A stretch of DNA of 64,000 bases, from the IMG/VR virus record IMGVR_UViG_3300023174_000040, positions 1 to 64,000 of that record. The stretch is one strand, 5' to 3'. The notes under the pieces are model-generated. The model was not told where the DNA came from and did not search any database. It saw only the letters and a list, made by a program, of their open reading frames with translations. Numbering within the stretch: the first letter of the stretch is position 1; each line of letters starts with the position of its first letter. Made by a program: the position numbers and the translations under genes. Below, piece by piece: positions 1 to 64,000 of this stretch.

Positions 1-125
1 CTGTAGTAGGTGCTGCTGTAGTAGGTGCTGCTGTAGTAGGTGCTGCTGTAGTAGGTGCTGCTGTAGTAGGTGCTGCTGTAGTAGGTGCTGCTGTAGTAGG
101 TGCTGCTGTAGTAGGTGCTGCTGTA
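1..125. repeat. 15-bp tandem repeat CTGTAGTAGGTGCTG x8, encoding TTAAP on the - strand
   Basis: Eight perfect copies read directly. Confidence 0.97.
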
Positions 126-1156
126 GTCGTAGTGCCTGGTATAGGAGGCAAAGTTTCGCAATTTACCGAGTATATAAACTCATTATCATACACAGAGTTG
201 GCGCCACTAGCGGATATATAAAGCTTATCTCCTATGCTATTTAAATCTACCCCGCTAATATACCTGAAAGAATCAGGATTATTTTGATCAATTATATTTG
301 CCCAATAATTTCCCCCATCTTTACTAACTCTATATGAATACGAACCAGCCGCTCCGGCTAAAATTGTGCTAAAGTCATCCGAACAAGCTAATTGCGATGC
401 TATTATGTCCACTCCGACCCAGGTAGACCCGCCGTTTCTACTAATAAATGACCCATAAACTGTTTGACTGTTACATGGGGTGTCATTGAATTTTTCTCTG
501 ATTGAAGCCATCATAGAGGTGCCATTGCTTGACATACAGCAAGCATATAATTGTTCACAATCCGCTTGCTCGTTTAATGCCACGGGTAACGTGCGTACAC
601 TCCAGGACAGCCCAGAATCGTTACTTATATAAACATTGGATTTTCCTGTAGCCAATACTGTATTACCATCACTTGAGCAAGATATGGATGTAAAGGGCTC
701 TAATCCCGATGTAATTTTTGTCCAAGTATCTCCTTTATCTGTGCTTTTGTAAAAATAACCTGTTAAACTCGCATAAAGACCAGGCACTATAAAAATAGTA
801 TCTCCACTATATGATGAGCAAATTATTCTAGATTCTGTAGGAGTAAATTCCTGTAATGGGAGACCCGGTTGTTTATTGACCCAGGTGTGTCCGCTATCCT
901 GAGATACATATATATTATTGTATGTGTAGCGTGATATAAAAATTCCTATTTGACCGTCGCCAGAAATATGAGAAAATCCATTACCTGGGGAATTGATTTT
1001 TTTCACCCATGTACTACCAGAATCTGTGCTGCGGTATAAACCATCATACCGTTTAATACACACTATTTTCGTGCCATTGGAAGAACAAGATACGGATCGC
1101 CAGTCTCCGGGAATATTAATAATTTTAGTTAGATAATTACATGTATTATTGCTCAT
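1..1156 (-). CDS. Asp-box/BNR beta-propeller protein with Thr/Ala/Pro-rich tail; 3' end runs off the window start (absent from the ORF track)
   Basis: ATG at 1156. Manual translation gives MSNNTCNYL... with Asp-box motifs YRSTDSGSTW, YVSQDSGHTW, FYKSTDKGDTW, ISNDSGLSW, ISRNGGSTW, then (TTAAP)n. Confidence 0.85.
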   Translation of the reverse strand, partial: MSNNTCNYLTKIINIPGDWRSVSCSSNGTKIVCIKRYDGLYRSTDSGSTWVKKINSPGNGFSHISGDGQIGIFISRYTYNNIYVSQDSGHTWVNKQPGLPLQEFTPTESRIICSSYSGDTIFIVPGLYASLTGYFYKSTDKGDTWTKITSGLEPFTSISCSSDGNTVLATGKSNVYISNDSGLSWSVRTLPVALNEQADCEQLYACCMSSNGTSMMASIREKFNDTPCNSQTVYGSFISRNGGSTWVGVDIIASQLACSDDFSTILAGAAGSYSYRVSKDGGNYWANIIDQNNPDSFRYISGVDLNSIGDKLYISASGANSVYDNEFIYSVNCETLPPIPGTTTTAAPTTAAPTTAAPTTAAPTTAAPTTAAPTTAAPTTAAPTT

Positions 1157-1276
1157 GAATTTTTTTCTTTTTTATTTAATTAAAATATATAGTTGTAAAG
1201 ATAATAGAAAATTACTATTAAAGTTTAATATATACTAATAGTTGGCAATGATGCCAGCCTTAACAAGGAGGTATGA

Positions 1277-1732
1277 ATGGATTCTAATTTATATATAGTT
1301 GGTTATGAGTACTCATATAGCTACAATGCATATTATGTAGCCAGAAAAGATATGACTATGGATTGGGCTTCTAATAAGTTAGTTGCCAAATCTATACAAT
1401 ATTTTATAGGCGATAATGAAGTAGATAATATTAAATATGAAGTTATGGACGTCTCAAAGATGGCTGATATGCCAAAAATGGATGATAATGGTTTAATTAT
1501 TATTGGCGCCAACGGCCGACCAGTAATGGAAAAAACTGCTCTTGAATTAAAATATGTGAAAATATATTCACAATTTAAATGCTTGAGCAAAAAAGATCCA
1601 ACGAACCCAGCTACCACTTATACACATTCAAGACTATTTTACCCAACATGCAGAGCCATGAATTCTCTATGTTCGGGTATTAGCGGAGCTTACGTTCCTG
1701 CTATAACAGTCTGCAATCAGCAATTATTCTAA
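1277..1732 (+). CDS. hypothetical protein
   Basis: 151 aa ORF with strong SD (AAGGAGG) and a downstream terminator. Confidence 0.8.
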   Translation: MDSNLYIVGYEYSYSYNAYYVARKDMTMDWASNKLVAKSIQYFIGDNEVDNIKYEVMDVSKMADMPKMDDNGLIIIGANGRPVMEKTALELKYVKIYSQFKCLSKKDPTNPATTYTHSRLFYPTCRAMNSLCSGISGAYVPAITVCNQQLF

Positions 1733-1744
1733 TAGTTTATGTAG

Positions 1745-1781
1745 ATTCCCCCTCTCCTAACCGGGAGGGGGAATTTTTTTT
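1745..1781 (+). terminator. intrinsic terminator
   Basis: 12-bp stem ATTCCCCCTCTC/GGGAGGGGGAAT followed by a T-tract. Confidence 0.8.
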
Positions 1782-2602
1782 GATAATAGTCTTCCTATAA
1801 AATTCTTAGATTGTTGAAAAGGACATTTTGGCTCCATCTCTTTATCTAAAATTTTATTTTTTTCTTTATGATAAGTTCCGGAGTCCTTAGTCAAAGACCC
1901 ATCAGTTGTTAGAAATTGTTTTCCACCATTTTCGAACTTTTTCTTATTGTAATAAAGATAATATTCAAACACTTTATTACTTTCTCTTGAATTTCGATTT
2001 ATGTTTTCCTCTTGAATTTCACATTTTTCTTCAAAACTCTCTCTTCTTACTGGTAGTAATTGTGCAAATGGAATTGTTTTTTTAATTTGGAATTTTTCGT
2101 TTTCTTTATTGCAAACTAAATTTATCCATATGTCATATTGCATCCAATCAGTCTCTAAAACAGCTTCCATCACATGATATTTTGTGTGTTGAAAATTAAC
2201 TGGACTTCTAAGGTGTAGGCACCACCCAGGAGGAGTCTGAAGGATAAAACCTGTCCAAATTTGTATTACATTCGGCTCGACCATTCCCCAAGTGAATTTG
2301 GTTCGACCATCTTCTGGAAGCCATTTATCTGGCTTGGAATTGTCGCACGGTTTGATTAACGACTTTATAATTCCATGGTCATCATCTCCGTAATCTTCTA
2401 GGTATTCATATTCGAATTTTCCATTTTTATAAATAAAATTGAAATCTATTGGAGGATATATCCAAAATCCATATTTGTTTGCGTTTGTGTAAGGGCCACA
2501 CCAACGTACAGCGGCAGAGTTAGCAGTTCCCAAACAAGTTTTTTCTGCTTTTTCAACTCTGCAGCCTCTTGGATGCAGTCTCCAGATTTTGATATTTTCC
2601 AT
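1757..2602 (-). CDS. DUF6065-like protein
   Basis: C-x-P-x-x-x-A-N-x-x-G-F-W-I-x-P-P and TPPGW-x-L-x-x-R-x-P-x-N motifs. Confidence 0.6.
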   Translation of the reverse strand: MENIKIWRLHPRGCRVEKAEKTCLGTANSAAVRWCGPYTNANKYGFWIYPPIDFNFIYKNGKFEYEYLEDYGDDDHGIIKSLIKPCDNSKPDKWLPEDGRTKFTWGMVEPNVIQIWTGFILQTPPGWCLHLRSPVNFQHTKYHVMEAVLETDWMQYDIWINLVCNKENEKFQIKKTIPFAQLLPVRRESFEEKCEIQEENINRNSRESNKVFEYYLYYNKKKFENGGKQFLTTDGSLTKDSGTYHKEKNKILDKEMEPKCPFQQSKNFIGRLLSKKIPPPG

Positions 2603-2608
2603 GATTAT

Positions 2609-2636
2609 ATTATCTATATTTTTTGTTTTTTGTCAA
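2609..2636 (-). promoter_or_regulatory. sigma70-type promoter; probably leaderless transcript of the DUF6065-like gene
   Basis: TTGACA-16-GATAAT on the - strand; the ATG lies 7 nt beyond the -10 box. Confidence 0.55.
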
Positions 2637-2708
2637 ATTTTTGAGAAAGAATAAAAATACACACTATATTGATTTTGGAAGATTACACATTAAGATGAAA
2701 GGAATTAT

Positions 2709-2915
2709 ATGCTAGTTCTCAGTAGAAAAAAGGATGAGACAATTGTTCTGAAGAGCCCAGGTGCCGACGATATCAAAATCACCGTTGTCAGGATTGACAA
2801 CCGCAATAAAGTTCGTATAGGTATAGATGCTCCTCAAGAAGTCACCGTAATCAGATCTGAATTAGAAAATAAAAATTTATCTAGCGATCTAAGCGATGAT
2901 CTCCGAGTGGATTGA
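2709..2915 (+). CDS. csrA: carbon storage regulator CsrA/RsmA homologue
   Basis: MLVLSRKKDETIVL...VRIGIDAPQEVTVIRSEL, the canonical CsrA signature. Confidence 0.93.
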   Translation: MLVLSRKKDETIVLKSPGADDIKITVVRIDNRNKVRIGIDAPQEVTVIRSELENKNLSSDLSDDLRVD

Positions 2916-2973
2916 GCAAACCATGGAATAGATCTGGGTAATGTCTAAAGAATCGATTTTTTAATAGGCCGAC

Positions 2974-2996
2974 CACTCAGCTATTGGGTGTTTTTT
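2974..2996 (+). terminator. intrinsic terminator after csrA
   Basis: CACTCA-GCTAT-TGGGTG followed by T6. Confidence 0.6.
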
Positions 2997-3138
2997 GTAA
3001 TTTCCTAGTTAAAAACATTATTCCAAAACCTAATACAGCCATGCAAACAAGCGAGTTGGGTTCTGGCAACTGAACAATTGTGTTTGATATTCCTGGGCGA
3101 TTTCAGCCAGCAAAAAGATTTAGCCAAAATTTTCTTCA

Positions 3139-4173
3139 TCATTTTAAAATTTTAACAAATTTGGCACACTTTGAATAATCTTTAAGGTTTTTGGCTCCAA
3201 TATAAGCTCCACAAGATCTTATTCCTCCCAAGATTTCTTGAATAACATCTGCTACCGGGCCTTTGTAGGGTATTTTAGATACCTTGCCTTCTGAAGCTCT
3301 GTATTCTTTTTTGCCAACTCCATGCTTTTCTTGTGCGTAATGGGAGCTCATTCCATAGAATGTAAGTGCGGATTTATTTTTTTCCGCATCATATTCCCAT
3401 TCTCCTTCGCATTCATCTGTGCCTGCAAACATGCCTCCCAACATGATCCAATCGGAACCACCACATAATGCTTTGCATATATCGCCAACATCTTTGCAAC
3501 CACCATCACTCATAACCAAACCTAACCTGCTTTTATTTGATTTTAAACCATGGGCGGCATGAGAACATTCTTGTACACATGAAAAAGTTCCATATCCAAC
3601 ACCTGTCATTTTTCTGGTTTCGCATTGAGATCCTGGGCCTATTTGGATTTTACAAATATCAACTTTCCCGTGAATTATAAGCTCTTCACATATTTCTGGT
3701 GTTGTGACATTCCCGGCACAAATTATACTATCTGGAAACTCTTCTCTTACTTGTGCGCAAAATTTAACAAAAGATTCCATATAGCCATTGGGAACGTCTA
3801 TTACTATATTTGGATTTTTATTTAGATCTATAGAAACCTTTTTTATTTTTTTAATATCTTCTTCTGATTTCCCTATTGTTGCCCAAGCGTAATCAGTTCC
3901 AACTTCATTGATTATTTTACTTAAGTCTTTGTGGGAATAATATTTGTGAAGTGCAGTAACAATTTTATAGTTCGATAGTTTTTTTGCCATTGCCAAAGAT
4001 GTAAGAGGAACCATGTTTGAACACATGATTGGAATTCCCTCCCAAATCCTTGGAGAGTTATAAAAATAAAATTTTCTCTCTACGATAACTTCGCTTCTAC
4101 TTTCAAGAGTGGTTCTCTGAGGAACAATTAATACGTCTTGAAAATCTAATTTAAAATCTTGTGAAATAATCAT
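3139..4173 (-). CDS. guaC: GMP reductase
   Basis: KLDFQDVLIVP, DVPNGY, AGNV, IGPGSQCETRKMTGVG, FYGMSS, EYRASEGK, GGIRS motifs; no CBS domains. Confidence 0.93.
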   Translation of the reverse strand: MIISQDFKLDFQDVLIVPQRTTLESRSEVIVERKFYFYNSPRIWEGIPIMCSNMVPLTSLAMAKKLSNYKIVTALHKYYSHKDLSKIINEVGTDYAWATIGKSEEDIKKIKKVSIDLNKNPNIVIDVPNGYMESFVKFCAQVREEFPDSIICAGNVTTPEICEELIIHGKVDICKIQIGPGSQCETRKMTGVGYGTFSCVQECSHAAHGLKSNKSRLGLVMSDGGCKDVGDICKALCGGSDWIMLGGMFAGTDECEGEWEYDAEKNKSALTFYGMSSHYAQEKHGVGKKEYRASEGKVSKIPYKGPVADVIQEILGGIRSCGAYIGAKNLKDYSKCAKFVKILK

Positions 4174-4182
4174 AATAAACTC

Positions 4183-4629
4183 CTAGTACTTATATCCTCT
4201 GACAACTTCTTCTTTAGTAATCTTTATTGCTTTAAAGAATTTAAGGCTATTTTTGTCATGAGGTATAACCTTAATTTTTTTACCAAATTTTATCTCTGCA
4301 GTTTTTTTGGCTTTTTCTAATATCGTAGTGCCAAATTTTTTACGTCTATATTTTGTTTTTACGTAGATATAAGTTCTTACGGAATTGCTATTTTTGGATA
4401 AAAAGAAATCCAACATAGACCATCCAATTAATTTTTTTTTATCATACAAACAGACAGCAAAATAACTATTTTTTTTTCTTTTTTTGCTTAATATCACTCC
4501 TTCTCTCATATAGTCATCGCCAAGAGGAGTGGAAGATAATAGAGTTTTATACTCTTTTTTGCAATTTTTTAAATCTTTTATGACCCAATTCATGAATTTG
4601 ATTATACATATACCAGTTCTATTAATCAA
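4183..4629 (-). CDS. GNAT-family acetyltransferase-like protein
   Basis: YIYVKTKYRRKKFGTTIL resembles GNAT motif A. Confidence 0.6.
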   Translation of the reverse strand: MINRTGICIIKFMNWVIKDLKNCKKEYKTLLSSTPLGDDYMREGVILSKKRKKNSYFAVCLYDKKKLIGWSMLDFFLSKNSNSVRTYIYVKTKYRRKKFGTTILEKAKKTAEIKFGKKIKVIPHDKNSLKFFKAIKITKEEVVRGYKY

Positions 4630-4669
4630 TAAGAAAGATATTTTCTAAATCTATATTCATAGATAATTC

Positions 4670-6427
4670 ATGCCTACCACCACTAGCGATCCAACCACAA
4701 CAGCACCCACTACGACTATCCGCCCAGGCTGCCCAGAAATTCCGCAGAACTGCTGTGACATTCCATGTAAAACTTTTGCTTTAAACAAAGTTAAAAATGA
4801 CTGTCCGACAGACAAAACTATGACTTGGATTGCTGATTTAGGTTATGATAAATTATATTTTAAATTTGATGAAAATGATCTTCATATAACAAGTAAAAAT
4901 AATATTTCTTGTTTCAATCAAATAATACTAGATTATAAAAATAAGATTAAAGATGGGACTTTGGTTAGTTTGATACAAGATTGTATTACGACTCCTGCAC
5001 CAACTACTACTTCGGCTCCTTGCTTTTTGAGACCGTCCGGTTGTCAAAACATTCAGACTGGATTGGATAGTACGGGAATTGTTTTCTTGAGAGGATTAAA
5101 TTCTAACGCCACTATGCAAGGAAGATTTTTTGCAATAGGTCCTGATGACATTAATAACCCCACAGGTACTTGGGTTTTTTATGGTGAAAATCAATCAGGT
5201 AGATTTATTGATAATGAATATGTTTGTTTTACGCTACCTAGTAGTTATAAACTTAATTTAGAAAATTACATAGGCATACAAGATGGATCCTGCTATTTAG
5301 CAAAAAAGACCACATTATTATCTATTGAAAATCCATGTGTTCGGCCGGGAGTATTTCCCAATAGTGATTATTTGGCTTTGTATTGCGGTCCAACCGACAC
5401 TACATCTCCACCCAACACTACATCTCCACCTAATACTACATCTCCACCCAATACTACATCTCCACCCAATACTACATCTCCACCCAATACTACATCTCCA
5501 CCCAACACAACGCCTGCTCCATGTTGGTCTTTTAATCAATGTACAGATTTAGAGTGTTTTTCTGTATCGTGTCAGACTGGTGGTTATTCTAGTAGAAGTG
5601 ATTGTGAATCTAACCTTAATGGAGATTGCAATCCCCCTCCAAATTCAATTGAATGTTGGGAGTGCCCTTCGTGTAATTCAATTTTTGTTCAACCTAGTTC
5701 TGAATTCGGCGGAGTTTCCCAAACTTGTGAAAATCTTGGATTTTTTAGTAGCCTTGCATCTTGCCAATCATCTGGTTGCGAGGCTCAACCCACAACAACC
5801 ACACATGGTCCGTGCTGTCCTGGCGAATTAACAATGAACGTTAAATATAGTAACACAGAGGGGCCTTGTCCTGGTGGACATCAATGTGATGGGGCTACTT
5901 TTTATGTTAAAGTTAATGATACTGTATTGGGAACCGCTAATCTGGATAATATGATTGACGGAGGAGATAGAGCAGCAGGATTTAGTATTCCAAGTGAGCT
6001 TATCGGTGAAGGCGGAGTGGTTTCATTTGAATTGGTTTGCGTTGAAGGTGAATCTTGGGGTGGCCCGAATATAGATCCTCAATTTCCTGGATGTCACACT
6101 ACCGTTGAATGGGTTCAAATTCTTGATAATGGGGTTGAAATATTCAACGCTTGCGTTTCTGCTGGTTCGGTGACCACAGTTGGCCGATGTGATGATCCCT
6201 CGCAATGCGGGCCTACTACATCACCGCCTACAACATCAACATCCCCGCCTACAACATCCCCGCCTGACAATTGTACGATTGAAAATTGCGGAGGCTTTCC
6301 TTGCCCCAACCCCTCAGATAAATGCTGCGGAGACAATGCTGGTAACTGTGGTTGTTGCTCAGAAACTACTTGGGTTTGTTGCCCAGATCAAACATATTGC
6401 GCAGCATCCTTGGGTGATTGCCCTTAG
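4670..6427 (+). CDS. Cys-rich, Thr/Pro-rich modular protein (putative virion appendage)
   Basis: Thr/Pro linkers, a GPCPGGH domain and a C-terminal Cys-rich module; no signal peptide. Confidence 0.8.
   Translation: MPTTTSDPTTTAPTTTIRPGCPEIPQNCCDIPCKTFALNKVKNDCPTDKTMTWIADLGYDKLYFKFDENDLHITSKNNISCFNQIILDYKNKIKDGTLVSLIQDCITTPAPTTTSAPCFLRPSGCQNIQTGLDSTGIVFLRGLNSNATMQGRFFAIGPDDINNPTGTWVFYGENQSGRFIDNEYVCFTLPSSYKLNLENYIGIQDGSCYLAKKTTLLSIENPCVRPGVFPNSDYLALYCGPTDTTSPPNTTSPPNTTSPPNTTSPPNTTSPPNTTSPPNTTPAPCWSFNQCTDLECFSVSCQTGGYSSRSDCESNLNGDCNPPPNSIECWECPSCNSIFVQPSSEFGGVSQTCENLGFFSSLASCQSSGCEAQPTTTTHGPCCPGELTMNVKYSNTEGPCPGGHQCDGATFYVKVNDTVLGTANLDNMIDGGDRAAGFSIPSELIGEGGVVSFELVCVEGESWGGPNIDPQFPGCHTTVEWVQILDNGVEIFNACVSAGSVTTVGRCDDPSQCGPTTSPPTTSTSPPTTSPPDNCTIENCGGFPCPNPSDKCCGDNAGNCGCCSETTWVCCPDQTYCAASLGDCP
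5399..5506. repeat. 18-bp tandem repeat x6 encoding TTSPPN
   Basis: ACTACATCTCCACCYAAY units. Confidence 0.95.
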
Positions 6428-6443
6428 TTTTATCTTGGCAAGT

Positions 6444-6451
6444 ATATATAA
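6444..6451 (+). promoter_or_regulatory. putative late promoter ATATATAA, 3 nt before ATG
   Basis: Recurrent motif; no SD present. Confidence 0.55.
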
Positions 6452-6454
6452 AAT

Positions 6455-9400
6455 ATGCCAAATATTATTGATCATATCATAGTTGAAATTGATTGGACCA
6501 ACAGTGGAATTAACGATCTAGACACAACACTGACGGTCGCAGATATCAACGATAGCGGACAAACATTATACCCTCCCGGCTGTCCCGATTCTGATATTAA
6601 CTCAGTTTGTGCTGATTACACAGGTCCAGTTGGAGCTTGTACTGATAATTTAGCTGATTATGTTGAATATGCTGGAGATCATACAGGGATTGGCAAAGAA
6701 TCTTTTGTTGTTCGTGTTGACAATATATTAAGCAGCTTTCCATCGGCGCTTATTTTGGATTTGCTTCCAAAAGCTCAATGGGGTCACATATTGAGTCAAG
6801 AAGAAAGAGGCTCTATAAATAATGTAGGATTTATAAGAATTAATTATAAATTATATTCTGGTGGAGTTGCTTCTGTAGTGTCTGGGCAATACATCTCAAG
6901 TGGAACTCTGGTTAAAAGTCTTTATACTCTGGTGGATCCTGACGTGCTACTAGGGTCATCTAAATTGTCGTGCTGTCTTGTTGGTGGCAATAAAATTCAA
7001 TCTTGCAATGATTTTGTTTGTTTAGATGTTTTTAGAATAAACTGGGATACCGGTAGTTTAGATGCTTATCAGAACCCTCCTGCGGAGAACAGGATATATG
7101 TAGACCTTACTGTTTTAGAGGGTTATTGTGATCGTAGTTGTGAATGCCCTGCAACTACAACTTCAGGCCCAACAACTACAACAACCACTACAACCACTAC
7201 AACATCACCCCCATGCGCAGATTCTAGCATGTTGTATTTGGGTGCAGCCATAGGTCCTCATGCTCCATACGGAGTGACGGTTCTTCCTAATTTAGCCTTG
7301 TATAAATATGATATAGCTTCTAAAAAATCAACTAGAATAAGTCACGATGTATGGGGAGACCCTATTCTTGGAGATTATTTTCCAACAAATCCTAACTGTA
7401 TCGATATAGCTCATACTAAAAACAAATTTTGGATTGGACCCGTCAATGGTGTCCACCCACCAGATTTTGAACATGGCATAGGGGGATATTGTGATGGTTC
7501 AATAATAACTGAGTGGGATATCGAGTCCTTTGAACCGTTCACAATGTCATATAAAAGGCAATTAATTTTATCTGATTCTGTGCCTAATTTTGGAATGAGT
7601 TGCGATGGAGATGAGACTATCATTACAACCAAAGCAGAGGATCCCTTATACCCAGAAGGCGGTGGCAGAATCATAGTTGGAGTTGACACAAACAATACAA
7701 GTTCTGTGACCGTGCGTGCCGAACTACCAACAAACTGCAGCTTAAGTAGTGCTGCTGATATATGCCTTACAAGCAATGGAAAGCTAATAGTTTCATGCGG
7801 TTGCATGATTACAAGCCCATCTTGGAACATACTAGTGTATGATTATGAATCTGGTTTGTTGGAAAAAAACTATGATATAACAACATCATTAATTGGTTGC
7901 AACTCTTTCCGTGCTGGCTATGGCGGAGTCACAGGTCTGGGTGGAGCAGGTGAAGATATATATCTTTTTACAATTTGCGGCGATGTTTATAAAATGAATT
8001 CCGATGGCACTCTTACCCTTTATGATGAAATAGGAAGAGATCTTTGGGATGAATATAACGATACCCTTGTTTATGGCGGGTATAAAAGTGGACAAAATAC
8101 AAAATTACAAATTTTTGCAGCATCCCAAATAAAGGATTGTATAACTCAGTCTTTGCCTTCTTCATGTAGTTGTAATTCAGTAACAGATGATTGTAATATT
8201 ATTTCTGTTTTTATAGATATTCCTCGTTCTATAATAGCTCCCGTAACAACAACCGTCAATCCCAATGATTGTAATATTTATTTATATGCATGGGGAAATA
8301 ATTTGTTTGGACAAATTGGTGATGGAACACAATTTGAAACCCCTGGGTTTTCCGGTGGCCAAGTTCGTCATAAATTGGTTGGAAATGGATTTGCTAAATT
8401 ATCAAGTGGTGAGAATCACAGTCATTTCTTAGCAATAAAGTCTAATGGAGATTTATATTCTTGGGGCAAAAATTTATATGGAGAGATTGGCAACAACACC
8501 AGAACTGACTCGTTTAACCCAGTTAAAATCGGAGAAGATTATATAGAAGTGAGTGGGGGATCGTATGCTTCTTTTGGCATAAAAAGCAATAGTGATTTAT
8601 ATGCATGGGGAGATGTTGTTGGCGATAACAAACTAGATTATAACACTCCAACCAAAATAGGTGAAGGCTACAAAAAGGTTTCAGCTGGCGAACAATTTGT
8701 TTTTGCAATAAAGTCCAATGGAGATTTATATAGTTGGTGGTATAACTCCATAAACAGCCCAAAGTTTGGGCCAAATAATTATATTCCAACTAAAATAGAT
8801 GAAGATATAGTTGCGGTAAACAGTGGAGATGGAGGTGGAATTGCATTAAAATCCAATGGTGATTTATATCTGATAGCCTATGATGAGTTTTATAATTTTT
8901 CTATAAAAACAAAATTGGGAGAGGGTTATAAAGTAATGGCTCCCGGACATGGGTGGAATGGATACGCCCAGCAACAATACACCCCGTCATTGGCGGCGAT
9001 TAAAAATAATGGAGAGTTACATGTTTGGTACGTCACGGATGATGTTGTTGGAGACTTTCAAATAATTGAAGGTGATTGGCTAGAGGTTAGCACTGGCGAG
9101 GATTTTGTTTTGGCTCTGCGAACAAACGGAGACGTATATGCTTGGGGAGGCAACTTCAAAGCAGCAGGGACATCTCGTCAATCCTCGACGCCAATAAAAA
9201 TTGGCGAGGGCTATTCTTCTATAGCTACATCGGACTGGACCAGTTATGGACTAAAATATAGTTGCCCCACTACAACTACAACAACAACAACAATTGCTCC
9301 TGCGATTATATCCGGAACACTATGGGCTTGGGGATATAACGGGAAGGGACAACTTGGAGATGGAACAGTTTTAGCTAAATCATCACCCATCCAAATAGGT

Positions 9401-10915
9401 TCTGATAATGATTGGAAATCTATAATTGCTAATTCTGGGACAAACCCGGCATCACACACCATGGCCCTAAAAACTAATGGAACACTATGGGCTTGGGGAT
9501 ATAATGAATTTGGCCAACTTGGAGATGGAACAGTTGTTGATAAATTATCACCCATCCAAATAGGTTCTGACAGTGATTGGGAATCAATAAGTGTTGGATC
9601 TAATTTTACCATTGCAATAAAAACTGATAGAACACTATGGGCCTGGGGAAATAATCTAAAGGGTCAGCTTGGAGACGGAACCGGGATCAACAAGAATTCT
9701 CCTATTCAAATAGGTTCTGATAATGATTGGGAATCAATAAGTGCTGGAGGAGAATCTGCTTTTGCCCTAAAAATCAATGGAACACTATGGGCTTGGGGGC
9801 TGAGTCGCTTCTGTCAGCTCGGGAATGGAATGTCTTCTCCCAACCAACTCTCTCCCATCCAAATAGGTTCTGGCAGTGATTGGAAATTAATAAGTACGGG
9901 AGAGAACTCTACCATTGCTCTAAAAAATGATGGAACACTATGGGCTTGGGGATATAATGAATTTGGTCAACTTGGTGTCGGACCGCCTAGATCAACATTA
10001 GACACCCCTACCTTAATAGGCTCCGACAATGATTGGAAATCAATAAGTGTTGGAGGAAATTTTGCCATTGCCCTGAAAACTAATAGAACACTATGGGCTT
10101 GGGGATATAATGGACAACACCAACTTGGAGACGGGACCTGGGTCGATAAAACTTCTCCTGTCCAAATAGGTTCTGATAATGATTGGGAATCAATAAGCGC
10201 TGGAACAGCTCATACTGTTGCCCTAAAAACTAATGGAACATTATGGGCTTGGGGGGCTAATGGATCAGGACAACTTGGAAAGGGTGACCCCTCAGCCCCC
10301 TACTGGGGCAGCATTGCCCAGGTAGGTTCGGATACATGGCACACCGCAATTGCCGGTATTGGGGATAGTCTGGGTATAAAGTCTAATAACACAAACACTA
10401 CAACAACTATTGCTCCAACCACAACTACAACTGTTGCTCCAATCACAACCACTGTTGCTCCAACCACCACAACCGTAGCCCCAGATCCATTTGTTTGTGT
10501 GAGTGGTTCTGTAAATTGCCGAGCAGTTATAACTGATGATATTTGTGCTAATGATCCACCTCAATGCGGCACTTCTGCAAATACATTTATAGGAGGGTTT
10601 GGATCCAATATATGTCAGGCAAAACCGGTAGGAGCAAGTACTTTTGGTAATATTTTCTTAAATTGTCAAATTCAGAATTCCAATGATTATCAGGTCGGTA
10701 TCAGCATGTGTCTTTGGGACGGAAGTATAAATCTTGTGAATTTAAGCATATACGGATTTAATGTTAATTCATATATCTTTATTTCAGATGCTGAAAAAGA
10801 CGTTCCATCTGGATCTACTTCTTCTTATACTCCTTATAACGGCAGGTATTTAATAGTATCACATGGTCCTTTCTACTCAGTATTGCGAAAAGTTGGTAAC
10901 AACGATCAGCCCTGA
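6455..10915 (+). CDS. large RCC1-repeat adhesin-like protein with Thr-rich linkers
   Basis: Two RCC1 blocks (about 8280-9260 and 9313-10390; LWAWGYNxxGQLGDGT...QIGSDxDW); N-terminal domain paralogous to ORF 11054. Confidence 0.88.
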
Positions 10916-11042
10916 TTTAGGAAGGTCTCAGCTTCGTCAACCATTAATTTTGGTATCTATCGTGCATTAAAATTTGATGTTTTGGGCAATTTATATTTTG
11001 GTTATTGATTTTTTATCCTTATAACTTTCCCGATTATAAGGC

Positions 11043-11050
11043 ATATATAA
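11043..11050 (+). promoter_or_regulatory. putative late promoter ATATATAA, 3 nt before ATG
   Basis: Same context as 6444 (ATATATAAAATATGCCAAAT). Confidence 0.55.
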
Positions 11051-11053
11051 AAT

Positions 11054-12160
11054 ATGCCAAATATTATTGATCACATCATAGTTGAAATTGATTGGACCAC
11101 CAGCGGAATTAATGGTCTGGATACGACACTAACAGTTGCTGATATATCGGATAGCAGCCACACATTCTACCCGCCCGGTTGCCCTAGTAGCGATATAAAT
11201 TCAGTTTGCGCCAATTATATCGGCCCAGTCGGAGCCTGCACTGATAATTTAGCCAATTATGTTGAATACGCTGGAGACCACACAGGTGTTGGCAAAGAAT
11301 CTTTTGTTGTTCGTATAAGTGGCCCCAATAGTATAACAAGTGATTTCCCGACTGCCGACAATATTTTATTGCTTCCTAAAGCCCAATGGAGTCACAATTT
11401 AAAAAAAACCGAGAAAGATGCAATAAACATAGGCTTCATTAAAGTAAAATATGAATTATATTCTGGCGGGATTGCTTCTGTGGTAGATGGTCAATATGTT
11501 TCAAATGGAGCACTAGTAAAAACTCTCTACACCCTTGTAGATCCAGATATGATGTTAGGATCAGCGGGATCTAAATTAAGATGTTGTCTTCTAGGTGGAT
11601 CCAAGGGTCAATCTTGCGATAATTTTGTTTGTGTAGATGCTCTAAGAATAAACTGGGTTAGTGGTTTAAACGGCTACCAGAACCCCCCTGCGGAGAATAG
11701 AATATACACAGATCTTAATATTTTAGAGGGTTATTGTGATCGTAGTTGTTGTAATATTTTGATTACCGACATTGTAATATCAGAAACTTTTAGCAATGGC
11801 GACAAAACCTTTAAATTAACATTAGACCATCAGACTAACTGTTGTGAAGCCAAAGCCAGTATCGCTGGAGCGCCTTACATTTATGCAAAAGATGTTAGAT
11901 GTAAAAATAACTTGGTTTTTGCCACAGTTAATATACCAGGTCCTACTGAAAATACTAATGTTTGTTTTAAAATGGATTGTTGTAGTTCTTCTTCAGGTTG
12001 TACCACTGAAGATTGCGGAGGTTTTCCTTGTTCCAACCCCCTGACAGATAAATGCTGCTCAGATGGCGCTGGCAACTGTGGTTGCTGTCCGGAAATTACT
12101 TGGGTTTGTTGCCCAGGTCAAGTATATTGTGCGGCATCCTTGGGAGATTGTCCTCCTTAG
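11054..12160 (+). CDS. modular Cys-rich protein; N-terminus paralogous to ORF 6455, C-terminus to ORF 4670
   Basis: 51 of the first 60 aa are identical to ORF 6455; CGGFPC...YCAASLGDCP tail shared with ORF 4670. Confidence 0.85.
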   Translation: MPNIIDHIIVEIDWTTSGINGLDTTLTVADISDSSHTFYPPGCPSSDINSVCANYIGPVGACTDNLANYVEYAGDHTGVGKESFVVRISGPNSITSDFPTADNILLLPKAQWSHNLKKTEKDAINIGFIKVKYELYSGGIASVVDGQYVSNGALVKTLYTLVDPDMMLGSAGSKLRCCLLGGSKGQSCDNFVCVDALRINWVSGLNGYQNPPAENRIYTDLNILEGYCDRSCCNILITDIVISETFSNGDKTFKLTLDHQTNCCEAKASIAGAPYIYAKDVRCKNNLVFATVNIPGPTENTNVCFKMDCCSSSSGCTTEDCGGFPCSNPLTDKCCSDGAGNCGCCPEITWVCCPGQVYCAASLGDCPP

Positions 12161-12240
12161 CTTTAAACATACAATCTTGTGATTAGACATTAATTTCGAC
12201 TAGTTTAATTATATATAACTTTACCAAAAGTAATTAAATA

Positions 12241-15200
12241 ATGTCAAAAGAAATTGAAAAAAAACTAGAAAAGTTAGACGTAACAACCACAATATCTCCT
12301 TGTGCTTCCTTGCCTTTAGGTGACTCAGATGTTGATTGTGGAGCATGGTGCCCAGATCCATTGTTAAATTGTTGTGAATGGCTGGCTGGACCGGAAGCCT
12401 ACGCAAGAATTCAAGACCCCATCACTTCATGTTATTTTGGATATACATTAGGTAAAATGGATTGTTGTCATTACGGAGCGGGCAGCGTGCTCATCGCCTG
12501 TGATTGCCCTCCCATTGGAAGTTGTTCTAACGAGATTTGCATAGTAGTTCCTCCTCCTGGCACTACAACAACTCCTCCCCCGGTGTGCTTCGGCTTGCCC
12601 GATTTAAGCGGTTATTTAGTTGAAGCAATGTATAGCGATACTGATGGTCCTTGTCCTGGAGGTCATGCCTGTAGTAGAGCTCGTTTTAATTTATATGTTA
12701 ATAATAACTGGATCATGGAGGTAAATTTAAATAATGATTGCCCAGTAGGTAGATCCAACCAGGTCACTGGTGATAAGATCTCGTCGTCAGTACTGCCAGG
12801 GGGCACCGTCGCAGAAGATGGAGTTTTTAAATTTTTCTTACAATGTTGTTGTTGTACCGACGTTCAGGGAGTAGACATGTTGTCTTCTGGTCCACCTGCA
12901 ATTGCAGGGAATGTTGCGACGTGCACTATTTCTACCACAACTACAACCACAACAACAACCACTACAACAACAACTACTACAACTCAAGGTCCTTGTTATT
13001 TTGTAATAGATGATGATTTTTTTGGAACTGGTCACTGGGAAGGTGACTGTTGTTGGTGCCGAACGACTTGTATAGCCGGCCACCCAAGTAACCCGATTTG
13101 CTATAAGTGTCCTTGCTGCTCTCCAGCAGGAAGTAGTACTGCAGTTTTTTCAGAATATCAATCCTGTGATGACTCTAGGATAAATTGTGACCCAGGACCT
13201 GATAATGTCTGCACTACTACAATTGAACCCACAACCACAACTACGACTACAACTACAACTACAACCACAACCACTGGTCCTGGCAACTGTCGTCATACCG
13301 GCTGTCATGATGGAATAACTTGGTTCAGAATTACAAGTCCAGAAGGCGAGGTTGTATTAAGTCAGTGTTTTGTAAATGATATCATAACCGTATTAGATTC
13401 AGAGTGTACTACCACAACAAGTACCACCACAACAACTATTGAGCCTACTCCAACTTTAACAGAAACCCCAGGTTTAACTAGAACACTTACCCTAACGCCA
13501 ACTTTAACAAAAACTCCAACTCAAACCTTGGTTCCTTGTGAATTGTATGCTTGGGGAAATAATTCTAATGGTCAACTTGGAGATGGCACAACTATTAATA
13601 AGTACACCCCAACATTTATAGGAAATTTTTCCAAACTATCCGTTGGTGAAAATCATACTCATTTTTTAGCAATTAAGTCAAATGGAGATTTATATGCTTG
13701 GGGAAATAATTCTAATGGTCAACTTGGAGATGGCACAACCACTGACAGATCAATACCAACAAAAATAGGCACAGATTTTATTGAAGTTTCTGGTGGCACT
13801 GCTGAATCGTTTGCAATAAAATCTAATGGAGATTTGTATGCTTGGGGCAATGGAGGTTACGCAGGCTCACAACTCCCAATTGTTCCTACAAAAATAGGAA
13901 GTGAATTTTCGGCTGTTAGTTGTGGTGAAATCGGAGCGGTGGCACTAAAGACTAATGGGGATATATATAAGATCTCTATTGACCAAATAATCACCGGACC
14001 GATTGATAGCGGATTTATAAAAATTTGTGCTGGCGAGATTGATTATGTGGCACTAAAAAATGATGGAAATGCCTATATTGGCAATCTTTCTAATTCACAA
14101 TTTTATAAAGCAGGTTCGGGTGGTTACATCGATATTAGCATTCACCAGTTGCCATTTGGAATCAAGTCTAACGGTTTTATATACTTGTTGCAAGGTCCAG
14201 ATACTGAAGCTCTTGTTTTTAGCGATCATAATTATAAAATGATAAGAGGGTTGGAGAATAGCAGCGACGGCTTTTTATTGTTAACAAATGACGGTGATAT
14301 ATATTCCTTGAGTTTAGGCGGAGTTGGGAGAAAAATAGGAAGTGGTTTTGACTATATTAGTGCCGGAGACGTCTCTTTTTATGGTTTAAAATGTGCATTA
14401 AGCCCTCCAACCTTAACTAGAACCCTCACCCCAACTCCAACTTTAACCTTAACTTTTACTTCTACCCCTGGTTTAACAAATACACTTACTTCCACACCCG
14501 ATTTAACAAAAACACTTACTTCTACTCCAACACTTACTTTTACCCCAACATTAACAAAAACTCCAACTCTAACAAAAACGCTTACTTCAACTCCAACTCT
14601 AACAAAAACGCTTACTTCAACTCTAACTTTAACACCAACTTTAACTCCCACCCCATCCGCAACAAGATGGTTGACAAAAACTCCAACTTCGACTCCGACA
14701 CTTACTTCGACTCCAACTTTAACAAAAACTCAAACCCATACCCCAACCCTAACTAGGTCATCAGGACCAAATCCAACTCCAACTCTCACAAGAACGTTTG
14801 GCTTAACTCCAACGCCAACTATAATGCCATGTTCTTGCAACATGGAAGAATACACACTTGAGTTGGTGTTCAAGCCAGAGCCAGACAACACAACATTTGG
14901 TAAATTAATAGATTTTAAAGGCAAATCTTCAGATAATGGAATTTATATATATGATAATGGAGCAAATCTTTATATATCATATATACCAGGAGGTTACGTA
15001 GGTCAAACTGAACTCGAAGTCAATGATTATAACCAACTGGTCATCACAAGAAATAAAAATACTAAAAATGTTTGTGTATTTTTAAATAAAATTAAACAAT
15101 TTGAATTTACAGACACGGCAGGCAATGTAGTGTTAAATGATAATATATGGTTGTTTGTAGATGATGATATTACTGCTGTTGAAAATATCGGCAATAGAGT

Positions 15201-16428
15201 TTCTAAAATTAAGTTATTTGCTGAATATTACACGCAACAAGAAATAATTAATCTTCCAATATTTCATGGAAAAATATCAGGCTGTTCACCAGAGGATCCT
15301 TGGACTAGACCAACAACCACAACTCCTGCTCCGCAATCTTATTGTTCTATAAATAGTATAGAAGATATACCTAGTAGTTTATTTTTAAGTATAGATTGTG
15401 AATATGATGAAATAACCACCTCTATTCCAACCACAACAGTCTCTCCTTCTACTACGACAACTACTACTATTTCCCCAACAACAACAACGACAACAACAAT
15501 CTCTCCGTTATGTCTGCCGGAAATCCCACAGAACATAGCCATAGAATGTGTAAACCCGGGAGACACTTCCTCATCAGTATTGGCTTCAATTTCTTGGGAA
15601 TATCCAACTTATTTGTGTAATATACCTAACTGGATGACTGTTTATGTCATAGAGGCAATGTACAATGCCGAAGACCCAGGCTCTAATTGGGTTGAGAAAG
15701 ATTCATTTTTTGCAAGTCTTTATAGTGGCCCCAATCTGGGCACCATACCCAGGGTATCCCGCACTTTTCAAATAAGTAGAGCTCTAGGAGATCACCGATT
15801 TAGAGTTACTGCTGCCCTTATTCAGGTAGGCACTCTATGGGATCATAACACCTCTCGCTCTGTTATTACATCTACAATTAATTGGAATAATTGCGCTTTA
15901 TTAGCAACAAACACTCCTACTCCAACCCCGACTATTACCCCAACTAGGACTTTAACTCCCACCCCCACACAGGCACCAGCCCCAACCAATACTTCTACAT
16001 TAACTTCAACTCCAACAATCACAAAGACATCTACATCTACTTTAATAAATCCCGATTTAACACAAACGCCAACTTCAACTTTCACAAATACTCCAACCTT
16101 GACTCCAACTGGGACATCAACCCCAACCTTAACACCAACCTTAACACCAACCTTAACAAATACCACGACATCAAATAACCCGACTAACACACCAACTTTA
16201 ACAAGAACATCTACTAACACACCAACTTTAACAAGAACATCTACTAACACACCAACTTTAACAAGAACATCTACTAACACACCAACTTTAACAAGAACAT
16301 CTACTAACACACCAACTTTAACAAGAACATCTACTAACACACCAACTTTGACACCAACATTAACAAGAACTCAAACTCCATCTGCAGCAAATCCAAGTTT
16401 GAAAGTTCTCTGGGTTTCTTTCGTATAA
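12241..16428 (+). CDS. large mucin-like modular protein (Cys-rich, RCC1 repeats, LamG/ConA-like, beta-sandwich, Thr/Pro tails)
   Basis: LYAWGNNSNGQLGDGTT repeats; ELVFKP...IDFK...LVITRN LamG-like segment; long TLTPT stretches. Confidence 0.85.
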   Translation: MSKEIEKKLEKLDVTTTISPCASLPLGDSDVDCGAWCPDPLLNCCEWLAGPEAYARIQDPITSCYFGYTLGKMDCCHYGAGSVLIACDCPPIGSCSNEICIVVPPPGTTTTPPPVCFGLPDLSGYLVEAMYSDTDGPCPGGHACSRARFNLYVNNNWIMEVNLNNDCPVGRSNQVTGDKISSSVLPGGTVAEDGVFKFFLQCCCCTDVQGVDMLSSGPPAIAGNVATCTISTTTTTTTTTTTTTTTTTQGPCYFVIDDDFFGTGHWEGDCCWCRTTCIAGHPSNPICYKCPCCSPAGSSTAVFSEYQSCDDSRINCDPGPDNVCTTTIEPTTTTTTTTTTTTTTTGPGNCRHTGCHDGITWFRITSPEGEVVLSQCFVNDIITVLDSECTTTTSTTTTTIEPTPTLTETPGLTRTLTLTPTLTKTPTQTLVPCELYAWGNNSNGQLGDGTTINKYTPTFIGNFSKLSVGENHTHFLAIKSNGDLYAWGNNSNGQLGDGTTTDRSIPTKIGTDFIEVSGGTAESFAIKSNGDLYAWGNGGYAGSQLPIVPTKIGSEFSAVSCGEIGAVALKTNGDIYKISIDQIITGPIDSGFIKICAGEIDYVALKNDGNAYIGNLSNSQFYKAGSGGYIDISIHQLPFGIKSNGFIYLLQGPDTEALVFSDHNYKMIRGLENSSDGFLLLTNDGDIYSLSLGGVGRKIGSGFDYISAGDVSFYGLKCALSPPTLTRTLTPTPTLTLTFTSTPGLTNTLTSTPDLTKTLTSTPTLTFTPTLTKTPTLTKTLTSTPTLTKTLTSTLTLTPTLTPTPSATRWLTKTPTSTPTLTSTPTLTKTQTHTPTLTRSSGPNPTPTLTRTFGLTPTPTIMPCSCNMEEYTLELVFKPEPDNTTFGKLIDFKGKSSDNGIYIYDNGANLYISYIPGGYVGQTELEVNDYNQLVITRNKNTKNVCVFLNKIKQFEFTDTAGNVVLNDNIWLFVDDDITAVENIGNRVSKIKLFAEYYTQQEIINLPIFHGKISGCSPEDPWTRPTTTTPAPQSYCSINSIEDIPSSLFLSIDCEYDEITTSIPTTTVSPSTTTTTTISPTTTTTTTISPLCLPEIPQNIAIECVNPGDTSSSVLASISWEYPTYLCNIPNWMTVYVIEAMYNAEDPGSNWVEKDSFFASLYSGPNLGTIPRVSRTFQISRALGDHRFRVTAALIQVGTLWDHNTSRSVITSTINWNNCALLATNTPTPTPTITPTRTLTPTPTQAPAPTNTSTLTSTPTITKTSTSTLINPDLTQTPTSTFTNTPTLTPTGTSTPTLTPTLTPTLTNTTTSNNPTNTPTLTRTSTNTPTLTRTSTNTPTLTRTSTNTPTLTRTSTNTPTLTRTSTNTPTLTPTLTRTQTPSAANPSLKVLWVSFV
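16183..16349. repeat. 30-bp tandem repeat x5 plus a partial copy, encoding TNTPTLTRTS
   Basis: Perfect ACTAACACACCAACTTTAACAAGAACATCT units. Confidence 0.97.
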
Positions 16429-16441
16429 TCGAGGTAAAACT

Positions 16442-17809
16442 ATGCAACTAACAGAAGAATTAAAAAAAGAAATAGAAAGATTACATCGTGAAACACCTGA
16501 TAATATTCACGGAGTATCTTTGGGATATAAATATAAAAATGGCCTAAAAACAAATGTGATAGGTATTGTTTTTAATGTTGATGCTAAGATACCAGAAACC
16601 GACCTGCCTAGTGATCAGATACTGCCAAAGACAATAAAAGCCGGAGATCAATATTATCTCACTGATGTGATGGAGGCCAAAAGAGCAGAATTTGTTTCTT
16701 GTTATTGTAATTCCGCTAATGCAAATACAAATCCTTGTCCAACTGTTCAAGATATAACAAGGCTGGCTCCTTGGCCAAACGGTGGGTCTGCATTATTGCC
16801 TATGAGGGGTGGGCAAGAAATAGTTCAATACCCAACATCGTGGTCTAATGTGGGCAACTCATATTATGCTAGTTTGGGAACGCTTGGTTTTTTTTGTGTA
16901 GATAACATTGACAACAAGATAGTTGGTGTCACAAATAGTCACGTTGTTTGTCATAGAAGATATTTTGCCACAAACAGAAATTGGGCTACTGAGAACTCAG
17001 ATGCGTATAATACATTCGAACCAAGAAACTGGATTTTGGACAATAAGAACCATAACCCGGGCGCTATAACCTTAATTAACTCTGGTTCATCTGTGAGAAT
17101 TGTTTGTCCTTTTATTAAGAGATATCAACCTGTGGCACCATCGCCCACATACAATTATTCAGATGTTGCTTTAATGGTTATGGATCCTGGTGCGATATCT
17201 TCTTCTGCTTCTTATAAAGTATGGCAGCCGATAGGAACAACAGACTACGCAGGATTTCTAGATTTTGCTACAACTTTAGAAATAGATAACTTATTGAACA
17301 CTAATCCAAGATTATACAGCACTGGAAGAACCACTGGTCCGAAGGGATACGCTGACACAGCAACATGTAGACTTCGTGTAAGATCAGTTGGTGGTTGGTC
17401 TAATGTCTCGAACGTAGGAGAAGAGGCCGATATTACTGTGTGGGGAGACTTGATAGAATATGGCTATGAAGATGGTAGCAATGGAACGTCCTTAGGGGGA
17501 GATTCTGGTTCGGCATTACTCGCAGATATATCCGGGGTCAGGAAAATAATAGGTTTAGTTTTTGCTGGAAATGGTACCATAGGACTGGCCTCTAGGATAG
17601 ATAGAGTTGCCTCTGAGATGAATATACGTGCATGGGATGGAACCTATAATACAGCACTACCTACATCAACAACCGGAGCCTTCACTGGCAGTGCAGTCAC
17701 AACAGATCCGGGTAATATTAAATCTAGCCAGACAATCTTAGTGTATGGCGGAAAAACTTACTACCAAGTTGGATTCACGAAAACTACTGGTTTAACTAAT
17801 ATAAATTAA
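16442..17809 (+). CDS. trypsin-like (S1/Nal1-like) serine protease with N-terminal pro-region
   Basis: Triad motifs TNSHVV, SDVAL, GDSGS; GTLG and TGRTTG motifs. Confidence 0.85.
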   Translation: MQLTEELKKEIERLHRETPDNIHGVSLGYKYKNGLKTNVIGIVFNVDAKIPETDLPSDQILPKTIKAGDQYYLTDVMEAKRAEFVSCYCNSANANTNPCPTVQDITRLAPWPNGGSALLPMRGGQEIVQYPTSWSNVGNSYYASLGTLGFFCVDNIDNKIVGVTNSHVVCHRRYFATNRNWATENSDAYNTFEPRNWILDNKNHNPGAITLINSGSSVRIVCPFIKRYQPVAPSPTYNYSDVALMVMDPGAISSSASYKVWQPIGTTDYAGFLDFATTLEIDNLLNTNPRLYSTGRTTGPKGYADTATCRLRVRSVGGWSNVSNVGEEADITVWGDLIEYGYEDGSNGTSLGGDSGSALLADISGVRKIIGLVFAGNGTIGLASRIDRVASEMNIRAWDGTYNTALPTSTTGAFTGSAVTTDPGNIKSSQTILVYGGKTYYQVGFTKTTGLTNIN

Positions 17810-17810
17810 T

Positions 17811-17975
17811 ATGCAAAAAACAATTCAAGACATCAAAAACTTAATTGCCGACCATAGAAGTTATATTTGTTCTGAATTTTGCGATAATCCAAGTTTTGTG
17901 TATGAAGAGATTTCGAAACTCAATAAATTATTGGAAGAAAAAATTAAACTTGAAGAAAAGAATAACCAAGAATAA
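17811..17975 (+). CDS. small hypothetical protein (54 aa, below the ORF-track cutoff)
   Basis: MQKTIQDIKNLIADHRSYICSEFCD...; starts 1 nt after the protease stop and precedes a terminator. Confidence 0.6.
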   Translation: MQKTIQDIKNLIADHRSYICSEFCDNPSFVYEEISKLNKLLEEKIKLEEKNNQE

Positions 17976-18016
17976 TTTATTGGATGACATATCCTTTTAA
18001 TTTTATTTTTATTTAA

Positions 18017-18046
18017 CTCTCTCGTCTAAAAAATGAGAGGGTTTTT
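18017..18046 (+). terminator. intrinsic terminator
   Basis: CTCTCTC...GAGAGGG stem followed by T5. Confidence 0.6.
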
Positions 18047-18047
18047 A

Positions 18048-18076
18048 TTGATTTTTTTGCCTATATCATCTATAAT
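18048..18076 (+). promoter_or_regulatory. sigma70-type promoter
   Basis: TTGATT-17-TATAAT. Confidence 0.6.
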
Positions 18077-18085
18077 TACTGATAG

Positions 18086-18418
18086 ATGATAGCCTATTTG
18101 ATCAGTAGCAGAGAAGAAAAATTATCTGAAATATATTTGTCAGGTGATATTAGACAAATTTTAAATCTTCTTAATTGTGAAATTCATACTGAGATAGATT
18201 TGAAGAATGGAGATTGCCTACTTATTGACAAGCATTGTTTGTTACTTGTCAATAACTATTCTAAATTTTTTGAAATCGATGGGTTTCTCCCCAACCCAGA
18301 AAATGGTTTGATTATAGGTAAGGGTTTTACTGATCCTAAAAATAGCTTAGAATATTACAAGAATACAATAAAATATCACAATATGTTTTATCTTAAAGAA
18401 GTCTTCAATCACCAGTAA
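18086..18418 (+). CDS. DUF3846-like phage protein
   Basis: A(Y)LI...EI...GD...I..L..C......L.NGD.L.ID...LL pattern. Confidence 0.5.
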   Translation: MIAYLISSREEKLSEIYLSGDIRQILNLLNCEIHTEIDLKNGDCLLIDKHCLLLVNNYSKFFEIDGFLPNPENGLIIGKGFTDPKNSLEYYKNTIKYHNMFYLKEVFNHQ

Positions 18419-19269
18419 GCACCGTTCTCAACCATTTTATATTTTTTTGGGGTTTCGTTTTCTAATACACGAACCCAATGTTTATTGTAAAATACTTGTC
18501 CAATAATTTTACTATCCCATCTAGATCCCGCTATTCCGAAAAGTATCTGCAATGCTCCGCCAAGATGAATTGCCTTTTTTCCGCTAGTTTTGGCGAAAGA
18601 CACAAGGGGTAGTGAGCTGGCACCGGTACCGATTAATGCCACATCATAGTTTATGGCGTTCATTTGCTCTTTCATGTCTGCTATCATCTCGGACCAATCT
18701 TTATATTTGCTTGGTTCTCCGACACCTGGAGAGTGCTGATGACCCAATGTGATTAAATCAAATTTAGGCAAAATTCTTTTATCTTCCCATAGAACTTCTC
18801 TTTTATTATATTGGTTTCTGATTGTTTCCGGAAAACTAGTTACGACCAAAACTTTTTTATCTTTTAGATTTTGGGTCCAAGGAATTCCTGAATAATATGG
18901 TTCCAAGCTTCTTAATGGCACTAATGTAGAATTTGGTGAATATTTTTCTATAAATCTTTTTTCATATTCGATGTCATATGGGGACCAAAGCGAAAGACAA
19001 TCCATATCTTTAATGCAATAAATTAATTCATTTATAAAACTGATTTTTGCTTCTGTTGTTTGTGGAAAAATACCATTTTGATAATATGTCTTATATTCAA
19101 CTTCTTCTGTCCAGACCGGCTCCTGCCCCTTTTCATGATATTCAAAATAGTTTTTTACACATCTTAACTCATTGCATCCTATTTTGCCAGCAGCAAATGG
19201 TTCTTCATTATTGAATTTTGAAGAAAGGTGTGTGCTTGCATCTACGAAATCGTTTATATATTTTTGCAT
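18409..19269 (-). CDS. glycan-locus-associated protein (putative glycosyltransferase)
   Basis: DVALIGTGASSLPL..FAK..GKKAIHLGGALQILFGI.G.RW, a pattern recalled from polysaccharide loci. Confidence 0.55.
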   Translation of the reverse strand: MQKYINDFVDASTHLSSKFNNEEPFAAGKIGCNELRCVKNYFEYHEKGQEPVWTEEVEYKTYYQNGIFPQTTEAKISFINELIYCIKDMDCLSLWSPYDIEYEKRFIEKYSPNSTLVPLRSLEPYYSGIPWTQNLKDKKVLVVTSFPETIRNQYNKREVLWEDKRILPKFDLITLGHQHSPGVGEPSKYKDWSEMIADMKEQMNAINYDVALIGTGASSLPLVSFAKTSGKKAIHLGGALQILFGIAGSRWDSKIIGQVFYNKHWVRVLENETPKKYKMVENGAYW

Positions 19270-19925
19270 TTGTTTATTAAATACCTATTTAAATTGAATT
19301 TTATGAATTTTTCTTTTCTGTCAATGCCTGTTGCTTCTTGAAACCAATCTTGCGCTGTTAAATAATTGTTCTTATTAATATTCCAGTAAGGACTATGCAT
19401 TTTATGAAATAAAAATGGAAAATCTATTAAGTACACATCTAGATTTTGTTTGGTGGATATGTATAAAAGATACCAATCCCATGCACATTGGCCCATTAAG
19501 AACTTATCATTATCAAAAACAATCTTTTTATTTAAGATAAAGAAATCTAAACCATGCCAGTTTAGAACTGGGTTTTTTCCTTCGTCGTAATCATATTTGT
19601 GTCCGACAACTATAGAGTTTTCATCCAACTTGCTTGTTATCTTATTCCAATTTTCTTGATTTTGCTGAATCTTTATATCGCTATTTATTATGCAAAAATA
19701 TTCTGACTGGCTTTGTCCTATTCTTATTATATCTCTAATTCTTTGGAATTTTTTGCCATCAAAATTAGCGGCCTTATTATATATCTTTTCACAGTTAACC
19801 TCTATGTTTTCTGATGGGTCCTGTACCGCATATATTTTATTTGCAAAAAGTAGCCAGCTCTTATATTGTTGCCCAACATCTCTTGGGTTAAACGAGGTGT
19901 AAAAATCTAATTTCATCAAAAACAC
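19254..19925 (-). CDS. putative glycosyltransferase (GT-A-like)
   Basis: CIINSDI DxD-like motif, LDFFI, WDWYL; sits within the glycan operon. Confidence 0.5.
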   Translation of the reverse strand: MFLMKLDFYTSFNPRDVGQQYKSWLLFANKIYAVQDPSENIEVNCEKIYNKAANFDGKKFQRIRDIIRIGQSQSEYFCIINSDIKIQQNQENWNKITSKLDENSIVVGHKYDYDEGKNPVLNWHGLDFFILNKKIVFDNDKFLMGQCAWDWYLLYISTKQNLDVYLIDFPFLFHKMHSPYWNINKNNYLTAQDWFQEATGIDRKEKFIKFNLNRYLINKCKNI

Positions 19926-20848
19926 CTCATTTTTGAAAATTTATAATAAGCTGATAAACAATTATTTTTCATGAATTCTATTTTTTCATTATTATAAGAT
20001 TTTAGTATTTCCAATGTATTGATAGCCTCTTCTCTCTTTATGAATATTGCAATATCTTCCCAATTAAATTCTTTTATAATCGGAGGCTGCCACTCATCTG
20101 AAAAAATAACTGGTATAGAACCTATAGACATACTCTCCCATAATCTTAGAGTATTTGGCCCAGTACCCTCTGGACACAAAGAGAATATTGTATCCGATAA
20201 TATCTCATTGTATTTTTTTGTGTTTTTTTTATATTCCTCTAAATAAGATTCTTCTAGCTCTTCTTTTTTGATTTGTTTTCCATATACTATTTTGTGATAA
20301 AACCATCTTTCTTTTAATTCGTAAAGAGTTCCATCGACTCCTTCTAAATATTCTTTTAATTTCAATCTAATATCTGACCTGTATTGTTTTGAATTTGATC
20401 CTATAAAAGATGTTATATATTTTTTATCTTTATTATTTTTTATTATTAATCCTTCCCGCCGGTCTAGGTTCTCATAATTAACTGCTATCAATGGCCAGGA
20501 ATGAAAATTAAATTTGTCTGATCGATTGTTCTTTTCGCAGTGTGATAGATGAACATCTGACACCCCTATTTCTTTCCAAAGATTCTCAATATATCTCCAG
20601 CTAATATGCTGACAAACCGTATGAATTTTTTTACCTTTGAATTTTTCTATTTTTTCAAATATGAGTTCTCTATATTTTTTTAAGTTTATTCCTTCTTTTG
20701 AATGAGTTAAATTATCGATAAGAGTTGCCCATGGAAAAGCTAGGTATATATTTTCTTCATCTTTGATATAGATGTGATTGTTAAATGCTTGTTTTTCCGT
20801 TAATGCTGGATATTGCCAATCTAAATTTGTTTCTATAAAAATATGCAT
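19916..20848 (-). CDS. exostosin-family (GT47) glycosyltransferase
   Basis: FSLCPEGTGPNTLRLWESMSIGSIPVIFSD. Confidence 0.85.
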   Translation of the reverse strand: MHIFIETNLDWQYPALTEKQAFNNHIYIKDEENIYLAFPWATLIDNLTHSKEGINLKKYRELIFEKIEKFKGKKIHTVCQHISWRYIENLWKEIGVSDVHLSHCEKNNRSDKFNFHSWPLIAVNYENLDRREGLIIKNNKDKKYITSFIGSNSKQYRSDIRLKLKEYLEGVDGTLYELKERWFYHKIVYGKQIKKEELEESYLEEYKKNTKKYNEILSDTIFSLCPEGTGPNTLRLWESMSIGSIPVIFSDEWQPPIIKEFNWEDIAIFIKREEAINTLEILKSYNNEKIEFMKNNCLSAYYKFSKMRCF

Positions 20849-21135
20849 TAATTATTTTTTTTATTAAAATATGTTTCGCCTTCTTTGTCGACACTTATTT
20901 TTACTTTATTTTCTAAAAAGTTTTTTAATAATAAGGCCCCCACTCTGGCGTTTGTTGCCCATGCAACAATTTTTATCATGCTGTCTTCATCGGTTATTCC
21001 TTGATCAATACAATTTGAGAGTATCGAATCGAGCTCATCCATAGATAAAGCAGTATATTTTTTTTCAATTTCATTCCAATGCAGATCATCAGCCGCAATT
21101 ATATTGTTTAATGTTTCCCTGTATAAATTGCTCAT
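20848..21135 (-). CDS. hypothetical protein, first gene of the glycan operon
   Basis: SD AGGAGA; stop overlaps the GT47 start. Confidence 0.7.
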   Translation of the reverse strand: MSNLYRETLNNIIAADDLHWNEIEKKYTALSMDELDSILSNCIDQGITDEDSMIKIVAWATNARVGALLLKNFLENKVKISVDKEGETYFNKKNN

Positions 21136-21152
21136 AATATCTCCTTTTTCGT

Positions 21153-21180
21153 ATTATACATAGGTTAATTTAAAAATCAA
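21153..21180 (-). promoter_or_regulatory. sigma70-type promoter of the glycosyltransferase operon
   Basis: TTGATT-16-TATAAT on the - strand. Confidence 0.6.
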
Positions 21181-21297
21181 TAAATTCTGCATTATACTTA
21201 TCCGCTCCCAGATAAGGAGGGGTCATATTTAGCTGACCACCCGGTCATAGGTATGGTCTACTTGATCAAAAATTAATAAACTAGAATATATACTTTT

Positions 21298-23103
21298 ATG
21301 GAAAACAACAAACAAATTATCGCTATGCTTGATGGAAAAGAAATCCGCATCTCCAAAGAAAGAAAATGCGGAGCCTCCTGTATGGCTAAAAATGATCCCC
21401 GCCTTATTGCAAATTTAAACCAAATTGAGGCATTAAGATCTAGGGGTCCGATAAGCTCAGATAGTGTTGTTACCATACCAATAGTTTTTAATGTAATATC
21501 TAATCCTAATTTACCTTGGACAAATATCACCGATGCAAAACTAAATGAACAGGTAAATCAGTTAAATTTAGATTATTCCGGAAACAACCCAGACGTTGTT
21601 AATTTACCTTGTGTTTTTGCTCCTTATTTACCAAGTGGAACAGGAATAAGATTTGAAATAAATCAAATAAGAAGAAAGGTCTCAAATACACTTATATTTT
21701 CGAAAGGCAACTTTTTTGGCAATTGGGCTCTTCAAGAAAGTATGAAGTATGAACCGGCCGGACTTAATCCGATATTAATACTTCCTAATAATATAAAGCC
21801 TCTTAATATATGGGTTTGTCTTTTTAATAATGATGGACTAATAAGCAGCGATCCGGATTTACTAGGATATAGTTATTTCCCCGATTTTCAGGATGGTTCA
21901 GCGGATTTTTTAAGAAATGATGGCGTGGTTGTCCAGCCATACTGCGTTGGAAGCAATAATAGTCCAACCTTTTTACCAAATGGCACTTCCAGCACGTTTG
22001 GTAGGGGTCGCACATTAACCCATGAAATTGGGCACTGGTTGGGTCTACGTCATACTTGGTTCGACGATGAGGTTAGGGACGCCCAAGGCAACCATCTCAG
22101 TTGGCTTTGTAATTCGAGTCCTGATGATATTCCGCCAAAAAAAGGTCCATCATATGGGTGTCCTTCCTTCCCTAATCTTTCTGGCCACCCCGTGGAGGGC
22201 TCTTGTTTTCCAAGCTCTCCAAACGGTGATCTCACCGTTGGTCTTGGTATAAGTAAATTTCCGCTTGTTGAAGGTTCTGGTACTTTATTCATGAATTACA
22301 TGGATTATGTAGATGATTCTTGTATGATTATGTTTACCAAATCCCAAAGAGACATAATGAGGGGTTTCCTTTCGACAAGGTTTAGGAAATCATCCATAAT
22401 CAGTGTGACTTCTCCATTCCCGAGCTCTATATCTGTGCCTTGTACACCTACTATTACACTGACCAAAACAATAAGGCCTACCAAGACGCCCACGCCCACT
22501 TGCACATCCACTCTAACATTAACTCCTACTCGCACATCCACTCCAACATTAACTAACACACTAACATTAACTAAAACTATCAGGCTCACAAAAACTCCTA
22601 CTCCAACTTTAACATCAACTCCAACATCAACACCTACTCCCACACCAACATTAACTAAAACTATCAGGCTCACAAAAACGCCTACTCCAACATCCACGCC
22701 TACTCCAACATCCACGCCTACTCCAACTCAAACATTAACAAGAACAATTAGAACTACAAGAACACTTACTCCGACTCCAACGTTGACACCAACCTCAACA
22801 AAAGGAAGTTTGCCTGGTACTCCAACTAATTTAATTGTGACATCAAACGGTGCCGGATCTGTTAGTATAGCTTGGGCTGTACCATTATCAGACGGCGGCA
22901 GAACAATAAATAGTTATATTATCAGATATACCCGTGACCAAGTTAATTATAGTTATAAAACAGTGGCATCTACAGGTATGATGAATGCAACAACAGTTTC
23001 AAGCTTAGTTGTGGGTTCAACATATACATTCAGGGTCGCAGCAATTAACTCTGAAGGACAAGGGGGATGGTCGACTGGTTTTCAATTTCTTGTTACCTCT
23101 TGA
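21298..23103 (+). CDS. M43 (pappalysin/ulilysin-like) zinc metalloprotease + Thr/Pro linker + FN3 domain
   Basis: [16 protein letters not shown]; MNYMDY Met-turn; PGTPTNL..W..PLSDGG..I..Y...[14 protein letters not shown]. Confidence 0.9.
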
Positions 23104-23189
23104 TATATTGGATATTCACATCCCTCATTACTTGTGACGTATCTTTTGTTGTTTTATAACAAAAAATCAACAAAAAACGTATATATTTT

Positions 23190-25091
23190 ATGGAAAACGA
23201 AAAAATCGTCCATATATCCGAGAACATCAGGAGATGTGGAGTAGACGAAATAATTAGGAGAGACCCCGCTCTCAGAAGAACCCTCAAAGCAGCTAATATT
23301 CACGCATTAGAAGTCACTCTCAGCTCAGATAGTGTTGTTACCATACCAATAGTTTTTAATGTAATATCTAATCCTAATTTACCTTGGACAAATGTTACTG
23401 ATGCAAAACTAAATGAACAAGTAAATCAGTTAAATTTAGATTATTCCGGAAACAACCCAGACGTTGTTGATTTACCTTGTGTTTTTGCTCCTTATTTACC
23501 AAGTGGAACAGGAATAAGATTTGAAATAAATCAAATAAGAAGAGCAAATTCAACCAAACTTTTCTCGGCTGGCGGAACTGGCGCTGATTGGATCCTTAAT
23601 GAAAGCATGAAATTTTCTAATCAAGGAGGAATAAATCCAATATTAACGCTTGCTAATGGTATAAAGCCTCTTAATATATGGGTTTGTTCTTATAATTCTG
23701 ATGGTAATCCATCAACTGGATATGACCTTTTAGGATATTCTTATTATCCTCATTACTCCATTTACGGCTCAAATTATGCGAGAAATGATGGTGTCGTGGC
23801 TATATCCTACAGTGTGGGCAGCCGCAATAGCCCAACAACTGACCCAAAAGGAAGAACATTTTTTGGTTTAGGTCGAACATTGACCCATGAAATTGGGCAC
23901 TGGTTGGGTCTTGCTCACACATGGAACGACAACGAGGTTACAGACGAGGCAGGTAAGCATATTCGATGGGTTTGTGACGCAAGTCCATTTGATTTGCCGC
24001 CTCAAAAAGGCTATTCATTTGAATGCCCTTCTTTCCCTAATTTCAATAACATAGAAGGTGGCTGTTTTCCGAGCAGCCCAGGTGGTGATCCCACCGATGG
24101 TCTTTACACGGGCCTCTTTCCACTTGTCGAGGGCTGTGGTAGTTTATACATGAATTATATGGATTATGTTGATGACTCTTGTATGATTATGTTTACCAAA
24201 TCCCAAAGGGATATAATGAGGGGTGTCCTCTCATCAGTGTATAGAAATAACTCAATAATCAGGACGACCTCTCCATTCCCGAGTGCCATATCTGTTAATC
24301 CTTGCACACCAACACTCACTAGAACAAATACTTCCACTCCCACCAAAACTTTAACTCCTACACCCACCAAAACGCCAACACTAACCCAAACCAAAACGCC
24401 TACCCAGACTCCAACAAAAACCCAGACTTTAACTATAACTCCCACATTAACTGGAACTCCAACATTAACCCCTACATTAACAAAAACCCCAACCTTAACC
24501 AGAACGATGCGAGTTTGGCCTGTACCTGGGACGACACGTGTAACGCAAACTCCAACATTAACCACCAATTCTCAAACCCCCACCCTGACCAGAACCCCAA
24601 CTTTAACCAATACTCCGACCCTAACTAGTTCTCAAACACCAACAAGGACTAGCACACCCACTCCCACTCCAACTAATACGCCCACCTCAACTTCTACTCC
24701 CACTCAAACATTAACCAAAACAATTAAGCTTACTAAAACCCCAACTTTAACACTTACGCCGACTCCAACATTAACACCAACCTCAACAAGAGGAGGCTTA
24801 CCTGGTACTCCAACGAATTTAATTGTGAGATCAAACGGTGCTGGGTCCGTTAGTATAACCTGGTCGGCACCACTATCAGATGGAGGCAGAATGATAAATA
24901 GTTATATTGTCAGATACACCCGTGACCAGGTCAATTATAATTTTAAAACAGTGGCATCTGGAGGTCTGATGAATGCAACAAATGTTTCAAGCTTAGTGTT
25001 AGGTTCAACTTATACATTCAGAGTTGCAGCAATTAACTCTGAAGGACAAGGGGCATACTCGACTGGTGCTCAATTTGTTGTGCCCTCTTGA
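23190..25091 (+). CDS. M43 zinc metalloprotease + Thr/Pro linker + FN3 (tandem paralogue)
   Basis: [22 protein letters not shown]; same architecture as the preceding gene. Confidence 0.9.
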   Translation: MENEKIVHISENIRRCGVDEIIRRDPALRRTLKAANIHALEVTLSSDSVVTIPIVFNVISNPNLPWTNVTDAKLNEQVNQLNLDYSGNNPDVVDLPCVFAPYLPSGTGIRFEINQIRRANSTKLFSAGGTGADWILNESMKFSNQGGINPILTLANGIKPLNIWVCSYNSDGNPSTGYDLLGYSYYPHYSIYGSNYARNDGVVAISYSVGSRNSPTTDPKGRTFFGLGRTLTHEIGHWLGLAHTWNDNEVTDEAGKHIRWVCDASPFDLPPQKGYSFECPSFPNFNNIEGGCFPSSPGGDPTDGLYTGLFPLVEGCGSLYMNYMDYVDDSCMIMFTKSQRDIMRGVLSSVYRNNSIIRTTSPFPSAISVNPCTPTLTRTNTSTPTKTLTPTPTKTPTLTQTKTPTQTPTKTQTLTITPTLTGTPTLTPTLTKTPTLTRTMRVWPVPGTTRVTQTPTLTTNSQTPTLTRTPTLTNTPTLTSSQTPTRTSTPTPTPTNTPTSTSTPTQTLTKTIKLTKTPTLTLTPTPTLTPTSTRGGLPGTPTNLIVRSNGAGSVSITWSAPLSDGGRMINSYIVRYTRDQVNYNFKTVASGGLMNATNVSSLVLGSTYTFRVAAINSEGQGAYSTGAQFVVPS

Positions 25092-25138
25092 TTTTGAATA
25101 AATTTTGTATATACTTTAATTTAAAGTGGAGTTAAATT

Positions 25139-25594
25139 ATGCAAAAACATTTATCTGATCCATTGGATTGTTTAATAGAGTGGTGCGAGAACAATAGTGA
25201 GATAAAAGATAAATATCCACTTATTATTAATAATGCAAAAGACGAATTGAAAAAATTAAGAAAAAAAGCTGAGTTTTATTGCGAAAAAACAGATAAAGGT
25301 TGTTATCAAAAATCAAAAAAAATAGATGAAGAGTTTAAAAAATTCATTGAAAAATGGATCGAACAGAAACAGGCCGAACTAAAGAGAATCTCGTTCCCAG
25401 AATTCAAAATCATGGTGGATGAATATTTGGCCAAACACAATCTTAGACAAGGGCAGACAATAATGAATGTCCTTGGGGACACATACCCAGAAATATATCG
25501 TGAGATAACAGGCACAGATTTAGATTGTTTTTACAATGATGAAAAATCAAATAAGCTTTTGGAATATTTGGAAGAAAAATTAGGCGGTAAGTAG
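25139..25594 (+). CDS. hypothetical protein
   Basis: 151 aa ORF with SD-like GGAG. Confidence 0.7.
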   Translation: MQKHLSDPLDCLIEWCENNSEIKDKYPLIINNAKDELKKLRKKAEFYCEKTDKGCYQKSKKIDEEFKKFIEKWIEQKQAELKRISFPEFKIMVDEYLAKHNLRQGQTIMNVLGDTYPEIYREITGTDLDCFYNDEKSNKLLEYLEEKLGGK

Positions 25595-25661
25595 TTGATA
25601 TTTAATATTGATTTGTTATAATCAATTTTTGGCCAACGTTACCTATTATAAGGGTTATAAA

Positions 25662-25880
25662 ATGGATCACCAATATTTAGAAGAACAGATTAACAGTATT
25701 TTAACCATTTGTGATGATTTAGATTTGTTAGCCATTGGTATTATTGATGAGGACCTCACCACAGATGAAATAGCAAATATTACCATTGGCATAAGCTCTT
25801 TAATTAAACTCAAACATAAAAGATTATTCGATACTTATAAAAGAGTTTTTAAGCTGGATGAATATAACGAAAATTATTGA
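25662..25880 (+). CDS. hypothetical protein (start revised to ATG 25662)
   Basis: MDHQYLEEQ...; TTGATA-16-TATAAT upstream. Confidence 0.65.
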   Translation: MDHQYLEEQINSILTICDDLDLLAIGIIDEDLTTDEIANITIGISSLIKLKHKRLFDTYKRVFKLDEYNENY

Positions 25881-28136
25881 TTAGTTTGCTGGACAACAAG
25901 TTACTGCGACATCGCAGTAGTCAAAATTCGGCACTTCTCTTGCCGCACAATTCCATCCGGGGAGACTATCCATGAAAATAGATGTGCCCCCACAAGGAAC
26001 ATAAAACATTTGATATCCTGTACACCCCCCACAGCCCATGACCCAGGCGCCGTTCCAATAATGAGAGCAATTCTCACAGGACTGCTCAGAACAGGAAATA
26101 TTTGTATTAACCCAAACATATTCTCCCGGGTTATTATAGCCTGGTCTTGGTCCCGGTGTTTTTCCGTTTCCTGAAAAGTCGCATTCATTCCCAAGTTCGT
26201 GATATGCGTTACACCACAATGTTTTCCGACAAGACTCTTCTGACACACATCTTTTAACTCCTTCTCCAACATCGCAGCAAACAAGCTCGCCATCACAGTC
26301 GATCGTGTTTACACACGGCGCTGGCGTTGTGGTTGTTGTCAAGGAAATACACTCGCAATTTGACCCAGCTCTTATTTGTCCTTCTGGGCAAGGGTCGTAA
26401 CAATTTTCATCCACAAGAGAAAAACATGGTACTTTTCCTTCTGGGCATTCACAATTGCATCCATCCATGGGATTAGGAAAAACCTTGCCACCAGTGCAAT
26501 TTGGGCAACACTCGCAAGTCAATGGATTCAAGGTCTCCCCCTCCGGGCAAGTTTTTTGCACACTTATTTCATTTAGATAACTATAGAGAAGCGCAATAGA
26601 AGCTGCTAATTCTTGTAATCTAGTAGCTAAGGTTTTTTCATTCATTTCAAGTATGGATTGCTTAATAAATAAGTCAGCTTCAGCACTCTGTTTTATGGAT
26701 TCTCGAGTGCTTAGTTCCATTTCTTTTGCAATCACGTCCTCAGCTTTTACGTCATACTGTCGCTGCAGATTTTTTGCTTTCTCCATTCGCTCTAGAATAA
26801 TTTTGCGTATTCTATTGTCTTCATCTATTAGTTTATTTAATTCATGCCAAATAGGGTCGTTTTCTACATCGATCGTTACTCCGCTTTTGCTTAGCTCATT
26901 AATTATTTCTCGTAGTTTATTTATTTCATCATCTAGGCTATTTTTTCTGGCTATTGCGCTATTTATCTGAGCGACGAGATTGTTTATATCATCCATTAAA
27001 GCGGCCATTTGCGATCTTAATTGACTAATTCTGGTCGCCAGGGCTCTTATAGCAGCTATTGCATCATCAACTATAGCAATTAAACCTTTTATTATACTTT
27101 TAAGGTCAAATATGCTTTTCATTATAGCGCAAATGCCAGCTTTGGCCGCCGACACGCCAGAAGCAGCCCCAATTATTAGATCAATAGTTATCTGCGAAGG
27201 CTCCCAACAACCGCATGTTCCGCCAAGCAATCTTGGTGGCCCTATTCCATCCTCTGTTATCGCCCAGTTACCCCTGGTTTGATTTCCAGGGCAGGGCTCG
27301 GGTGGTGTAACAGTTAATCTAAAGTCGCACTGTCCTTGTCCTGGCCCCCATGCGTTAGGTGGCGGATAAGAGCCAATCATAAACGGGCTCAAAGAATTCA
27401 CAACGCCTGATATTTTTCCCTCTATCGCTTCTGCAGTTACATCTTCATAAGAAACTTCTTCTAATTCTTCGTAATATTTAAGATGTATTATTGCGGGGTC
27501 ATCTTCTGGATTTATATTTGAATCATTAAATGAAATTGTTATATTGCCACTAAATTCAGCATCGGTGTTTATATCGTAAATTGATATCTCACTAGATTCA
27601 GAACTTACTTTCTCAAATGTTACCTCACCTGCTTTGGTTATATTTTCAAAAGTTAATTCAACGTTATTATCGCTTGATGAGATTTGAATTTGCGTACCTA
27701 GTCCCAGACGCAAGTTATCTTTTGAGCTTGTTACTAGAATATCAAATTCTTTTCTTGTATGATATTTTGCCCCAGAGTAGTTGACCCCAACTTTATATGA
27801 AATTCCTGGCCTGTGGTAGAATATTTGATTGCTTTTAAGTTTATTTCCTTCTATCACAAATTTATCATTATCGTTTTGGCCAACAAATTCAGAATAGAGA
27901 GTGAACACCCCATTTTCGTTTTTATCTACTGTTAATGTTCCAACCTCAGTCCCGCTCTCCTGAAGCTCTTCTATTTCATTATTGGATAATGATAGATTAC
28001 ATTCTTTTTTTACTGGGTGCGATAATTTTTCAGATTGATCACAAGATATAGAAACAACTGGTACCCATGCATTCTTTACATTGGACCATTCTACTGTTCG
28101 TATAATTCCATCTTTGCCTTTGCACCTAAATGACAT
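25881..28136 (-). CDS. modular protein: cadherin-like + beta-sandwich + hydrophobic/coiled-coil insert + CxC repeats
   Basis: LSNNEI.E....GT.VGTL...DNDKF.IEGN.L; SLSPF; about 210 aa helical segment; CPEGETLNPLTCEC repeats. Confidence 0.8.
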   Translation of the reverse strand: MSFRCKGKDGIIRTVEWSNVKNAWVPVVSISCDQSEKLSHPVKKECNLSLSNNEIEELQESGTEVGTLTVDKNENGVFTLYSEFVGQNDNDKFVIEGNKLKSNQIFYHRPGISYKVGVNYSGAKYHTRKEFDILVTSSKDNLRLGLGTQIQISSSDNNVELTFENITKAGEVTFEKVSSESSEISIYDINTDAEFSGNITISFNDSNINPEDDPAIIHLKYYEELEEVSYEDVTAEAIEGKISGVVNSLSPFMIGSYPPPNAWGPGQGQCDFRLTVTPPEPCPGNQTRGNWAITEDGIGPPRLLGGTCGCWEPSQITIDLIIGAASGVSAAKAGICAIMKSIFDLKSIIKGLIAIVDDAIAAIRALATRISQLRSQMAALMDDINNLVAQINSAIARKNSLDDEINKLREIINELSKSGVTIDVENDPIWHELNKLIDEDNRIRKIILERMEKAKNLQRQYDVKAEDVIAKEMELSTRESIKQSAEADLFIKQSILEMNEKTLATRLQELAASIALLYSYLNEISVQKTCPEGETLNPLTCECCPNCTGGKVFPNPMDGCNCECPEGKVPCFSLVDENCYDPCPEGQIRAGSNCECISLTTTTTPAPCVNTIDCDGELVCCDVGEGVKRCVSEESCRKTLWCNAYHELGNECDFSGNGKTPGPRPGYNNPGEYVWVNTNISCSEQSCENCSHYWNGAWVMGCGGCTGYQMFYVPCGGTSIFMDSLPGWNCAAREVPNFDYCDVAVTCCPAN

Positions 28137-30081
28137 TTTTATCCTTTTTGCTTAATAAAAAATCACTAAATGTTTTTTGTGTATACTCTGGTTTTGGTTT
28201 GACTATCTTTGGCAAAGTGTTGAATTCTTTGTCTCTCTTAGCCAAATCCCCCTTGACAGTTAGATCAAATATTTGGCTCAATCTCTTCATATAAGCATCC
28301 CAATTTTTATCAAGTTGTTTTATTTGGGCTATTATCTTAGATTTATTGTTATAGTCTAGGTGCTGGAAACTCTTGGAAAATTTAACGTAAACATATCCTG
28401 TTAGTTTCCGGTTAGTTCCACTGTGCCAACCTTGTGTGGTGTTTTTAGGCATGTACAAAATTATGCTTTTAGGATCAATAAATGGGATTGCTTTTACCGA
28501 AGGGTTGTTAAAGATTTCATCTTTTAGCACGCCTAGATATATGTCGTATTCACGATCAATTTTAACTGGAGAGCTATTTGGTCCGTCTATTGGATAATCT
28601 TTTAGATAACCTATTTTTTCCGGGCTACTATACATTGTGATGTCGCCTTCTTCATCATCGATTTCTACTTCAAAGTTTTTAAAGTCGAAATCAGTTTTTG
28701 GGCTTTTCATGTAACCCTCTTTTATCAATTTTGCATAAACTTTTTGAACATGAGTTTCATAGTTTTTGTCTAGAACATCTATGTAATCTAAAAATTGTTC
28801 TAATGCTGTGAGTTGATCATTTGCACGATCTTCATCATCTATGGATAGATTTACTACGTGATATTCTTTTTTGCCTTGTTGATGATCATCCCAATTAATA
28901 TCACTTATTGAGTATATATCAATTGATCTTTTTATCATACTCTCTAGATCTCTACCATCCCTCCAATTTTCTCTTGCTTTTTCAAATTTATCAGTAGTTT
29001 CCCTGGTTGGTATTGTAAAACTCACACTTGCACTATAATGTAAATACGCTCCGCCTTCTCCATCAAAATCATCAGTAACATCATGATAAACATGAAAATG
29101 TTTCCAGTTAGCACTATGTTCTCTTATTTGTTGTTCTGCTAACTCCTCAATATCATCTGCACTAGTTGGATCTTTACGTTCTTCTTTTTCATCCTTGCTA
29201 GTTTTTCTTGCGCCCGCAAATTTTTTATCAAAAAATTCTCCCCAAATTTTGTCTGCGGGAGTGTCTTGATAAGTTCCGCCTTTTAGATCAAACTTATCGT
29301 AATCTTCTTCTGGGTTTATGTCTTTTATAACATCTGATTGAGCGGATTTGGCCCAGTTTTTAACAGCATCGTAAAATCCTATATGATCTATGCCATACGT
29401 GCTAATCTCGGGGGCCAGCAGATCTATTTCACCTTTGTTAAATCTTCTAAGTCTCAATCTTTCAAGTGGAACTATTCCGTCTATTTTTCTGTCTTTGTCT
29501 TTGAATAATTCAGATTTTTGTATATCCACACCAGCTAAATCTGAGTTCTTAACAACATAAGCTATAGCACCACCAGTTCTTGCTTCTTGTTTAGCGCATT
29601 TAAAATGAGATCTCTTTGGGTCATGGCAGCTTGTAATATTGTCATGGTCGCTCATTCTCACTAGATCAATTGGGCTTCTGCTTATTATGATGCTTGCGCC
29701 TGTTTGCGAATTTTTAAGATGAGAACTATTTTTTTGCCACCAATCCAATAATTCTTCGGCTTTATTTGATGGTGGTGTTTTAAAGTTTATTGCGCTCTGC
29801 AATGCTTTTCCTACTTTTTCTGGTCTATTTTTGTCGCCTTCTTTTGTTTTTATTTTTTTATAGACTATTTTTTTTTCAACCAAATCTCCGTAATCAACTG
29901 TGTAACCCAGATTTTCAAGCAGTTTTATTAATTCCTGCAGTTCTTTGTTTGAATCCAATGGTATCAATACTCTTAGTTTATCTTTGAATATATTATTAAA
30001 TAATAAGTCTCTCTCTGGTTCTATGCCGGCAAGACTTTTGATCTCATTGATATTTTGTTCTAGCCAATTCTTAAAATTCAT
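28126..30081 (-). CDS. large phage hypothetical protein with CTS-like N-terminus
   Basis: MNFKNWLEQ start; SRSPIDLVRMSD..ITSCH motif. Confidence 0.8.
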   Translation of the reverse strand: MNFKNWLEQNINEIKSLAGIEPERDLLFNNIFKDKLRVLIPLDSNKELQELIKLLENLGYTVDYGDLVEKKIVYKKIKTKEGDKNRPEKVGKALQSAINFKTPPSNKAEELLDWWQKNSSHLKNSQTGASIIISRSPIDLVRMSDHDNITSCHDPKRSHFKCAKQEARTGGAIAYVVKNSDLAGVDIQKSELFKDKDRKIDGIVPLERLRLRRFNKGEIDLLAPEISTYGIDHIGFYDAVKNWAKSAQSDVIKDINPEEDYDKFDLKGGTYQDTPADKIWGEFFDKKFAGARKTSKDEKEERKDPTSADDIEELAEQQIREHSANWKHFHVYHDVTDDFDGEGGAYLHYSASVSFTIPTRETTDKFEKARENWRDGRDLESMIKRSIDIYSISDINWDDHQQGKKEYHVVNLSIDDEDRANDQLTALEQFLDYIDVLDKNYETHVQKVYAKLIKEGYMKSPKTDFDFKNFEVEIDDEEGDITMYSSPEKIGYLKDYPIDGPNSSPVKIDREYDIYLGVLKDEIFNNPSVKAIPFIDPKSIILYMPKNTTQGWHSGTNRKLTGYVYVKFSKSFQHLDYNNKSKIIAQIKQLDKNWDAYMKRLSQIFDLTVKGDLAKRDKEFNTLPKIVKPKPEYTQKTFSDFLLSKKDKNVI

Positions 30082-30092
30082 ATAAATATGTA

Positions 30093-30121
30093 TTGAAAAA
30101 ACTGATTTTTTTTGGTATAAT
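30093..30121 (+). promoter_or_regulatory. sigma70-type promoter
   Basis: TTGAAA-17-TATAAT with an extended -10 (TGG). Confidence 0.6.
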
Positions 30122-30154
30122 TTTATCTCAAGCCAGGTTAAAAAAGGTTTAATT

Positions 30155-30745
30155 ATGGGTATGTTTGACTATTTAATTTGTCAAGGGCAATTACCTATTT
30201 CTGACGAATTAAAGGATTTTAAAGTGGATTGGGATAGAGAGGTATTTCAGACAAAAAGTTTGGACAAACTCCTTTTTACCTATCTTATCTCTAAAGATGG
30301 TTATTTATATCGTGATGCTAATCCTAAAAAAGTGGCAGAGAATTCCGCCATCCCTTTTAGCACGGGACTCGCCTTTAACTTTCACGAAGATAATTGGGGA
30401 TTGGATTGCCCGGAAAAAGAAAGAGCCAACGGCTTAGAAGACGCTTTAGCTTTAATAGATTATAAGATTGAATATCACGGCTATATTATATTTTATACTA
30501 TAATTCACGATTTAAAGCATGGGTATTTAAATAAAGATTGTAGGGTAGAATTTATGGCTAAGTTCACTGATGGAAAGCTTCAAAATATAGAAGTTAAAAA
30601 ATTAGATTGGTATAGAGCCGAATCAGAATGTAAAAAAATTCATCTTGTTAAAAAAAGAGGGTTTCTCGGGAACCTTATTATTGAAACTGGTTTATTTTTG
30701 TCTAGAATTAGTCACAAAATCATTAAACTTGGTTATTGGATATGA
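30155..30745 (+). CDS. phage hypothetical protein
   Basis: MGMFDYLIC...FQTKSLD...Y.I..DG.L pattern typical of a phage small-protein family. Confidence 0.7.
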   Translation: MGMFDYLICQGQLPISDELKDFKVDWDREVFQTKSLDKLLFTYLISKDGYLYRDANPKKVAENSAIPFSTGLAFNFHEDNWGLDCPEKERANGLEDALALIDYKIEYHGYIIFYTIIHDLKHGYLNKDCRVEFMAKFTDGKLQNIEVKKLDWYRAESECKKIHLVKKRGFLGNLIIETGLFLSRISHKIIKLGYWI

Positions 30746-30930
30746 TTGAAAGAAAAAGAGTTATGCCCAGCTTCTGGGTGTTTTTGTCAATTATAGGACT
30801 ATTAATTAGTTCTATTTCTATATATGAAAATATTTTACTCTATAATAGATTTATAATTTTAAAAGAAGAGTATATTAAATTACAAAAAAAATATAATGAA
30901 CCAAATTTATCGATTTTTGACAAAACCTAA
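30736..30930 (+). CDS. small membrane protein
   Basis: One hydrophobic segment; overlapping operon arrangement. Confidence 0.55.
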   Translation: MDMIERKRVMPSFWVFLSIIGLLISSISIYENILLYNRFIILKEEYIKLQKKYNEPNLSIFDKT

Positions 30931-31090
30931 AATAGTTGTTATACTTTTTTTACTGGCATATATAACGGCTGTTTTTCCAATGATTTTTGGTTTTATTTTG
31001 CCGATGAAAATTTTTGTTACTATTTCGCAATTTTTGATTACACCTCTCCTTTTTTACTGTCTTTTTCTAATGCTTTTGAAGTTAACATGA
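30896..31090 (+). CDS. small membrane protein (2 TM)
   Basis: Two hydrophobic segments. Confidence 0.55.
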   Translation: MNQIYRFLTKPKIVVILFLLAYITAVFPMIFGFILPMKIFVTISQFLITPLLFYCLFLMLLKLT

Positions 31091-31269
31091 GTGGCATTAA
31101 AGTTTTAATAGATACCAAAAACTACGACAATCAGCCAATAAATGGCTTTGGCTATATTCTTAGAAGATTAAATGCCCAAGCATATGAGATATGGCTAGAA
31201 GGAATGGAAACGGTGCTGGTTTTACATCCCGACGAATTCAAGGAGATTGAAGAAAATGGAAATATTTAA
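31087..31269 (+). CDS. hypothetical protein
   Basis: ATGA overlap with the upstream gene. Confidence 0.6.
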   Translation: MSGIKVLIDTKNYDNQPINGFGYILRRLNAQAYEIWLEGMETVLVLHPDEFKEIEENGNI

Positions 31270-31453
31270 TAAGTACCCAGATATTAGTATCAATGCTGAT
31301 ATGATAGATGATAACTACAGAGTCACATACACAGAAGTTGTCGAAGATTTCGGTAGGTATTTTTTTGTAAAGAAACAGGTAAAATTATCCAAACATCAAA
31401 TTGAAAGAATGGTTGAAAGAATATTAGAGGAATGTGAAAATAAGAAACAATAA
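31247..31453 (+). CDS. hypothetical protein
   Basis: Operon continuity. Confidence 0.55.
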   Translation: MKKMEIFNKYPDISINADMIDDNYRVTYTEVVEDFGRYFFVKKQVKLSKHQIERMVERILEECENKKQ

Positions 31454-31485
31454 TTACTCCTGTGAATTAAAAGAAAGGCAAATAT

Positions 31486-31581
31486 ATGAACGGAAAAGGT
31501 GATTCCCCAAGACCTAAAACCGTGACTCAAGAGGTTTGGGATAAAAATTGGATTAAAATATTCAAAAAAAAGCCTAAATAA
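31486..31581 (+). CDS. 31-aa small phage protein (not in the ORF track)
   Basis: MNGKGDSPRPKTVTQEVWDKNWIKIFKKKPK resembles the GKG..PRP......NW..IF phage peptide family; SD GAAAGG. Confidence 0.7.
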   Translation: MNGKGDSPRPKTVTQEVWDKNWIKIFKKKPK

Positions 31582-31587
31582 CTTATT

Positions 31588-31800
31588 GTGAAAGAAAATA
31601 ATATATTTTCAGTGGGTTTGGTGGGTGGACCTCTTTGCGGCCAGGCTGTGACAAGCAAAGATGGAAGGATGCCAAATATTCTCCCTATCCCATATAAAAG
31701 AAAAAAATATACCTATAAATTAAAAATAAACAATAAATCAAAAGATTACACAGAGATATACTATCAATATTATGTAGAAAAAGGAATGGACAATGGGTGA
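31588..31800 (+). CDS. hypothetical protein
   Basis: GTG start; GGPLCGQ motif. Confidence 0.55.
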   Translation: MKENNIFSVGLVGGPLCGQAVTSKDGRMPNILPIPYKRKKYTYKLKINNKSKDYTEIYYQYYVEKGMDNG

Positions 31801-32332
31801 ATTATCTGAATTATCAAAAAACTACGGTACCGATAAGAACACATTGCATTGTTATATTGATGAAGTCTATGAAAAGGTGTTCCCAAGTAGAAAGAACTCG
31901 GCCAAAAAGGTTCTTGAAATTGGTGTCTATAATGGAGAAAGTATAAGGTTGTGGAGAGATTATTTTATCAATGCAGAAATTTATGGTCTAGATATCTCGG
32001 AGTGCAGTGCGATTAAAAACTCAGACAGAATAACCCATGTTGTAAATGATGCTTATGATAAGAGTGTTATAGACTCTCTTCCAAATGATTTTGATATTGT
32101 TATTGACGACGGCCCCCACTCACTAGAGAGTATGAAGATATTTTTAAAAGAATATTCGAGCAAAATTAATCCGAATGGTGTGCTAATTTTAGAGGACATT
32201 CAACACTATAGTTGGCTGGATGAATTGAGAGAAGAAGCACCAGAACATCTTAAAAATAAAATTCAATTTTATGATCTAAGAAAAATAAAAGATAGATACG
32301 ATGATCTTGTTATGGTGATTGATCTAAGATGA
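31793..32332 (+). CDS. class I SAM-dependent methyltransferase (sugar O-methyltransferase-like)
   Basis: GTDK...H.Y; VLEIGVYNGES..LW..YF; GLDI; FDIVIDDGPH; ILEDI. Confidence 0.85.
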   Translation: MGELSELSKNYGTDKNTLHCYIDEVYEKVFPSRKNSAKKVLEIGVYNGESIRLWRDYFINAEIYGLDISECSAIKNSDRITHVVNDAYDKSVIDSLPNDFDIVIDDGPHSLESMKIFLKEYSSKINPNGVLILEDIQHYSWLDELREEAPEHLKNKIQFYDLRKIKDRYDDLVMVIDLR

Positions 32333-33493
32333 AAATCCTATTCTTTTTTCTTCTTTTTCCTTTGTATAATTTTCTTCGCTATTGTTGTATATCTCGGCCA
32401 GAGTCATTGGAACACTTGTTGTCTTTTTAACTCCAAGCTTCTTCAATAGCTTATTGCTATTTTCAATTGATAGTGGCTCAAAATGATGTTCTAGAATAAG
32501 CCTGCCCTTTCTCAGCAGTGCGCTATCAATTTTTTCTCTGTCTGTATTGAAGGTGGCAATTACCAATATATTTAAACAGTCGCCTAATATCCCGTCAGTT
32601 ACGTTTAGAATATTACTGATTGCTTCATTGTCTTGTGTTTCTCTGCTTCGCAGCGCTTTCTCCGCATCCTCTAGTAAAAGGATACAGTTCCTTTGCCCCA
32701 TGATGAAACTGAGGAAATCCGGACTTGTCAGTTGTTCAGCAGCAGTGCTGCTTATGTATATAATTTTTCTTGTAGTTTCACGGCTAAGATATTTTATAAA
32801 AGTGCTCTTTCCTGTGCCTGGGGCACCACTGAATAAAATAAGTCCATTTTTATTGTTGCCGAGATACTCTGAAACTTTTTTATATTTGTCTGCAGCTTCT
32901 TTTCCATAATTTAATTCTATATCGATCTTTTCTTGCGGAAACTTTGTATCGAATTTTTGTGTTGATAACATTCCATCCATGGAGCAAAGAAGATGGATGT
33001 TGCTATTTTGCTTAACATCTAATGAATACTCTATATTTTTTTTGATTTCTTTAAGAGTCTTTTCCTCTAGATATAAAATTTTTACAATATATTCATTATT
33101 ATCAACTTCATTTTCTTCATCCTCTTCTTCTATTCCAAAATCCAAATTATTTAGTATGCTTGCTTTTTTAGACAAAGATATCATTGCATCTTTATATTCA
33201 AAACATAACTCTGCAATTGTGTTTGTTTTTTTATTTTTTTCTAATTTCTCAAAATTGTGAGTATAGAATTTTTTGGCCCCTAATTTTTCAAGATTATTTA
33301 TGGTTTGTCCCTTTATGGGAACCCTAATCTCTAACACAGAGGGCTGAGTATTTTTGTGAAAAACATAATAATAATACAGATTTATATTTGTCCCATATTC
33401 ATTTGGAGGAATTTTTGTCGCATATGGGCGATAGGTATGTGTGGGTTTTTCCATAATATTTTCCATTTCTATTTCATCTCGCATTTTTGCCAT
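32324..33493 (-). CDS. AAA+ ATPase
   Basis: Walker A GAPGTGKS; Walker B LLLEDAE; ILNVTDG; IATFN; DSALLRKGRL. Confidence 0.88.
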   Translation of the reverse strand: MAKMRDEIEMENIMEKPTHTYRPYATKIPPNEYGTNINLYYYYVFHKNTQPSVLEIRVPIKGQTINNLEKLGAKKFYTHNFEKLEKNKKTNTIAELCFEYKDAMISLSKKASILNNLDFGIEEEDEENEVDNNEYIVKILYLEEKTLKEIKKNIEYSLDVKQNSNIHLLCSMDGMLSTQKFDTKFPQEKIDIELNYGKEAADKYKKVSEYLGNNKNGLILFSGAPGTGKSTFIKYLSRETTRKIIYISSTAAEQLTSPDFLSFIMGQRNCILLLEDAEKALRSRETQDNEAISNILNVTDGILGDCLNILVIATFNTDREKIDSALLRKGRLILEHHFEPLSIENSNKLLKKLGVKKTTSVPMTLAEIYNNSEENYTKEKEEKRIGFSS

Positions 33494-33555
33494 ATCATCA
33501 TTCTACATAAAAAATAAAATTTCTTCAAGTAGTCAATTCAACTTTCTCACTTGGC

Positions 33556-33583
33556 TTGACAGCACAAATACCACGCCTAGAAT
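33556..33583 (+). promoter_or_regulatory. sigma70-type promoter
   Basis: TTGACA-16-TAGAAT. Confidence 0.6.
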
Positions 33584-33619
33584 ATCTTGTTCTGAGTGCC
33601 CGATTCTCAGGGGATCTTG

Positions 33620-33636
33620 TTTCTTTTTGGTACGGT
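33620..33636 (+). promoter_or_regulatory. dispersed 17-bp motif, copy 1 (TTTC-Y5-GGTACGGT)
   Basis: TTTCTTTTTGGTACGGT; function unknown. Confidence 0.75.
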
Positions 33637-33690
33637 TGGACCAAGGAGAGTCGGCTGGATATTAAAATAATAAAATTATAAGGCATCGAA

Positions 33691-34776
33691 ATGCAACTTG
33701 AAAAGAAGTTTTTCAATTCTAATAACATTATAACTGAAGAAGATAAGGATTATTTCAAAGGTCTGGTGGATCCAGACAATCATGTTTCGCCTTTTTATGG
33801 TTTTGTGGGAAATCGAAAAGCCATATCCAAGCTTTCTATTATTGCTTTTGATGCTCTTCAAAAAGAGAATCACCTCTGCAGGGATATATCCCTCTGCATC
33901 ACAGGCCCGGCAAGTAGCGGAAAAACCTCTTTGGTGAGAAAGTTCGCCAAAGTGTTGCAGTTGCCCCTGGTTGAGATTAGCCCTAGAAGCATCACGAGTC
34001 TCGACGATTTAGTGGAACAGATTTCTATTTCTTTGTATAAAGAAAATATTCCCCTGGTCGAACAGGTCAAGGATAGCAATTCTTATATGCTTCCTCCGTG
34101 TATTATTTTTATTGATGAAGTTCATGCTCTAAGAAACAATATTGTTCAGGGTCTTCTAAAGGCCACTGAAACCAAGGATGCTATTCTAACAACCGAGTCT
34201 GGAAGCCATATTGACTGTTACAAGGCTTGTTGGATTATAGCCACAACAGACATAGGTAAAGTTTTTGATGCCTTTAGGTCGAGATTCAGTGGCCTAGAAC
34301 TTAAATATTTGACTAAGAAAGAAATTGGTCAGATAGTTCATCATAATTTTCCTGAATTACCTCAGAATGTTTGCGATTTGGTTGCGCACTATAATTCTAA
34401 GATACCAAGAAAAGCCATAGAATTTGCGAAATATATGAAACTTCACAGGTCTATGAATGGTTTTTCTTGGGAAGAAACAGCCAGAACCATTGCCGCAAAC
34501 GAGGGAATTGATGAACACGGGATGCACGAAACCCATCTGGCCATTTTGAAATATCTCTATAAATATAAGACTGTGGCCATGAAGAGGCTCCAGTACCTTC
34601 TCAATAAAAAGACGGAAGAAATAGACAAATATATTCTTCCTTGGCTGCTGGCGGATTCCGAAGACCAGCCCAGCCTTGTTTATGTCACCCCTAGAGGTCT
34701 AAGATTAACCAAGCAGGGCCGCAAAGAATTAATTAAAAGAAATCTTGTAGAGAAGAAAATTAAGGAAGTTGCCTGA
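33691..34776 (+). CDS. ruvB: RuvB-like Holliday junction branch-migration ATPase
   Basis: GPASSGKT; IFIDEVH; IATTD...AFRSRF; C-terminal P.L....L...TPRG winged-helix motif. Confidence 0.7.
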   Translation: MQLEKKFFNSNNIITEEDKDYFKGLVDPDNHVSPFYGFVGNRKAISKLSIIAFDALQKENHLCRDISLCITGPASSGKTSLVRKFAKVLQLPLVEISPRSITSLDDLVEQISISLYKENIPLVEQVKDSNSYMLPPCIIFIDEVHALRNNIVQGLLKATETKDAILTTESGSHIDCYKACWIIATTDIGKVFDAFRSRFSGLELKYLTKKEIGQIVHHNFPELPQNVCDLVAHYNSKIPRKAIEFAKYMKLHRSMNGFSWEETARTIAANEGIDEHGMHETHLAILKYLYKYKTVAMKRLQYLLNKKTEEIDKYILPWLLADSEDQPSLVYVTPRGLRLTKQGRKELIKRNLVEKKIKEVA

Positions 34777-34784
34777 ATATATAA
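34777..34784 (+). promoter_or_regulatory. putative late promoter ATATATAA
   Basis: 4 nt before ATG 34789. Confidence 0.5.
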
Positions 34785-34788
34785 ATTG

Positions 34789-35235
34789 ATGCAATTCCGA
34801 GAATACCTAGAAATGGCAAGTTTCATCTTGCCTCATAAACTCAGAATAGGGGACAGTGTTGTTTCCGCTGTGGATATGCAGTTTGAAAAACATCCCGCCA
34901 CTATTAACAGTGATGGCAGGGTTATGAACCAAGGTTCCAAATTTATAGCAAAAGTTCCACAATCCCCAGATTACCTATCCTATGACGGTCAAGGAAGCAG
35001 TGAATTTGTTAAAAAAGATAATCTAATAGATTATATTAAAAAAGGTTTTCATAAAATACCAGATAATTGGTGGAAAAAAGCAAATTTTATAACAAATGAA
35101 AGTGTTGGAAGTTTTAGTGTTGTTACCTGCAAAGATTTAAATAATCCGAATTTTCAGATTTGGGGCGCACTCTCAGATTTGAAATGTAAAAATCAAAAAA
35201 AGCTTAAATTAAAGAACCTTATTGACAAAAAATAA
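34789..35235 (+). CDS. hypothetical protein with CTS-like N-terminus
   Basis: MQFREYLEM; ATG 34789 preferred over TTG 34786. Confidence 0.7.
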   Translation: MQFREYLEMASFILPHKLRIGDSVVSAVDMQFEKHPATINSDGRVMNQGSKFIAKVPQSPDYLSYDGQGSSEFVKKDNLIDYIKKGFHKIPDNWWKKANFITNESVGSFSVVTCKDLNNPNFQIWGALSDLKCKNQKKLKLKNLIDKK

Positions 35236-35250
35236 ACCCTTTTATATAAT
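35222..35250 (+). promoter_or_regulatory. sigma70-type promoter
   Basis: TTGACA-17-TATAAT, perfect consensus. Confidence 0.8.
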
Positions 35251-35274
35251 AATCCTCTTCAAAGGAGGAATATT

Positions 35275-35544
35275 ATGGGTCCAATGCTTGAAGGCGTATC
35301 TGTTTGCAGAAAACAAAAACAATCACCAAATGTGGCACTTGCGTTAGTTGCTGCGATGATGTGCGGTAAAGACTTGGCTACAGACAAAGAATTGATGGAT
35401 TATTGTGAGAATTGGATTGAAGAACACGGCAAGATAACTTATAAAAAAGTATTTGACTTTGTTGAAAAATTGGGCTATGAAAGAGAGATTGCTGAAATTT
35501 CACTGTGTTTTGACTGGTCCCCTGATTTTGATCCGAACTGTTGA
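35275..35544 (+). CDS. hypothetical protein
   Basis: SD AGGAGG after a consensus promoter. Confidence 0.75.
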   Translation: MGPMLEGVSVCRKQKQSPNVALALVAAMMCGKDLATDKELMDYCENWIEEHGKITYKKVFDFVEKLGYEREIAEISLCFDWSPDFDPNC

Positions 35545-35702
35545 TCCATTATCTTCGTATTTGAAATAGTTGAAAATCATCCCATCTAGGAGACTCGCCT
35601 GTGTGATATATTAAGATTTTTATAAAAATATTGACTAAGAATGGAAGTTTTAGCCAATTTTAAATTTTAAAGGAATATAGTTTTTAACAAAGAGTTACTA
35701 CC

Positions 35703-36032
35703 ATGAAAATGAGAGATTATATTAATAACGGTTTTGAAAACAGGGAAAAGAAGATTGTTGAGAAGAGGGATTTCGTAAAGATTCCGGCTTTTCAATTAAA
35801 CAAGTTCCAAAGTGAATTCAATCTTAGTTTCAATCAGGAAATGGCTAAAATGTTGGCTGACGCTCTATTAAATAATGAGGATACCATTCAAAATAGAGGT
35901 CGAAATATTCCGCCTCCCCTATTCGCTCTTCTGACCAAATTAGAAGATATGCAGAAGAATAGGTTTTTTGATGATCGTGATGAAGGATATGATCGTGACG
36001 ATCGTCAAGAAGATGAATATTCTCCTCGATAA
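35703..36032 (+). CDS. hypothetical protein
   Basis: 109 aa ORF followed by a terminator. Confidence 0.7.
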   Translation: MKMRDYINNGFENREKKIVEKRDFVKIPAFQLNKFQSEFNLSFNQEMAKMLADALLNNEDTIQNRGRNIPPPLFALLTKLEDMQKNRFFDDRDEGYDRDDRQEDEYSPR

Positions 36033-36062
36033 CTTCTAATTAAAAAAACATATTTTTTAAAA

Positions 36063-36088
36063 CGCTGGAGCGATCCAGCGTTTTTTTT
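36063..36088 (+). terminator. intrinsic terminator
   Basis: CGCTGGA-GCGA-TCCAGCG followed by T8 (GNRA loop). Confidence 0.9.
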
Positions 36089-36143
36089 GCTTGCATACAA
36101 CAAACTAAATGATATAATAGATTCACACACGAAAGGTAAAATT

Positions 36144-36392
36144 ATGTCATACAATAAAGAATACAGAAGAGAAAAGGCAATTGAACGTCAAGAATTAAGA
36201 AATAAGAGAAGCCACTCTGAGCAACTTGCTGTTTTAGACAAGATTTTTGGAGTAGGTTTGGGGGCAAAAAAAGAGCGTGAACGCTTAGCCGGACTTATTA
36301 GCAATAAAAGTAAACCCAAAAAAGAAATTGAGTCTGACGCTTCCGAAGAAAAGCCAAAGAAGAAGAGAAAGAAGAAAAATCAAGATAGTTGA
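36144..36392 (+). CDS. small basic phage protein (start revised)
   Basis: MSYNKE...; QLAVLDKIFGVGLGAKKERERL motif; SD AAAGGT. Confidence 0.7.
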   Translation: MSYNKEYRREKAIERQELRNKRSHSEQLAVLDKIFGVGLGAKKERERLAGLISNKSKPKKEIESDASEEKPKKKRKKKNQDS

Positions 36393-37927
36393 TGTAATTC
36401 ATCACTCAAATTATCGTTGAAATAGTCTTCGTTAAAACCTTCATATCCATGATATGGATGTGTGTAGTCTATTTTAACAAATTCTCTTAGTTCGTAATTA
36501 TCTTTGGCATGCTCTTTGTATATGTCTTTGAGATTTGATATAGCAATCTTTACCATTATATTTTCTGCATTTTCTACATCTGCATAGAATCCATTTTCAT
36601 CTTTTTGGGAAAGAGAGGACGTAACTCTTTGCCAAGCGTCTGATTGAGCCCCATCTTCATATCCAAGTCTACCCGCTGATTCTACTGCGCTGAGCAATTC
36701 TTTGTTGCGATTTATTGCACCCATAATATCATCTTCATCATATTCTTGCCCTTCTGAGGTTAGTATTTTTTTGATGATTTTGATGTTTTTGTCTGAAATA
36801 TGATCAAAAACATCTTTGATTGATATGTGGTCTATTTGTGGATCAAAATTATCCATAAAAGATAAATCTTCTACATCTCCCGAGTAGTATCTCTTTGCTC
36901 TCTCAGAAAAATCTTTAAAGCTATCAAATTTATCGACTACCAATTCATCTCCAACCACTGAGTCGAAAATATCATTAAACATTTCTTGTATTTTTATTAG
37001 TATTTCTCTTGGATTCTTTAATTTAAATATTTCTTTGTTAAAATATTGCTCAATATATAGATCGTAATTTAGACTTGGTTTTAATTTGTAAAGAGTTTGT
37101 TTTACACTTTCATCTAAATCATCCATAGAAAAATTGTTCTCTGGCTTGTATCCTCCACCCTTGACTGTCTTCACAATATTATTTTTTAGTAATTCTATTA
37201 TCGCTGGGTGGAATCTTATTGAGGGCTTGCTATTGTTTCTGCCTTTCATTTCTCCCAAAGCACCGTCGTTAATTATGAATGTTAAATATGCAACATTACT
37301 TGTGTCTCTTAACGATAGAATGTTATCGCCTTCTTTTCCTGCTGCATTTCCACAATGACCTGCACTTGCGCCTTCTTTTTCACATGATCTTTTATCTAAT
37401 AGAACCCATCTCCATCCATTCCAAGAAGATCCTAAGTGACTTAGATCCATAAATGTATCAGCCTCTGCCGCAGGTTTAGCTTTTGAAGTCTCAATTCTTT
37501 CGTGCCATTCTTCGCTTTCTTTTATTAGCATCTCAATAGTGAATTGGCTGTTGTTGAGTTTTGATTTTAAAATATTGTTGTCACTATTAGCCACTAAATA
37601 ATCAATTGTTTCATCTATTTGGTTGCCAAGTTGAGCTAACACACCTGGTTGTGCATATCTCATGAATCCCCTATTGTATGGTTTATTGTATGGGTTGTTG
37701 ACTGTTACACTTGTGAGTTTTTTGTAAAAATTATAAAAAAAGAAATTGATATATGTGGTAATGTATTTGGAACCTGGATTCACCCCTGATAAGATTCTAT
37801 TATTTATATAATTGACCACTTTTAGATAATCTGGGTCCGACTTTATTTCTTTGTCATTTTTTAGCAATTGCGCTATAGTTTGGCTCTCTATTAATAATAA
37901 CCATTCTGAAAATTTGATTTCTTCCAT
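36380..37927 (-). CDS. PcfJ-like domain phage protein (start revised to ATG 37927)
   Basis: CEKEG...GHCG...ILSLRD...LTF....GEMKGRNNSKP; MEEIKFSEWL start. Confidence 0.65.
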   Translation of the reverse strand: MEEIKFSEWLLLIESQTIAQLLKNDKEIKSDPDYLKVVNYINNRILSGVNPGSKYITTYINFFFYNFYKKLTSVTVNNPYNKPYNRGFMRYAQPGVLAQLGNQIDETIDYLVANSDNNILKSKLNNSQFTIEMLIKESEEWHERIETSKAKPAAEADTFMDLSHLGSSWNGWRWVLLDKRSCEKEGASAGHCGNAAGKEGDNILSLRDTSNVAYLTFIINDGALGEMKGRNNSKPSIRFHPAIIELLKNNIVKTVKGGGYKPENNFSMDDLDESVKQTLYKLKPSLNYDLYIEQYFNKEIFKLKNPREILIKIQEMFNDIFDSVVGDELVVDKFDSFKDFSERAKRYYSGDVEDLSFMDNFDPQIDHISIKDVFDHISDKNIKIIKKILTSEGQEYDEDDIMGAINRNKELLSAVESAGRLGYEDGAQSDAWQRVTSSLSQKDENGFYADVENAENIMVKIAISNLKDIYKEHAKDNYELREFVKIDYTHPYHGYEGFNEDYFNDNLSDELHQLS

Positions 37928-37933
37928 ATATAA
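37926..37933 (+). promoter_or_regulatory. putative late promoter ATATATAA between head-to-head genes
   Basis: CAT-ATATAATAT-ATG. Confidence 0.55.
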
Positions 37934-37936
37934 TAT

Positions 37937-38530
37937 ATGCTTAGTTTTAAAGATTTTATCAACCAATCTCCTGCTCCTATGGAATTAGTCCAGAATATTA
38001 AAGTTAGTGAAAACTTAAAATATCACTTAGATAACAAGATATCTCTCTCGGAGAATATTTTCAGGTTATACAGTGAGTCATATTTTGATCTTATTAAAGA
38101 GGTCAGAGAATTGTATAATAAAAATATGATATCTATCAATGATGATGACCTCGAATTGGTATCCAGCGATGCAGGTGAAACAGCCGACTATAATGGGAAA
38201 ACTATTTATTTGGATTGCCCCGTTATTGACAACGAAATAAATGAAGCTGAGTATAAGGGAAAAAAAGTTCAATTGGGAAAACCCCATAGAACTCCTGGTG
38301 AAAACAAAAAATTTGCTGTTTATGTCAAATCGCCATCAGGAAATATAAAGAAAGTTCGTTTTGGAGATCCTAATTTAAAGATTAAAAATAATAACCCATC
38401 CCGAGCCAAGAGGTTTCGTGCAAGACACAAGTGCTCAGAAAAGAAAGATCGGACTACTCCTGGTTATTGGTCGTGCAATATAGCGAGATTTGCTAAATCT
38501 GTTGGTCTGGTTAGCTCGAGGACATGGTGA
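37937..38530 (+). CDS. conserved-looking phage protein with basic C-terminal domain
   Basis: KKFAVYVK...VRFGDP...RFRARHKC...GYWSC; MLSFKDFI start. Confidence 0.75.
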   Translation: MLSFKDFINQSPAPMELVQNIKVSENLKYHLDNKISLSENIFRLYSESYFDLIKEVRELYNKNMISINDDDLELVSSDAGETADYNGKTIYLDCPVIDNEINEAEYKGKKVQLGKPHRTPGENKKFAVYVKSPSGNIKKVRFGDPNLKIKNNNPSRAKRFRARHKCSEKKDRTTPGYWSCNIARFAKSVGLVSSRTW

Positions 38531-38531
38531 T

Positions 38532-38813
38532 ATGAAATTTCCTTTTGAAGAAGAAAAGATTAGTCCCAACACATTTGTTAGAACTTTTAAAGAAAATGTG
38601 CTAGATGATGATCTACAATGGCATTATGATAAAGAAGATAGAATTATCGAGTGCAATGAGGATACAGATTGGATGTTTCAATTTGATGATGAATTGCCAA
38701 TTCAAATAAAAGGACAGATATTCATTCCGAAAGACAAATGGCACAGACTCATAAAAGGAACAAAAGATCTGTCGGTTGTCGTAAAAAAAAGCCTTCCTGA
38801 AAAAATTTTTTAG
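38532..38813 (+). CDS. cupin-like phage protein (start revised)
   Basis: WHYDKEDR...WMFQFDDELP...IPKDKWHRLIKG. Confidence 0.65.
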   Translation: MKFPFEEEKISPNTFVRTFKENVLDDDLQWHYDKEDRIIECNEDTDWMFQFDDELPIQIKGQIFIPKDKWHRLIKGTKDLSVVVKKSLPEKIF

Positions 38814-38819
38814 GGGGGC

Positions 38820-38847
38820 TTGACAAGCTTGAAAAATCTGCTATTTT
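38820..38847 (+). promoter_or_regulatory. sigma70-type promoter
   Basis: TTGACA-16-TATTTT. Confidence 0.5.
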
Positions 38848-38872
38848 CTCGCAGCCCCCATAAATGGGGATG

Positions 38873-38889
38873 TTTCTTTCTGGTACGGT
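38873..38889 (+). promoter_or_regulatory. 17-bp motif, copy 2
   Basis: TTTCTTTCTGGTACGGT. Confidence 0.75.
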
Positions 38890-39012
38890 TGAATCACACT
38901 GCCTAGTCGGGGGACTGATTTTGGAAAGGATTTCCACCCCTGACATCTTTTTCATTTGCAAAGAATTTTCATTTGCACAGCCCCTCGGCTAGGCAGAAAT
39001 AAATCCCATAAG

Positions 39013-39029
39013 TTTCCCTCTGGTACGGT
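39013..39029 (+). promoter_or_regulatory. 17-bp motif, copy 3
   Basis: TTTCCCTCTGGTACGGT. Confidence 0.75.
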
Positions 39030-39063
39030 TGGTCAAGAATGGGGCAGAAATAAATCCCATAAG

Positions 39064-39080
39064 TTTCCCTCTGGTACGGT
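39064..39080 (+). promoter_or_regulatory. 17-bp motif, copy 4
   Basis: TTTCCCTCTGGTACGGT. Confidence 0.75.
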
Positions 39081-39133
39081 TGGTGACGACGGGTTCAAGG
39101 AATGGCCGACACTACAAATAAAAGGACAAAATA

Positions 39134-40213
39134 ATGTACTATATTTTTACCGACAAAGAAAACAATCATCTTTTGAAGATCGAAAAGACTCGTGGAAGAA
39201 CCAAGAGTGGATTCACTCAGAAGTCGGATGGCAATTGGTATAAGATTGTTACGCCTGAAGAACTCAGAGTTATTGTAAATTCCAAAATTACAAATTTTGA
39301 GGAGATAGAAGGTGAATACGAAATCGGTGAACCCAAAGATGGTTCTTTTCAATCAAGGTTCTTGAGTGAAAGCAGGATCGAAGGTGGGGTATTTTATCCC
39401 AAACCCGATCCTTCTTATATCTCTGGGACAAATGTATCCAATCTATTTAAGAATTTGGATAAGCTCAGTGAGATATCCCCTCAGAATATTCGCTTAGTTG
39501 GTCCTCATGGTTGTGGTAAGACCGAATTGGCTATCCAATATGCGGCACAATATAATATGCCAATTCTTATTATGGATTGTGCTAATCTTCGTGAGCCAAG
39601 AGATTGGTTTGGTCATAAGACCGCTAAGGATGGCTCTGTATATTGGAAAGAAAGCCAGTTTGATAAGTGCATCACAAGTGGTGGCCATGTAATTCTTTTG
39701 GATGAAATCAATAGAACTTCTCCAAATGTTTTGAATACTTTGCTTCCATTATTGGACGATAGGAGATTCACCTATCTGGAAGAAAAGGGAGATATCATTA
39801 AGGTTGGCAAAAAGACAGTATTTTTTGCGACCATGAATGAAGGTGCAGGATATACAGGGGCGTCCAGTGTAGATTTTGCTCTTGAAGATAGATTCCCAAG
39901 ACTAATTGAGCTTAATTATCTCTTGAACAGCCAGGAAATCCAACTGCTCATTAGTAGGACTGGCATTGCAAAGTCTGATGCTAATAAGTTGGTGGATATA
40001 GCAACTACTATTAGGAAGAAAAATATGGGCCTTGATGCTTCGTTCTCCAAGAGCGTTAGCACAAGGCAGCTAATATCCATCGCACAGGATTTTGTTGTTG
40101 GTGGAGTTCCAACACTCGAATATACTTTGACCAATCATTTTAGCAGCGAAGGCGGCAGAGAGAGTGAACGAGCCGCAATCCTTCAAATGATTCAAGGAAA
40201 GTGGGGCAATTGA
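39134..40213 (+). CDS. MoxR/CbbQ/CobS-like AAA+ ATPase
   Basis: GPHGCGKT; ILLDEINR; FATMN.G.GY.G...D.AL.DRF; VSTRQL. Confidence 0.88.
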   Translation: MYYIFTDKENNHLLKIEKTRGRTKSGFTQKSDGNWYKIVTPEELRVIVNSKITNFEEIEGEYEIGEPKDGSFQSRFLSESRIEGGVFYPKPDPSYISGTNVSNLFKNLDKLSEISPQNIRLVGPHGCGKTELAIQYAAQYNMPILIMDCANLREPRDWFGHKTAKDGSVYWKESQFDKCITSGGHVILLDEINRTSPNVLNTLLPLLDDRRFTYLEEKGDIIKVGKKTVFFATMNEGAGYTGASSVDFALEDRFPRLIELNYLLNSQEIQLLISRTGIAKSDANKLVDIATTIRKKNMGLDASFSKSVSTRQLISIAQDFVVGGVPTLEYTLTNHFSSEGGRESERAAILQMIQGKWGN

Positions 40214-40214
40214 C

Positions 40215-42140
40215 ATGGCATTTAATTCTTCAGAATATAATGTGAATTATTCTCCCACTAGTATTTGGACAAAGAAATTAGGAATCTTTGATTATCAAGA
40301 AAAGACAGATAACAAGAACAAATGTTTGTCTCTGCTCAGGCAATTAAACAGATCCGCCAATATTATTTTGAATGATGGAGAAAATGAGAAGAATGTAAAA
40401 GTATCGTTTAGTAGTGGTGAAGAATCCAACAGTGTCTGTAAAAATGATATCTTCATTAGTCCTGATGATTTTCTTAATTCTAAGGATGAGTTCATAGTAG
40501 ATGCTCTTACCGGTAAAGTTTTATTGGCAACTCAACTTAAGAGATCTGTAGATAAAAATACTTGGAAAAAAGTTAAACTTGAGTCTAGGCTCGGCGGCAA
40601 GCGAAAGGGTTCCGATTTCGATTCTTGCAAGAATATTTGGCAGGCAATAGAGCAGTTCGTTGCAAGAGAAGAAGTAATTAAAAATTGGGAAGGCTTTGTT
40701 CCCTACTTTGTAAAACATTCAGAAAATTACATCTCAGAGAAGGACAAGATTCAAAGTCTATTGAATAAAACTTTCGACATAGATGGTTTTTCTTCTATGT
40801 TTGCTTGGAATATTCTTTTTTCTGAGAATTCACTAAAGATCCCCTTTCAGTATTCTGAATTATACGAAAAGTGCAAAAAACTTCTCGATATAGATAATTT
40901 GCCAGCCGATAAAAGGTGGGAATTTAGTAAAAAAGTTGTTGATATTGCTAAAGAATATTTCAAAGAAAATTCAAGTCACTCAGGTAATCAAGAATCCACA
41001 AAAGATTCAGATGAATCTAAGGAAGACTCAAACAACTCGGGTAATTCCGGTAATTCCGATCAAGAATCCACAGAAGATTCAGATGAATCTAAGGAAGACT
41101 CAAACAACTCGGGTAATTCCGGTAATTCCGATCAAGAATCCACAGAAGATTTAGACGAATCTAATGAGTCAGAATCGGAATTTGACAACTACAAAATAAC
41201 AGATAATGAACTTTTCGGAGATAAAGTTAAAAATAAAAGTTTTTCTGAGGCAAAAACTATTGATGTAGAAGCTCCTCAAGAAGAAGATTATGTTTGTCGT
41301 ATTTACGAGAATTGTGCCGAGCCGTTAGAGCCAAAATTTATTTTTAAAAATGAAAACAAGAAAAATCTATTGTTGAGAGAGAAGTATCTGAAAAAATTTA
41401 AGAAAGAAATTCAATCAATAAGCAAGTGTTTGCTTTTTAGAAATACAGATTCTTCTGTTGAAGATTATGGGCATGAGAATGGAGCCATAGATGAAAACAG
41501 TCTTCATAAGCTCGCCTATAACGACTATAGAATATATTCTGAAAAGACAATAAAATCTAAGAAAAATATTGCAATCTGTCTTTTAGTTGATGAAAGCGGC
41601 TCTATGATGGATAGACATAGAATAAATTTGGCAAAAGAGGTTGCTTTTGTTTTATCTGAGGCCATGAAATCTGTCAGCGGTTTGAAAGTCTGTATATATG
41701 GACATACCGCACAAACCGAAAACAACGAAGACATTGATATTACTTGCTACAAGACTTTTGATCAACAAGATACCTCAAGTATTTTTGAAATGAACGCCAA
41801 GCAGCAGAATCTTGATGGTCATGCCATTAAATATGTTGCGAAAAAATTTGCTGAGGATTCTTTTTCTTTTGATAAAAGAATTATGTTTATTATTTCCGAT
41901 GGAGAGCCAGAAGGATATGGCTATGGCGGAAGTCCTGCCATTAAGCACACCGGTAGTGTTTGTGAATTTTGTCGTAAAAAAATGTCTATTGACATAATCG
42001 GTATTGGTATCGACAATGCTTTTTCTACGACCACAGCCGAAAAACTATATGGAAAAAACAAAAGTATTGTTTTAGATGATGTCAAGAAGTCCCTGTCTGT
42101 TATGTCAAGATACATAAGACAGATAAGCCTTAGGATGTAA
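40215..42140 (+). CDS. VWA-domain partner (CobT/NorD-like)
   Basis: MIDAS LVDESGS; NLDGHAI; ISDGEP; adjacent to the MoxR-type ATPase. Confidence 0.85.
   Translation: MAFNSSEYNVNYSPTSIWTKKLGIFDYQEKTDNKNKCLSLLRQLNRSANIILNDGENEKNVKVSFSSGEESNSVCKNDIFISPDDFLNSKDEFIVDALTGKVLLATQLKRSVDKNTWKKVKLESRLGGKRKGSDFDSCKNIWQAIEQFVAREEVIKNWEGFVPYFVKHSENYISEKDKIQSLLNKTFDIDGFSSMFAWNILFSENSLKIPFQYSELYEKCKKLLDIDNLPADKRWEFSKKVVDIAKEYFKENSSHSGNQESTKDSDESKEDSNNSGNSGNSDQESTEDSDESKEDSNNSGNSGNSDQESTEDLDESNESESEFDNYKITDNELFGDKVKNKSFSEAKTIDVEAPQEEDYVCRIYENCAEPLEPKFIFKNENKKNLLLREKYLKKFKKEIQSISKCLLFRNTDSSVEDYGHENGAIDENSLHKLAYNDYRIYSEKTIKSKKNIAICLLVDESGSMMDRHRINLAKEVAFVLSEAMKSVSGLKVCIYGHTAQTENNEDIDITCYKTFDQQDTSSIFEMNAKQQNLDGHAIKYVAKKFAEDSFSFDKRIMFIISDGEPEGYGYGGSPAIKHTGSVCEFCRKKMSIDIIGIGIDNAFSTTTAEKLYGKNKSIVLDDVKKSLSVMSRYIRQISLRM
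40987..41149. repeat. 72-bp tandem repeat (about 2.3 copies) in the low-complexity linker of the VWA protein
   Basis: ATCAAGAATCCACA... at 40987, 41059 and 41131; unit QESTEDSDESKEDSNNSGNSGNSD. Confidence 0.9.
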
Positions 42141-42149
42141 AAAAAAAAC

Positions 42150-42177
42150 TTGACAACCTAAAAAATAAAAGTATATT
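42150..42177 (+). promoter_or_regulatory. sigma70-type promoter
   Basis: TTGACA-16-TATATT, then SD AGGAGG. Confidence 0.65.
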
Positions 42178-42225
42178 GTTCGACTTCGGTTTGTTTGTTT
42201 TCTTTTTTTCAATTAGGAGGTAATT

Positions 42226-42969
42226 ATGTCAAAGGACGGCAGAGGGCGAAAAGAACATGAACTAAAGAAGATGTGTCGTGAACGTGCGGAGGTTCGCAAT
42301 GCTCTCTTTGAATTGGCGTCTTCTATGAGACGAATGACTGATCTTGTTAGTCATCTCGTTTCTAATGGTATCAACGTTGAAGCCGAGATTATCAAGGTCA
42401 AGAGCATTAGTGTCCCCACCCTCACCAGCATTCTTGGCGAGCATGGGCACACTAGGCAGAAGGGTCGTCCCAAGGGGACTGGTAGCACTTCGTGGATCAA
42501 CAACCCACAGGCTATTAAGATCGTCGCAGATGTTCTCAGGAATCATGGACTTCACAAGGGTCGTGAGAAACTCCTTGAAGAAGGAATCGATTGTAAGAAC
42601 GAGAATGGTGAAAATGAACACTATTCATTTGTTGGCGATAATGGTAAGAAACTCTTGAGCATTACAACTCTAAGAGAAATTGCCAAAGATAATGGGATCA
42701 CCTTCGCAGTTGGTCCTAAATCGTCATCTTCTTCATCCTCTGTTGTTGAGGATCGTTATGACGAAGATGATGATGATGACGAAGATGATGAAGACGAAGA
42801 TGATGAAGACGAAGATGATGAAGACGATGATGATGATATCGAAGATGCCGAAGATGCAGAAGAAGATACCGAAGAAGATGATGAAGATATCGAAGAAGTC
42901 GAAGACGATGATGAAGACTTCGATGATGATATCGATGATTTTGAAGACGAGGATGAAGAGGACGAATAG
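42226..42969 (+). CDS. putative nucleic-acid-binding protein with AT-hook-like motif and 73-aa Asp/Glu tail
   Basis: KGRPKG; TLREIAKDNG; acidic tail encoded at 42748-42966. Confidence 0.8.
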   Translation: MSKDGRGRKEHELKKMCRERAEVRNALFELASSMRRMTDLVSHLVSNGINVEAEIIKVKSISVPTLTSILGEHGHTRQKGRPKGTGSTSWINNPQAIKIVADVLRNHGLHKGREKLLEEGIDCKNENGENEHYSFVGDNGKKLLSITTLREIAKDNGITFAVGPKSSSSSSSVVEDRYDEDDDDDEDDEDEDDEDEDDEDDDDDIEDAEDAEEDTEEDDEDIEEVEDDDEDFDDDIDDFEDEDEEDE

Positions 42970-42995
42970 AGTCCTTTTCTTTTAACCTCACCAAA

Positions 42996-43012
42996 TTTCC
43001 TTCCGGTACGGT
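42996..43012 (+). promoter_or_regulatory. 17-bp motif, copy 5
   Basis: TTTCCTTCCGGTACGGT. Confidence 0.75.
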
Positions 43013-43024
43013 TCCATCTTGTTG

Positions 43025-43073
43025 GTTTCTCCCTCCTTCCTGTGTAAAAATGGGAAGGGGGGAGAAACTTTTT
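43025..43073 (+). terminator. long-stem intrinsic terminator
   Basis: 17-bp stem GTTTCTCCCTCCTTCCT/GGGAAGGGGGGAGAAAC (two G-U pairs) followed by T5. Confidence 0.85.
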
Positions 43074-43085
43074 TGAAAGGCATTT

Positions 43086-43466
43086 ATGAAAAAGAAAAAG
43101 ATCATCTTTTCTGATATTGACAAGTTAACTAAAAAAATAAAGAGAATCACTCTTGATGTCAATGGAAATTTTACTGTAGATCTAAATCAGCAACTATCAA
43201 CTCTATTCAACAGAACTATAAATATAGATGAAGTATTATCTGTTGAATTCAAGAAAATGATAACAGAGGAAGAGATTCGATCGATAATTTTGGATAATCT
43301 CAAAAGAACAAAGAGTGGCAAGTATTCCCTTCCAGAAAAAGATCTGAATAAATTTATGGATTTATTTCGTGTAAGACTGGCAAGCAATATTGTTGTCTAT
43401 CTAGTCAAAAATAATTATGTGGAACAGGCTTATGATGAGGAGGAGAACAACTTTTGTTTCTTTTAG
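43086..43466 (+). CDS. hypothetical protein
   Basis: SD AAAGG; first gene of an operon. Confidence 0.7.
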   Translation: MKKKKIIFSDIDKLTKKIKRITLDVNGNFTVDLNQQLSTLFNRTINIDEVLSVEFKKMITEEEIRSIILDNLKRTKSGKYSLPEKDLNKFMDLFRVRLASNIVVYLVKNNYVEQAYDEEENNFCFF

Positions 43467-43895
43467 ATGAAAATAACTAAGATAGACCTTCATGTTAAAA
43501 TCGATTCTCTATCTAGACTAGATCATTTAAGAGAAAATATAATTGGTGTCAAGAGACCCAATTGGTATACCGAGAGTTATGATAATAGTATTGTTATAGC
43601 CGGATATCTTGTTGACGAATCAACAGAATCAGATCTGCAAAATTTTATCGACAATATAATTAGAAAGGATTTTGATGAGGAAATAAAATTCCTGATCTTT
43701 GCAGAAAATCGTTATTCTTTTGAATTAAAGAAAAATAACAAAAATTATGTCATCAGATGCCTGAGAACTGAAAATAAAATCTGGCGAATTTGGAAAGAAT
43801 TTCACAATATTGAAATTCAAGATTGCGAAAAAACAATAATGAATAGTTTTAAACTAATGGAGAAAGAATTTATTTTGGGTTCTTTTACAACATGA
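43467..43895 (+). CDS. hypothetical protein
   Basis: Abuts the upstream stop. Confidence 0.7.
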   Translation: MKITKIDLHVKIDSLSRLDHLRENIIGVKRPNWYTESYDNSIVIAGYLVDESTESDLQNFIDNIIRKDFDEEIKFLIFAENRYSFELKKNNKNYVIRCLRTENKIWRIWKEFHNIEIQDCEKTIMNSFKLMEKEFILGSFTT

Positions 43896-44164
43896 ATAAA
43901 CAAGAATATATCCATCTTGCAAGTAAATTTTCAATCGATCAAATGATTGGAGAATCTTATTTGATGGACATGAACGAAATAGATCAATTTATTGATTCAA
44001 CGGATAATACAATTAAAATTTTAAAGAGTGTTCTTGAGGAAGAAGGTGTAAGTAAGAGTACGTTGAAATCTGCGCTTGAGCATTCTCTTTTATTTATAAT
44101 GTCTTCATCTTCAAGAATGCTCAACATTAATCGTGCTGGTTCTATGTATAAAAGCAAACTTTAG
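43892..44164 (+). CDS. hypothetical protein
   Basis: ATGA overlap. Confidence 0.7.
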   Translation: MNKQEYIHLASKFSIDQMIGESYLMDMNEIDQFIDSTDNTIKILKSVLEEEGVSKSTLKSALEHSLLFIMSSSSRMLNINRAGSMYKSKL

Positions 44165-44175
44165 AAAGGACTCAC

Positions 44176-44409
44176 TTGCCAATGAAAGTCGAATTCCCAC
44201 TAGGAACTTTTAATTTTCGTCCTGAGTTGATTGGAGATATGAATCCGGGTAAAAATTATTACCCTACTATAGACGAGATCCAAAAAGCTTGTATTGAAAT
44301 AAGAAGTAAGTGGCACACTGAAGAAGTGAAAAGGCGTAGTTGCGACAAAAGTAGAAGCGACTGGGTGATTCCGACCTATAACACGTCAGATATCGAAGGT
44401 TCCAATTGA
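44176..44409 (+). CDS. small protein with a Planctomycete-type PTxxEIxxxCxEIRxxW motif
   Basis: YYPTIDEIQKACIEIRSKWHTEEVKRR; SD GAAAGGA. Confidence 0.6.
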   Translation: MPMKVEFPLGTFNFRPELIGDMNPGKNYYPTIDEIQKACIEIRSKWHTEEVKRRSCDKSRSDWVIPTYNTSDIEGSN

Positions 44410-44434
44410 TATCATTGATTGTGGCATATTTTAT

Positions 44435-45283
44435 GTGTTTTTTTGTATTCATTCTAATGTGCAAGATTCTTCACCTTATATGATAAATCTAAAAGATGTT
44501 CTTTCTATACCAAGTGTCTCAAAGAGAGAAGATAGGGTCATAGAATTCATATTAGATTTTTGCCGTAAGAACGATTTGTATCATTATCTTGATGAAAAAA
44601 GAAATATTTATGTGCAAAAAGGATCATTAAATGAAGATGAGTATTTTCCTTGCGTGATTAGTCATATGGATACTGTCCACAGTGATCAAGACTATCTTGT
44701 AGACAAAAATATTAATCTTAATATTTTTGAATTATATAATGAATTTTCCGACTATAAGCCGATATTGGTTGCTTATGATCCAATAACCAAATTAAAAACA
44801 GGCATAGGCGGAGATAATAAATGTGGTGTGTACGTTTGCCTAAGATTGCTAGAGGAATTAGATAATATAAAGATTGCCTTCTTTGTAGAAGAAGAAATTG
44901 GTATGCTTGGATCATCTTCTTTGGATCCCAAATTCTTTGAGAATGTAGGTTATGCCCTTCAACCTGATGCCCCAACGAATAACTGGTTCAGCAAGACTTG
45001 CAGTGGACATAAACTCTGGACAGAAGAGTTTTTTTCCACTGTTGAAAGCATATTAGACAAGTATAATATCAATAATATCTCAAGGGATCCTTTCACCGAT
45101 GTTGTTCAATTGAGGAAAAATTTTGATTTCTGTTGTGCTGTTCTACCTGTGGGCTACTACAATCAGCATTGTGCAGATGAATACGTTGTAGAATCAGACA
45201 CGAAACTTTGTGTAGAATTAGCCAAAGATATTATAAGCGACTTGGGAAATAGAAAGTTTTATATGGAGAGATCTTCTAACTGA
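44435..45283 (+). CDS. M28/M20-type zinc peptidase (start may be ATG 44480)
   Basis: SHMDTVH; GIGGDNKCG; FVEEEIGMLGS; GYYNQH. Confidence 0.8.
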   Translation: MFFCIHSNVQDSSPYMINLKDVLSIPSVSKREDRVIEFILDFCRKNDLYHYLDEKRNIYVQKGSLNEDEYFPCVISHMDTVHSDQDYLVDKNINLNIFELYNEFSDYKPILVAYDPITKLKTGIGGDNKCGVYVCLRLLEELDNIKIAFFVEEEIGMLGSSSLDPKFFENVGYALQPDAPTNNWFSKTCSGHKLWTEEFFSTVESILDKYNINNISRDPFTDVVQLRKNFDFCCAVLPVGYYNQHCADEYVVESDTKLCVELAKDIISDLGNRKFYMERSSN

Positions 45284-45288
45284 AAGAG

Positions 45289-45305
45289 TTTCTTTTTGGT
45301 ACGGT
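45289..45305 (+). promoter_or_regulatory. 17-bp motif, copy 6
   Basis: TTTCTTTTTGGTACGGT, 8 nt before ATG 45314. Confidence 0.75.
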
Positions 45306-45313
45306 AGAAGTTC

Positions 45314-45622
45314 ATGGAAATAGATGTAACAAAAATTTTAGCTGAACTTATGTCTAATGCTTGCCGAGATTCTTTGGAAGACAAGAAATACGGTTGCAGA
45401 GAATATCATATAGAATCCATCTTAGTAGATAATGAAACTAATCCTTGGCAATTTACCTTAAAATATTACAAGGATGAAAGTATGAGGCCCACTAAGATCA
45501 AGCGTAACTTAAATTATGTCCAAACTATTGAGATGCTTACTCGTGCTATAGCAGAATTAGCGTCTCAGACTTTGCAGAATTCATTGCCCCGACGCCGCAA
45601 CCTTGAGAAAATTTGTTGTTGA
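45314..45622 (+). CDS. hypothetical protein
   Basis: 102 aa ORF. Confidence 0.65.
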   Translation: MEIDVTKILAELMSNACRDSLEDKKYGCREYHIESILVDNETNPWQFTLKYYKDESMRPTKIKRNLNYVQTIEMLTRAIAELASQTLQNSLPRRRNLEKICC

Positions 45623-45647
45623 CAAATTTTTACTAGTCGTCTACATT
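45619..45647 (+). promoter_or_regulatory. sigma70-type promoter
   Basis: TTGACA-17-TACATT, then SD AAGGAGA. Confidence 0.65.
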
Positions 45648-45686
45648 TTGTAGTGTTCCGTTAGTTTAACCAAAGGAGATTCTTCA

Positions 45687-46082
45687 ATGACTGATAGTGT
45701 TGAAAATACTGAGAAAGCCCCCAAGGTCAATAAGACCAGCATAATCCGTGATCTTATTGCCAAGAATCCTTCGGCAAAGCCCGCTGAAATTGTCAAGGAA
45801 CTTGCAGAGAAGGGTATTGAAGTCACCAGTACCTTCGTTTCTGTAACTAAGAGCAGGATGAAGAACCCTATCCCCAAGAAATCAAAGGTGATGGCCGCTG
45901 GAAAGCGCCGTCGCAAGGTTTCTCCTAAGAAGGGTTTTTCTGCAAAGAAGAGCCGTGGACATAATCGTTACAGCAATCAGCCTGTAATTGAGCATATGCT
46001 CCTTGTCAAGGGTCTTATGGAAAAGATGTCTGTTGAGGATATTGTTTCTGCTGCAAACGCACTTAAGAAGTTGTCTTATTGA
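45687..46082 (+). CDS. Lys-rich histone/nucleoid-like protein of a Planctomycete-type family
   Basis: NKTSIIRDLIAKNPSAKPAEIVKELAEKGIEVTSTFVSVTKS + basic linker + C-terminal helices. Confidence 0.65.
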   Translation: MTDSVENTEKAPKVNKTSIIRDLIAKNPSAKPAEIVKELAEKGIEVTSTFVSVTKSRMKNPIPKKSKVMAAGKRRRKVSPKKGFSAKKSRGHNRYSNQPVIEHMLLVKGLMEKMSVEDIVSAANALKKLSY

Positions 46083-46097
46083 CAATTTCTTGAAAAA

Positions 46098-46143
46098 AGG
46101 AGGGTAATAATGGGTGCCGCCCAAGCCCCATTATTACCCTCCT
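46098..46143. repeat. perfect 17-bp inverted repeat with 12-nt loop (T-tract on the - strand side)
   Basis: AGGAGGGTAATAATGGG / CCCATTATTACCCTCCT. Confidence 0.92.
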
Positions 46144-46185
46144 GATTAATTTGTTTTTATCTCAAATAATATTGGGAACATAATC

Positions 46186-47004
46186 ATGGATGTAATGGTT
46201 GTTGACAATAAGGCTAATGTTGATATTGAGCCTGCAAGTAAATCTCAAACATACTACTTGTTCCTGCTCACTGGCTTGGATTCAAGAAATTGCAATCTAA
46301 GTAAAAAAGAATGTTTCGAATTGATTGCCTTATGGAAAGGCAATAAAAGAGAAGATCAAGAATTTGTTTATGATTTCTTGATTACAAAAAATGCGGTTGT
46401 TCGTCGTAAAAAGAGTTTTCCAAAAAATAACACAAAGAAGGGCGCTATTATGAATAAGTTTAGTCGTAAAGAAACTTACGAGAGAATTGACGGTCTTGTT
46501 AACGCAAAGAAGAGTTGGGATTATATTGTTAAGATCTTGAACAAAGAAGGTCATGCAACTAATCGAATTAGTGTTGGCAAATGGACCGTTAAAGGTTCGT
46601 ACGATTTTTATCGTAGAACTCAGCCTGAGCGTCCCACCGGAGTCAGAAAGGTTCAGCAGGAACGAAGGCTTGAAATGTGTGAACTGCTCAATAGCGGCAA
46701 GACAATCAAAGAAATTGCTGCCCAATTTAATATTTGCGATGTGGCTGTGCGTAGTGCGATTAAAACCGCCCTGCGTAAGAATGAAGCTGTCATAGACGCC
46801 AAATATAGTTTTGGTAAGAATGCAAAGCGGAGTAGGAGCAAGAACAAGAACAAGAAAGTTCTGACCCAGAAAACTGTTTTAAAGCCCAGTTTTCCCGCTT
46901 TTGCCATTTCAGAAATGAAGTCTGTATTGGATAGCATTCTTGATTCCAATATGGACAACAGTTCTAAACTGGCCATCATTAAAACTGTGTTGAGTCAAAA
47001 GTAA
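46186..47004 (+). CDS. multi-HTH DNA-binding protein (putative regulator)
   Basis: SGKTIKEIAAQFNICDVAVRSAI HTH; LNKEGH.T...G.W recombinase-type HTH; basic tail. Confidence 0.65.
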   Translation: MDVMVVDNKANVDIEPASKSQTYYLFLLTGLDSRNCNLSKKECFELIALWKGNKREDQEFVYDFLITKNAVVRRKKSFPKNNTKKGAIMNKFSRKETYERIDGLVNAKKSWDYIVKILNKEGHATNRISVGKWTVKGSYDFYRRTQPERPTGVRKVQQERRLEMCELLNSGKTIKEIAAQFNICDVAVRSAIKTALRKNEAVIDAKYSFGKNAKRSRSKNKNKKVLTQKTVLKPSFPAFAISEMKSVLDSILDSNMDNSSKLAIIKTVLSQK

Positions 47005-47006
47005 TA

Positions 47007-47138
47007 ATGGAATACCTAATTCTTATTGCCATTGTATTCTGTTTTATGCGTGGTGTTTTTGCCCCAGACACAAACTCGACTTCATATAAGTTGGGCAAAG
47101 GTCTGGGTCATAAGACTAGACTGGAACGGTTGAAGTGA
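47007..47138 (+). CDS. 43-aa membrane peptide (not in the ORF track)
   Basis: MEYLILIAIVFCFMRGVFAP...; starts 2 nt after the upstream stop. Confidence 0.6.
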   Translation: MEYLILIAIVFCFMRGVFAPDTNSTSYKLGKGLGHKTRLERLK

Positions 47139-47210
47139 GAACGATGCGATCTGCGGCTTGTCGGGCTCCCGATTTTGTAACCACAATCAGTTGGTGAAAG
47201 GAATACTATT

Positions 47211-47774
47211 ATGAACGATGAACCAGTTACACCTGTTCAGCAGAAGAAGGCCCGGCTGCCACCCAAGTTTAAGGATAATCACTACTACGTGATTCAACCT
47301 AATGGGCTTAATACCCAGGGAAAACCGCTGGGTAAAATACTTGGCTTATATAATGCTAACAACTATAGTTTTGAAGATAGTAATATTACATGGGATGAAG
47401 ATATAGTAACTGTACTCGGTGGCCCGTTTACTATTGAGTGGTACGAAGATCTTCTTCGTGGCATCAAAGACCACTTTCCCCAGGTGAACGTGCATGGGTT
47501 TTCACCTCCCGAGCCACACCGTCCAATCTATGCTGTTTACGCCACTTATGCGTCCGTTGCGGCTCATCTGCTGGGCTACTGCATCAGCAATTCTGATGAG
47601 GACATTAAGGCATATTACGATGAACAAAATGGCTATGGACTTGACATTCAAGTTGTAACTCCTATTGTGATACCCTCTGGTTATGCGACTCAAAAGAGCG
47701 AACTAGTTCGTCAACGAGAAGTGCTAAAAAAGCAAATTGAACTCATAGACAGAAAGATACAGGCAAAAACATGA
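47211..47774 (+). CDS. chimeric hypothetical protein with an MqnC/CofH-like segment and a C-terminal coiled coil
   Basis: SD GAAAGGA; segment IEWYEDLLRGIKDHFPQVNVHGFSPPE. Confidence 0.75.
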   Translation: MNDEPVTPVQQKKARLPPKFKDNHYYVIQPNGLNTQGKPLGKILGLYNANNYSFEDSNITWDEDIVTVLGGPFTIEWYEDLLRGIKDHFPQVNVHGFSPPEPHRPIYAVYATYASVAAHLLGYCISNSDEDIKAYYDEQNGYGLDIQVVTPIVIPSGYATQKSELVRQREVLKKQIELIDRKIQAKT

Positions 47775-47855
47775 GACAAGAATAGAAAAATAAACCTTAA
47801 TATCTGGGTACGTTGGTGGGATAGACTGGATAGAAAACACTGATTCTTGATCTTG

Positions 47856-47872
47856 TTTCTTTCCGGTACGGT
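47856..47872 (+). promoter_or_regulatory. 17-bp motif, copy 7
   Basis: TTTCTTTCCGGTACGGT. Confidence 0.75.
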
Positions 47873-47913
47873 TTGGTGTTGGTCCGTTAAAACACCTTCT
47901 TGCAAAGATATTT

Positions 47914-49188
47914 ATGATTTTAAATAAAATAAAAAAATTATCGGATCTTCTTAAAGATACATCTTCAAGTTTAGATAAAGTAAAAATATTAAAAACTCAT
48001 CTTGAAGATGATGATCTAAAAAAACTGGTGATGTATGTTTACAATCCGTATTACCAGTTTTATATTACAAGCAGTGTTTGCGAAAAGAATGGTTCACTGA
48101 AAGGAAAATCTTTCAATGACGTCTTTGAATTGCTTGATAATCTAAGAAAAAGAATTGTCACGGGACACGAAGCAATTGGCTGCGTGAATTCTTTTATTGA
48201 AAAAAATCCTGATCACAAGGATATTTTATTCAATATCTTGGACAAGGATCTTAAAACAAGAATAGCAGAAAAAACTATCAATAAGGCAATTCCTGGACTC
48301 ATCCCTGAGTTTGAAGTTGCTCTTGCTGAAAAGCATGAAAAAGATTTAGATTTTTCTTCTAGCGACTACTACGCCAGCAGGAAATTAGATGGATGCCGAT
48401 GTATTGTTGTTATTGATGAAAACGGCAATGCAACCTCCTATAGCAGGCAAGGTAAAATTTTCACCACGCTTTCTGTTCTTGAAAAAGAAGTTCAAAACTT
48501 GGGTCTTAAGAATGTCGTCCTAGATGGTGAAGTTTGTATCTTCAAGGATGGCATTGAAGACTTCCAAGGTATTATGAAATTAATTAGGAAAAAGGATTAT
48601 TCGATTCCTTTTCCTGTTTACAAAATATTTGATTTTCTTAGTGCAGAAGAATTTTATAATAAAAAAGGAAAGTTAAATCTCGAGGATAGATTATCTCTTC
48701 TTGAGAAGAATATCCCCAAAGATAATAAATTCCTTCATATATTGCATCAGGAAATCGTTAAAGATGATGACCACTTTAAAAAGCTATTGAAGGAAGCGGA
48801 TGATAGTAATTGGGAAGGCTTGATGCTTCGATTAAATTCAACATATAAAGGCAAAAGAACAAAAGAGCTATTAAAATGCAAGACATTCTTTGATGCTGAG
48901 TACGTTGTAAAGGATGTTGAATTTGGACCTATTCATCAAGTTGTTGACGGAAAAGAGATAGAAGAAGTAATGCTGAGTTGTGTTACTATAGAACACAAGG
49001 GGTTTCCTGTTAGGGTAGGCAGCGGATGGAACGTAGAAGAAAGAAGAGAGTATTATAAAAATCCTAAAAAGATTATCGGCAAAACAATCACTGTAAAGTA
49101 TTTCGCAGAATCTACCAATCAAGATGGTGGGCTTAGTTTGAGGTTTCCTGTTTTTAAGTGTCTATACGACGGAGAACGAGATGTCTGA
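47914..49188 (+). CDS. ATP-dependent DNA ligase
   Basis: KLDGCR, LDGE, YKIFD, EGLMLR, LLKCK, GSG and LRFPVF motifs. Confidence 0.95.
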   Translation: MILNKIKKLSDLLKDTSSSLDKVKILKTHLEDDDLKKLVMYVYNPYYQFYITSSVCEKNGSLKGKSFNDVFELLDNLRKRIVTGHEAIGCVNSFIEKNPDHKDILFNILDKDLKTRIAEKTINKAIPGLIPEFEVALAEKHEKDLDFSSSDYYASRKLDGCRCIVVIDENGNATSYSRQGKIFTTLSVLEKEVQNLGLKNVVLDGEVCIFKDGIEDFQGIMKLIRKKDYSIPFPVYKIFDFLSAEEFYNKKGKLNLEDRLSLLEKNIPKDNKFLHILHQEIVKDDDHFKKLLKEADDSNWEGLMLRLNSTYKGKRTKELLKCKTFFDAEYVVKDVEFGPIHQVVDGKEIEEVMLSCVTIEHKGFPVRVGSGWNVEERREYYKNPKKIIGKTITVKYFAESTNQDGGLSLRFPVFKCLYDGERDV

Positions 49189-49528
49189 CTTTGATGGGGG
49201 ATACCCTGTTTATATCCTAGATGACGACACAGTTCTTCATGTTAAAGAAGATAAAAACCATACAGAATTTTGGGAAGAAGTTGTCGCCCCAATAGTAGCC
49301 AATAAATACAAAGTATCACTCTCCAATATAATCAATCTTCCTTATTGCCAAAGAAGGGCGAGAATCGTTGGAGATTGTTTTTATTTTGGAGAAAAGATTA
49401 CAAAAAAGCTTCTTAAAAAGATCGAAAAGACAGTAGGGCATAAATTAAGACATGCCTACGATGAGCACGAAACTAGATGCGATATCAGCGTATCTGAGTT
49501 TCGTTCTAATATCCCATATCAACAATAA
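49181..49528 (+). CDS. hypothetical protein
   Basis: Overlaps the ligase stop. Confidence 0.65.
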   Translation: MSDFDGGYPVYILDDDTVLHVKEDKNHTEFWEEVVAPIVANKYKVSLSNIINLPYCQRRARIVGDCFYFGEKITKKLLKKIEKTVGHKLRHAYDEHETRCDISVSEFRSNIPYQQ

Positions 49529-50135
49529 CGTATCTGTCACCAGTATCAAGAATATTATCCTGATAGTCAGTTAGTGATATTCCATAAAATCTTTCGAGTT
49601 GGAATAGACTTTCGAACATTTCGGCTAATTTATTATGTTCTTCATCCGTATTCTTCTTGTATAGATTCAATATATCTTGCTGCTTTCTATTGCCACCAGA
49701 GTTCAGCCAGTCTTTGGCCTTTTGAAATTGTCCTCCAAGAGCAAGCATATAAAAATGATTAGTTGAATAATCCATTGGTTTTCCAATAATTTTTTCAACT
49801 AAAATCGCAAGAGATTCATTTGGCTTGGTTGCTACCGTTTTAAAACTTGTCTTATCTGGCCATGGATAAATTTTAACAACGTTGCTACTCTTTATCTTTT
49901 GAGCCCTTATTATATTTTGAACGTCTTCCTTGTGGGATGTTATTTTTATTAGGATATTGCTGTTTTCTGGATGTTGGTATAGAGTGGCAAAACTTCCTTC
50001 GTTTACTTTTACCAATGGTTTTTTGAACCCTAGCAGTTTGGCAACGTTCGTTTTTTGAGTTTGATGCTTTTGTGAAAAAGCTTTTTCGCTATCATCTTCT
50101 AATTCTTCTTTTATTATCCACTCTTTAAAATTCAT
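49506..50135 (-). CDS. protein-kinase-like fold protein with CTS-like N-terminus
   Basis: EGSFATLY (Gly loop), LIKIT, D-x4-NIL catalytic loop, IVDMG. Confidence 0.7.
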   Translation of the reverse strand: MNFKEWIIKEELEDDSEKAFSQKHQTQKTNVAKLLGFKKPLVKVNEGSFATLYQHPENSNILIKITSHKEDVQNIIRAQKIKSSNVVKIYPWPDKTSFKTVATKPNESLAILVEKIIGKPMDYSTNHFYMLALGGQFQKAKDWLNSGGNRKQQDILNLYKKNTDEEHNKLAEMFESLFQLERFYGISLTDYQDNILDTGDRYVIVDMGY

Positions 50136-50138
50136 ACA

Positions 50139-50146
50139 TTATATAT
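50139..50146 (-). promoter_or_regulatory. putative late promoter ATATATAA, 3 nt before the kinase ATG
   Basis: CAT-ATATAATGT-ATG on the - strand. Confidence 0.55.
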
Positions 50147-51059
50147 GAACATTAGATACGGAATTTGTTGTATTATTCTCTCGTTAGAGGAAAATGATCC
50201 TCCAAAGAAATTTCAAAGAATGACTTATAAAAAGTTTAGTCAAACTCCAAGAGAAGAGGCCGTGACTGAACTTAGCAAAAGAATACTCAATAATATTGAT
50301 GTTACATTCAATGCTATAAAGTATTGTAAAGAACGTAATTTTAATTATAGGCTAAGTAGCGACTTATTTTCATTGATAACGTATGATAAGGCCGATTTAT
50401 CGCTAGAGCAATTGCCGGATTATGATAAAATAATTGATCTTTTCAAGCAGATAAAAGAATATAATGCTGTGAACAGTGTTAGGATAAGCCTGCACCCTGA
50501 TCAATTCAATGTCCTTGCCAGCAAAGATGAAAATGCTTTATCAAGAACTATTAAGGAATTAAATTTTTATAGCTGGGTTATGGATCAAATTGGATGCTCT
50601 GCTGATTATAACTCCCCTATAAACCTTCATATAAATAACAATCAGGATAGTTGTGAGGAGATAATCGATAGGCTATCTGCTAGTTTAGATATATTGGATG
50701 ACAATTGCAGGTCTAGGATAGTTTTTGAGAATGACGATAAAACAAAGTGTTGGAGTGTAAAAAAACTATCTGGATTTTATTATAAAAAATTTAATTCGCC
50801 AATTACTTTCGACTTTCTCCATCACAAATGCCACCCGGACGGATTATCGGAGAAAGAGGCGTTCGAACTCTGCTGTCACTCTTGGGGCAGTTTTAAGCCC
50901 CTGTTCCACTACAGTGAGTCTCGGGATGAAAAGAATCCAAGAGCACACGCAGACTATCCTTCAAATATTCCCAGCTTTTACGACAGCGAAATTGACATAG
51001 ATTTTGAGTTTAAGAAAAAAGAAAAAGCTATTGAAAAATTCATTACTCTAAACCATTAG
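50145..51059 (+). CDS. uvsE: UV-damage endonuclease
   Basis: YRLSSDLF, SLHPDQFNVLAS, FENDD, TFDFLHH, PLFHYSES, AHADY. Confidence 0.92.
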   Translation: MNIRYGICCIILSLEENDPPKKFQRMTYKKFSQTPREEAVTELSKRILNNIDVTFNAIKYCKERNFNYRLSSDLFSLITYDKADLSLEQLPDYDKIIDLFKQIKEYNAVNSVRISLHPDQFNVLASKDENALSRTIKELNFYSWVMDQIGCSADYNSPINLHINNNQDSCEEIIDRLSASLDILDDNCRSRIVFENDDKTKCWSVKKLSGFYYKKFNSPITFDFLHHKCHPDGLSEKEAFELCCHSWGSFKPLFHYSESRDEKNPRAHADYPSNIPSFYDSEIDIDFEFKKKEKAIEKFITLNH

Positions 51060-52581
51060 ATATTTTATAATTATCTGTTAAGGTTTCCATTATATCTTTA
51101 TTTTCATAATTCTCAGATCTGACTGAATCTGGATGTGGCATATGAATTATACATGGTTTGTTATGGTTTAAATATTTTCTTTCCAAACCAATGCCAGTTA
51201 ATCTATTGAATATATCGCAATCTTCATATCCATAATTTTTCATCAATTCGTTATATCCGCCTATTTTTATCAAATTTTCTCTGTGAACATAAAGGAATCC
51301 GTGTAAATATCTAATAAATCCCATATCATTGTCGATCAGGAAATCTTCCCAGTTACCTGTTAGAAACTCATTTTTTTTAATTTTATATTCTTGAAAAAAG
51401 TCGTAATATGGATTTAAAATATAATCCACATCCATTTTTATAATCAAGTCGCCACAGGTATTTTTTATTGCTAAATTTGGTGCTTTTACAACTGAAAAGT
51501 ATTTTTCATTTTCTACCCTGATTACTTTAATCCGATTATCCAACTTTGATAGGTAAGATATGTCTTCATCTGAGGACCAATCTACTATTACATATTCTTT
51601 TATATCTTTATGTTTTATCCATGATTGAATAGATATTTTCAGCATATCAGTTCTGTTCTTAACAGAACAAATCAATGAAATAGTTTCTTCTTTTTTTGGA
51701 ACTAATTTTACTTCTTGTTTTTTTGCTATAATTAATGGAATTTTATTTATCTTTGAGGAGATGTATGAAAAGCTACTCCAATTTGATCCTATTATTTTTT
51801 TTGTTCCAGACAATAACATCATATCAATCAATGCATCTTTTTGACCTGGTTTACTTTCTAAATGATTTATGTTTTTAAAAAACTTTTTATCTTTGTTCCA
51901 TAATAAATTTGGAAATTTATTTACAAAATAGTTGTTGGTATCCTCACAGTCTGTTGATAAGAAAAAATTACAATCTGGATTTGCTTCCATTTCTTCATTT
52001 ATTTTAATCACAAATGACTCATTATCGGAAATGCCAAACTTGTCTTTCCATGGACTTGTTGTTGAGTCTCCTCTTCTTATGTGAATCCCTATGGTATTTT
52101 TATTAAAAGACTTTCTTATATTCTTTATTTTATTTTGTATTTCTGGTTTGAATTTTAAACTTTTAATGAAGTCATACTTGCCATAATTGTGCCACAAAGA
52201 ACTTAGCATGTATTCAATGCAAGAATCGCCACAATAACAAAAAGAATTTTTTTTAATAAAATCAATTATTGAATTTTGTTCAATTTCTTGAACATATTCG
52301 TCTGGATTTTTTTCATTTTTGTAAACCACCCTGTCTAGATTAAAATTATCTTTGCTGAATTCTTCATATTCTTTTTCATTTATGAATTTTAATTTTGTTT
52401 TTTGAAACAAGTCGTAGAATTTCTCATCAGACCACCCTGCTCCCCCACCCCAGAGAACTCTTAATTCGAAATTATTCTCTTCTGCAAAATTGTAAAAAGA
52501 ATTCAAAGTGCGCAATCTATTTGCCAATCCATGTTTTACTTTGATGCAAATAATTCTATTAGAAGGCTCCATATCTCTCAT
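51043..52581 (-). CDS. bifunctional glycosyltransferase: alpha-fucosyltransferase-like (GT11/NodZ type) + GT2/GT7-like
   Basis: GLANRL, IGIHIRRGD, FLSTD, SSFS; then VIVDWSS, MDVD, GGYNE..KNYGYED. Confidence 0.8.
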   Translation of the reverse strand: MRDMEPSNRIICIKVKHGLANRLRTLNSFYNFAEENNFELRVLWGGGAGWSDEKFYDLFQKTKLKFINEKEYEEFSKDNFNLDRVVYKNEKNPDEYVQEIEQNSIIDFIKKNSFCYCGDSCIEYMLSSLWHNYGKYDFIKSLKFKPEIQNKIKNIRKSFNKNTIGIHIRRGDSTTSPWKDKFGISDNESFVIKINEEMEANPDCNFFLSTDCEDTNNYFVNKFPNLLWNKDKKFFKNINHLESKPGQKDALIDMMLLSGTKKIIGSNWSSFSYISSKINKIPLIIAKKQEVKLVPKKEETISLICSVKNRTDMLKISIQSWIKHKDIKEYVIVDWSSDEDISYLSKLDNRIKVIRVENEKYFSVVKAPNLAIKNTCGDLIIKMDVDYILNPYYDFFQEYKIKKNEFLTGNWEDFLIDNDMGFIRYLHGFLYVHRENLIKIGGYNELMKNYGYEDCDIFNRLTGIGLERKYLNHNKPCIIHMPHPDSVRSENYENKDIMETLTDNYKISNGLE

Positions 52582-52617
52582 AAGAGGATTGAATTTTTAA
52601 TTTTTTACCCCTCTCGG

Positions 52618-52634
52618 TTTCCTTTTGGTACGGT
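52618..52634 (+). promoter_or_regulatory. 17-bp motif, copy 8
   Basis: TTTCCTTTTGGTACGGT in a divergent intergenic gap. Confidence 0.75.
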
Positions 52635-52669
52635 TGATAACGGGAAGGTCCACAGAGAATTTGTCTTAA

Positions 52670-53263
52670 ATGTTTAAAAAAATAATTGCACCCCTGTCGT
52701 TGCTGTTTATTTGTTGTTTTTCCTTAAAAGCCCAGGAAGAATCGACAGATCGAATTACTACCACACAAGACGATAATGGTTATTTCAACACTATTGAAGA
52801 AATTTGCGAAGCAGCAAACGCAGAAGATCACAATAAATATCTTTCTCTTCGTGTGAGTTCCACTAAAAGAGAGAAGAGAGAAATTGCACTGTTCTTTTTG
52901 TCTAATAAAATTAATATATCTATATTAGACAAAAAGTTAATAGATATTAAGGATGATTTTGCCGAGATAGCAGTTGAATACAAAATGACTGTTAATGAAA
53001 CAAACAATATTATTGTGAGCTTACTTGCAATGAAAAAAATAGACTCTGATTGGAAGCTAATCAAAGAGACGGTGATTAGTAAGAAACTGGAATCCCGGTG
53101 TAGGAGTGGAAATTGTCGTGCTGTTGATAATGATTTTTCTAACCCTCCTAGACTAAATTGCCCCAATGGTAAATGTCGTGCCGTGGGCGATAGTCCTTTG
53201 TCTTTGCCTCCAAAGCCTAATTGTGCTAACGGCAGGTGCAATCTTCTTATGAGAATTGAGTAA
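52670..53263 (+). CDS. secreted NTF2/SnoaL-like protein with three CxxGxC repeats
   Basis: Sec signal MFKKIIAPLSLLFICCFSLKA; DWKLIKETVI; CRSGNC, CPNGKC, CANGRC. Confidence 0.6.
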   Translation: MFKKIIAPLSLLFICCFSLKAQEESTDRITTTQDDNGYFNTIEEICEAANAEDHNKYLSLRVSSTKREKREIALFFLSNKINISILDKKLIDIKDDFAEIAVEYKMTVNETNNIIVSLLAMKKIDSDWKLIKETVISKKLESRCRSGNCRAVDNDFSNPPRLNCPNGKCRAVGDSPLSLPPKPNCANGRCNLLMRIE

Positions 53264-53293
53264 AAAAAATAAAATAGTTTAATAAATAACCTC

Positions 53294-53458
53294 ATGAAGG
53301 TTATTTGTGAAAACAATGATTATTATCCTGCCGCTCTTAAGACCGGCAACGTCTATGATGTCTATATTGCAAAAGATTCTACTTTTATCATAATTGATGA
53401 ATTTCTTGAAAATCAAGAATATCCAAGAAATATATTCAAGATAATGGAACATTCTTGA
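53294..53458 (+). CDS. 54-aa hypothetical protein (not in the ORF track)
   Basis: MKVICENNDYYPAALKTGNVYDV...IIDE...YP; fits the + strand operon. Confidence 0.65.
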   Translation: MKVICENNDYYPAALKTGNVYDVYIAKDSTFIIIDEFLENQEYPRNIFKIMEHS

Positions 53459-53480
53459 CAATTTGATTATAAGCTTTAAA

Positions 53481-53888
53481 ATGTTCAGGATGAACTTATC
53501 TAAAGTAATAGAAATTAGTTATGCCTTGGCGGGCAAACACAGGGGAAATCATAGGTGCCGCCATTTTAGTTTTATTTATGAAAGAAATACATTAATCTCT
53601 GTGGGGATGAACAGCGCAAAAACTCATCCATTAAATTTAAAATATAATTATATCAACAAGCAAAAAGATAAAATTAGTGATATTGTTGGCACCCATTCTG
53701 AATTGAGTGCAGTTCTAAAATTAGGCTATGAAGATTGTAGTGGACTAACAATAATAAATACAAGAATCAACCGCAGAAACGAGGTTGATTATAGTCGCCC
53801 GTGCATAGGATGCATGGATATGTTGACTCAACTTGGCTTTAAAAGAATTTTATACACAACTAAAGACAAGACGTTTTTAGAGATATGA
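53481..53888 (+). CDS. zinc-dependent cytidine/dCMP-deaminase-like protein (start 53481 or 53490)
   Basis: HSE and PCIGC motifs. Confidence 0.8.
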   Translation: MFRMNLSKVIEISYALAGKHRGNHRCRHFSFIYERNTLISVGMNSAKTHPLNLKYNYINKQKDKISDIVGTHSELSAVLKLGYEDCSGLTIINTRINRRNEVDYSRPCIGCMDMLTQLGFKRILYTTKDKTFLEI

Positions 53889-54940
53889 TAGATAAACTAA
53901 TAGATGATGGTTACGTTAATGTAGTGAAGCATCCTACTGACGAACTATTTATCTACAATTATACTGCTCGGGCACAATATGAAAATAAGTGGGCAGAATA
54001 TCCTGAGATTAGGAAATATAGAGGTCTGATATTGGACCCTTCAGGACAAATAGTGGGTAAATCTTTTGATAAGTTTCATAACTTAGAAGAATATTCTGAA
54101 AATAGTATTCTCGGTCCATTGCCGGATTACAACGATTTCGAAGTTTATGACAAACTAGACGGCAGCCTGGGTATATCGTATAAATACTCTGGGGGTGTTG
54201 CTATAGCAACAAGAGGCAGTTTCACATCAGAGCAGTCCTTTTGGGCCACCAACCATCTAAATAAAAAATATCCAAACTTTAACCCGCCAGATGATTTGAC
54301 TTTTCTTTTTGAGATATTATATAAAAAAAATAGAATAGTTGTTGATTATGATTACGAGGGATTAGTTTTACTTTCTGTTTTTAGAAAAGAAATAGAATTA
54401 TCTCGAGAAGAAATAGAAGTTATTTCAAAAGAGTATGATTTTGAATTAGTGGAAAAGTTTGATGGGATAAAAGATTTTGATAATATAAGAACTCTTTATG
54501 CAAGAGATAATGCCGAAGGCTTTGTGATAAAGTTCGATAATGGATTAAGGGTAAAATTAAAATATGAAGAATATTGTCGATTGCATAAAATAGTCACAGG
54601 TGTAAATTCTAAGATAATATGGGAAATGCTAAAAGAGAACAAAAACTTTGATGAAATTTTAGATCATGTCCCCGATGAATTTTACGATTGGGTAAAAAAC
54701 ACAAGAGACGCCATACAGGAAAAATATGAAGGAATAATTGAATCTGCGGAAGAAAAGAAAGAAAGTATTAAAAATTTAACAAGAAAAGAGCAGGCAGAAA
54801 TTATACTTCGGGATTGCAGAGACTATTCCGGTGTGGTATTCTCTCTGCTTGATAATAGGCCAGATAAGGCAAAAGAAATAAGTTGGAAATTAAGCAAGCC
54901 AGAAAATGATAAGCCGTTTAAGGATGAACAACAAGGCTGA
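53885..54940 (+). CDS. T4 Rnl1-like RNA ligase
   Basis: DKLDGS, ATRGSF, FEIL...NRIVVDY, EGFVI, RVKLK motifs. Confidence 0.9.
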   Translation: MIDKLIDDGYVNVVKHPTDELFIYNYTARAQYENKWAEYPEIRKYRGLILDPSGQIVGKSFDKFHNLEEYSENSILGPLPDYNDFEVYDKLDGSLGISYKYSGGVAIATRGSFTSEQSFWATNHLNKKYPNFNPPDDLTFLFEILYKKNRIVVDYDYEGLVLLSVFRKEIELSREEIEVISKEYDFELVEKFDGIKDFDNIRTLYARDNAEGFVIKFDNGLRVKLKYEEYCRLHKIVTGVNSKIIWEMLKENKNFDEILDHVPDEFYDWVKNTRDAIQEKYEGIIESAEEKKESIKNLTRKEQAEIILRDCRDYSGVVFSLLDNRPDKAKEISWKLSKPENDKPFKDEQQG

Positions 54941-54954
54941 GATAAGGGGGATTT

Positions 54955-55542
54955 ATGATTAATATTAAACCACGCCTCCAACCAGAAGATTTTGAATTCT
55001 GGTTTAGTGTTCGTGGCTTTAGCAACTATGAAAACTACTGCTCGGAAACTAAAGAAAAAATTTCAACCGATCCCAGGTTCGCTTTTAAATATGCGGAAAA
55101 ATTTGGGCCTCTTCCAGAAGAGTGTGAATCTGTATTTTTAAAGAGTCCCGAATATGCTTATAATTATTCTTATTGGATAAAAAATAAAAGACTTTCTCCT
55201 AAACTTGAGAAAGTTTTTTCCCGATGTCCTAAGTGGGCTTATATTTATGCAAAAAAAATAATTAAAGGTAGATTGCCAAAAAGCATAGAAAAAGCTTTCT
55301 TAAAGTCACCCGAATATGCACTGCAGTACGCATACCTCATTGGTAAGCTGGAAGAAGATTTAGAATTTGTTTTTTTAGAAGATTGTGAACTTGCTCTAAA
55401 ATACGCAAGAGAGATAATAAAGAAAGGATTCTCGGGAAAAATGCACAATGCATTATTTTTAAAATTTTCTTTTGAGAAAAATAATGGTTATCAAAAACTT
55501 CATCTATCTCAGTACTTTCAAGAGTTTCCACAACCAACCTAG
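54955..55542 (+). CDS. helical-repeat hypothetical protein
   Basis: About 25-aa repeats P..A..YA...I..RL...E..F. Confidence 0.7.
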   Translation: MINIKPRLQPEDFEFWFSVRGFSNYENYCSETKEKISTDPRFAFKYAEKFGPLPEECESVFLKSPEYAYNYSYWIKNKRLSPKLEKVFSRCPKWAYIYAKKIIKGRLPKSIEKAFLKSPEYALQYAYLIGKLEEDLEFVFLEDCELALKYAREIIKKGFSGKMHNALFLKFSFEKNNGYQKLHLSQYFQEFPQPT

Positions 55543-55547
55543 TTCAA

Positions 55548-56402
55548 TCAACCTAATAAAATACTTATATTTTTTAATAACTCCGTATCATTTGCGATTT
55601 CTGCTTCGTTTATAAAATTATCTATATTTAAAACTTTTTGTCTTAATGTAAGGGTGTTAGTTTTTATTTTTTTTTGTTTTGGAGTTCCACTGATATCAAA
55701 GAAGTTTTTGGGATCCTCTCCTAAAAATTTAATAATATTCTTATAAAAAGAAATATAATTTTCTCCTGTTAAATTTTCATAAGTCACATGTTGATAATCA
55801 ATATTGTTCCTTAAACAGAAGTTAAATACTATTTCTTCTTCTTCTAATAAATCTTTTTTATACTCAATAAATTCTTTGTAAAATACATTGATTCCAATTG
55901 AATGAAATTTTATTGATTCTAATTCTGAATTATAATTTTTTGTAATGCCTGCTGTTTTGTGCGAAATATATTTCAAAAAGATATTATTACGAGTCAAATG
56001 TATAATTTTTATATTATTATTTTTTATATATTTTAAAAAATTGCTGATCCCGATATGGTCTCCTGGCGGCAATTTATTATTGGTTCCTATGTGATGACTA
56101 AAAAATACCTTAAATCCAAAATGTTCCGACTGTTTTATCTCCTCCCAAATCTTTAAATATTCAATAAAGTTTCTGTTTCTGTTTCCTATAAATTGATTCG
56201 GATCACTACCAAATAAGATTTCACATCTTTTTCTAACTTCTGAATTGTTTTCTGCTAAATTCAATAAATTTAAACACGGTCTTACTTTGTATGGATGAAA
56301 TATCTCATACTGGCAACGTATGCTTTTTTGACTATCGAGGAACTCACATAGCATCTGAGACCCACTTCTGGGTGTTGTAACTATTATAAATTTTTTTGCC
56401 AT
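55548..56402 (-). CDS. Stf0-like sulfotransferase
   Basis: TTPRSGSQML (5'-PSB), EIFH, IIHLTRNN, TYENL. Confidence 0.75.
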   Translation of the reverse strand: MAKKFIIVTTPRSGSQMLCEFLDSQKSIRCQYEIFHPYKVRPCLNLLNLAENNSEVRKRCEILFGSDPNQFIGNRNRNFIEYLKIWEEIKQSEHFGFKVFFSHHIGTNNKLPPGDHIGISNFLKYIKNNNIKIIHLTRNNIFLKYISHKTAGITKNYNSELESIKFHSIGINVFYKEFIEYKKDLLEEEEIVFNFCLRNNIDYQHVTYENLTGENYISFYKNIIKFLGEDPKNFFDISGTPKQKKIKTNTLTLRQKVLNIDNFINEAEIANDTELLKNISILLG

Positions 56403-56440
56403 AATACCAATGCGGATTATTTGCTAAAAAACCGGTAGAG

Positions 56441-56632
56441 TCATCGACTCTTTTTCTTCTTCTTTTTCTTTTTCTTTTTGAGGCTATTTCTACTGGCCTT
56501 TACATATACTTGATCTGGGCCTGTTTGGTTGGCTAGTGGTGGATATTGGCCCACACCGCCATATTGCGGGGGATATATTCCCACTATCTCTTCTCCAAAT
56601 ATTTTCTTTACATATTCTTTAAAAGTTATCAT
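56441..56632 (-). CDS. small protein with CTS-like N-terminus and poly-Lys tail
   Basis: MITFKEYV...YPPQYGGVGQYPP...K10SR. Confidence 0.65.
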   Translation of the reverse strand: MITFKEYVKKIFGEEIVGIYPPQYGGVGQYPPLANQTGPDQVYVKASRNSLKKKKKKKKKKSR

Positions 56633-56636
56633 AAAG

Positions 56637-56644
56637 TTATATAT
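56637..56644 (-). promoter_or_regulatory. putative late promoter ATATATAA
   Basis: ATATATAA-CTTT-ATG. Confidence 0.5.
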
Positions 56645-56688
56645 CCACTATATAGTTTTTTTACTTAGAGCTTAAACTATATAGATTT

Positions 56689-57849
56689 ATGCAAGACGAT
56701 GCAGTTCCAACTACAACTCCATTATTTACCGTAGGAAGCGAAGTTTATTCTTTGCTTCAAGAGAAAAATGGTTATTTAGAAAAAGTTGTAATTAAAAAAA
56801 TAATATACAATCCAGAAAATCAATCTTATCTTTATAAAGATACTTGGAATGGTATTTATTTTGAGGAAGATTTGCGTGAGATACAATCCCCAACCCCAAC
56901 ATTAACACCCACTTTAACGCTAACAAAAACCCCAACATCCACTCCAACAAAAACCAATACTCCGACTAGCACTAGGACCCCAACATCCACTCCAACAAAA
57001 ACAAAAACCAATACTCCGACTAGCACTAGGACCCCAACATCCACTCCAACAAAAACCAATACTCCGACTATTACTAGGACCCCTCTTCCCACACAAACAT
57101 CAACTCTTGCCCCAACCCCAACCTGTACTTCAACGCCCACATTGACTCTTACTCTAACGCCCACACTGACATCAACATCCACTCTAACACCAACACCTAC
57201 ACTCACTTCGAATACAATAATTCCAAGCTGTAACTCAATTACTTTGGTGGGCATCAATGCGGACACAACAGGAAATTCTGCGACGAAAACATCTGCTGGT
57301 GGTTGGGATTCATCATCGTATTCCGTTGAAACTTATTCAGAACCAGTCTCAGTAACATTCCAGGCTTCAACTAACGGAAATTATTTTATGGGTGGATTTT
57401 CTTATAATCCAACTACAAATACTCAGACTTATATAAATACAACCTATGGATTTTATATACAAAATGGATTTTTAGAGATATACGAATATGGAGGCCAAGT
57501 TAATGTCCCCGGCTCTACCATCACATTATCCACCGATGTTTGGAAGGTAGATTATAATGGAACAAATGTTGAATATTATAAAAATAATAATTTAATTTAT
57601 ACCTCATTAAATCCAATAACACAACCACTGCACGTTTTCTTTGCACTTTTGACTGGGGGGCAAGGCGTCACTAATATTTGTGTCAGATCAACAAACACTC
57701 CAAAACCGACGCCAACAAATACACCTACCAATACACTTGTTATGCTTTCTTATGAAAGAAGCTCAGATGCCCCAATCAGCACAGATCAAAATTGGGGTTT
57801 ATTAAGATCAGTCATACCAAACAACATACAAGGGTGGGGCGAATCATGA
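56689..57849 (+). CDS. Thr/Pro-linker protein with a ConA/SPRY-like C-terminal domain
   Basis: About 115-aa T-x repeat; beta-rich domain [13 protein letters not shown]...KVDYNG.NVEYYKN. Confidence 0.75.
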
Positions 57850-60800
57850 AAAAATATACCATAGTTTTAAAAAACATTTCCGAAAAAGAACAATTTCAAT
57901 CTGAGCTGAGAGGGGTTTCATCACTAGAGTATATCCCCAATAGAGAGTGTAATATCGAAAATATTGAATATTCAAGATGTTTACTTTCGGAATTAACTGA
58001 TGAGGAGGCTGTTCTATTAAAGAACGATAATAGAGTTAGTGCTATAAAAATGACAGCACCAACTATTTTAAAACCAGCTGTATTTACTTCCGAAAGTCTA
58101 TTGCCATCAAAAATATTATTTAAATCACAATCAAATACAGATAATATTAAAATACAATCACTATCTCAGCAAGCAAATATAGAAAATATTCCTGATGGTA
58201 ATGGTGTTGACGTTGTTATTGTGGATGGAATAATTACAGGAAAATCAAGAAATGAAAGTTTGATTTTTGATGACGAGGACATACACCCAGAATTATTGGA
58301 TATAAACGGTAATTCTAGAGTAGAATTGATAAATTGGAATGCATATGTTAATAAACCAAGGTCATATCCATATAAAGCTATTTTAGAATTTCCTCCTGAA
58401 AAAGATAATAATCTTCATGGACTACACGTTGCCGGAACAGCATGTGGTGCAACATTAGGGTGGGCAAAAAATAGTAAAATATATAATATTTCTCCTTATG
58501 CAGGCCCACTTGGTTATCAATACCTATCAGCCGTAACAAATTGGCATTTATCAAAAGGAAATTCTAGGCCAACAATTACCAATCATAGCTATGGTGTTAG
58601 TTATCCTCTTTATGAGGCTAGATATATTACTAAAATTATAGCTGGCGGGGTGGAATACATTGCCCCAAGAGAAACAGAACAAGCTGTAGCGGAGGCTGTG
58701 ATCAACCAAAATGGTCAAATTGAATCATTTAATATTATTAATTCGGGTGCTGGTTATACTAATAATCCGGACATATCATATAATGGTGGTGGTGGAGATG
58801 AAGCCGCAATAATAATGGCTAGTGGAACAGTAAAAGAGATAACAGTTACTAATATAGGATCTGGATACAATCAAAATAGCCCACCAAATATTATATTTTC
58901 TCAGCCCTTGGCAGGAGTAGCAGCATCTGGAACGTGTACGGTTAACTCTAATGGGAATATCGATAGTATTAAAATAACAGAATGGGGTAGTGGATACGAT
59001 CAGCCACCAACTATAACTTTTGATGACCCTGCTTCTGGGACAACAGCAACAGCAACAGCAATAATTGGCTCTAATTTTATTAAATCCATACAAATACTAA
59101 ATAGTGCTCCTGGCTTTGGGAGAAATGGCACTAAAATATATGCTGATCCTCCGTTTATTATATTCAGCGGAGGAAATTGTATTAAAGATGCATTGTGGAC
59201 AATTTCAAATGATAATGGAGAATATAATACTTATTGTGGGCTAGGCGAACCAAACGACTATTCGAGGATTGTTACTGGTCTATATGTTATAGCTACAAAA
59301 AAGACTAATATTGATTCAATTAGTTTTAAATATACTTTACTAGGAGGGGAATATGGTTCGGTACCGAATGTGTCGTTTAGATACCAAGGCCCTTCCTTGG
59401 AGGGAACGTCGGGTCCAATAGCCAGGACAACAGTAGATGAAGGTCAAGTTTCTAGCATAATACCATCATGGTCGGAGGATGTCTCGGTGAACGACTCATC
59501 TTACGGATGGTTTACTTCTCCACCACAAATTTATATAACAAATGGTGGTGGATTTAGTGAAGAAGTTTTAGATAATTGGGGAATCCTTCTTTATAAGGTA
59601 TCAATTCCAGGCAATCCAGCAGCGGGGTTATTTTTTCCTACTTATATTTACCCGGCTCCTGCCAGAGACATAGTTATGGATTCATTACTAGAGGATATGA
59701 TAGAGGCGGGTGTTGTAGTTGTTGCAGCTGCGGGGAATAGTTTCTATGATATACGAATTCCTACCTCTGGTAATTATGATTTAACCATAGAGGCAAATTT
59801 ATGCAATCTACAAAAATCAAATCCATCAATTCCATATGACGACAGCATAACAGAAGATATTATAACCCCAGGAGGCAATTATACTGCTCTGTATCGTGGA
59901 CAGTTGTGGGGGGATAATATCTATGATTTTTTTCCATTTCAAGGAAGCAGTCCAGGATCAGCTAGTGGAGTCATTACTGTTGGTTCTATGTCTTATGAAT
60001 GCTGTCCTGAGATTAAATCTTTATTTAGCAATTCAGGAAAAAGAATAGACATATATGCTCCTGGCGGTCAAATCTTATCATCAGCTTTTTTTAATGCTGA
60101 GTCATTTGGTGGCAGTTTTTTTTGCGATCATCCAAAGGATAATAGATTTGGTATGTCAAAATTAAGCGGAACAAGTATGGCTAGTCCTCAAGTTTGTGGA
60201 GCAATAGCCAGCTATTTAACAGAAGGCAACATACAGAGATCAGAGAATATAGTAGAGCAAGCCACGCAATGGATCAAAGATAATGGTATACCAACATTAT
60301 CTAACGGAGCTTTTCCATATAATCTTCATGACGGGACAAATAAAATTTTGTATTTTCCCAACATTATAGTAAATGTTTCAACAACTGCGATTGCTCCAAC
60401 GTTAACACCTACTTCTACACCAACCCCCACACCAACCAATCAAGATGTTCCTACGACTTTGCCTCCATATCCAACTAATACTCCAACTTTAACAAATACT
60501 CCAACTTTAACAAATACACCAACTCTAACAAATACACCAACTCTAACATCACCAGAGCCAATGCTAGTTACCGATGGATTGGTATTGCACTATGACTTCA
60601 GCAATCCACTCAGTTATTCCGGAAATGGCTCCAATATAGTTGATTTATCAAATTCCAACAATAATGGAACCCTTATAAATAATTATGCTGCGGCTATATC
60701 TTGGGTTAATGATGGTGACAAAAGTTATTTTAATTGGTCAACAAATGATGGTGGAAGTGGGAGTAACTCATTTGGAGGTTGTATACAAACAACCTCAACT

Positions 60801-62696
60801 AATACCTATAAAGATTTTACCATTGTATTTCAACCGGATTTTAGCACCTCTGGAATAGTAGGTCTATTTTGTATTCCAAATGATAAAAGTTTAAGATTTT
60901 ATAATGGAAATACTTGGGTGATACCAAATCCCGGTAACGGTGATGATTGGGCAGGATCACCAACAACATATTATGTAAACGGGCAAGTGAGCAATACAAT
61001 GCTATCTGGATGGAATATTTTTGGCGGAGCAAAGAACAATAACAATCCAGCTTTCCCCGACAATGCCAGGCTATATATTGGCACAAGCGGTTATCAAGAC
61101 CGTCATATGCAAGGTAAGATTGCTGTGGTATTGATGTATAATAGAGTTTTAACACATCAAGAGCAAATACAAAACTATAATTTCTTAAAAACAAGATTCG
61201 ATCAGATCTCAAATCCGACTCCCACACCAACCAATACACCAACACCTACACCAACGCAGACGCCCGAAAATGGAAATCCATATAAATTTGATCAACCTAA
61301 AATTTTTGATATTATCCCAATAAACACCACGAGTTTAGATAAAAATGTGGCTTCAACAGGAAGAGAACCAGTAAAAATAGAAGATAATTATAAAATATAC
61401 ATATTTGAAAAATTAAATAATTATAAAGCTGATTCAGGAGGGGGACATACTTCCGTTCAATCTACAATATTCTTTTTATCTGTAAAAGGACATAATATAA
61501 GAGGTCCATTAACTATTGATTTCTGTTCTGGAGATGGAGATGAAGACAATAATTTATTTGAGATAAGCGGTCCTTATTATAATGACTTTTCATACACCGG
61601 ATCTACTGTTGCAATACTTGTCAAAGAGGATTTGATTTACGAAAATAAATCCGAATATAATATAAGAATTAGAGCTGGTTCTTGTGGTTGGGACGAATGT
61701 TATTCTTTTGAAAAATTATTTAAAATAATTTTAGTAAAAGTCAATCCAGAAAACATTGAACTTAAAACTGATATGGTTATATTTTTAGATAATCCTTGGA
61801 GGGATAATAGACTTCCTTTGTCCTCAAATCTGTATACAGTCTTTAATTATGAAAATTCAATTAAAAAAATTGATGCTTATTCTAATATAGAGTTTGCCTC
61901 CGGTGTTGGCGATGATGATAATTATAGATTCTTGCTTAGTAAAGGAACATTCACAGACTATGTTAGTGGCTTGTCCAATATTTGGTGTAATTGTTATACC
62001 AGTTGTTATACTCTCATATGTTATAACACAGAAGGTTTATCAGATGGAGATGTAATAAGCATAAGAATTAAATTATATAATCAGGACAGAACTTATGGTA
62101 ATTCTTACGCAAGCAGTTGTGATTCTTTTTTACAATATTCTACTTTATTAAGCCCAACACAGCCAAGAGCAGAGTATGTAGAAAAGATACTAAATATTCC
62201 TGTTTATCAATCAACAAGCATACCCAGAACAGACAGTGTGACAGACTTTAGTTTAGTTGCTAATACTTTAGATGCGTCATATCCAGAATATTTATATTTG
62301 TGGATTATTCATCCAAAAGAATATATGTTTTTAGATGAAAATATATATATTAGAATAGAATATACAAAAAACAATGGTTTAAATTGGAATTTTTTAATTG
62401 ACGCCTATTCTTCTGGGGGATGGCACAGCTTCATCAACTATGGTTGGGTATTTTTTGATTTAAAATCACAAATATTTTATACTCAATATGAACGTGCATC
62501 ATCACAGGAAAATCATAATTCTCCAATAAGTTATTGTGATACTGTTCAGTTTAGATGCGCCACAGTAGACAAAAGTGGAGAGGTCGAATCTTTATCTAAT
62601 TGGACTTATTCAAATGTTTTTTCTACTTTAAGCCGTTTTGGAGAAGACTGTTCCAATCAAGTTGAATCTAAAAGCCTATACATCTCTTTTGACTAA
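57846..62696 (+). CDS. S8 subtilisin-like protease with internal insert, Thr/Pro linkers, LamG and cadherin-like domains (start revised to 57846)
   Basis: [28 protein letters not shown]; [12 protein letters not shown] LamG-type start; ATGA overlap. Confidence 0.9.
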
Positions 62697-62705
62697 GGAT
62701 TTTTT

Positions 62706-64000
62706 ATGAATTTTGATCATTATGTTAAAAATTTATTTTTATTAAAAAAAGACGAAAATATAAAAAGTATTTCTGTTGGAGTAAAAACCATCTCTGGACA
62801 ACCGTCCGAAGAAGAAGCAATAGTTTATTTTGTTGAAAAAAAAATTGATGAAAAAAAAATAGATCCTGATAAAATAATTCCAAAAACTTTAAAAATTAAT
62901 GGCAAACAATATAAAACAGATGTTGTAGAAGGTAATTTTGAACTTATTGATTGTTATGCCTATAGCGATACTCAAAAACAATCTAATTATCTATGGTGTA
63001 CTGATTGTGAAAATCCTCCAGAATCTATACGTGCTCATAGAAAAAAAACAAGACCTTTAATAGGTGGAATTAGTATTGGAAATTCAACAATAGCAGGCGT
63101 AGGTTCAAATCTAACGGCTGGTGGTTATGGTTCTGCTGGTACATTAGGTTTAATTGCTATAGATAAAAGAGATGGCTGTGCAGTTGGAATAACTTGTGCC
63201 CACGTAGTTTGTTCTGATTATTTAATATCTAACGAAAAAAATAATGTAAATAATACAGCTGAACAAATTATTAATCAGCCAGCTTATTTTGACTGTCCTG
63301 GTGATATTTGCTCTGATACAGCTATTGGAAAAATAAAAAGACATTCCATAGCAAGTGCAAATCCAGATTATGAAAACTATATTGATTGTGCTTTAGTTTC
63401 AATAAATAATGGTTTATTAGATGAATCTTCTTTCGGTCAATTAGGATTTTCTTCACAAGAGTTAGATTGGGCCACAGAAGCAGAATGTAATAGTTTAATT
63501 ACCTCAAATATAAAATTATATAAAAGTGGTAGAACTACAGGCGCTATAGGAGGTGATGATTGTCCTATAGTTCCTTTTGCATTAAATGCATCATTAACGA
63601 CAGTAGCCCCTGCACAATATAAATATCCTAGTATTCTTTATCAGGGAGGTATAATTTTTAGGTATGCAGCAAATTCACCAGTGCCCGACCGCTGGGGCCA
63701 ACCGATGCCGAAAGAAGGGGTTGCAGTTGGGGGAGACTCTGGATCTGCTTTGATTGGGGATTTTAATGGAGTAAAAAAAATAGTCGGCATAATTTATGCG
63801 GCAGGCTCACAATATGATTATCAAGCAAATTTGAAAGTGGGTGTTTATGGCATAGCGTATCCAATATATAAACTGGCAGAAATTATGAATGTGGAACCAC
63901 TATCACAAACTCCTGGTAGAAATACTATAAATTATAGTAATTCAGAAAATTGGACATATAAAACTTTTGATTCTGATGAACCTTTTATTATTTTTGAAGG
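62706..64000 (+). CDS. second trypsin-like (S1/Nal1-like) serine protease; 3' end runs off the window (absent from the ORF track)
   Basis: MNFDHYVKN...; AGTLG, TCAHVV, IDCALV, SGRTTG, GGDSGSAL. Confidence 0.88.
   Translation, partial: MNFDHYVKNLFLLKKDENIKSISVGVKTISGQPSEEEAIVYFVEKKIDEKKIDPDKIIPKTLKINGKQYKTDVVEGNFELIDCYAYSDTQKQSNYLWCTDCENPPESIRAHRKKTRPLIGGISIGNSTIAGVGSNLTAGGYGSAGTLGLIAIDKRDGCAVGITCAHVVCSDYLISNEKNNVNNTAEQIINQPAYFDCPGDICSDTAIGKIKRHSIASANPDYENYIDCALVSINNGLLDESSFGQLGFSSQELDWATEAECNSLITSNIKLYKSGRTTGAIGGDDCPIVPFALNASLTTVAPAQYKYPSILYQGGIIFRYAANSPVPDRWGQPMPKEGVAVGGDSGSALIGDFNGVKKIVGIIYAAGSQYDYQANLKVGVYGIAYPIYKLAEIMNVEPLSQTPGRNTINYSNSENWTYKTFDSDEPFIIFE

What the first reader, a model, noticed from the sequence alone, without database searches (positions are those of the whole stretch)
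28126..56632. T4 capsid-targeting-like N-termini mark candidate injected proteins, including a kinase
Six genes start with a similar peptide: MNFKNWLE (30081), MQFREYLE (34789), MEEIKFSEWL (37927), MLSFKDFI (37937), MNFKEWIIKE (50135) and MITFKEYV (56632). These resemble the T4 internal-protein targeting sequence MKTYQEFIAE, and all adjoin a late-type motif. They may be packaged in the head and ejected, which would make the kinase-like and PcfJ-like proteins immediate host-takeover or anti-defence effectors.
Basis: inference. Interest (0 to 1): 0.62.

Follow-up and report, generated by a model that had tools for sequence, protein, structure and literature searches.

The report
Capsid-targeting tags in a huge phage
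A huge uncultured freshwater phage distantly related to T4 puts nearly the same 10-12-residue N-terminal "address label" that T4 uses to load proteins into its head onto at least 29 unrelated proteins, so this phage probably packs, and possibly injects, an unusually large protein toolkit; no virion data exist to confirm it.

Summary
All six N-termini are as written. Genome-wide (323 kb IMG/VR record, about 64% complete), 29 genes start with M-x(1-3)-F-x-[E/D/N]-[W/Y/F]-[L/I/V], usually followed by Glu. The strict core occurs 13 times at N-termini against 0.18 expected. Without the first 14 residues the 29 proteins form 27 unrelated families. Codon choice in the tag matches genome usage, so selection acts on the peptide.

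The phage encodes a T4-type prohead protease, a scaffold-like protein and a gp23-type capsid protein, with five tagged genes around them. T4 IPI starts MKTFKEF and IPII/IPIII start MKTYQEFIAE. The invariant positions here (4, 7, 8, then Glu) are the ones shown by mutation to direct T4 targeting and processing.

Related contigs carry the tag on dozens of further families. The 209-aa protein has a protein-kinase-like fold. "PcfJ-like" for the 515-aa protein is only a lead. The upstream TATATA(A/T) element also precedes baseplate and virion genes, but late timing is inferred.

Best reading: a T4-type capsid targeting sequence, greatly expanded (confidence about 0.68). Packaging, cleavage and ejection are untested.

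The parts
28126..30081 (-). Tagged gene 1, 651 aa, starts MNFKNWLEQNINE. Tag codons 30046-30081. Function unknown.
   Evidence: No Pfam or PHROG match. Atlas gives weak leads only. I-N-E at residues 11-13 fits a [LIV]-x-E site.
30082..30090 (-). Variant promoter-like element CATATTTAT abutting the ATG of gene 1.
34789..35235 (+). Tagged gene 2, 148 aa, starts MQFREYLE. Basic (pI 9.4). Function unknown.
34778..34784 (+). TATATAA element starting 11 nt before the ATG of gene 2. No Shine-Dalgarno sequence.
36380..37927 (-). Tagged gene 3, 515 aa, starts MEEIKFSEWLLLIE and then a conserved domain. Member of a large family found on huge-phage contigs. PcfJ-like only as a lead.
   Evidence: 152 homologues. 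Close ones all carry tag + L-x-E + the conserved start TIAQxLK. AF2 pLDDT 89 with a weakly modelled N-terminus. No PDB fold match. Atlas fold TM 0.71 by the target over 158 residues to a cluster that is 21% PcfJ. HMMER and hhalign are negative.
37925..37939 (.). Divergent start region CATATATAATATATG. The two start codons are 9 bp apart around a palindromic TATATA element that could serve both genes.
37937..38530 (+). Tagged gene 4, 197 aa, starts MLSFKDFINQ. The C-terminal half matches phrog_7595 (unknown function). Basic.
49506..50135 (-). Tagged gene 5, 209 aa, starts MNFKEWIIKE. Minimal protein-kinase-like enzyme: Gly-rich loop GSFATLY, Lys64, D190/N194, and DMG at the C-terminus.
   Evidence: 24 homologues and alignment A1, with tag F3/W6 at least 90% conserved. 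AF2 pLDDT 84, residues 5-28 below 50. Foldseek matches to aminoglycoside phosphotransferases and protein kinases, probability about 1.0, E 5e-5. Pfam YrbL only 16 bits, below the cut-off.
50133..50147 (.). Second divergent start region CATACATTATATATG, with a 9-bp gap between the ATGs of gene 5 and of 50145-51059.
50145..51059 (+). Untagged divergent partner, 304 aa, endonuclease family (phrog_8420). It shows that the upstream element does not require the peptide tag.
56441..56632 (-). Tagged gene 6, 63 aa, starts MITFKEYVKK. Lys-rich tail. Shares a G-x-YPPQ(Y/W) stretch with tagged gene 218787-219230 of the same genome.
56637..56643 (-). TATATAA element starting 11 nt before the ATG of gene 6.

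Best explanation
The shared N-terminal peptide is a T4-type capsid targeting sequence (CTS). It is a short amphipathic propeptide with consensus M-K-x-F-K/N-E-W-L-x-x-x-E. It would bind the scaffolding core of the assembling prohead, so that any protein carrying it is enclosed. The T4-type (S77, gp21-like) prohead protease would then clip it after a nearby Glu, leaving the mature protein inside the head with the DNA. In this huge freshwater phage the label has spread to at least 29 unrelated genes in a ~64%-complete genome. Six lie in the window. Five flank the protease-scaffold-capsid genes. The cargo includes a protein-kinase-like enzyme, a P-loop kinase, two CCA/poly(A)-type nucleotidyltransferases and a 971-aa SNF2 helicase. 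Shown here: the tag, its enrichment, its modularity, its match to the T4 CTS at the mutationally defined positions, the presence of the T4-type head machinery, and clade-wide conservation. Inferred: binding to the core, cleavage, presence in virions, ejection into the host, and any early takeover or anti-defence role.
For: 1. N-terminal specificity: 13 observed against 0.18 expected in this genome. In 80 related loci, 32 observed against 0.38 expected among ORFs of at least 150 aa.
2. Modularity: 29 tagged proteins form 27 BLASTP-unrelated families once 14 residues are removed. The exact MKTFNEWL-coding pattern occurs 18 times in IMG/VR, always at an ORF start, on 15 unrelated proteins. A scrambled control pattern gives 0.
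3. Peptide-level selection: synonymous codon use in the tag equals genome usage, for example F TTT:TTC 21:8 against 72:28%. W/Y/F and L/I/V interchange.
4. T4 comparison: IPI starts MKTFKEF and IPII/IPIII start MKTYQEFIAE. The review PMC9026906 reports that targeting depends on residues 4 and 7 and processing on residues 8 and 10. In 100 pooled tags, position 4 is F in 100%, position 7 is W/Y/F in 100%, position 8 is L/I/V in 99%, and Glu lies at positions 9-13 in 88% against 29% of controls. [LIVM]-x-E occurs in 55% against 15%.
5. Machinery: Peptidase_S77 at E 2e-28 with 32% identity to gp21; Gp23 at E 3e-90; an E/A-rich 298-aa protein lies between them. Tagged genes sit at 284295, 285407, 286997, 294104 and 295100 around them.
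6. Orthologues keep the tag: 17 of 17 for head-module genes. F3/W6 are at least 90% conserved in kinase orthologues, followed by a variable linker before the domain.
7. Models place the tag in a low-confidence N-terminal helix off the folded domain. The AAA_33 domain of the P-loop kinase begins at residue 16.
8. Control in T4: the word MKT[F/Y]xEF at a gene start marks all three internal proteins plus one uncharacterised ORF, 61.1.
9. No tagged gene lies behind a sigma70-type -35/-10 promoter (0 tagged among only 8 such genes). The TATATA[AT] element also precedes baseplate wedge and virion structural genes.
Against: There is no proteomic, structural or expression evidence for this uncultured phage, and no RNA runs hold it. 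The Glu is not in a fixed register (most often position 12, not 10), and 45% of tags lack a canonical [LIVM]-x-E. Some cargo types look like ordinary intracellular enzymes: CCA-type nucleotidyltransferases and an SNF2 helicase here, NUDIX and FMN reductase in relatives. Packaging about 30 kinds of protein would be unusual for a T4-type head. The upstream element is not exclusive to structural genes, and no gp55-type late sigma factor was found in the partial record. The nearest named relative, LR756511.1, shows only two variant tags in 41 kb around its capsid gene. In T4 the same word also heads gp61.1, which is not known to be packaged.
Confidence: 0.68

Rival explanations
1. The peptide is a functional N-terminal module, but for something other than head packaging. 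It could be a docking helix for a phage chaperone, a localisation signal to a replication or assembly site, or a timed-degradation tag recognised by a phage or host protease.
For: The cargo list is dominated by nucleic-acid and nucleotide enzymes that normally act in the cytoplasm. The Glu register is loose. T4 gp61.1 carries the word without known packaging. The complex prediction gave no verdict.
Against: The positions conserved here are the ones that mutagenesis ties to prohead targeting and gp21 processing in T4. The T4-type protease and scaffold are present, and tagged genes cluster round them. Enrichment of Glu and [LIVM]-x-E right after the tag fits a gp21-type cut.
Confidence: 0.17
2. 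The similarity reflects a DNA-level cassette: promoter, start codon and first codons. It would be kept because it drives leaderless expression or serves as a recombination joint for shuffling genes, and the encoded peptide itself would have no function.
For: The tag co-occurs with the TATATA[AT] element 10-13 nt before the ATG: 11 of 25 tagged against 16 of 361 untagged genes. Divergent pairs share a 9-20 bp start region. Internal-protein loci of T-even phages are known from the literature as sites of cassette exchange (my own knowledge, not checked here).
Against: Synonymous codons in the tag follow genome usage and aromatic and aliphatic residues interchange, so the constraint is on the peptide. 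Many tagged genes, here and in relatives, have an ordinary Shine-Dalgarno leader instead of the abutting element. Sixteen untagged genes use the same abutting element.
Confidence: 0.1
3. Chance, or compositional bias of AT-rich gene starts (K, N, F, E, I, L codons).
For: The genome is 36% G+C, and these residues have AT-rich codons.
Against: The internal rate of the same 5-mer gives 0.18 expected against 13 observed. The scrambled DNA control gives 0 against 18. Trp (TGG) is the commonest residue at position 7. Loci of other T4-like phages (LR756508.1, Stenotrophomonas CM1) show none.
Confidence: 0.02

Closest known systems
Phage T4 internal proteins IPI, IPII and IPIII with their capsid targeting sequence (Mullaney and Black 1996, as summarised in PMC9026906 and PMC3012670)
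   Same: Both have an extreme N-terminal 10-19-residue propeptide on otherwise unrelated proteins. The words are nearly identical: T4 MKTFKEF and MKTYQEFIAE against the consensus MK(T/S/N)F(K/N)EWL here. Both have an aromatic at positions 4 and 7, an aliphatic at 8, an acidic residue at 6 and a Glu shortly after. The phage has a gp21-type protease, a scaffold and a gp23 capsid protein.
   Different: There are 29 or more tagged genes in a partial genome against 3-4 in T4. Cargo reaches 971 aa and includes recognisable enzymes rather than small basic proteins. The Glu is most often at position 12. Many tagged genes have a promoter-like element abutting the ATG. The capsid protein is only about 31% identical to gp23. 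Nothing here has been shown experimentally.
T4 Alt (ADP-ribosyltransferase packaged in the head and injected)
   Same: Alt is an enzyme delivered with the DNA. Its N-terminus, MELITELFDE, has the same hydrophobic-x-E-hydrophobic-hydrophobic-x-E layout and is removed by gp21 (PMC5694885). It is the precedent for a tagged kinase acting at the start of infection.
   Different: No tagged protein here is related to Alt. Injection and host targets are unknown.
Ejection and inner-body proteins of phiKZ-like giant phages (SPN3US, phiKZ, 201phi2-1)
   Same: These are large heads carrying dozens of internal proteins. They are processed after Glu by a related prohead protease, and the propeptides are thought to target proteins to the prohead (PMC5694885).
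   Different: Those propeptides are mostly over 100 residues and share no short common word. Their cleavage motif is A/S-x-E. Their capsid lineage and genome organisation differ. Here a short T4-like word is reused many times.

Membership tests
T4-type CTS-bearing internal (head-packaged) proteins | Short propeptide at the extreme N-terminus with targeting determinants at residues 4 and 7 (aromatic in T4 IPIII) | tested here: met
   Position 4 is F in 100 of 100 pooled tags. Position 7 is W 58, Y 25, F 17. The T4 positions come from PMC9026906. T4 sequences were read from NC_000866.
T4-type CTS-bearing internal (head-packaged) proteins | Processing determinants: an aliphatic residue at 8 and a Glu cut site shortly after ((L/I)-x-E for gp21) | tested here: inconclusive
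   Position 8 is L/I/V in 99%. Glu lies at 9-13 in 88% against 29% of controls, and [LIVM]-x-E occurs in 55% against 15%. In the genome itself the figures are 18 of 29 against 95 of 340, p = 3e-4. The register varies, and cleavage itself was not observed.
T4-type CTS-bearing internal (head-packaged) proteins | The same tag on otherwise unrelated proteins (portable address) | tested here: met
   27 families among 29 proteins. 43 further tagged families in relatives, leaving out the portal. 15 unrelated proteins behind the exact octapeptide.
T4-type CTS-bearing internal (head-packaged) proteins | The phage assembles its head on a T4-type core with a gp21 (S77) protease, a scaffold and gp23 | tested here: met
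   PF03420 96 bits and PF07068 300 bits. BLASTP to T4 gp21 32% and gp23 31%. T4-type portal at 312466-314976, identified through relatives. The scaffold is assigned only by position and composition.
T4-type CTS-bearing internal (head-packaged) proteins | Physical presence in proheads or virions, removal of the tag, ejection with the DNA | not testable with these tools
   The phage is uncultured. Only DNA metagenome runs hold it. The complex prediction gave no verdict.
T4-type CTS-bearing internal (head-packaged) proteins | Expression with the late (morphogenetic) genes | tested here: inconclusive
   The TATATA[AT] element is shared with baseplate wedge and virion structural genes, but also with methyltransferase-like and endonuclease genes. 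No gp55 homologue was found in the partial record. 0 tagged among the 8 genes with a sigma70-type promoter.
Protein-kinase-like superfamily (for 49506-50135) | Gly-rich loop, ATP-anchoring Lys, catalytic Asp/Asn, metal-binding D-x-G, bilobal fold | tested here: met
   Invariant G47, K64, D190, N194 and D206 in 24 homologues. AF2 pLDDT 84. Foldseek matches to APH and ePK structures, probability about 1.0, TM about 0.4. The protein ends at the D-M-G motif, so it lacks the usual activation segment and C-lobe end. Activity and substrate are unknown.
Protein-kinase-like superfamily (for 49506-50135) | Match to a curated kinase family model above threshold | tested here: not met
   Only YrbL-PhoP_reg, 16 bits against a cut-off of 31.5.
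PcfJ (PF14284) (for 36380-37927) | Match to the Pfam model at the gathering score | tested here: not met
   No hit for the protein or for any of 39 homologues. hhalign against the genome's own PcfJ-domain protein gives probability 0.9%.
PcfJ (PF14284) (for 36380-37927) | Fold or feature similarity to PcfJ-containing clusters | tested here: inconclusive
   Atlas features 0.94 with 182 shared. Atlas fold TM 0.71 by the target over 158 residues to a cluster that is 21% PcfJ, and TM 0.3 to a cluster that is 89% PcfJ.

The most novel reading that the evidence does not exclude
The T4 capsid-targeting word has survived almost unchanged across the deep split between T4 and a clade of huge freshwater phages. 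There it would address dozens of unrelated proteins per genome to the head: two kinds of kinase, tRNA nucleotidyltransferases, an SNF2 helicase, and NUDIX and ParB-like proteins in relatives. Such phages would inject a pre-made enzyme toolkit. The tag would also let the injected proteome of uncultured T4-type phages be read from sequence alone, and would give a ready-made list of candidate first-minute takeover and anti-defence factors.
Probability: 0.45. Interest if true: 0.75.

Novelty: new member of a known kind. Interest (0 to 1): 0.6.

Why it matters
If the tag works as in T4, a ten-residue word predicts which proteins of uncultured T4-type phages travel inside the capsid. Proteins injected with the DNA act before any phage gene is expressed, so they are prime candidates for counter-defence and host takeover. 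A set of about 30, including kinases and tRNA-end repair enzymes, would be much larger and more enzymatic than T4's three small internal proteins plus Alt. It would also show that the tag-core interaction is one of the most conserved features of T4-type head assembly. That makes the tag a candidate portable packaging label beyond T4. The claim can be tested directly by viral-fraction metaproteomics or by reconstitution with the phage's own scaffold and protease.

Tried and rejected
- Complex prediction of the scaffold-like protein (290009-290905) with residues 1-40 of tagged protein 294104-294571: no answer, score 0.01. This is not evidence either way.
- Search for a T4 gp55 late sigma factor in the record: nothing found. 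The record is about 64% complete, so this is uninformative.
- I first took 287517-289304 for the portal by position. PHROGs found nothing, and the real T4-type portal is 312466-314976, identified through relatives. Its N-terminus matched my loosened pattern by coincidence and was excluded from the tag set.
- PcfJ membership of 36380-37927: pairwise BLASTP to the genome's own PcfJ-domain protein, HMMER on 40 homologues and hhalign were all negative. Foldseek against the PDB gave no match at E <= 0.001.
- BLASTP between the 651-aa and 515-aa tagged proteins: unrelated.
- Head-region loci of LR756511.1, LR756508.1 and Stenotrophomonas phage CM1: no strict tags. LR756511.1 has two variants. The tag is therefore not uniform across all large T4-like phages.
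- Literature: the held papers describe a CTS for T4, T-evens, P1 and phiKZ-like phages. None describes this tag family in huge metagenomic phages. Absence from this library does not prove it is unpublished.
- No genetic code other than table 11 was needed or used.

Full report
WHAT THE WINDOW IS. The window is the first 64 kb of a 323,267-bp linear IMG/VR virus record with 35.8% G+C, estimated about 64% complete. The record encodes a T4-type prohead protease (Pfam Peptidase_S77, E 2.4e-28, 32% identical to T4 gp21). It also encodes a gp23-type major capsid protein (Pfam Gp23, E 2.9e-90, 31% identical to T4 gp23). The capsid protein is 78.6% identical to that of LR756511.1, an uncultured 595-kb phage. 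It has 320 relatives in IMG/VR on contigs of up to 533 kb. The DNA occurs in lake and freshwater metagenomes from 13 studies, and no RNA run holds it. This is therefore a huge, uncultured freshwater phage only distantly related to T4.

CHECK OF THE OBSERVATION. I made a crude call of 386 genes for the whole record. The core F-[KRS]-[EDN]-[WYF]-[LIV] falls within the first seven residues of 13 proteins. It occurs only 7 times in the remaining ~91,000 residues, so 0.18 would be expected at N-termini. Scanning every ATG with a looser pattern and inspecting gene starts gives 29 tagged genes. The consensus is M-K/N-x-F-K/N-E/D-W/Y/F-L/I/V, usually followed within four residues by Glu. Six tagged genes are in the window. 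The others lie at 86.5, 145, 161, 188-189, 205-236, 279-295 and 308-316 kb of the record.

THE TAG IS A PORTABLE PEPTIDE, NOT A SHARED DOMAIN OR A DNA ELEMENT. After removing the first 14 residues, the 29 proteins form 27 families with no BLASTP similarity at 1e-3. Synonymous codon use at tag positions equals genome-wide use: Phe TTT:TTC is 21:8 against 72:28%, and Leu uses four codons. Trp, Tyr and Phe interchange at position 7, and Leu, Ile and Val interchange at position 8. Tagged genes occur both with a promoter-like element abutting the ATG and with ordinary Shine-Dalgarno leaders. Sixteen untagged genes use the abutting element. Selection therefore acts on the peptide.

CLADE-WIDE CONSERVATION. 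In 80 related loci (966 kb around the capsid gene), 84 ORFs carry the strict tag. Among ORFs of at least 150 aa there are 32 against 0.38 expected. Excluding the portal, which my loosened pattern picked up by coincidence, these fall into 43 families. Detectable orthologues of the head-module tagged genes keep the tag in 17 of 17 cases, even where the rest of the protein has diverged. A DNA pattern encoding exactly MKTFNEWL has 18 matches in IMG/VR. All are at ORF starts and they precede 15 unrelated proteins. The scrambled control MKTWNEFL has none. Pooling 100 distinct tags gives this profile:
- Position 4 is Phe in 100%.
- Position 6 is E/D/N in 97%.
- Position 7 is W 58, Y 25, F 17.
- Position 8 is L 67, I 21, V 11.
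- Glu lies at positions 9-13 in 88%, against 29% of control N-termini.
- [LIVM]-x-E occurs there in 55%, against 15% of controls.

COMPARISON WITH T4. Read from NC_000866, IPII and IPIII start MKTYQEFIAE and IPI starts MKTFKEF. Alt starts MELITELFDE. The review PMC9026906 summarises Mullaney and Black 1996. The first 10 residues of IPIII suffice for packaging, targeting depends mainly on residues 4 and 7, and processing depends on residues 8 and 10. Those are the invariant positions of the tag found here. As a specificity control, I scanned the whole T4 genome for ATG-x-x-[F/Y]-x-E-[aromatic-type codon]. Twelve matches were found. Four have the MKT[F/Y]xEF form and lie at annotated gene starts: ipI, ipII, ipIII and the uncharacterised 54-aa ORF 61.1. 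In the one phage whose head content is known, the word therefore marks the internal proteins.

CONTEXT IN THIS GENOME. Tagged genes at 284295, 285407, 286997, 294104 and 295100 surround this block of genes:
- 287517-289304, a 595-aa Glu-rich protein of unknown role.
- 289323-290012, the protease.
- 290009-290905, a 298-aa E/A-rich protein. I call it scaffold-like by position and composition only.
- 290950-292374, the capsid protein.
The capsid protein's own N-terminal ~47 residues contain four [L/I]-x-E sites ahead of the region that aligns with mature gp23. This is consistent with a conserved gp21-type specificity (inference).

WHAT THE TAGGED PROTEINS ARE. Most are unknown.
- 49506-50135: the 24 homologues keep a Gly-rich loop (GSFATLY), Lys64, D190/N194 and a terminal D-M-G motif. 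The AF2 model has pLDDT 84 and matches aminoglycoside phosphotransferases and protein kinases (Foldseek probability about 1.0, E 5e-5, TM about 0.4). Residues 5-28, which include most of the tag and the linker, are modelled with pLDDT below 50. 'Kinase-like' is therefore supported at fold and motif level, but not by any curated family model.
- 145754: an AAA_33 P-loop kinase whose domain begins at residue 16, directly after the tag.
- 205546 and 232139: PolyA_pol/CCA-type nucleotidyltransferases.
- 225763: a 971-aa SNF2-family helicase.
- In relatives, tagged proteins include NUDIX, FMN reductase and ParB_N domains.
- 36380-37927: this protein belongs to a family of more than 150 members found on huge-phage contigs. 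Close members all start with the tag, then L-x-E, then a conserved domain start. Distant members on other huge contigs start with different but similarly patterned peptides. This looks like a conserved cargo with clade-specific address peptides (inference). Its PcfJ-likeness is only a lead. The clear PcfJ domain of this genome is in an untagged gene at 78747-80072, outside the window.

THE UPSTREAM ELEMENT. TATATA[A/T], often preceded by C/A-A, starts 10-13 nt before the ATG of about 27 genes that lack a Shine-Dalgarno sequence. It lies within 20 nt of 11 of 25 tagged genes against 16 of 361 untagged genes. No -35 element accompanies it. The same element, at the same or a larger distance, precedes gp6-like and gp25-like baseplate wedge genes, two virion structural proteins and two giant RCC1-repeat proteins. 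It also precedes a methyltransferase-like gene and an endonuclease gene. Eight genes have classical sigma70-type -35/-10 promoters, and none of them is tagged. The element resembles the T4 late promoter TATAAATA (my own knowledge) and may be a late promoter giving leaderless or near-leaderless mRNAs, but timing is not shown. No gp55 homologue was found in the partial record.

MOST LIKELY MECHANISM. The tag forms a short amphipathic helix with F4, W7 and L8 on one face. This helix binds the scaffolding core during prohead assembly. The S77 protease then cuts after the following Glu, and the mature protein stays in the head with the DNA and can leave with it at infection. The sequence anatomy and the presence of the machinery are shown. 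Binding, cleavage, packaging and ejection are inferred by analogy with T4. I put this at about 0.68.

RIVALS.
- A peptide module with a different partner, such as a chaperone, a localisation signal or a degradation tag: about 0.17. The enzymatic, cytoplasmic-looking cargo and the loose Glu register favour it.
- A DNA-level expression or recombination cassette: about 0.10. Codon statistics and the separability of tag and promoter disfavour it.
- Chance: about 0.02. The controls exclude it.

KNOWN OR NEW. CTS-addressed internal proteins are a classic T4 feature, and T-even relatives are known to carry diverse proteins behind CTS-like peptides (PMC3012670, PMC9026906). The papers I could search describe nothing like a family of about 30 tagged genes, including enzymes, in huge metagenomic phages. 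I therefore file it as a new member of a known kind. Its scale, its cargo and the near-identity of the address word across a very deep phage divergence make it notable.

Noticed in passing
window 37925-37939 and 50133-50147; also G000 145361-145381, 218396-218421, 270242-270262: Five divergent gene pairs have their two ATGs only 9-20 bp apart, around a palindromic TATATA element (for example CATATATAATATATG). If the element is a promoter it must serve both directions and give leaderless mRNAs. About 27 genes have TATATA[AT] 10-13 nt before the ATG and no Shine-Dalgarno sequence, while other genes have a strong AAAGGAG.
   Followed up: partly
phage T4 NC_000866 18966-19130 (-), locus L155: The uncharacterised T4 ORF 61.1 (54 aa) starts with the same seven residues as internal protein I (MKTFKEF), encoded by the identical 21 nucleotides. 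It may be an unrecognised packaged protein or a remnant of cassette exchange.
   Followed up: no
L049:153-3938 (IMG/VR relative); own portal at G000 312466-314976 (-): In one relative the T4-type portal gene is 1261 aa and contains intein-splicing and LAGLIDADG homing-endonuclease domains, that is, an intein inside the portal. The copy in this genome is 836 aa.
   Followed up: no
proteins P0072-P0144 (homologues of window 36380-37927): Distant homologues of the 515-aa tagged protein, found on other huge contigs (340-584 kb), begin with different recurring peptides, such as M-I-I-D-Q-I-V-x-E-A-Q-N-Y-E-x-M-F and M-R-F-Q-E-F. They share the hydrophobic-x-acidic-hydrophobic-hydrophobic layout. These may be clade-specific variants of the address tag.
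   Followed up: partly
window 6455-10915, 11054-12160, 12241-16428: Two giant proteins (1486 and 1395 aa) carry RCC1-like repeats (150-bp period at 9458-10279). A 368-aa ORF repeats the first ~15 residues of the 1486-aa protein. All three are preceded by the TATATA[AT] element. They are possibly fibre or surface proteins.
   Followed up: partly
window 14456-14634, 16183-16360, 22498-22779, 24436-24500, 56929-57083, 60463-60548: Thr/Pro-rich 10-residue repeats (30-bp period, T-P-T-L-T-K-T-like) recur in at least six different large genes, like linker modules shared between them.
   Followed up: no
window 1-127: The record starts inside 8.5 perfect copies of a 15-bp tandem repeat, so the contig end is probably an assembly break in a repeat and not a genome terminus.
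   Followed up: no
window 56441-56632 and G000 218787-219230: Two tagged proteins share a Gly/Tyr/Pro-rich stretch (G-x-Y-P-P-Q-Y/W) right after the tag. The 63-aa one ends in a run of about 11 Lys encoded by mixed AAA/AAG codons, not a homopolymer.
   Followed up: partly
G000 78747-80072 (+), locus L123: This is the only clear PcfJ-domain protein of the record (PF14284, 38.5 bits). It is untagged and lies outside the window.
   Followed up: partly
window 21298-23103 and 23190-25091: Two adjacent ~600-aa genes appear to be paralogues. They share an identical internal stretch ([15 protein letters not shown]) and similar N-termini, and both are preceded by the TATATA element.
   Followed up: no

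What the first reader, a model, noticed from the sequence alone, without database searches (positions are those of the whole stretch)
33620..52634. Strand-specific 17-bp motif TTTC-Y5-GGTACGGT, eight intergenic copies
Copies lie at 33620, 38873, 39013, 39064, 42996, 45289, 47856 and 52618. All are on the + strand, non-coding, upstream of + strand genes and confined to the early/middle region, with a fixed 5-pyrimidine spacer. My rough estimate is under one chance hit of the 8-mer core alone in such AT-rich DNA. The motif is not palindromic. Two copies lie 25-36 nt downstream of sigma70 -10 boxes, one precedes a strong terminator, and one sits in a divergent gap with no obvious sigma70 promoter. 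Candidates: a phage middle promoter or activator site, or a nascent-RNA antitermination/pause element analogous to nut/ops. I do not recognise it as a described element.
Basis: partly seen in the sequence, partly recalled or inferred. Interest (0 to 1): 0.85.

Follow-up and report, generated by a model that had tools for sequence, protein, structure and literature searches.

The report
Jumbo-phage promoter family with GGTACGGT core
The eight repeats are real and belong to a family of at least 60 same-direction sites in an uncultured 323-kb freshwater phage; they look like that phage's own promoters, starting transcription nine bases downstream, though the enzyme or factor that reads them was not found.

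Summary
In detail: eight exact copies, all on the + strand, none with one or two mismatches, and none expected by chance. The window is bases 1-64000 of a 323,267-bp uncultured phage contig. In the 286 kb I could read, the invariant core GGTACGGT occurs 60 times on the + strand, all between 33.6 and 184.2 kb. It sits almost always in gaps upstream of same-strand genes and tRNAs. The ninth base after the core is a purine in 36/37, 25/26 and 18/18 copies across three related genomes, and the base before it is rarely G. Gene-opening ATGs lie either exactly at that purine (7 genes, no Shine-Dalgarno) or at least 11 nt further on. In a relative, the core and that spacing are kept while the flanks diverge. 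There is no shared RNA fold and no Rfam match, and only 1 of 69 copies precedes a terminator. Copies also occur in divergent gaps that have no other promoter. Best reading: a phage-specific promoter class interleaved with host sigma70-like promoters. The phage-promoter option is supported; the nut/ops-like option is not. No RNA polymerase or sigma gene was recognised. This is a new member of a known kind, inferred from sequence only.

The parts
33619..33645 (+). Promoter-like site 1 (class A): G + TTTCTTTTT + GGTACGGT (core 33629-33636), with the predicted start G at 33645. It lies in a divergent gap, 46 nt before ORF 33691-34776 (AAA/RuvB-like ATPase).
38872..38898 (+). Promoter-like site 2 (core 38882-38889), with the predicted start A at 38898. 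The predicted transcript opens with a very stable roughly 100-nt structure.
39012..39038 (+). Promoter-like site 3 (core 39022-39029, predicted start 39038). It is the first copy of a 42-nt stretch repeated 51 nt later.
39063..39089 (+). Promoter-like site 4 (core 39073-39080, predicted start 39089). It lies 45 nt before ORF 39134-40213 (CobS/MoxR-like AAA ATPase), which is followed by a CobT/VWA-like ORF at 40215-42140.
42996..43021 (+). Promoter-like site 5 (core 43005-43012, predicted start G at 43021). It lies between the stop of ORF 42226-42969 and the hairpin/T-run at 43024-43069. It is the only copy of 69 with this layout, and it lacks the upstream G.
45288..45314 (+). Promoter-like site 6 (core 45298-45305). 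The predicted start at 45314 is the A of the ATG of ORF 45314-45622, so the predicted mRNA is leaderless. There is no Shine-Dalgarno sequence.
47855..47881 (+). Promoter-like site 7 (core 47865-47872, predicted start 47881), 33 nt before ORF 47914-49188 (ATP-dependent DNA ligase).
52617..52643 (+). Promoter-like site 8 (core 52627-52634, predicted start 52643). It lies in the 88-nt divergent gap between ORF 51043-52581 (-) and ORF 52670-53263 (+). No + strand sigma70-like site is nearby.
33556..33583 (+). Host-type sigma70-like promoter (TTGACA-16-TAGAAT) upstream of site 1. It is an example of the second promoter class interleaved on the same strand.
38820..38847 (+). Host-type sigma70-like promoter (TTGACA-16-TATTTT, with TG) upstream of site 2. 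A short hairpin follows at 38856-38869.
43024..43069 (+). Terminator-like hairpin of 20 pairs followed by a T-run, starting 3 nt after the predicted start of site 5.
38899..38996 (+). Predicted structured RNA that begins at +2 of the site-2 transcript. It closes with a 15-bp stem (MFE -46 kcal/mol, z = -6.5) and has no Rfam match.

Best explanation
The motif is the recognition element of a phage-specific promoter class in an uncultured 323-kb jumbo phage.

The conserved block is (G)TTTC-YYTYY-GGTACGGT-(TG) in the window. A second upstream variant, G.T.GWWTYY, is found in the gene-dense 168-184 kb zone. The block is read as double-stranded or locally melted DNA. Transcription starts at the purine 9 nt after the core, so the invariant GGTACGGT covers about -16 to -9. 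Roughly six unconstrained bases then separate the block from a pyrimidine(-1)/purine(+1) start.

About 60 to 75 such promoters drive most of a 150-kb block of small early/middle-type genes, tRNAs and nucleotide-metabolism or repair genes, all in one direction. They are interleaved with host sigma70-type promoters, much as early and middle promoters are interleaved in T4. Some transcripts are leaderless, with the ATG at +1.

Shown from sequence: the motif statistics, its placement, the start-site signature, the bimodal ATG spacing, and conservation in relatives.

Inferred: that it is a promoter, the exact start site, and the timing.

Not resolved: what reads it. My estimate is host RNA polymerase redirected by an unrecognised phage specificity factor (about half). 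The embedded TACGGT keeps the T-A-n-n-n-T skeleton of a -10 element. The other option is a divergent phage RNA polymerase (about a quarter).
For: 1. Non-random and strand-specific. There are 8/8 copies on + in the window against 0 expected. There are 60 exact cores on + between 33.6 and 184.2 kb, and none on + elsewhere in the 286 kb read. The relatives behave the same way.

2. Orientation follows genes, not a genome strand. Contig 1253 and a copy at about 217 kb carry the motif on the other strand, upstream of genes on that strand.

3. Intergenic placement. 41 of 59 cores are fully intergenic where 16.6% of the sequence is intergenic by a crude ORF call (p = 2.6e-19). Only 3-4 lie inside long same-strand ORFs.

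4. Start-site signature. The 9th base after the core is a purine in 36/37, 25/26 and 18/18 copies. G is nearly absent at the 8th base.

5. Bimodal ATG spacing. ORF-opening ATGs after the core fall at exactly offset 8 in 7 genes. One falls at offset 10, none at any other offset from 0 to 18, and the rest at 19 or more. This means leaders of either 0 nt or at least 11 nt, long enough to hold a Shine-Dalgarno sequence.

6. Ortholog pairs against contig 1253. The core is 9/9 identical at every position while the upstream flank is near random. The 8-nt spacing to the ATG is kept while the spacer sequence changes.

7. tRNA-Lys starts 4 nt after the predicted start.

8. The structured RNA at 38899-38996 begins at +2 of a predicted transcript.

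9. Copies occur in divergent gaps as often as in co-directional gaps (7/21 against 30/91). One such gap has no other promoter candidate.

10. There is no consensus RNA structure and no Rfam match.

11. The geometry matches mapped jumbo-phage virion-RNAP early promoters: an extended conserved element, 6 unconstrained bases, then a purine start (PMC5312081).

12. Strong sigma70-like sites are interleaved on the same strand across the same region.
Against: No transcript data exist, so the promoter role and the start site rest on sequence statistics alone.

No RNA polymerase or sigma factor was recognised in the roughly 286 kb read. Pfam (precomputed labels or my own scans) covered most called genes, PHROGs covered about 48 ORFs, and catalytic-motif regexes covered most fetched tiles.

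One copy abuts the 5' end of a predicted tRNA-Ser. The inferred start there would fall inside the tRNA.

The 42996 copy would start a transcript that immediately forms a terminator-like hairpin with a U-run.

The GC-rich CGG inside a -10-like element is unusual for sigma70-type melting.

A test for 5'-terminal hairpins starting at the predicted +1 gave no peak.
Confidence: 0.66

Rival explanations
1. Orientation-dependent binding site for a phage DNA-binding regulator. The model is the 'stoperator' sites of cluster A mycobacteriophages, or an activator site. A protein bound at about 60 intergenic sites would block or modulate RNA polymerase arriving from host-type promoters, rather than start transcription itself.
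For: The sites are asymmetric, intergenic, numerous, and oriented with transcription. Two window copies lie just downstream of sigma70-like promoters. An early-region protein (46186-47004) has a sub-threshold LuxR/sigma-r4-type helix-turn-helix. The stoperator comparison rests on my own knowledge of phage L5 and relatives.
Against: A roadblock site predicts neither the pyrimidine/purine signature at a fixed distance nor start codons exactly on that purine with conserved spacing. Most copies have no sigma70-like site just upstream. Some + strand units in divergent gaps would then have no promoter at all. No integrase or repressor was seen to suggest a temperate lifestyle.
Confidence: 0.12
2. 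An RNA-level element in polycistronic transcripts. It would be either a nut/put/ops-like antitermination or pause signal, or a recognition site for an endoribonuclease that cuts about 9 nt downstream. Cutting would generate the 5' ends, including the leaderless ones.
For: The motif is strand-specific and lies in what would be 5' leaders or intercistronic RNA. The Y-only spacer would tolerate C/U if it paired with G. One copy precedes a strong terminator. Two copies lie 25-36 nt after sigma70-like -10 boxes. One copy abuts a tRNA 5' end.
Against: Only 1 of 69 copies is followed by a terminator-like site. The density of about one per small gene in the 168-184 kb zone is far above operon-level antitermination signals. 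RNAalifold finds no consensus structure and Rfam has no hit. Copies sit in divergent gaps with no upstream promoter. No NusG/KOW or N-like gene appeared in the Pfam labels. Pyrimidine(-1)/purine(+1) is the classic initiation preference.
Confidence: 0.1
3. A promoter read by unmodified host RNA polymerase with one of the host's own alternative sigma factors. In that case the motif reflects host regulon mimicry rather than phage-encoded specificity.
For: No phage sigma or RNA polymerase was found (the same calls as listed above). TACGGT keeps the T, A and final T of a -10 hexamer. Two tRNA-proximal copies have TTGACG 16 nt upstream of TACGGT.
Against: No -35-type element is conserved at any spacing. 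The 18-20 bp contiguous block with invariant CGG does not match any sigma consensus I know. The host is unknown, so this cannot be checked. More distant relatives lack the motif, and one has a different repeated motif of its own, which suggests lineage-specific phage specificity.
Confidence: 0.1

Closest known systems
Early promoters of phiKZ-related jumbo phages read by the virion RNA polymerase (AR9: AAATATATATTAT-(6N)-G+1; PMC5312081)
   Same: Both have an extended, very strictly conserved element, then about 6 unconstrained bases, then a purine start. Both occur in dozens of copies in front of early genes, and single deviations are apparently not tolerated.
   Different: Those elements are AT-rich, whereas this one has a GC-rich invariant core. 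Those phages encode two sets of split beta/beta' subunits. No DxDGD-type catalytic motif or RNA polymerase family hit was found in the roughly 286 of 323 kb read here. AR9 leaders are 26-491 nt long, while several here are predicted to be leaderless.
T4 early/middle promoter organisation (sigma70 early promoters interleaved with MotA/AsiA-dependent middle promoters)
   Same: Two promoter classes are interleaved on one strand across the pre-replicative gene block. One class is host-type and the other is phage-specific. This comparison rests on my own knowledge of T4.
   Different: A T4 middle promoter is a MotA box at about -30 plus a normal sigma70 -10. Here one contiguous block covers about -26 to -7, and no TATAAT-like element follows. 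No MotA or AsiA homologue was detected.
Promoters of single-subunit phage RNA polymerases (T7, T3, SP6, Syn5 type)
   Same: Both are contiguous, highly conserved, asymmetric elements of about 18-20 bp, present in many copies and specific to a lineage.
   Different: T7-type promoters are conserved right through the start site (-17 to +6). Here the last 6 or so bases before the inferred start are free. No T7-like polymerase family hit or motif was found (and the Pfam labels).
Stoperators of cluster A mycobacteriophages and start-associated sequences of cluster K
   Same: Both are asymmetric 13-17 bp intergenic repeats, present in tens of copies, oriented with transcription and close to gene starts. 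This comparison rests on my own knowledge.
   Different: Those are repressor-binding or translation-linked sites in temperate siphoviruses. They have no fixed-distance purine and no bimodal 0 or at-least-11 nt leader pattern.
ops / lambda nut antitermination signals
   Same: Both are short, strand-specific and non-palindromic, and lie in leader regions.
   Different: Those occur a few times per genome, act ahead of terminators, and need RfaH/NusG-type or N proteins. Here there are at least 60 copies, only 1 of 69 lies ahead of a terminator, and no such protein was seen.

Membership tests
Bacterial sigma70-type promoter | -35 TTGACA-like and -10 TATAAT-like hexamers 16-18 bp apart | tested here: not met
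   No conserved element lies 16-18 bp upstream of the embedded TACGGT (logos). Only T, A and the final T of the hexamer match. Genuine sigma70-like sites exist separately in the same region.
phiKZ/AR9-type virion-RNAP early promoter | Extended, strictly conserved element followed by about 6 free bases and a purine start | tested here: met
   Conservation runs to TG at +8/+9 of the core. Six low-information positions follow, then a purine in 36/37, 25/26 and 18/18 copies. The comparison is with PMC5312081. The start site here is inferred, not mapped.
phiKZ/AR9-type virion-RNAP early promoter | AT-rich element | tested here: not met
   The core is GGTACGGT, with a pyrimidine tract upstream.
phiKZ/AR9-type virion-RNAP early promoter | Genome encodes split multisubunit RNA polymerase subunits | tested here: inconclusive
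   No RNA polymerase Pfam or PHROG hit and no D-x-D-G-D motif were found in ORFs from about 286 of 323 kb. About 37 kb was not seen, and divergent subunits can escape these tests.
T7-type single-subunit RNAP promoter | Conserved block continuous through the start site, with a T7-like RNAP gene present | tested here: not met
   A gap of 6-8 nt of low information lies before the inferred start. No T7-like polymerase family or motif was found (and Pfam labels). The gene search is incomplete.
T4 MotA-dependent middle promoter | MotA box centred near -30 plus a sigma70 -10 element 11-13 bp downstream | tested here: not met
   No TAnnnT element lies at a fixed distance downstream of the block, and the sequence is unrelated to the MotA box. 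The MotA box consensus is from my own knowledge.
nut/ops-type antitermination element | Lies in a transcribed leader ahead of terminators, occurs a few times per genome, and has a cognate N or NusG-family protein | tested here: not met
   Only 1 of 69 copies lies ahead of a terminator-like site. There are at least 60 copies. Copies occur in promoter-less divergent gaps. No NGN/KOW family appeared in the Pfam labels.
Structured cis-regulatory RNA (Rfam-type) | Conserved secondary structure, or a match to a known covariance model | tested here: not met
   Rfam gave no match at gathering threshold for the whole window, nor at E<=1 for 38800-39200. RNAalifold on 55 copies in register gave no structure, with energy 0.0.
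Repressor 'stoperator' sites | Same sequence as the operator of the early lytic promoter, bound by the phage repressor, in a temperate phage | not testable with these tools
   No repressor or integrase was identified, and no binding data exist. The fixed spacing to start codons is not expected for this family.

The most novel reading that the evidence does not exclude
The phage carries a transcription-specificity system that current profile libraries cannot recognise. It would be either a new sigma-like or appropriator protein, or a highly divergent RNA polymerase. This system would read a GC-rich 18-20 bp promoter at about -26 to -7 and produce many leaderless mRNAs. Related freshwater jumbo phages would each have evolved their own promoter word; one example is AACACCTGATGTTTAT in contig 3300010885_076238.
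Probability: 0.35. Interest if true: 0.65.

Novelty: new member of a known kind. Interest (0 to 1): 0.45.

Why it matters
If these are promoters, one short word maps about 60-75 transcription units and start sites in an uncultured 323-kb phage. It splits the genome into a 150-kb early/middle block and a late block without any culture. It also predicts a set of leaderless genes. The motif is a handle for finding the protein that reads it, and no recognisable RNA polymerase or sigma was seen in almost 90% of the genome. That protein could be a new way of redirecting or replacing host transcription. The motif could also serve as an orthogonal promoter part once its reader is known. If it is only a lineage-specific promoter read by a conventional factor hidden in the unseen 37 kb, it is useful annotation but unsurprising.

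Tried and rejected
1. Rfam and tRNA scans of the window found nothing.

2. Megablast of 10 kb against 50,697 phage records gave no match. tblastn with the CobS-like protein gave hits of at most 34% identity, so there is no cultured relative.

3. A text search for the core string returned only primer-type hits.

4. I first suspected that the minus-strand ORFs next to some copies were transposases or homing genes and that the motif was an element end. Pfam shows an AAA ATPase, a glycosyltransferase and a sulfotransferase instead. The TnpB genes elsewhere have no consistent relation to the motif.

5. I considered sigma54 (-24/-12), ECF, SigB/F-type, Bacteroidetes -33/-7 and NtcA (GTA-N8-TAC) layouts by eye. 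The spacings do not fit, and the genome has Shine-Dalgarno sites and TTGACA/TATAAT sites. All were rejected from my own knowledge plus the logos.

6. T4-late TATAAATA has 18 hits against 9.4 expected, mostly inside genes, so it is not a clear class.

7. The test for hairpins starting exactly at the predicted +1 gave no peak and is uninformative.

8. The hunt for the polymerase or sigma used 12 context look-ups and 5 locus scans along the contig, covering 1-64, 66-88 and 95-291 kb. It also used Pfam and PHROG scans, PDB sequence searches of five large ORFs, and catalytic-motif regexes. Nothing was found. The 1843-aa ORF is glycine/alanine-rich with hydrophobic repeats, like a tape measure protein.

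10. The AlphaFold model of the HTH protein 46186-47004 was too poor (pLDDT 61, pTM 0.26) to search by fold.

11. Single-hit contigs from the collection scan (about 23) match the number expected by chance for that pattern, by my own rough estimate, and were ignored.

Full report
**Observation.** The pattern TTTC-Y5-GGTACGGT occurs exactly eight times in the window, at the coordinates given. All copies are on the + strand, and 100 dinucleotide-preserving shuffles gave none. The 8-mer core alone gives the same eight hits against 0.33 expected. Allowing up to three mismatches adds only three 3-mismatch hits and no 1- or 2-mismatch copies. The motif is therefore sharply bounded, not the tip of a degenerate family. 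Sigma70-like sites end 36 and 25 nt before two copies. A 20-pair hairpin with a T-run follows the 42996 copy. The 52618 copy sits in a divergent gap with no nearby + strand sigma70-like site.

**Where the window comes from.** A scan of the viral contig collection for the motif returned many hits on two large contigs. The locus list shows that the window is bases 1-64000 of IMGVR_UViG_3300023174_000040, which is JGI Ga0214921_10000024 (323,267 bp).
- Close relatives are a 251-kb contig (3300027963_000035), with all copies on its minus strand, and several ENA contigs.
- A somewhat more distant relative is contig 3300048670_001253.
- There is no cultured relative: megablast gave no hit, and the best tblastn hits were at most 34% identical.
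- Gene content is typical of a large phage: tail-like and RCC1-repeat giants, CobS/CobT-like ATPases, DNA and RNA ligases, UvdE, glycosyl- and sulfotransferases, tRNAs, a terminase and a primase.

**The motif is part of a larger family.** I pieced together about 286 kb of the genome from the window and fetched loci. It holds 60 exact GGTACGGT cores on the + strand, all between 33.6 and 184.2 kb. None lie in 1-33 kb or in 185-291 kb on that strand.
- Density peaks at 168-184 kb, with about 30 copies, roughly one per small gene. A few variants there start with A or T instead of the first G.
- The dense zone uses a different upstream half, 'class B', roughly G.T.GWWTYY.
- Both classes share T at -3, pyrimidines at -2/-1, and the invariant core.
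- Orientation follows genes rather than a genome strand. Contig 1253 has copies on both strands, each upstream of a gene on that strand. A close relative has a full class-A copy on the opposite strand at about 217 kb, again upstream of a co-oriented gene.

**Placement.** By a crude ORF call, 41 of 59 cores are fully intergenic where 16.6% of the sequence is intergenic (p = 2.6e-19). By a more careful look, only 3-4 lie inside long same-strand ORFs. Copies precede protein genes and tRNA-Lys. They occur in divergent gaps about as often as in co-directional gaps (7/21 against 30/91). They therefore do not depend on transcription arriving from upstream.

**Start-site signature.** Aligning copies on the core shows conservation from 10 nt upstream to 2 nt downstream. 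About six low-information positions follow, then a purine at the 9th base after the core in 36/37, 25/26 and 18/18 copies in three genomes. G is almost absent at the 8th base. This is the pyrimidine(-1)/purine(+1) preference of transcription initiation.
- ATG codons that open ORFs of at least 50 codons are bimodally placed. Seven sit exactly on that purine, at offset 8 and with no Shine-Dalgarno sequence. One sits at offset 10, none at any other offset from 0 to 18, and the rest at 19 or more. Leaders are therefore either 0 nt or at least 11 nt, long enough for a ribosome-binding site. In the window, this is ORF 45314-45622.
- In nine orthologous pairs against contig 1253, the core is identical at every position while upstream flanks are near random. 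In two leaderless pairs the 8-nt spacing is kept although the spacer sequence differs.
- tRNA-Lys begins 4 nt after the predicted start.
- A very stable predicted RNA structure at 38899-38996 (-46 kcal/mol, z = -6.5) begins at +2 of the site-2 transcript.

**Evidence against an RNA element.** Rfam has no match. RNAalifold on 55 copies in register gives no consensus structure. No NusG/KOW-type or N-like protein appears among the Pfam labels of the early region. The copy number and density are far above what operon-level antitermination signals show.

**Two promoter classes.** Strong sigma70-like sites (at least 11 of 12 matches, including perfect TTGACA-17-TATAAT) are spread over the same 25-186 kb region and are almost all on the + strand. 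The picture is a 150-kb one-directional block of early/middle-type genes served by host-type promoters and the GGTACGGT class, interleaved. This resembles the T4 arrangement of early and middle promoters (my own knowledge). The geometry also matches the mapped virion-polymerase early promoters of AR9, phiKZ and phiR1-37: a conserved block, about six free bases, then a purine start (PMC5312081). Those elements, however, are AT-rich.

**Who reads it.** This is unresolved. I walked the contig with 12 context look-ups and 5 locus scans, covering 1-64, 66-88 and 95-291 kb. No RNA polymerase or sigma family appeared in the precomputed Pfam labels or in my own Pfam and PHROG scans. No D-x-D-G-D or T7-type motif appeared in ORFs.
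- A phiKZ-like double set of split polymerase subunits would very likely have been seen.
- A single divergent polymerase or a small sigma-like or appropriator protein could easily be missed.
- The embedded TACGGT keeps the T, A and final T of a -10 hexamer. With an 8-nt discriminator this is compatible with a sigma-type mechanism.
- I therefore lean towards host polymerase plus an unrecognised phage factor, but this is inference.
- The protein from 46186-47004 has a sub-threshold LuxR/sigma-region-4-like helix-turn-helix. Its homologues are confined to this clade, and the AlphaFold model was too poor to use.
- More distant relatives, found through the CobS-like gene, lack the motif. One has its own repeated, strand-specific intergenic word. 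This fits lineage-specific promoter/reader pairs.

**Loose ends.**
- One class-B-like copy abuts the 5' end of a predicted tRNA-Ser with an odd ACT anticodon. The inferred start there would fall inside the tRNA, so that copy either serves the downstream gene or the tRNA call is wrong.
- The 42996 copy would start a transcript that immediately forms the 43024-43069 hairpin and U-run. It may make a short RNA, act as an attenuator, or show that motif-started polymerase ignores this terminator.
- A test for 5'-terminal hairpins at the predicted +1 was uninformative.

**Verdict.** The best explanation is a phage-specific promoter class with the start 9 nt after the core (confidence about 0.66). This is a new member of a known kind. 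Its main interest is that the cognate polymerase or factor is not recognisable. Everything about function is inferred from sequence, and 5'-end mapping would settle it.

Noticed in passing
window 6444, 11043, 21286, 34777, 37926 (+); 50146, 56644 (-): A second promoter-like word, ATATATA, lies 4-5 nt before ATG. There are 8 hits against 0.9 expected, and 7 of them sit on ORF start codons, on both strands. These genes lack the GGTACGGT motif and include RCC1-repeat and tail-like proteins. It may be a late class that also gives leaderless mRNAs.
   Followed up: partly
window 38899-38996 (+): A roughly 100-nt predicted RNA closes with a 15-bp stem (MFE -46 kcal/mol, z = -6.5). It lies between promoter-like sites 2 and 3 and has no Rfam match. 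It could be a small non-coding RNA or a structured leader.
   Followed up: partly
window 38992-39084 (+): A 42-nt stretch that contains the whole motif is repeated 51 nt later (copies at 39013 and 39064). This gives three promoter-like sites in tandem ahead of the CobS/CobT-like pair. TRF does not report it because there are fewer than two full periods.
   Followed up: partly
L054 7535-7570, L054 12401-12436, L051 about 9378 (contig about 173.9, 178.8 and 146.6 kb): A recurrent hairpin starts at the predicted +1 (GTTSCGAC...GSAAC). Copies differ by an apparent compensatory G-C to C-G swap. It could be a repeated 5' stem-loop or a small RNA family.
   Followed up: no
L010 7611-7699 (contig about 172.3 kb): A predicted tRNA-Ser with the unusual anticodon ACT begins directly after a GGTACGGT core.
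   Followed up: no
L050 7037-8203 and 12850-14046 (contig about 122 and 128 kb), minus strand: Two TnpB/IS605 OrfB-type genes (Cas12f-like TNB domain) are inserted against the direction of the early block. One is followed by two motif copies in the divergent gap.
   Followed up: no
L258 1382, 8941, 13888, 15917, 18711, 20462 (+): A distant relative (contig 3300010885_076238, 204 kb, 41.5% GC) lacks the GGTACGGT family. It has its own repeated, strand-specific word, AACACCTGATGTTTAT, with six copies in 20 kb.
   Followed up: partly
L022 about 700-760: In contig 1253 a motif copy and its reverse complement form a 13-bp perfect inverted repeat around an AT-rich loop. This could be back-to-back promoters or a hairpin.
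   Followed up: no
window 6455-10915 and 12241-16428 (+): Two giant ORFs (1486 and 1395 aa) carry RCC1-like repeats. ORFs 6455 and 11054 share near-identical 5' ends and upstream sequence.
   Followed up: no
L175 10001-10861 (contig about 233.3-234.2 kb): A 287-aa family-2 glycosyltransferase has relatives at 60-72% identity in more than 370 viral contigs. The phage therefore belongs to a large, widespread environmental clade.
   Followed up: no

What the first reader, a model, noticed from the sequence alone, without database searches (positions are those of the whole stretch)
42226..42969. AT-hook-like plus 73-residue acidic tail protein with its own strong expression signals
It has a dedicated TTGACA promoter, an AGGAGG SD and visibly higher GC than flanking genes. 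A basic region with KGRPKG is followed by an almost pure Asp/Glu tail. The architecture resembles HMGA-like CarD of Myxococcus or RNAP delta-type acidic tails. It may be an early takeover factor, DNA mimic or nucleoid chaperone, possibly paired with the basic protein at 45687.
Basis: inference. Interest (0 to 1): 0.6.

Follow-up and report, generated by a model that had tools for sequence, protein, structure and literature searches.

The report
Phage DNA-binder with polyacidic tail
A freshwater jumbo phage carries a strongly signalled single-gene unit for a protein with two small DNA-binding modules, each led by a short Gly-Arg arm, and an 85% Asp/Glu disordered tail; it belongs to a new, very narrow family that most likely acts as a DNA-anchored polyanion in host takeover, but nothing has been tested at the bench.

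Summary
ORF 42226-42969 (+, 247 aa) has a near-consensus sigma70-type promoter, an AGGAGG ribosome-binding site, a strong terminator and a 73-residue tail that is 85% Asp/Glu. It lies in a 323 kb freshwater jumbo-phage record.

What is new:
- Promoter type, 16-nt spacer and gene insulation recur in three homologous loci, down to 39% protein identity.
- The family is tiny: 7 representatives among 1.84 billion proteins, all phage-like metagenomic contigs. It has no Pfam, PHROG or NCBIfam match.
- Residues 1-166 are an internal duplication of a helix-turn-helix-related module. Each copy follows a basic Gly-Arg arm (RGRK 6-9; KGRPKG 79-84, invariant GRP, in a disordered linker).
- A 92-aa relative is one such module flanked by RGRGRP and RGRPK.
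- The tail (net -61) is predicted disordered. It carries a conserved motif, [FY]DD[DE][ILV]xD[FLI], which matches the first six residues of the E. coli SSB tip DFDDDIPF.

It is not a member of the CarD, HMGA, RNAP delta, HMGB or SPO1 Gp44 families. It resembles delta, Gp44 and HMGB1 in architecture only.

Most likely (about 0.4) it is an early, abundant, DNA-anchored polyanion that competes with DNA for basic surfaces. The pairing with ORF 45687 is weakly supported. I rate it a new variant of a known kind, of moderate interest.

The parts
42138..42177 (+). Sigma70-type promoter: A-run (UP-like), -35 TTGACA at 42150-42155, 16-nt spacer, -10 TATATT at 42172-42177
   Evidence: 11 of 12, best site in 9 kb. 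The same type with a 16-nt spacer stands before the homologues in L002, L004 and L006. Function as a promoter is inferred, not measured.
42215..42220 (+). Shine-Dalgarno AGGAGG, 5 nt before the ATG
   Evidence: The 5' leader is not more structured than shuffles.
42226..42969 (+). CDS, 247 aa (P0001), stop codon included
   Evidence: 17 homologues at 49-98% identity. Four of four population variants within residues 1-166 are synonymous third-position changes (codons read).
42241..42252 (+). Basic arm 1, R6-G7-R8-K9, invariant in the family, just before module 1
   Evidence: invariant columns. pLDDT is low for residues 1-6.
42259..42453 (+). Module 1 (residues 12-76): helices, short hairpin, then a helix beginning ISVPTL; related to helix-turn-helix domains
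   Evidence: AF2 pLDDT 82-92. hhalign to an HTH_23/HTH_7 unit of P0023: 91%, E 9e-7. Structural neighbours are mostly HTH DNA-binding domains but weak, Z 4.7 or less.
42460..42477 (+). K79-G-R-P-K-G84: AT-hook-like arm in the disordered linker between the modules; G80, R81 and P82 are invariant
   Evidence: pLDDT below 50 for residues 78-87. The equivalent place in P0022 is RGRGRP.
42490..42705 (+). Module 2 (residues 89-160): duplicate of module 1 with a longer hairpin insert; last helix begins LSITTL
   Evidence: hhalign of module 1 against module 2: 70.6%, P 3.9e-5. hhalign to the single-module protein P0022: 97%, E 5e-11. AF2 pLDDT 80-91.
42721..42741 (+). Run of seven Ser (S166-S172), hinge between the folded part and the tail
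   Evidence: pLDDT below 50.
42748..42966 (+). Polyacidic tail E175-E247: 73 aa, 62 D or E, one basic residue; predicted disordered; encoded by imperfect GAT/GAA/GAC repeats
   Evidence: composition, net -61 for residues 167-247. (pLDDT 35-50). (periods 3, 9 and 15). Assemblies from other samples break here.
42916..42942 (+). Conserved tail motif DFDDDIDDF (residues 231-239), 8 residues from the C-terminus
   Evidence: [FY]DD[DE][ILV]xD[FLI] occurs in 15 of 19 full-length members, 7-13 residues from the end, and at the very end in P0020. pLDDT is slightly higher at 231-240.
43024..43075 (+). Intrinsic-terminator-like hairpin (20-bp stem, 9 G-C pairs) plus T-run
   Evidence: (z -4.2). Hairpin plus T-run also follow the homologues in L002 and L004.

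Best explanation
This is a real, separately transcribed gene of a freshwater jumbo phage, and I read the protein as a DNA-anchored polyanion.

Expression (inferred). Host RNA polymerase reads the gene from a near-consensus sigma70-type promoter, so it is probably early and abundant.

DNA binding (inferred from sequence and model). The N-terminal 166 residues (net +7, pI 9.5) bind double-stranded DNA. They do so through two duplicated helix-turn-helix-related modules. Each module is preceded by a flexible Gly-Arg arm (RGRK; KGRPKG) that should lie in the minor groove of A/T-rich DNA. The layout recalls the bipartite paired-like domains of Tc1/mariner transposases, where an AT hook joins two HTH subdomains.

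The tail (inferred by analogy). The disordered tail (net -61) competes with DNA for basic surfaces in two ways:
- Within the molecule it folds back on the DNA-binding part. This weakens and speeds up its binding, as D/E repeats do in HMGB1.
- Between molecules it occupies DNA-binding clefts of host proteins. The most likely targets are the RNA polymerase channel or nucleoid proteins, as the acidic regions of Bacillus delta and SPO1 Gp44 do.

The conserved motif near the tail's end is the likely specific docking element.

Shown here: the gene, its signals and their conservation, the family, the duplication, the charge pattern and the predicted disorder. Inferred: DNA binding, timing of expression and the target of the tail.
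For: Signals and their conservation.

Promoter class: neighbouring genes carry a different, phage-specific upstream motif, whereas this gene carries the host-type promoter.

No RNA polymerase, sigma70 region 2, SSB or HU was found in the 323 kb record. The phage therefore probably depends on host polymerase.

Family and selection. Four of four population variants are synonymous.

Fold and module links:
- Two confident small domains joined by a disordered GRP linker.
- Internal duplication.
- Link to HTH_23/HTH_7 units.
- The single-module relative with AT hooks on both sides.
- Structural neighbours dominated by HTH DNA-binding domains, including the Sin resolvase DBD, the SETMAR DBD, small-terminase HTH and the Pax8 paired box.

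Charge.

Precedents from papers:
- SPO1 Gp44 has a folded DNA-binding part plus a disordered region that is 57% D/E and binds RNAP beta and beta' (PMC8208478).
- The delta CTR has net charge -47 (PMC7749165).
- D/E repeats autoinhibit DNA-binding proteins and speed their target search (PMC10250230).
- Sleeping Beauty transposase has PAI, a GRRR AT hook and RED (PMC7827188).
Against: - No expression data exist: no RNA run holds the stretch.
- No direct Pfam HTH or AT_hook match for the protein.
- Structural matches are weak (Z 4.7 or less; Foldseek E above 0.1), at a level the tool itself calls common.
- AF2 draws a short hairpin where a canonical HTH has its second helix.
- There is no homology to Gp44 (hhalign 1.1%) or to delta.
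- The host is unknown.
- A phage that relies on host polymerase throughout would have to escape its own inhibitor.
- The record is only 64% complete by CheckV's estimate, so a phage polymerase could lie in the missing part.
Confidence: 0.4

Rival explanations
1. It is an architectural protein for the phage's own DNA, like HMGB1 or HMGA. It coats or bends A/T-rich phage DNA during replication, transcription or packaging. The tail only tunes its own binding through autoinhibition and fast exchange, and has no host target.
For: Two DNA-binding modules plus a D/E tail is the HMGB1 layout (PMC10250230). The strong signals imply abundance. The genome is 64% A+T, which suits minor-groove arms. No HU was found in the record.
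Against: A charge of -61 against +7 is far more than autoinhibition needs. A conserved hydrophobic-acidic motif near the tail's end suggests a specific partner. There is no HMG box or HU fold.
Confidence: 0.25
2. It is a sequence-specific transcription activator of the phage's own promoter class. The two modules read the roughly 18-nt motif GTTTCnTTYYGGTACGGT that precedes most neighbouring genes. The acidic tail with its F-x3-I-x2-F motif contacts host RNA polymerase, like an acidic activation domain or like T4 MotA.
For: The motif occurs 63 times against 8 expected, 62 of them on the + strand, mostly upstream of ORFs. It is also present in L002 and L004. This gene is not driven by the motif in the window but by a host-type promoter, as expected of an early activator. 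No phage polymerase or sigma was found.
Against: There is no evidence that the protein binds the motif. ORF 46186, with a sigma70 region-4-like HTH, is at least as good a candidate. In L004 the motif lies in this gene's own leader. The motif is not shown to be a promoter.
Confidence: 0.12
3. It is an acidic chaperone or partner of basic phage proteins. Candidates are the Lys/Arg-rich ORF 45687 or DNA-condensing or virion proteins, which it would keep soluble or off the DNA until needed.
For: ORF 45687 has a K/R-rich centre and its own TTGACA promoter at 45619. Its orthologues sit in the same conserved gene block in L002 and L004.
Against: The genes are 2.7-4 kb apart, not adjacent. The orthologues are much less basic, and no TTGACA-type promoter stands upstream of them. 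A chaperone would not need a bipartite DNA-binding part.
Confidence: 0.08
4. It is a decoy or recruiter that imitates the SSB C-terminal tip. The motif DFDDDI... would bind host proteins that normally dock on SSB, either sequestering them or bringing them to the DNA that the protein is bound to.
For: The first six residues of the motif are identical to the E. coli SSB tip DFDDDIPF (PMC3936761). The motif is conserved in 15 of 19 members although the rest of the tail is not alignable. In P0020 it ends the protein with Phe. No OB-fold SSB was found in the record.
Against: In 18 of 19 members the motif is followed by 7-13 more acidic residues. By my own knowledge of SSB-partner structures, the free carboxylate of the last Phe is important. 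The spacing of the hydrophobic residues is one residue longer than in SSB. In a tail that is 85% D/E, partial identity is easy to reach by chance.
Confidence: 0.07

Closest known systems
Bacillus phage SPO1 Gp44 (early host-takeover protein; PMC8208478)
   Same: Both are phage proteins of similar size (237 against 247 aa). Both have a small folded DNA-binding part and a disordered region made mostly of Asp/Glu with almost no basic residues. Both genes stand alone behind an intergenic gap in a block of early-type genes. The paper reports that Gp44 anchors to DNA and binds RNAP beta and beta'.
   Different: No detectable homology: hhalign 1.1% and tblastn against 50,697 phage records finds nothing. 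In Gp44 the acidic region is central (residues 56-122, 57% D/E) and is followed by a further domain. Here it is C-terminal, 85% D/E, and ends in a conserved motif. The DNA-binding part here is bipartite, with Gly-Arg arms.
RNA polymerase delta subunit (RpoE) of Bacillota (PMC7749165)
   Same: A folded N-terminal helical domain plus an intrinsically disordered polyacidic C-terminal region of similar length (delta CTR 83 aa, net -47; here 81 aa, net -61).
   Different: No HARE-HTH match. The N-terminal part here is duplicated, basic and carries GRP arms, so it is probably a DNA binder rather than an RNAP-docking domain. This is a phage gene, and the host is unknown.
HMGB1 (two HMG boxes plus a D/E tail; PMC10250230)
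   Same: Two small helical DNA-binding domains, a basic linker and a C-terminal D/E repeat. Autoinhibition through the tail is the documented mechanism.
   Different: No HMG box. The tail here is more than twice as long (by my own knowledge the HMGB1 tail is about 30 residues). HMGB1 is eukaryotic, this protein is from a phage.
HMGA proteins and Myxococcus CarD
   Same: A GRP-core basic element combined with an acidic region.
   Different: Only one GRP and one RGRK, both attached to folded modules. No Pfam AT_hook match and no CarD_TRCF domain. The order of the parts differs: by my own knowledge CarD has the acidic region before its AT hooks.
Paired-like bipartite DNA-binding domains (Sleeping Beauty PAI, GRRR AT hook, RED, PMC7827188; Pax paired box) and HTH_7/HTH_23 domains of serine recombinases and transposases
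   Same: Two helix-turn-helix subdomains joined by a flexible basic Gly-Arg linker. There is a profile link to HTH_23/HTH_7 units of P0023. Weak structural matches to the Sin resolvase DBD, the SETMAR DBD and the Pax8 paired box.
   Different: No catalytic domain and no direct Pfam match. The AF2 model shows a hairpin where the second HTH helix would be. A polyacidic tail is not part of those families.
C-terminal tip of bacterial SSB, DFDDDIPF (PMC3936761)
   Same: DFDDDI is identical. It lies at the end of a long disordered acidic segment attached to a DNA-binding domain. The SSB tip also folds back on its own DNA-binding site.
   Different: No OB fold. The motif is subterminal in 18 of 19 members. 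The hydrophobic spacing is one residue longer.

Membership tests
HMGA / AT-hook proteins (PF02178) | R-G-R-P core flanked by basic residues, recognised by the AT_hook model, usually in several copies in a disordered protein | tested here: inconclusive
   G80-R81-P82 are invariant and lie in a disordered linker. However, the residue before them is K, R, Q or N, there is only one GRP plus one RGRK, and no AT_hook match appears at E up to 10. The relative P0022 has RGRGRP with a sub-threshold AT_hook match (E 0.048).
Myxococcus CarD | N-terminal CarD_TRCF RNA-polymerase-interacting domain | tested here: not met
   No such Pfam match in P0001 or in any of 13 family members at E up to 10.
RNA polymerase delta subunit (RpoE) | N-terminal HARE-HTH domain | tested here: not met
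   No HARE-HTH match, and no NCBIfam match.
RNA polymerase delta subunit (RpoE) | Long disordered polyacidic C-terminal region | tested here: met
   Residues 167-247 have net charge -61 and pLDDT 35-50. Delta has -47 (PMC7749165).
RNA polymerase delta subunit (RpoE) | Binds RNA polymerase | not testable with these tools
   Needs a pull-down or two-hybrid test with the (unknown) host's polymerase.
SPO1 Gp44 family | Sequence homology to Gp44 | tested here: not met
   hhalign of the family profile against Gp44 gives 1.1%, with only a 14-residue similarity. tblastn against the phage collection finds no match.
SPO1 Gp44 family | Folded DNA-binding part plus a disordered acidic 'DNA-mimic' region, expressed early from host-type promoters | tested here: inconclusive
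   The architecture and promoter type fit. DNA binding, timing and RNAP binding are not measured.
HMGB proteins | HMG-box fold | tested here: not met
   No HMG_box Pfam match, and no HMG-box entry among the structural matches listed.
HTH_23 / HTH_7 (homeodomain-like, resolvase-type) helix-turn-helix superfamily | Tri-helical HTH recognised by the family profiles | tested here: inconclusive
   The link is indirect. The family profile finds the poly-HTH protein P0023 (E 1.4e-4 in 1.84 billion proteins; hhalign 91%, E 9e-7). The matched part of P0023 is an HTH_23/HTH_7 unit. There is no direct Pfam match, and AF2 shows a hairpin at the place of helix 2.
Paired-like bipartite DNA-binding domain (PAI, linker, RED) | Two HTH subdomains joined by a basic minor-groove linker | tested here: inconclusive
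   The layout is met. The Foldseek match to the Pax8 paired box has E 1.3, and the SETMAR DBD scores Z 3.3, neither significant.
Bacterial SSB | OB-fold ssDNA-binding domain (PF00436) | tested here: not met
   No PF00436 match anywhere in the 323 kb record or in the protein.
Bacterial SSB | Acidic tip motif at the extreme C-terminus, ending in Phe | tested here: not met
   The motif is present but lies 7-13 residues from the end in 14 members. It is terminal only in P0020.

The most novel reading that the evidence does not exclude
The tail motif would be a phage-made, dsDNA-tethered imitation of the SSB C-terminal tip. The protein would sit on duplex DNA through its Gly-Arg arms and HTH modules and present dozens of acidic residues ending in DFDDDI-x-x-F. 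In this way it would capture or redirect the host proteins that normally dock on SSB (replication-restart, recombination and repair enzymes). That would be a takeover route not described for any phage.
Probability: 0.07. Interest if true: 0.75.

Novelty: new variant of a known kind. Interest (0 to 1): 0.5.

Why it matters
Disordered polyacidic regions attached to DNA-binding domains are known from a handful of studied proteins: HMGB1, RNAP delta and SPO1 Gp44. How they act is under active study. This family adds an extreme natural case (85% D/E, net -61). It has a simple, duplicated DNA-binding part, a conserved docking motif, and strong, conserved expression signals in uncultured freshwater jumbo phages.

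If the tail targets host RNA polymerase or nucleoid proteins, it would be a new host-takeover factor. It would also be a compact tool: a DNA anchor joined to a polyanion.

If the protein reads the phage's GGTACGGT motif, it would explain how this phage clade switches transcription without a polymerase of its own.

All of this can be tested directly with the recombinant protein.

Tried and rejected
Searches that found nothing useful for the protein:
- Pfam, PHROGs and NCBIfam scans. The only Pfam hit (PPP4R2, below threshold) falls on the acidic tail and is compositional.
- tblastn against 50,697 phage records, and megablast of 10 kb of context.
- An IMG/VR pattern scan.
- The ESM Atlas search by features: no usable hit.
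- PDB sequence searches with three profiles: only chance-level hits such as OmpC and L22.

Fold searches:
- Foldseek against PDB and BFVD gave nothing at E 0.001 or better.
- The Atlas shape search gave TM 0.32 or less by the query (0.34 or less by the match).
- VIA-align over 48,161 chains reached at most Z 4.7. I use this only as a theme (HTH DNA-binding domains), not as proof.

Rejected readings:
- Small terminase, suggested by repeated weak matches to the G20c and P74-26 small-terminase N-terminal HTH. I rejected it because of the early-type promoter, the acidic tail and the lack of an oligomerisation domain.
- SPO1 Gp44 homology.
- Paralogues of the module elsewhere in the genome: none found.

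Expression: no RNA run holds the stretch.
- The one read-laying run used DNA contigs only. It shows presence in other freshwater samples, synonymous variants, and assembly breaks in the repeat that encodes the tail. It gives no information on tail-length variation.

Not run: complex prediction. I do not claim a specific protein pair, and a fuzzy electrostatic complex would not be judged fairly by it.

Host identification failed:
- There are no tRNAs in the window.
- The nearest ligase relatives among isolated phages are only 32-36% identical.
Full report
**Where the window lies.** The window is the first 64 kb of a 323,267-bp IMG/VR virus record. CheckV estimates the record as 64% complete.
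- The DNA is 35.8% G+C.
- The stretch around the finding occurs in lake and freshwater metagenomes from at least 14 studies. None of these is an RNA run.
- No isolated phage is close. There is no DNA match, and the neighbouring ATP-dependent ligase is at most 36% identical to ligases of Bacillus and Geobacillus phages.
- The record holds no match to RNA polymerase families, sigma70 region 2, OB-fold SSB or HU. A third of the genome may be missing.

**The observation.** ORF 42226-42969 (+) gives 247 residues.
- A -35 TTGACA (42150-42155), a 16-nt spacer and a -10 TATATT (42172-42177) form the best sigma70-type match (11 of 12) among 40 sites in 9 kb. An A-run lies directly upstream.
- AGGAGG lies 5 nt before the ATG, in a leader no more structured than shuffled sequence.
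- A hairpin with a 20-bp stem and a T-run follows at 43024-43075 (z -4.2).
- G+C is 0.467 in the first 450 nt, against 0.29-0.36 in the flanks. The gene ranks 38th of 440 ORFs. GC3 of the N-terminal part is in the top 6%.
- KGRPKG is residues 79-84. E175-E247 is 73 residues with 62 Asp or Glu.
The only correction is that a second folded module and a run of seven Ser separate KGRPKG from the tail.

**Are the signals more than chance?**
- TTGACA alone is not enriched in the genome. Complete -35/-10 matches are about threefold enriched in non-coding DNA (17 of 70 in 8.5% of the sequence).
- The same arrangement precedes the homologous gene in three other contigs. These carry proteins that are 39-53% identical overall (49-52% over the first 172 residues). 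The arrangement is an A/T tract, TTGAC(A/T), exactly 16 nt, then TAT(A/G)(T/A)T (L002, L004, L006).
- In L002 and L004 a terminator hairpin closes the gene before, and another follows the acidic gene.
- The unit is therefore a conserved, insulated, single-gene transcription unit with a host-type promoter.
- The G+C excess is not conserved in the homologues.

**A second promoter-like class sets the gene apart.** While checking promoters I found a phage-specific motif with consensus aGTTTCnTTYYGGTACGGTtg.
- Its core occurs 63 times in the genome, against 8 expected. 62 copies are on the + strand, and 35 lie in the 8.5% non-coding DNA, mostly 10-120 nt before ORF starts.
- The window has 8 copies, against 0.66 expected.
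- The motif precedes the neighbouring genes at 39134, 43086, 45314, 47914 and 52670, but not 42226.
- Related contigs carry it as well.
- If it marks the phage's own (middle or late) promoters, the acidic-tail gene belongs to the small class read by unmodified host polymerase. This fits early expression but does not prove it.

**The family.**
- A word-based search over 5.8 billion proteins found 17 relatives (49-98% identity over the first 172 residues). All have the 163-177-residue N-terminal part and an acidic tail of 68-131 residues.
- An exhaustive profile search of 1.84 billion cluster representatives found only seven, so the family is very narrow.
- Synteny is conserved. An AAA+ ATPase gene lies upstream, directly followed by a CobT-like vWA gene in the window and in the P0006 contigs. 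A roughly 123-aa ORF, an M42-like peptidase and an ATP-dependent DNA ligase lie downstream.
- In contigs from other lakes, the four differences inside the N-terminal part (42408, 42414, 42594, 42642) are all synonymous third-position changes (codons read).

**The N-terminal 166 residues.** AlphaFold2 on the family alignment gives two confident small domains (residues 12-76 and 89-160, pLDDT 80-92). They are joined by a disordered linker (78-87) that holds the invariant G80-R81-P82.
- The two domains are duplicates of each other (hhalign 70.6%, P 3.9e-5). Each ends in a helix that starts (I/L)S-x-(P/T)-T-L.
- Each is preceded by an invariant basic Gly-Arg element: R6-G-R-K9 and K79-G-R-P-K83.
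- Two remote hits explain the module:
  - P0022 (92 aa, from another phage-like contig) is a single module flanked by RGRGRP and RGRPK (hhalign 97%, E 5e-11).
  - P0023 (635 aa) is a string of HTH_23/HTH_7 units. One of them, followed by HRGKP, aligns with module 1 and its KGRP (hhalign 91%, E 9e-7).
- Structural neighbours are weak (Z 4.7 or less) but are mostly HTH DNA-binding domains: Myb/SANT, Zeste, GcrA, Fis/NtrC, ArgR, the Sin resolvase DBD, the SETMAR DBD, small-terminase HTH and the Pax8 paired box.
- I read the region as a bipartite HTH-related DNA-binding domain with minor-groove arms. The layout is that of paired-like domains, in which an AT hook joins two HTH subdomains (PMC7827188).
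- Open point: the model shows a short hairpin where a canonical HTH has helix 2, and no Pfam HTH model matches directly.

**The tail.**
- Residues 167-247 carry 62 acidic residues and one basic one (net -61). Residues 1-166 carry +7, with pI 9.5.
- The full-length model leaves the tail disordered (pLDDT 35-50).
- The DNA that encodes it is an imperfect GAT/GAA/GAC repeat, and short-read assemblies break there.
- Across the family the tail cannot be aligned, except for its last part. There, [FY]DD[DE][ILV]xD[FLI] occurs in 15 of 19 members, 7-13 residues from the end. In the most distant member, P0020, it ends the protein.
- In this protein the motif reads DFDDDIDDF. Its first six residues equal those of the E. 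coli SSB tip DFDDDIPF, which binds both SSB's own DNA site and its partner proteins (PMC3936761).

**How it most likely works.** The sequence shows a basic, bipartite DNA binder tied to a very long polyanion. Three studied systems show what such tails do:
- In HMGB1, D/E repeats fold back on the DNA-binding domains and can speed target search (PMC10250230).
- In Bacillus RNAP delta, a -47 tail follows the folded N-terminal domain that docks the subunit on the polymerase (PMC7749165).
- In SPO1 Gp44, an early takeover protein, a folded DNA-binding part anchors a disordered acidic region that binds RNAP beta and beta' and stops host growth (PMC8208478).

The present protein is not homologous to any of these. 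I therefore propose the same kind of mechanism, not membership. The protein would be made early and in quantity, bind DNA through its arms and modules, and offer its tail as a DNA-like competitor. The tail would act both on its own binding surface and on host DNA-binding proteins, with the motif as the specific contact. Confidence is about 0.4.

The rivals are:
- a purely architectural role on phage DNA (0.25);
- an activator that reads the GGTACGGT motif (0.12);
- an SSB-tip decoy (0.07).

**The proposed partner at 45687.** This 131-aa protein has a weak ArgR-like winged-helix match and a Lys/Arg-rich centre. It has a TTGACA-type promoter at 45619. Orthologues (34-36% identity) lie in the same block in L002 and L004. 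However, the orthologues are far less basic, no comparable promoter precedes them, and the two genes are kilobases apart. The two genes co-occur in this clade. That is all that can be said.

**Verdict.** The finding is a new, narrow protein family that is a new variant of a known kind: a DNA-binding domain with a polyacidic disordered tail. The function is inferred from architecture and analogy only. Interest is moderate (0.5).

Noticed in passing
window 33629, 38882, 39022, 39073, 43005, 45298, 47865, 52627 (start of the GGTACGGT core); whole record G000:C1: Phage-specific motif of about 18 nt, aGTTTCnTTYYGGTACGGTtg. It occurs 63 times in 323 kb (8 expected), 62 of them on the + strand, mostly just upstream of ORFs, often right after a terminator hairpin. 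There is a dense cluster at 168-184 kb. It is also present in the related contigs L002-L004. It is probably the phage's own promoter class, or another transcript-start or processing signal.
   Followed up: partly
G000:C1:276264-276680 (-), outside the window: A second extremely acidic ORF: 138 aa, 67% Asp/Glu, with interspersed Tyr and Trp (EWYK repeats). It has no folded N-terminal part like the one studied here.
   Followed up: no
window 45687-46082 (+): A 131-aa protein with a weak ArgR-like winged-helix match, a Lys/Arg-rich centre and its own TTGACA promoter at 45619. Orthologues lie in L002 (12007-12339) and L004 (12875-13195).
   Followed up: partly
window 46186-47004 (+): A 272-aa protein with weak matches to sigma70 region 4, LuxR and resolvase-type HTH. 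It is a candidate regulator of the phage-specific promoter class in a record where no sigma or RNA polymerase was found.
   Followed up: no
window 39134-42140 (+): A CobS/MoxR-like AAA+ ATPase followed by a CobT-like vWA protein. The vWA protein contains a duplicated Ser/Asp/Glu/Asn-rich insert (a repeated 'ESTKDSDESKEDSNNSGNSGNSDQ'-like unit). The pair is conserved directly upstream of the acidic-tail gene in the closer relatives.
   Followed up: no
window 6455-10915 and 12241-16428 (+); 57792-62696 (+); 21298-25091 (+): Very large phage ORFs (1486 and 1395 aa) with many RCC1 repeats, a 1634-aa protein with a subtilase domain, and two tandem paralogues with M43-peptidase-like and fibronectin type III parts.
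   Followed up: no
L007:3286-3564 (P0022): A 92-aa protein from a different phage-like contig that is one copy of the module, flanked by RGRGRP and RGRPK, with no acidic tail. The module plus AT hooks therefore exists as a free-standing small DNA-binding protein.
   Followed up: partly
window 42139: Contigs from two other freshwater samples lack one base at 42139, within the stop codon (42138-42140) of the vWA gene where the A-run before the -35 element begins. This may be a length polymorphism of the UP-like tract or an assembly error at low depth.
   Followed up: no
contigs carrying P0006 (no DNA held): In one relative an IS605 OrfB/TnpB-like gene (Cas12f1-like TNB domain) lies beside the UvdE gene downstream of the ligase. 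In a second contig the two appear fused or differently called.
   Followed up: no

What the first reader, a model, noticed from the sequence alone, without database searches (positions are those of the whole stretch)
47433..47513. 27-codon fragment of a host radical-SAM menaquinone enzyme embedded in frame in a phage ORF
IEWYEDLLRGIKDHFPQVNVHGFSPPE closely resembles, from memory, the internal segment of MqnC/CofH-family enzymes that follows the QGG-x-HP motif. The flanks are unrelated to MqnC and lack the CxxxCxxC motif. The 81 bp are 41/81 GC, versus 17/60 in the nearby upstream 47341-47400, though downstream DNA is also GC-richer. This suggests capture of a short piece of host gene. Possible roles: decoy epitope, antisense-like target, recombination scar or att-like core. 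Its 5' edge contains TGGTACG, the core of the dispersed motif, which may be coincidence.
Basis: partly seen in the sequence, partly recalled or inferred. Interest (0 to 1): 0.8.

Follow-up and report, generated by a model that had tools for sequence, protein, structure and literature searches.

The report
Host mqnC snippet inserted in phage gene
A 323-kb lake phage carries a 75-base in-frame insertion, in the linker of one small gene, that is letter-for-letter identical to part of the menaquinone gene mqnC of a co-occurring Planctomycetota bacterium; it looks like a recent recombination scar, and its main value is that it points to the phage's likely host.

Summary
The ORF at 47211-47774 (187 aa) contains a 26-codon tract, 47436-47513, that matches MqnC (TIGR03699, E 1.9e-6). 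The tract is 78/78 nt identical to the full-length mqnC of a 69%-GC Planctomycetota population, found on three metagenome contigs and in the same sequencing runs as the phage.

The similarity stops sharply at both ends, and no other MqnC sequence occurs anywhere in the window. Independent assemblies from three samples support both junctions, so this is not an assembly chimera. A closely related phage strain in a fourth sample lacks exactly 47436-47510 (75 nt), and a 3-nt GAG fits either side of that joint.

The insert lies at the boundary between two unrelated phage modules. The N-module (aa 1-76) resembles small phage proteins. The C-module (aa 102-187) belongs to a family of stand-alone proteins of about 85 aa.

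The phage copy matches one specific host allele, whereas host relatives 4% diverged differ from it by 1-2 nt. The direction is therefore most likely host to phage, and recent.

Best reading: a microhomology-mediated capture of host DNA that is tolerated in a linker. It is not an enzyme, and nothing supports a role as an att site or antisense device. The TGGTACG overlap with the dispersed motif is coincidental. One point remains unexplained: the captured tract coincides with the lowest-GC3 stretch of the host gene.

The parts
47211..47774 (+). Chimeric phage ORF of 187 aa: N-module, then the mqnC-derived insert, then the C-module. It has no Pfam or PHROG family.
   Evidence: Both modules have conserved homologues elsewhere, so this is real coding sequence.
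47211..47438 (+). N-module, aa 1-76. It is homologous to the C-terminal half of small phage hypothetical proteins of 116-125 aa, which end ...GPFTIEELVEFKPIT.
   Evidence: about 40% identity, E 1e-11 to 1e-13. The AF2 model has low confidence here.
47436..47513 (+). The 78-nt tract identical to codons 121-146 (1-based) of host Planctomycetota mqnC, read in the same frame as in the host. It encodes EWYEDLLRGIKDHFPQVNVHGFSPPE.
   Evidence: 78/78 nt to L168, L169 and L171. A host contig in run X7 shows 0 differences. Sharp boundaries are shown.
47436..47510 (+). The 75 nt (25 codons) absent from the related phage strain in run X7. This is the inserted DNA; it could equally be placed at 47439-47513 because GAG occurs at both ends.
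   Evidence: joint 47435->47511, 'skips 75', with 3 letters fitting both sides. Removing it leaves the frame intact, reading ...GPFTIE|PHRPIYAVYA....
47511..47513 (+). The GAG microhomology, also present at 47436-47438. It is shared by the phage empty site and by the host sequence at the junction.
47514..47771 (+). C-module, aa 102-187. It belongs to a family of stand-alone proteins of about 85 aa, which also occur fused to various unrelated N-termini. The predicted fold is strand-strand-helix-strand plus a long C-terminal helix.
   Evidence: 59 cluster representatives with E<=1e-3; P0024 is 70% identical over its full length. AF2 pLDDT is 92-98.

Best explanation
This is a recent insertion of 75 bp of host chromosomal DNA into a phage gene by illegitimate, microhomology-mediated recombination.

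Proposed sequence of events:
1. The phage, a 323-kb, 34%-GC jumbo phage (IMG/VR UViG_3300023174_000040), infected a 69%-GC freshwater Planctomycetota bacterium related to MAG REEB432.
2. During infection, a piece of the host's mqnC coding sequence was joined into phage DNA at a GAG trinucleotide. This happened either as filler DNA at a repaired break or by a template switch during replication.
3. The piece landed exactly at the joint between the two modules of a small accessory ORF.
4. Its length is a multiple of three and it reads without stops, so the ORF stayed open. The protein gained 25 residues of MqnC, one helix plus one strand-forming segment of the TIM barrel, as an extended linker.

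The insert cannot have MqnC activity. It is most likely neutral or merely tolerated.

Shown directly: the identity to the host gene, the boundaries, the empty-site allele, the position at the module boundary, and the presence of the insert in several independent samples.

Inferred: the direction of transfer (host to phage), the recombination mechanism, neutrality, and that the donor is the host in which the phage replicates.
For: 1. Identity and boundaries. The tract is 78/78 nt identical to full-length host mqnC on three high-GC contigs from different metagenomes. Identity drops to random level immediately outside 47436-47513.

2. Empty site. Run X7 contains a near-identical phage contig that skips 47436-47510, with GAG fitting both sides. 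The same run contains the host gene with the tract in its native flanks, QGGMHPTLPL on the left and IHAFTKVSKR on the right.

3. Not a chimera. Independently built contigs support the insert-bearing junctions in X1, X2 and X4, which come from different samples and studies.

4. Direction. Host relatives 4.2-4.5% diverged elsewhere in mqnC carry the same tract with 1-2 differences. The phage copy equals the L168 allele exactly, including the CTT at row 126 of the codon table, a state found in none of the other sequences compared.

5. Position. C-module homologues start M-x-x-R-P-IYAVYA, and N-module homologues end shortly after GPFTIE. The insert therefore sits in the inter-module linker. AF2 models it as an isolated helix plus coil between the modules.

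6. No enzyme. There is no CxxxCxxC motif and no other MqnC similarity in any frame of the 64-kb window. The score is 27 bits against a cut-off of 428.

7. Dispensability. The X7 strain also has an 8-nt deletion 20 nt upstream that truncates the ORF.

8. Co-occurrence. Host mqnC is found in runs X7, X8 and X3 (sample S2), and its right flank appears in X1 and X2.
Against: The captured tract coincides with the lowest-GC3 stretch of the host gene: 15/26 GC3 codons against 88% gene-wide. Only 0.3-0.6% of 78-nt windows in the host contigs have GC this low. Random capture does not predict this.

The 35-point GC gap between phage and donor is large. phiKZ in Pseudomonas shows a comparable gap, but that comparison rests on my own knowledge.

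The empty-site allele could in principle be a secondary deletion. That strain shows several other indels.

One low-depth contig in X2 joins the phage left flank, the tract and the host right flank. It could be a real recombinant rather than an assembly-graph artefact.

Neutrality is assumed, not tested. There are no expression data.
Confidence: 0.75

Rival explanations
1. Functional co-option. The 25 MqnC residues are retained because they do something for the phage, for example mimicking a surface element of MqnC to bind a partner of the futalosine pathway, or acting as a useful spacer between the two modules.
For: The insert is in frame, in the native reading frame and orientation, and free of stops. 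The insert-bearing allele occurs in at least three samples released between 2018 and 2025. AF2 gives the helix 75-88 moderate confidence.
Against: Three of the six possible frames of the insert are open, so the native frame is no surprise. There have been zero substitutions since capture, so there has been no time for selection to show. Outside its TIM barrel, the strand-forming part is modelled as coil. A related strain lacks the insert and even truncates the ORF. No other viral contig in IMG/VR encodes this peptide.
Confidence: 0.1
2. Homology patch or att-like core. The 78-bp identity serves for, or results from, recombination of the phage genome with the host chromosome at mqnC, either by integration or by repeated exchange. 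Repeated exchange would also homogenise the tract and could explain its intermediate base composition.
For: The perfect 78-bp identity is long enough for RecA-type recombination (established knowledge). The tract is compositionally odd in both genomes: 52.6% GC against 34% in the phage and 69% in the host (GC3). One X2 contig reads phage-left, tract, host-right.
Against: The tract lies inside an ORF, not next to a recombinase. No integrase was found between 42 and 52.6 kb. Integration would split an essential-pathway gene at about codon 121. Host and phage contigs are each contiguous across the tract in X7 and X1. The hybrid contig has a depth of about 3.8 and can be explained by graph simplification at a shared repeat. 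The host clade carried the tract before its strains diverged.
Confidence: 0.06
3. Reverse direction. The tract evolved or ameliorated in an AT-rich phage and was then copied into the host mqnC, so the host gene is the recipient.
For: In the host the tract has 11 AT-ending codons where about 3 are expected (P about 3e-4). Nine of its 11 differences from the nearest genome relative are GC-to-AT in the host, against 31 of 113 outside the tract (Fisher p 6e-4).
Against: Three host lineages that are 4-4.5% diverged share the tract with vertical-looking differences, and the phage matches only one of them. Many of the AT-ending codons also occur singly in more distant relatives. A near-identical phage strain lacks the tract. 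Converting the host gene would need flanking homology, which the phage does not have.
Confidence: 0.06
4. Assembly chimera or chance similarity.
For: The phage and the donor occur in the same samples, which is the setting in which chimeras form.
Against: Both junctions were recovered by a different assembler in three samples. The patch is internal, with phage sequence on both sides. A 78/78 nt match and E 1.7e-8 in a 5.8-billion-protein search exclude chance.
Confidence: 0.02

Closest known systems
MqnC, cyclic dehypoxanthinyl futalosine synthase (radical SAM, TIGR03699; Pfam PF04055 + PF19288)
   Same: 26 consecutive codons are identical in DNA to a Planctomycetota mqnC. They correspond to profile positions 102-131, the helix-strand unit that follows the QGG-x-HP motif.
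   Different: Only about 7% of the enzyme is present. There is no CxxxCxxC cluster motif, no CofH_C domain and no barrel, and the rest of the ORF is unrelated phage sequence.
Host DNA picked up by phages through illegitimate recombination, as in aberrant excision or lambda Spi- transducing phages studied in E. coli (PMC3375238, PMC11372144), and filler or templated insertions at repaired breaks
   Same: There are sharp non-homologous junctions, a 3-nt microhomology, donor DNA from the infected cell, and a polymorphic empty site.
   Different: The piece is very short (75 bp) and internal to a gene, and it is kept in frame as part of a protein. Classical cases move kilobases next to an attachment site. 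The mechanism here is inferred, not observed.
Phage-host exact sequence matches used for host prediction (att cores, tRNA fragments, transferred genes)
   Same: A perfect 78-nt match between a phage and a bacterial chromosome, with co-occurrence in the same samples.
   Different: It is not at a tRNA or an intergenic att site, no integrase is adjacent, and it lies in a coding linker.
Auxiliary metabolic genes (AMGs) of phages
   Same: The sequence is derived from host metabolism.
   Different: It is not a complete or catalytically competent gene. No full-length viral mqnC carrying this motif exists in IMG/VR.

Membership tests
MqnC/CofH radical-SAM enzyme | CxxxCxxC [4Fe-4S]/SAM motif near the N-terminus | tested here: not met
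   The motif is absent from the 187-aa ORF. It is present in the host gene as CSAVCDFC.
MqnC/CofH radical-SAM enzyme | Full-length match reaching the family's curated score | tested here: not met
   27 bits against a cut-off of 428.1, covering 30 of 342 profile positions. There is no Pfam hit.
MqnC/CofH radical-SAM enzyme | C-terminal CofH_C domain (PF19288) | tested here: not met
   The C-terminal 86 aa belong to an unrelated viral small-protein family.
Host-derived insertion by illegitimate recombination | Nucleotide-level identity to a donor gene, with abrupt loss of similarity at both ends | tested here: met
   78/78 nt identity, with the flanks at random level.
Host-derived insertion by illegitimate recombination | An empty-site allele in a close relative | tested here: met
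   An X7 contig skips 47436-47510 and has only 2 SNPs across the laid region. It could not be re-read as sequence, and no copy was found in IMG/VR.
Host-derived insertion by illegitimate recombination | Short microhomology at the junction | tested here: met
   GAG occurs at both ends, and 3 letters fit either side of the joint.
Host-derived insertion by illegitimate recombination | Junctions present in real molecules, not only in one assembly | tested here: met
   Logan contigs of X1, X2 and X4 cover the junctions. Single raw reads were not inspected.
Phage attachment site (attP/attB core) | Identical core sequence in the phage and in the host chromosome | tested here: met
Phage attachment site (attP/attB core) | An adjacent integrase or recombinase | tested here: not met
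   None was found among the ORFs from 42 to 52.6 kb. The remaining 259 kb of the genome were not available.
Phage attachment site (attP/attB core) | Hybrid attL/attR junctions in lysogens | tested here: inconclusive
   One low-depth X2 contig reads phage-left, tract, host-right. It cannot be told apart from an assembly-graph artefact at a shared repeat.
Dispersed GGTACG motif of this phage (promoter-like) | The conserved flanks, GTTTCYTTYY before and GTT after the GGTACG core, located upstream of a + strand gene | tested here: not met
   The site at 47440 shares only the hexamer, which is the host's W-Y-E codons. Eight true sites have both flanks.

The most novel reading that the evidence does not exclude
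The 78-bp tract may be an active interface between phage and host genomes rather than a dead scar. On this reading, phage and host exchange or recombine through it repeatedly. That would explain why the tract has an intermediate base composition that is anomalous in both genomes, and why a contig joining phage-left, tract and host-right exists. It would imply that a jumbo phage can recombine with, or integrate into, the mqnC gene of a Planctomycetota host.
Probability: 0.06. Interest if true: 0.75.

Novelty: new member of a known kind. Interest (0 to 1): 0.4.

Why it matters
First, the match gives a direct, sequence-level link between an uncultivated 323-kb freshwater jumbo phage (34% GC) and a specific high-GC Planctomycetota population. 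Few phages are known for this phylum. The 35-point GC gap would also be a useful caution for composition-based host prediction.

Second, it is an unusually clean natural snapshot of how phage proteins gain new sequence. Donor, recipient, empty site, microhomology and domain context are all visible, and no substitutions have accumulated since the event.

It does not reveal a new system or a new enzyme.

Tried and rejected
- Frameshifted or degraded continuation of mqnC around the tract. tblastn of 20 MqnC proteins against all six frames of the window, plus tblastx and blastn of 47000-47900 against 82 Planctomycetota loci, found nothing outside 47436-47513.
- A decayed full-length AMG. Rejected for the same reason and because of the empty-site allele.
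- Orthologues in related phages. Eighty loci sharing the neighbouring ligase at about 50% identity lack any part of the ORF. The upstream gene has no relative in IMG/VR. The INPHARED phage collection has no match.
- The empty-site junction as an exact pattern in IMG/VR: no hit.
- Any other viral contig encoding the MqnC peptide pattern: only this phage.
- GC content as evidence of foreign origin. It is not diagnostic, because 44 regions of the window reach the same GC.
- TGGTACG as a mechanistic link to the dispersed motif. Rejected, because only the hexamer is shared and it is present in the host gene itself.
- Function from structure. AF2 followed by Foldseek against the PDB gave nothing below E 1e-3, with a weak PaaB-like hit for the C-module. 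The Atlas search returned only viral hypothetical proteins.
It was replaced by an alignment-based scan.
- Transfer from phage to host. This was considered seriously because of the GC3 anomaly, but it is disfavoured by the comparison across the host clade.

Full report
**What is in the sequence**

The window is the first 64 kb of IMG/VR contig UViG_3300023174_000040, which is 323,267 bp long; window and contig coordinates coincide. The window has 35.6% GC.

The finding lies in a 187-aa ORF at 47211-47774 on the + strand.

**Is the MqnC resemblance real?**

Yes.
- NCBIfam TIGR03699 (MqnC) matches aa 73-102 at E 1.9e-6, on profile positions 102-131 of 342. CofH-family models score lower. Pfam finds nothing.
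- In a search of 5.8 billion proteins, the 20 best hits are all radical-SAM/CofH_C proteins, 79-89% identical over only 27-30 residues.
- The alignment shows the similarity confined to EWYEDLLRGIKDHFPQVNVHGFSPPE. The CxxxCxxC motif and everything else of MqnC are missing from the ORF.
- tblastn of 20 MqnC proteins against all six frames of the whole window finds no other piece.

**The donor**

A scan of species-representative genomes returned 554 confirmed matches. All 80 that were kept are Planctomycetota. The best nucleotide identity among them was only 68/81, to L094, MAG REEB432.

An exact 41-mer of the tract then retrieved three metagenome contigs from different JGI samples, L168, L169 and L171. 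They have 69% GC and match the phage over exactly 47436-47513, 78 of 78 nt, and nowhere else. Each carries a full-length mqnC of 384 aa, with the cluster motif CSAVCDFC. In close relatives the gene sits next to a VitK2_biosynth gene. This mqnC is 89.3% identical, ungapped, to that of REEB432.

**Chimera or real, and is it polymorphic?**

Contigs built by a different assembler (Logan) from four runs of four samples and studies were laid on 46600-48400.

- In X1, X2 and X4, contigs cover the phage-to-tract junctions. An assembly chimera is therefore excluded.
- In X7, a 1931-nt contig of a closely related phage strain (2 SNPs) skips 47436-47510. That is 75 nt, and three letters (GAG) fit either side of the joint.
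- The same run holds a 597-nt host contig with the tract at 0 differences. It is flanked by DNA encoding QGGMHPTLPL on the left and IHAFTKVSKR on the right.
- The host right flank is also seen in X1 and X2.

Removing the 75 nt leaves the ORF in frame, reading ...GPFTIE|PHRPIYAVYA.... The inserted DNA is therefore 25 codons.

**Where the insert landed**

- Residues 1-76 are about 40% identical to the C-terminal half of small phage proteins of 116-125 aa that end ...GPFTIEELVEFKPIT.
- Residues 102-187 belong to a family with 59 cluster representatives. Most are stand-alone proteins of about 85 aa that begin M-x-x-R-P-IYAVYA. Some are fused to assorted unrelated N-termini. P0024 is 70% identical over its full length.
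- No protein in the databases combines both modules.

The insert therefore sits precisely at the inter-module joint, four residues before the first strand of the C-module. AF2 models the C-module with pLDDT 92-98 (strand-strand-helix-strand plus a long helix), the insert as a helix (75-88) plus coil at pLDDT 66-77, and the N-module poorly. Fold and feature searches suggest no function, and there is no PHROG match.

**Direction of transfer**

This had to be examined, because the tract is compositionally odd in the host as well.
- Its GC3 is 15/26, against 88% for the whole gene. It is the lowest-GC3 window of the entire gene.
- Only 0.3-0.6% of 78-nt windows in the host contigs have GC this low.
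- Nine of its 11 differences from REEB432 are GC-to-AT in the host, against 31 of 113 outside the tract (Fisher p 6e-4).

This raised the possibility of transfer from phage to host. Two host relatives argue against it. They are 95.5-95.8% identical to the host mqnC outside the tract and carry the same AT-rich tract with 1-2 differences. Relatives at about 90% identity carry a GC-rich version.

The AT-rich allele is therefore older than the split of these host strains. The phage copy equals one specific host allele, including the CTT at row 126 of the codon table, which none of the other compared sequences has. Host-to-phage transfer, recently and with zero substitutions since, is the parsimonious reading.

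Why the captured piece coincides with the least GC-rich stretch of the gene remains unexplained. Possible reasons are a bias in capture, better tolerance of such DNA in an AT-rich phage, or chance.

**Mechanism**

The mechanism is inferred, not observed. The features are sharp non-homologous ends, a 3-nt microhomology, a short donor piece and a clean empty site. Together these are the signature of illegitimate recombination: either filler DNA joined in at a repaired break, or a template switch onto host DNA and back. Illegitimate recombination that picks up host DNA is well studied for lambda in E. coli (PMC3375238, PMC11372144).

The insertion would have survived because it preserves the frame and lies in a linker. 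Three of the six possible frames of the insert are open, so the native frame is not remarkable.

In the X7 strain the ORF is additionally truncated by an 8-nt deletion 20 nt upstream. This suggests the gene is dispensable and that the spot is prone to indels.

**Alternatives**

- An att-like role lacks support. No integrase is present between 42 and 52.6 kb, there are no tRNAs, and the tract lies inside an ORF. The single hybrid contig in X2 has low depth and can be explained by graph simplification at a shared repeat.
- An antisense role has no evidence. The tract is in sense orientation within an ORF.
- A functional peptide cannot be excluded, but nothing calls for one.

**The TGGTACG overlap**

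The window has eight copies of a roughly 19-nt motif, GTTTCYTTYY-GGTACG-GTT. All are on the + strand and upstream of + strand genes. The site in the tract shares only the hexamer. That hexamer comes from the host's own W-Y-E codons and is present in every mqnC compared. The overlap is a coincidence.

**Host inference**

The donor is certain. That the donor is the host in which the phage replicates is likely, because phage and donor DNA must have met inside one cell, and the two co-occur in at least four of the five phage-positive samples. It is not proven. The host is far more widespread than the phage, and the GC gap is large.

**Novelty**

No other contig in IMG/VR encodes this peptide pattern. 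The kind of event, host DNA captured by illegitimate recombination and a phage-host exact match, is known. This is a particularly clean and informative instance, not a new system.

Noticed in passing
window, GGTACG cores at 33629, 38882, 39022, 39073, 43005, 45298, 47865, 52627 (+ strand): A dispersed motif of about 19 nt, GTTTCYTTYY-GGTACG-GTT, occurs only on the + strand and 16-81 nt upstream of + strand ORF starts, including the ligase gene at 47914. It looks like a phage promoter or regulatory site. TGGTACG occurs 8 times where 2.4 are expected.
   Followed up: partly
window 38992-39094: Two copies of the motif, at 39022 and 39073, sit in a direct repeat of about 51 nt. The 30 nt shown before the core and the first 5 after it are identical in both copies.
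   Followed up: no
window 46836, 47127-47165, 47409-47417, 47822/47823 (run X7 strain): The related phage strain in X7 differs from the window by many indels but only 2 SNPs over about 1.5 kb. The indels are a 12-nt deletion, a 39-nt skip just upstream of the ORF, an 8-nt frameshifting deletion inside the ORF, and 322 extra letters after 47822. This stretch seems prone to indels.
   Followed up: partly
L168:827-904 (host mqnC codons 121-146, 1-based): The host gene's own copy of the tract has an anomalously low GC3: 15/26 against 88% gene-wide. Host strains 4% diverged share this allele; relatives 10% diverged do not. The cause is unknown.
   Followed up: yes
run X2, contig 5 (window 47175-47513 plus 169 nt of host right flank): A low-depth contig joins the phage left flank, the tract and the host right flank. 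It is either an assembly-graph artefact at the shared 78-mer or a real phage-host recombinant.
   Followed up: no
window 47514-47771; P0024-P0081: The C-module is a widespread small viral protein of about 85 aa with conserved IYAVYA...LLGY...GYGL...IPxGYA motifs and a long C-terminal helix. It also occurs fused to many unrelated N-terminal domains, and its function is unknown. The fold shows a weak PaaB-like resemblance only.
   Followed up: partly
window 47914-49188 and 50145-51059: An ATP-dependent DNA ligase (PHROG 114) and a UvdE-type UV endonuclease lie just downstream of the ORF, forming a small DNA-repair neighbourhood. About 400 IMG/VR contigs carry ligases roughly 50% identical to this one.
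   Followed up: partly
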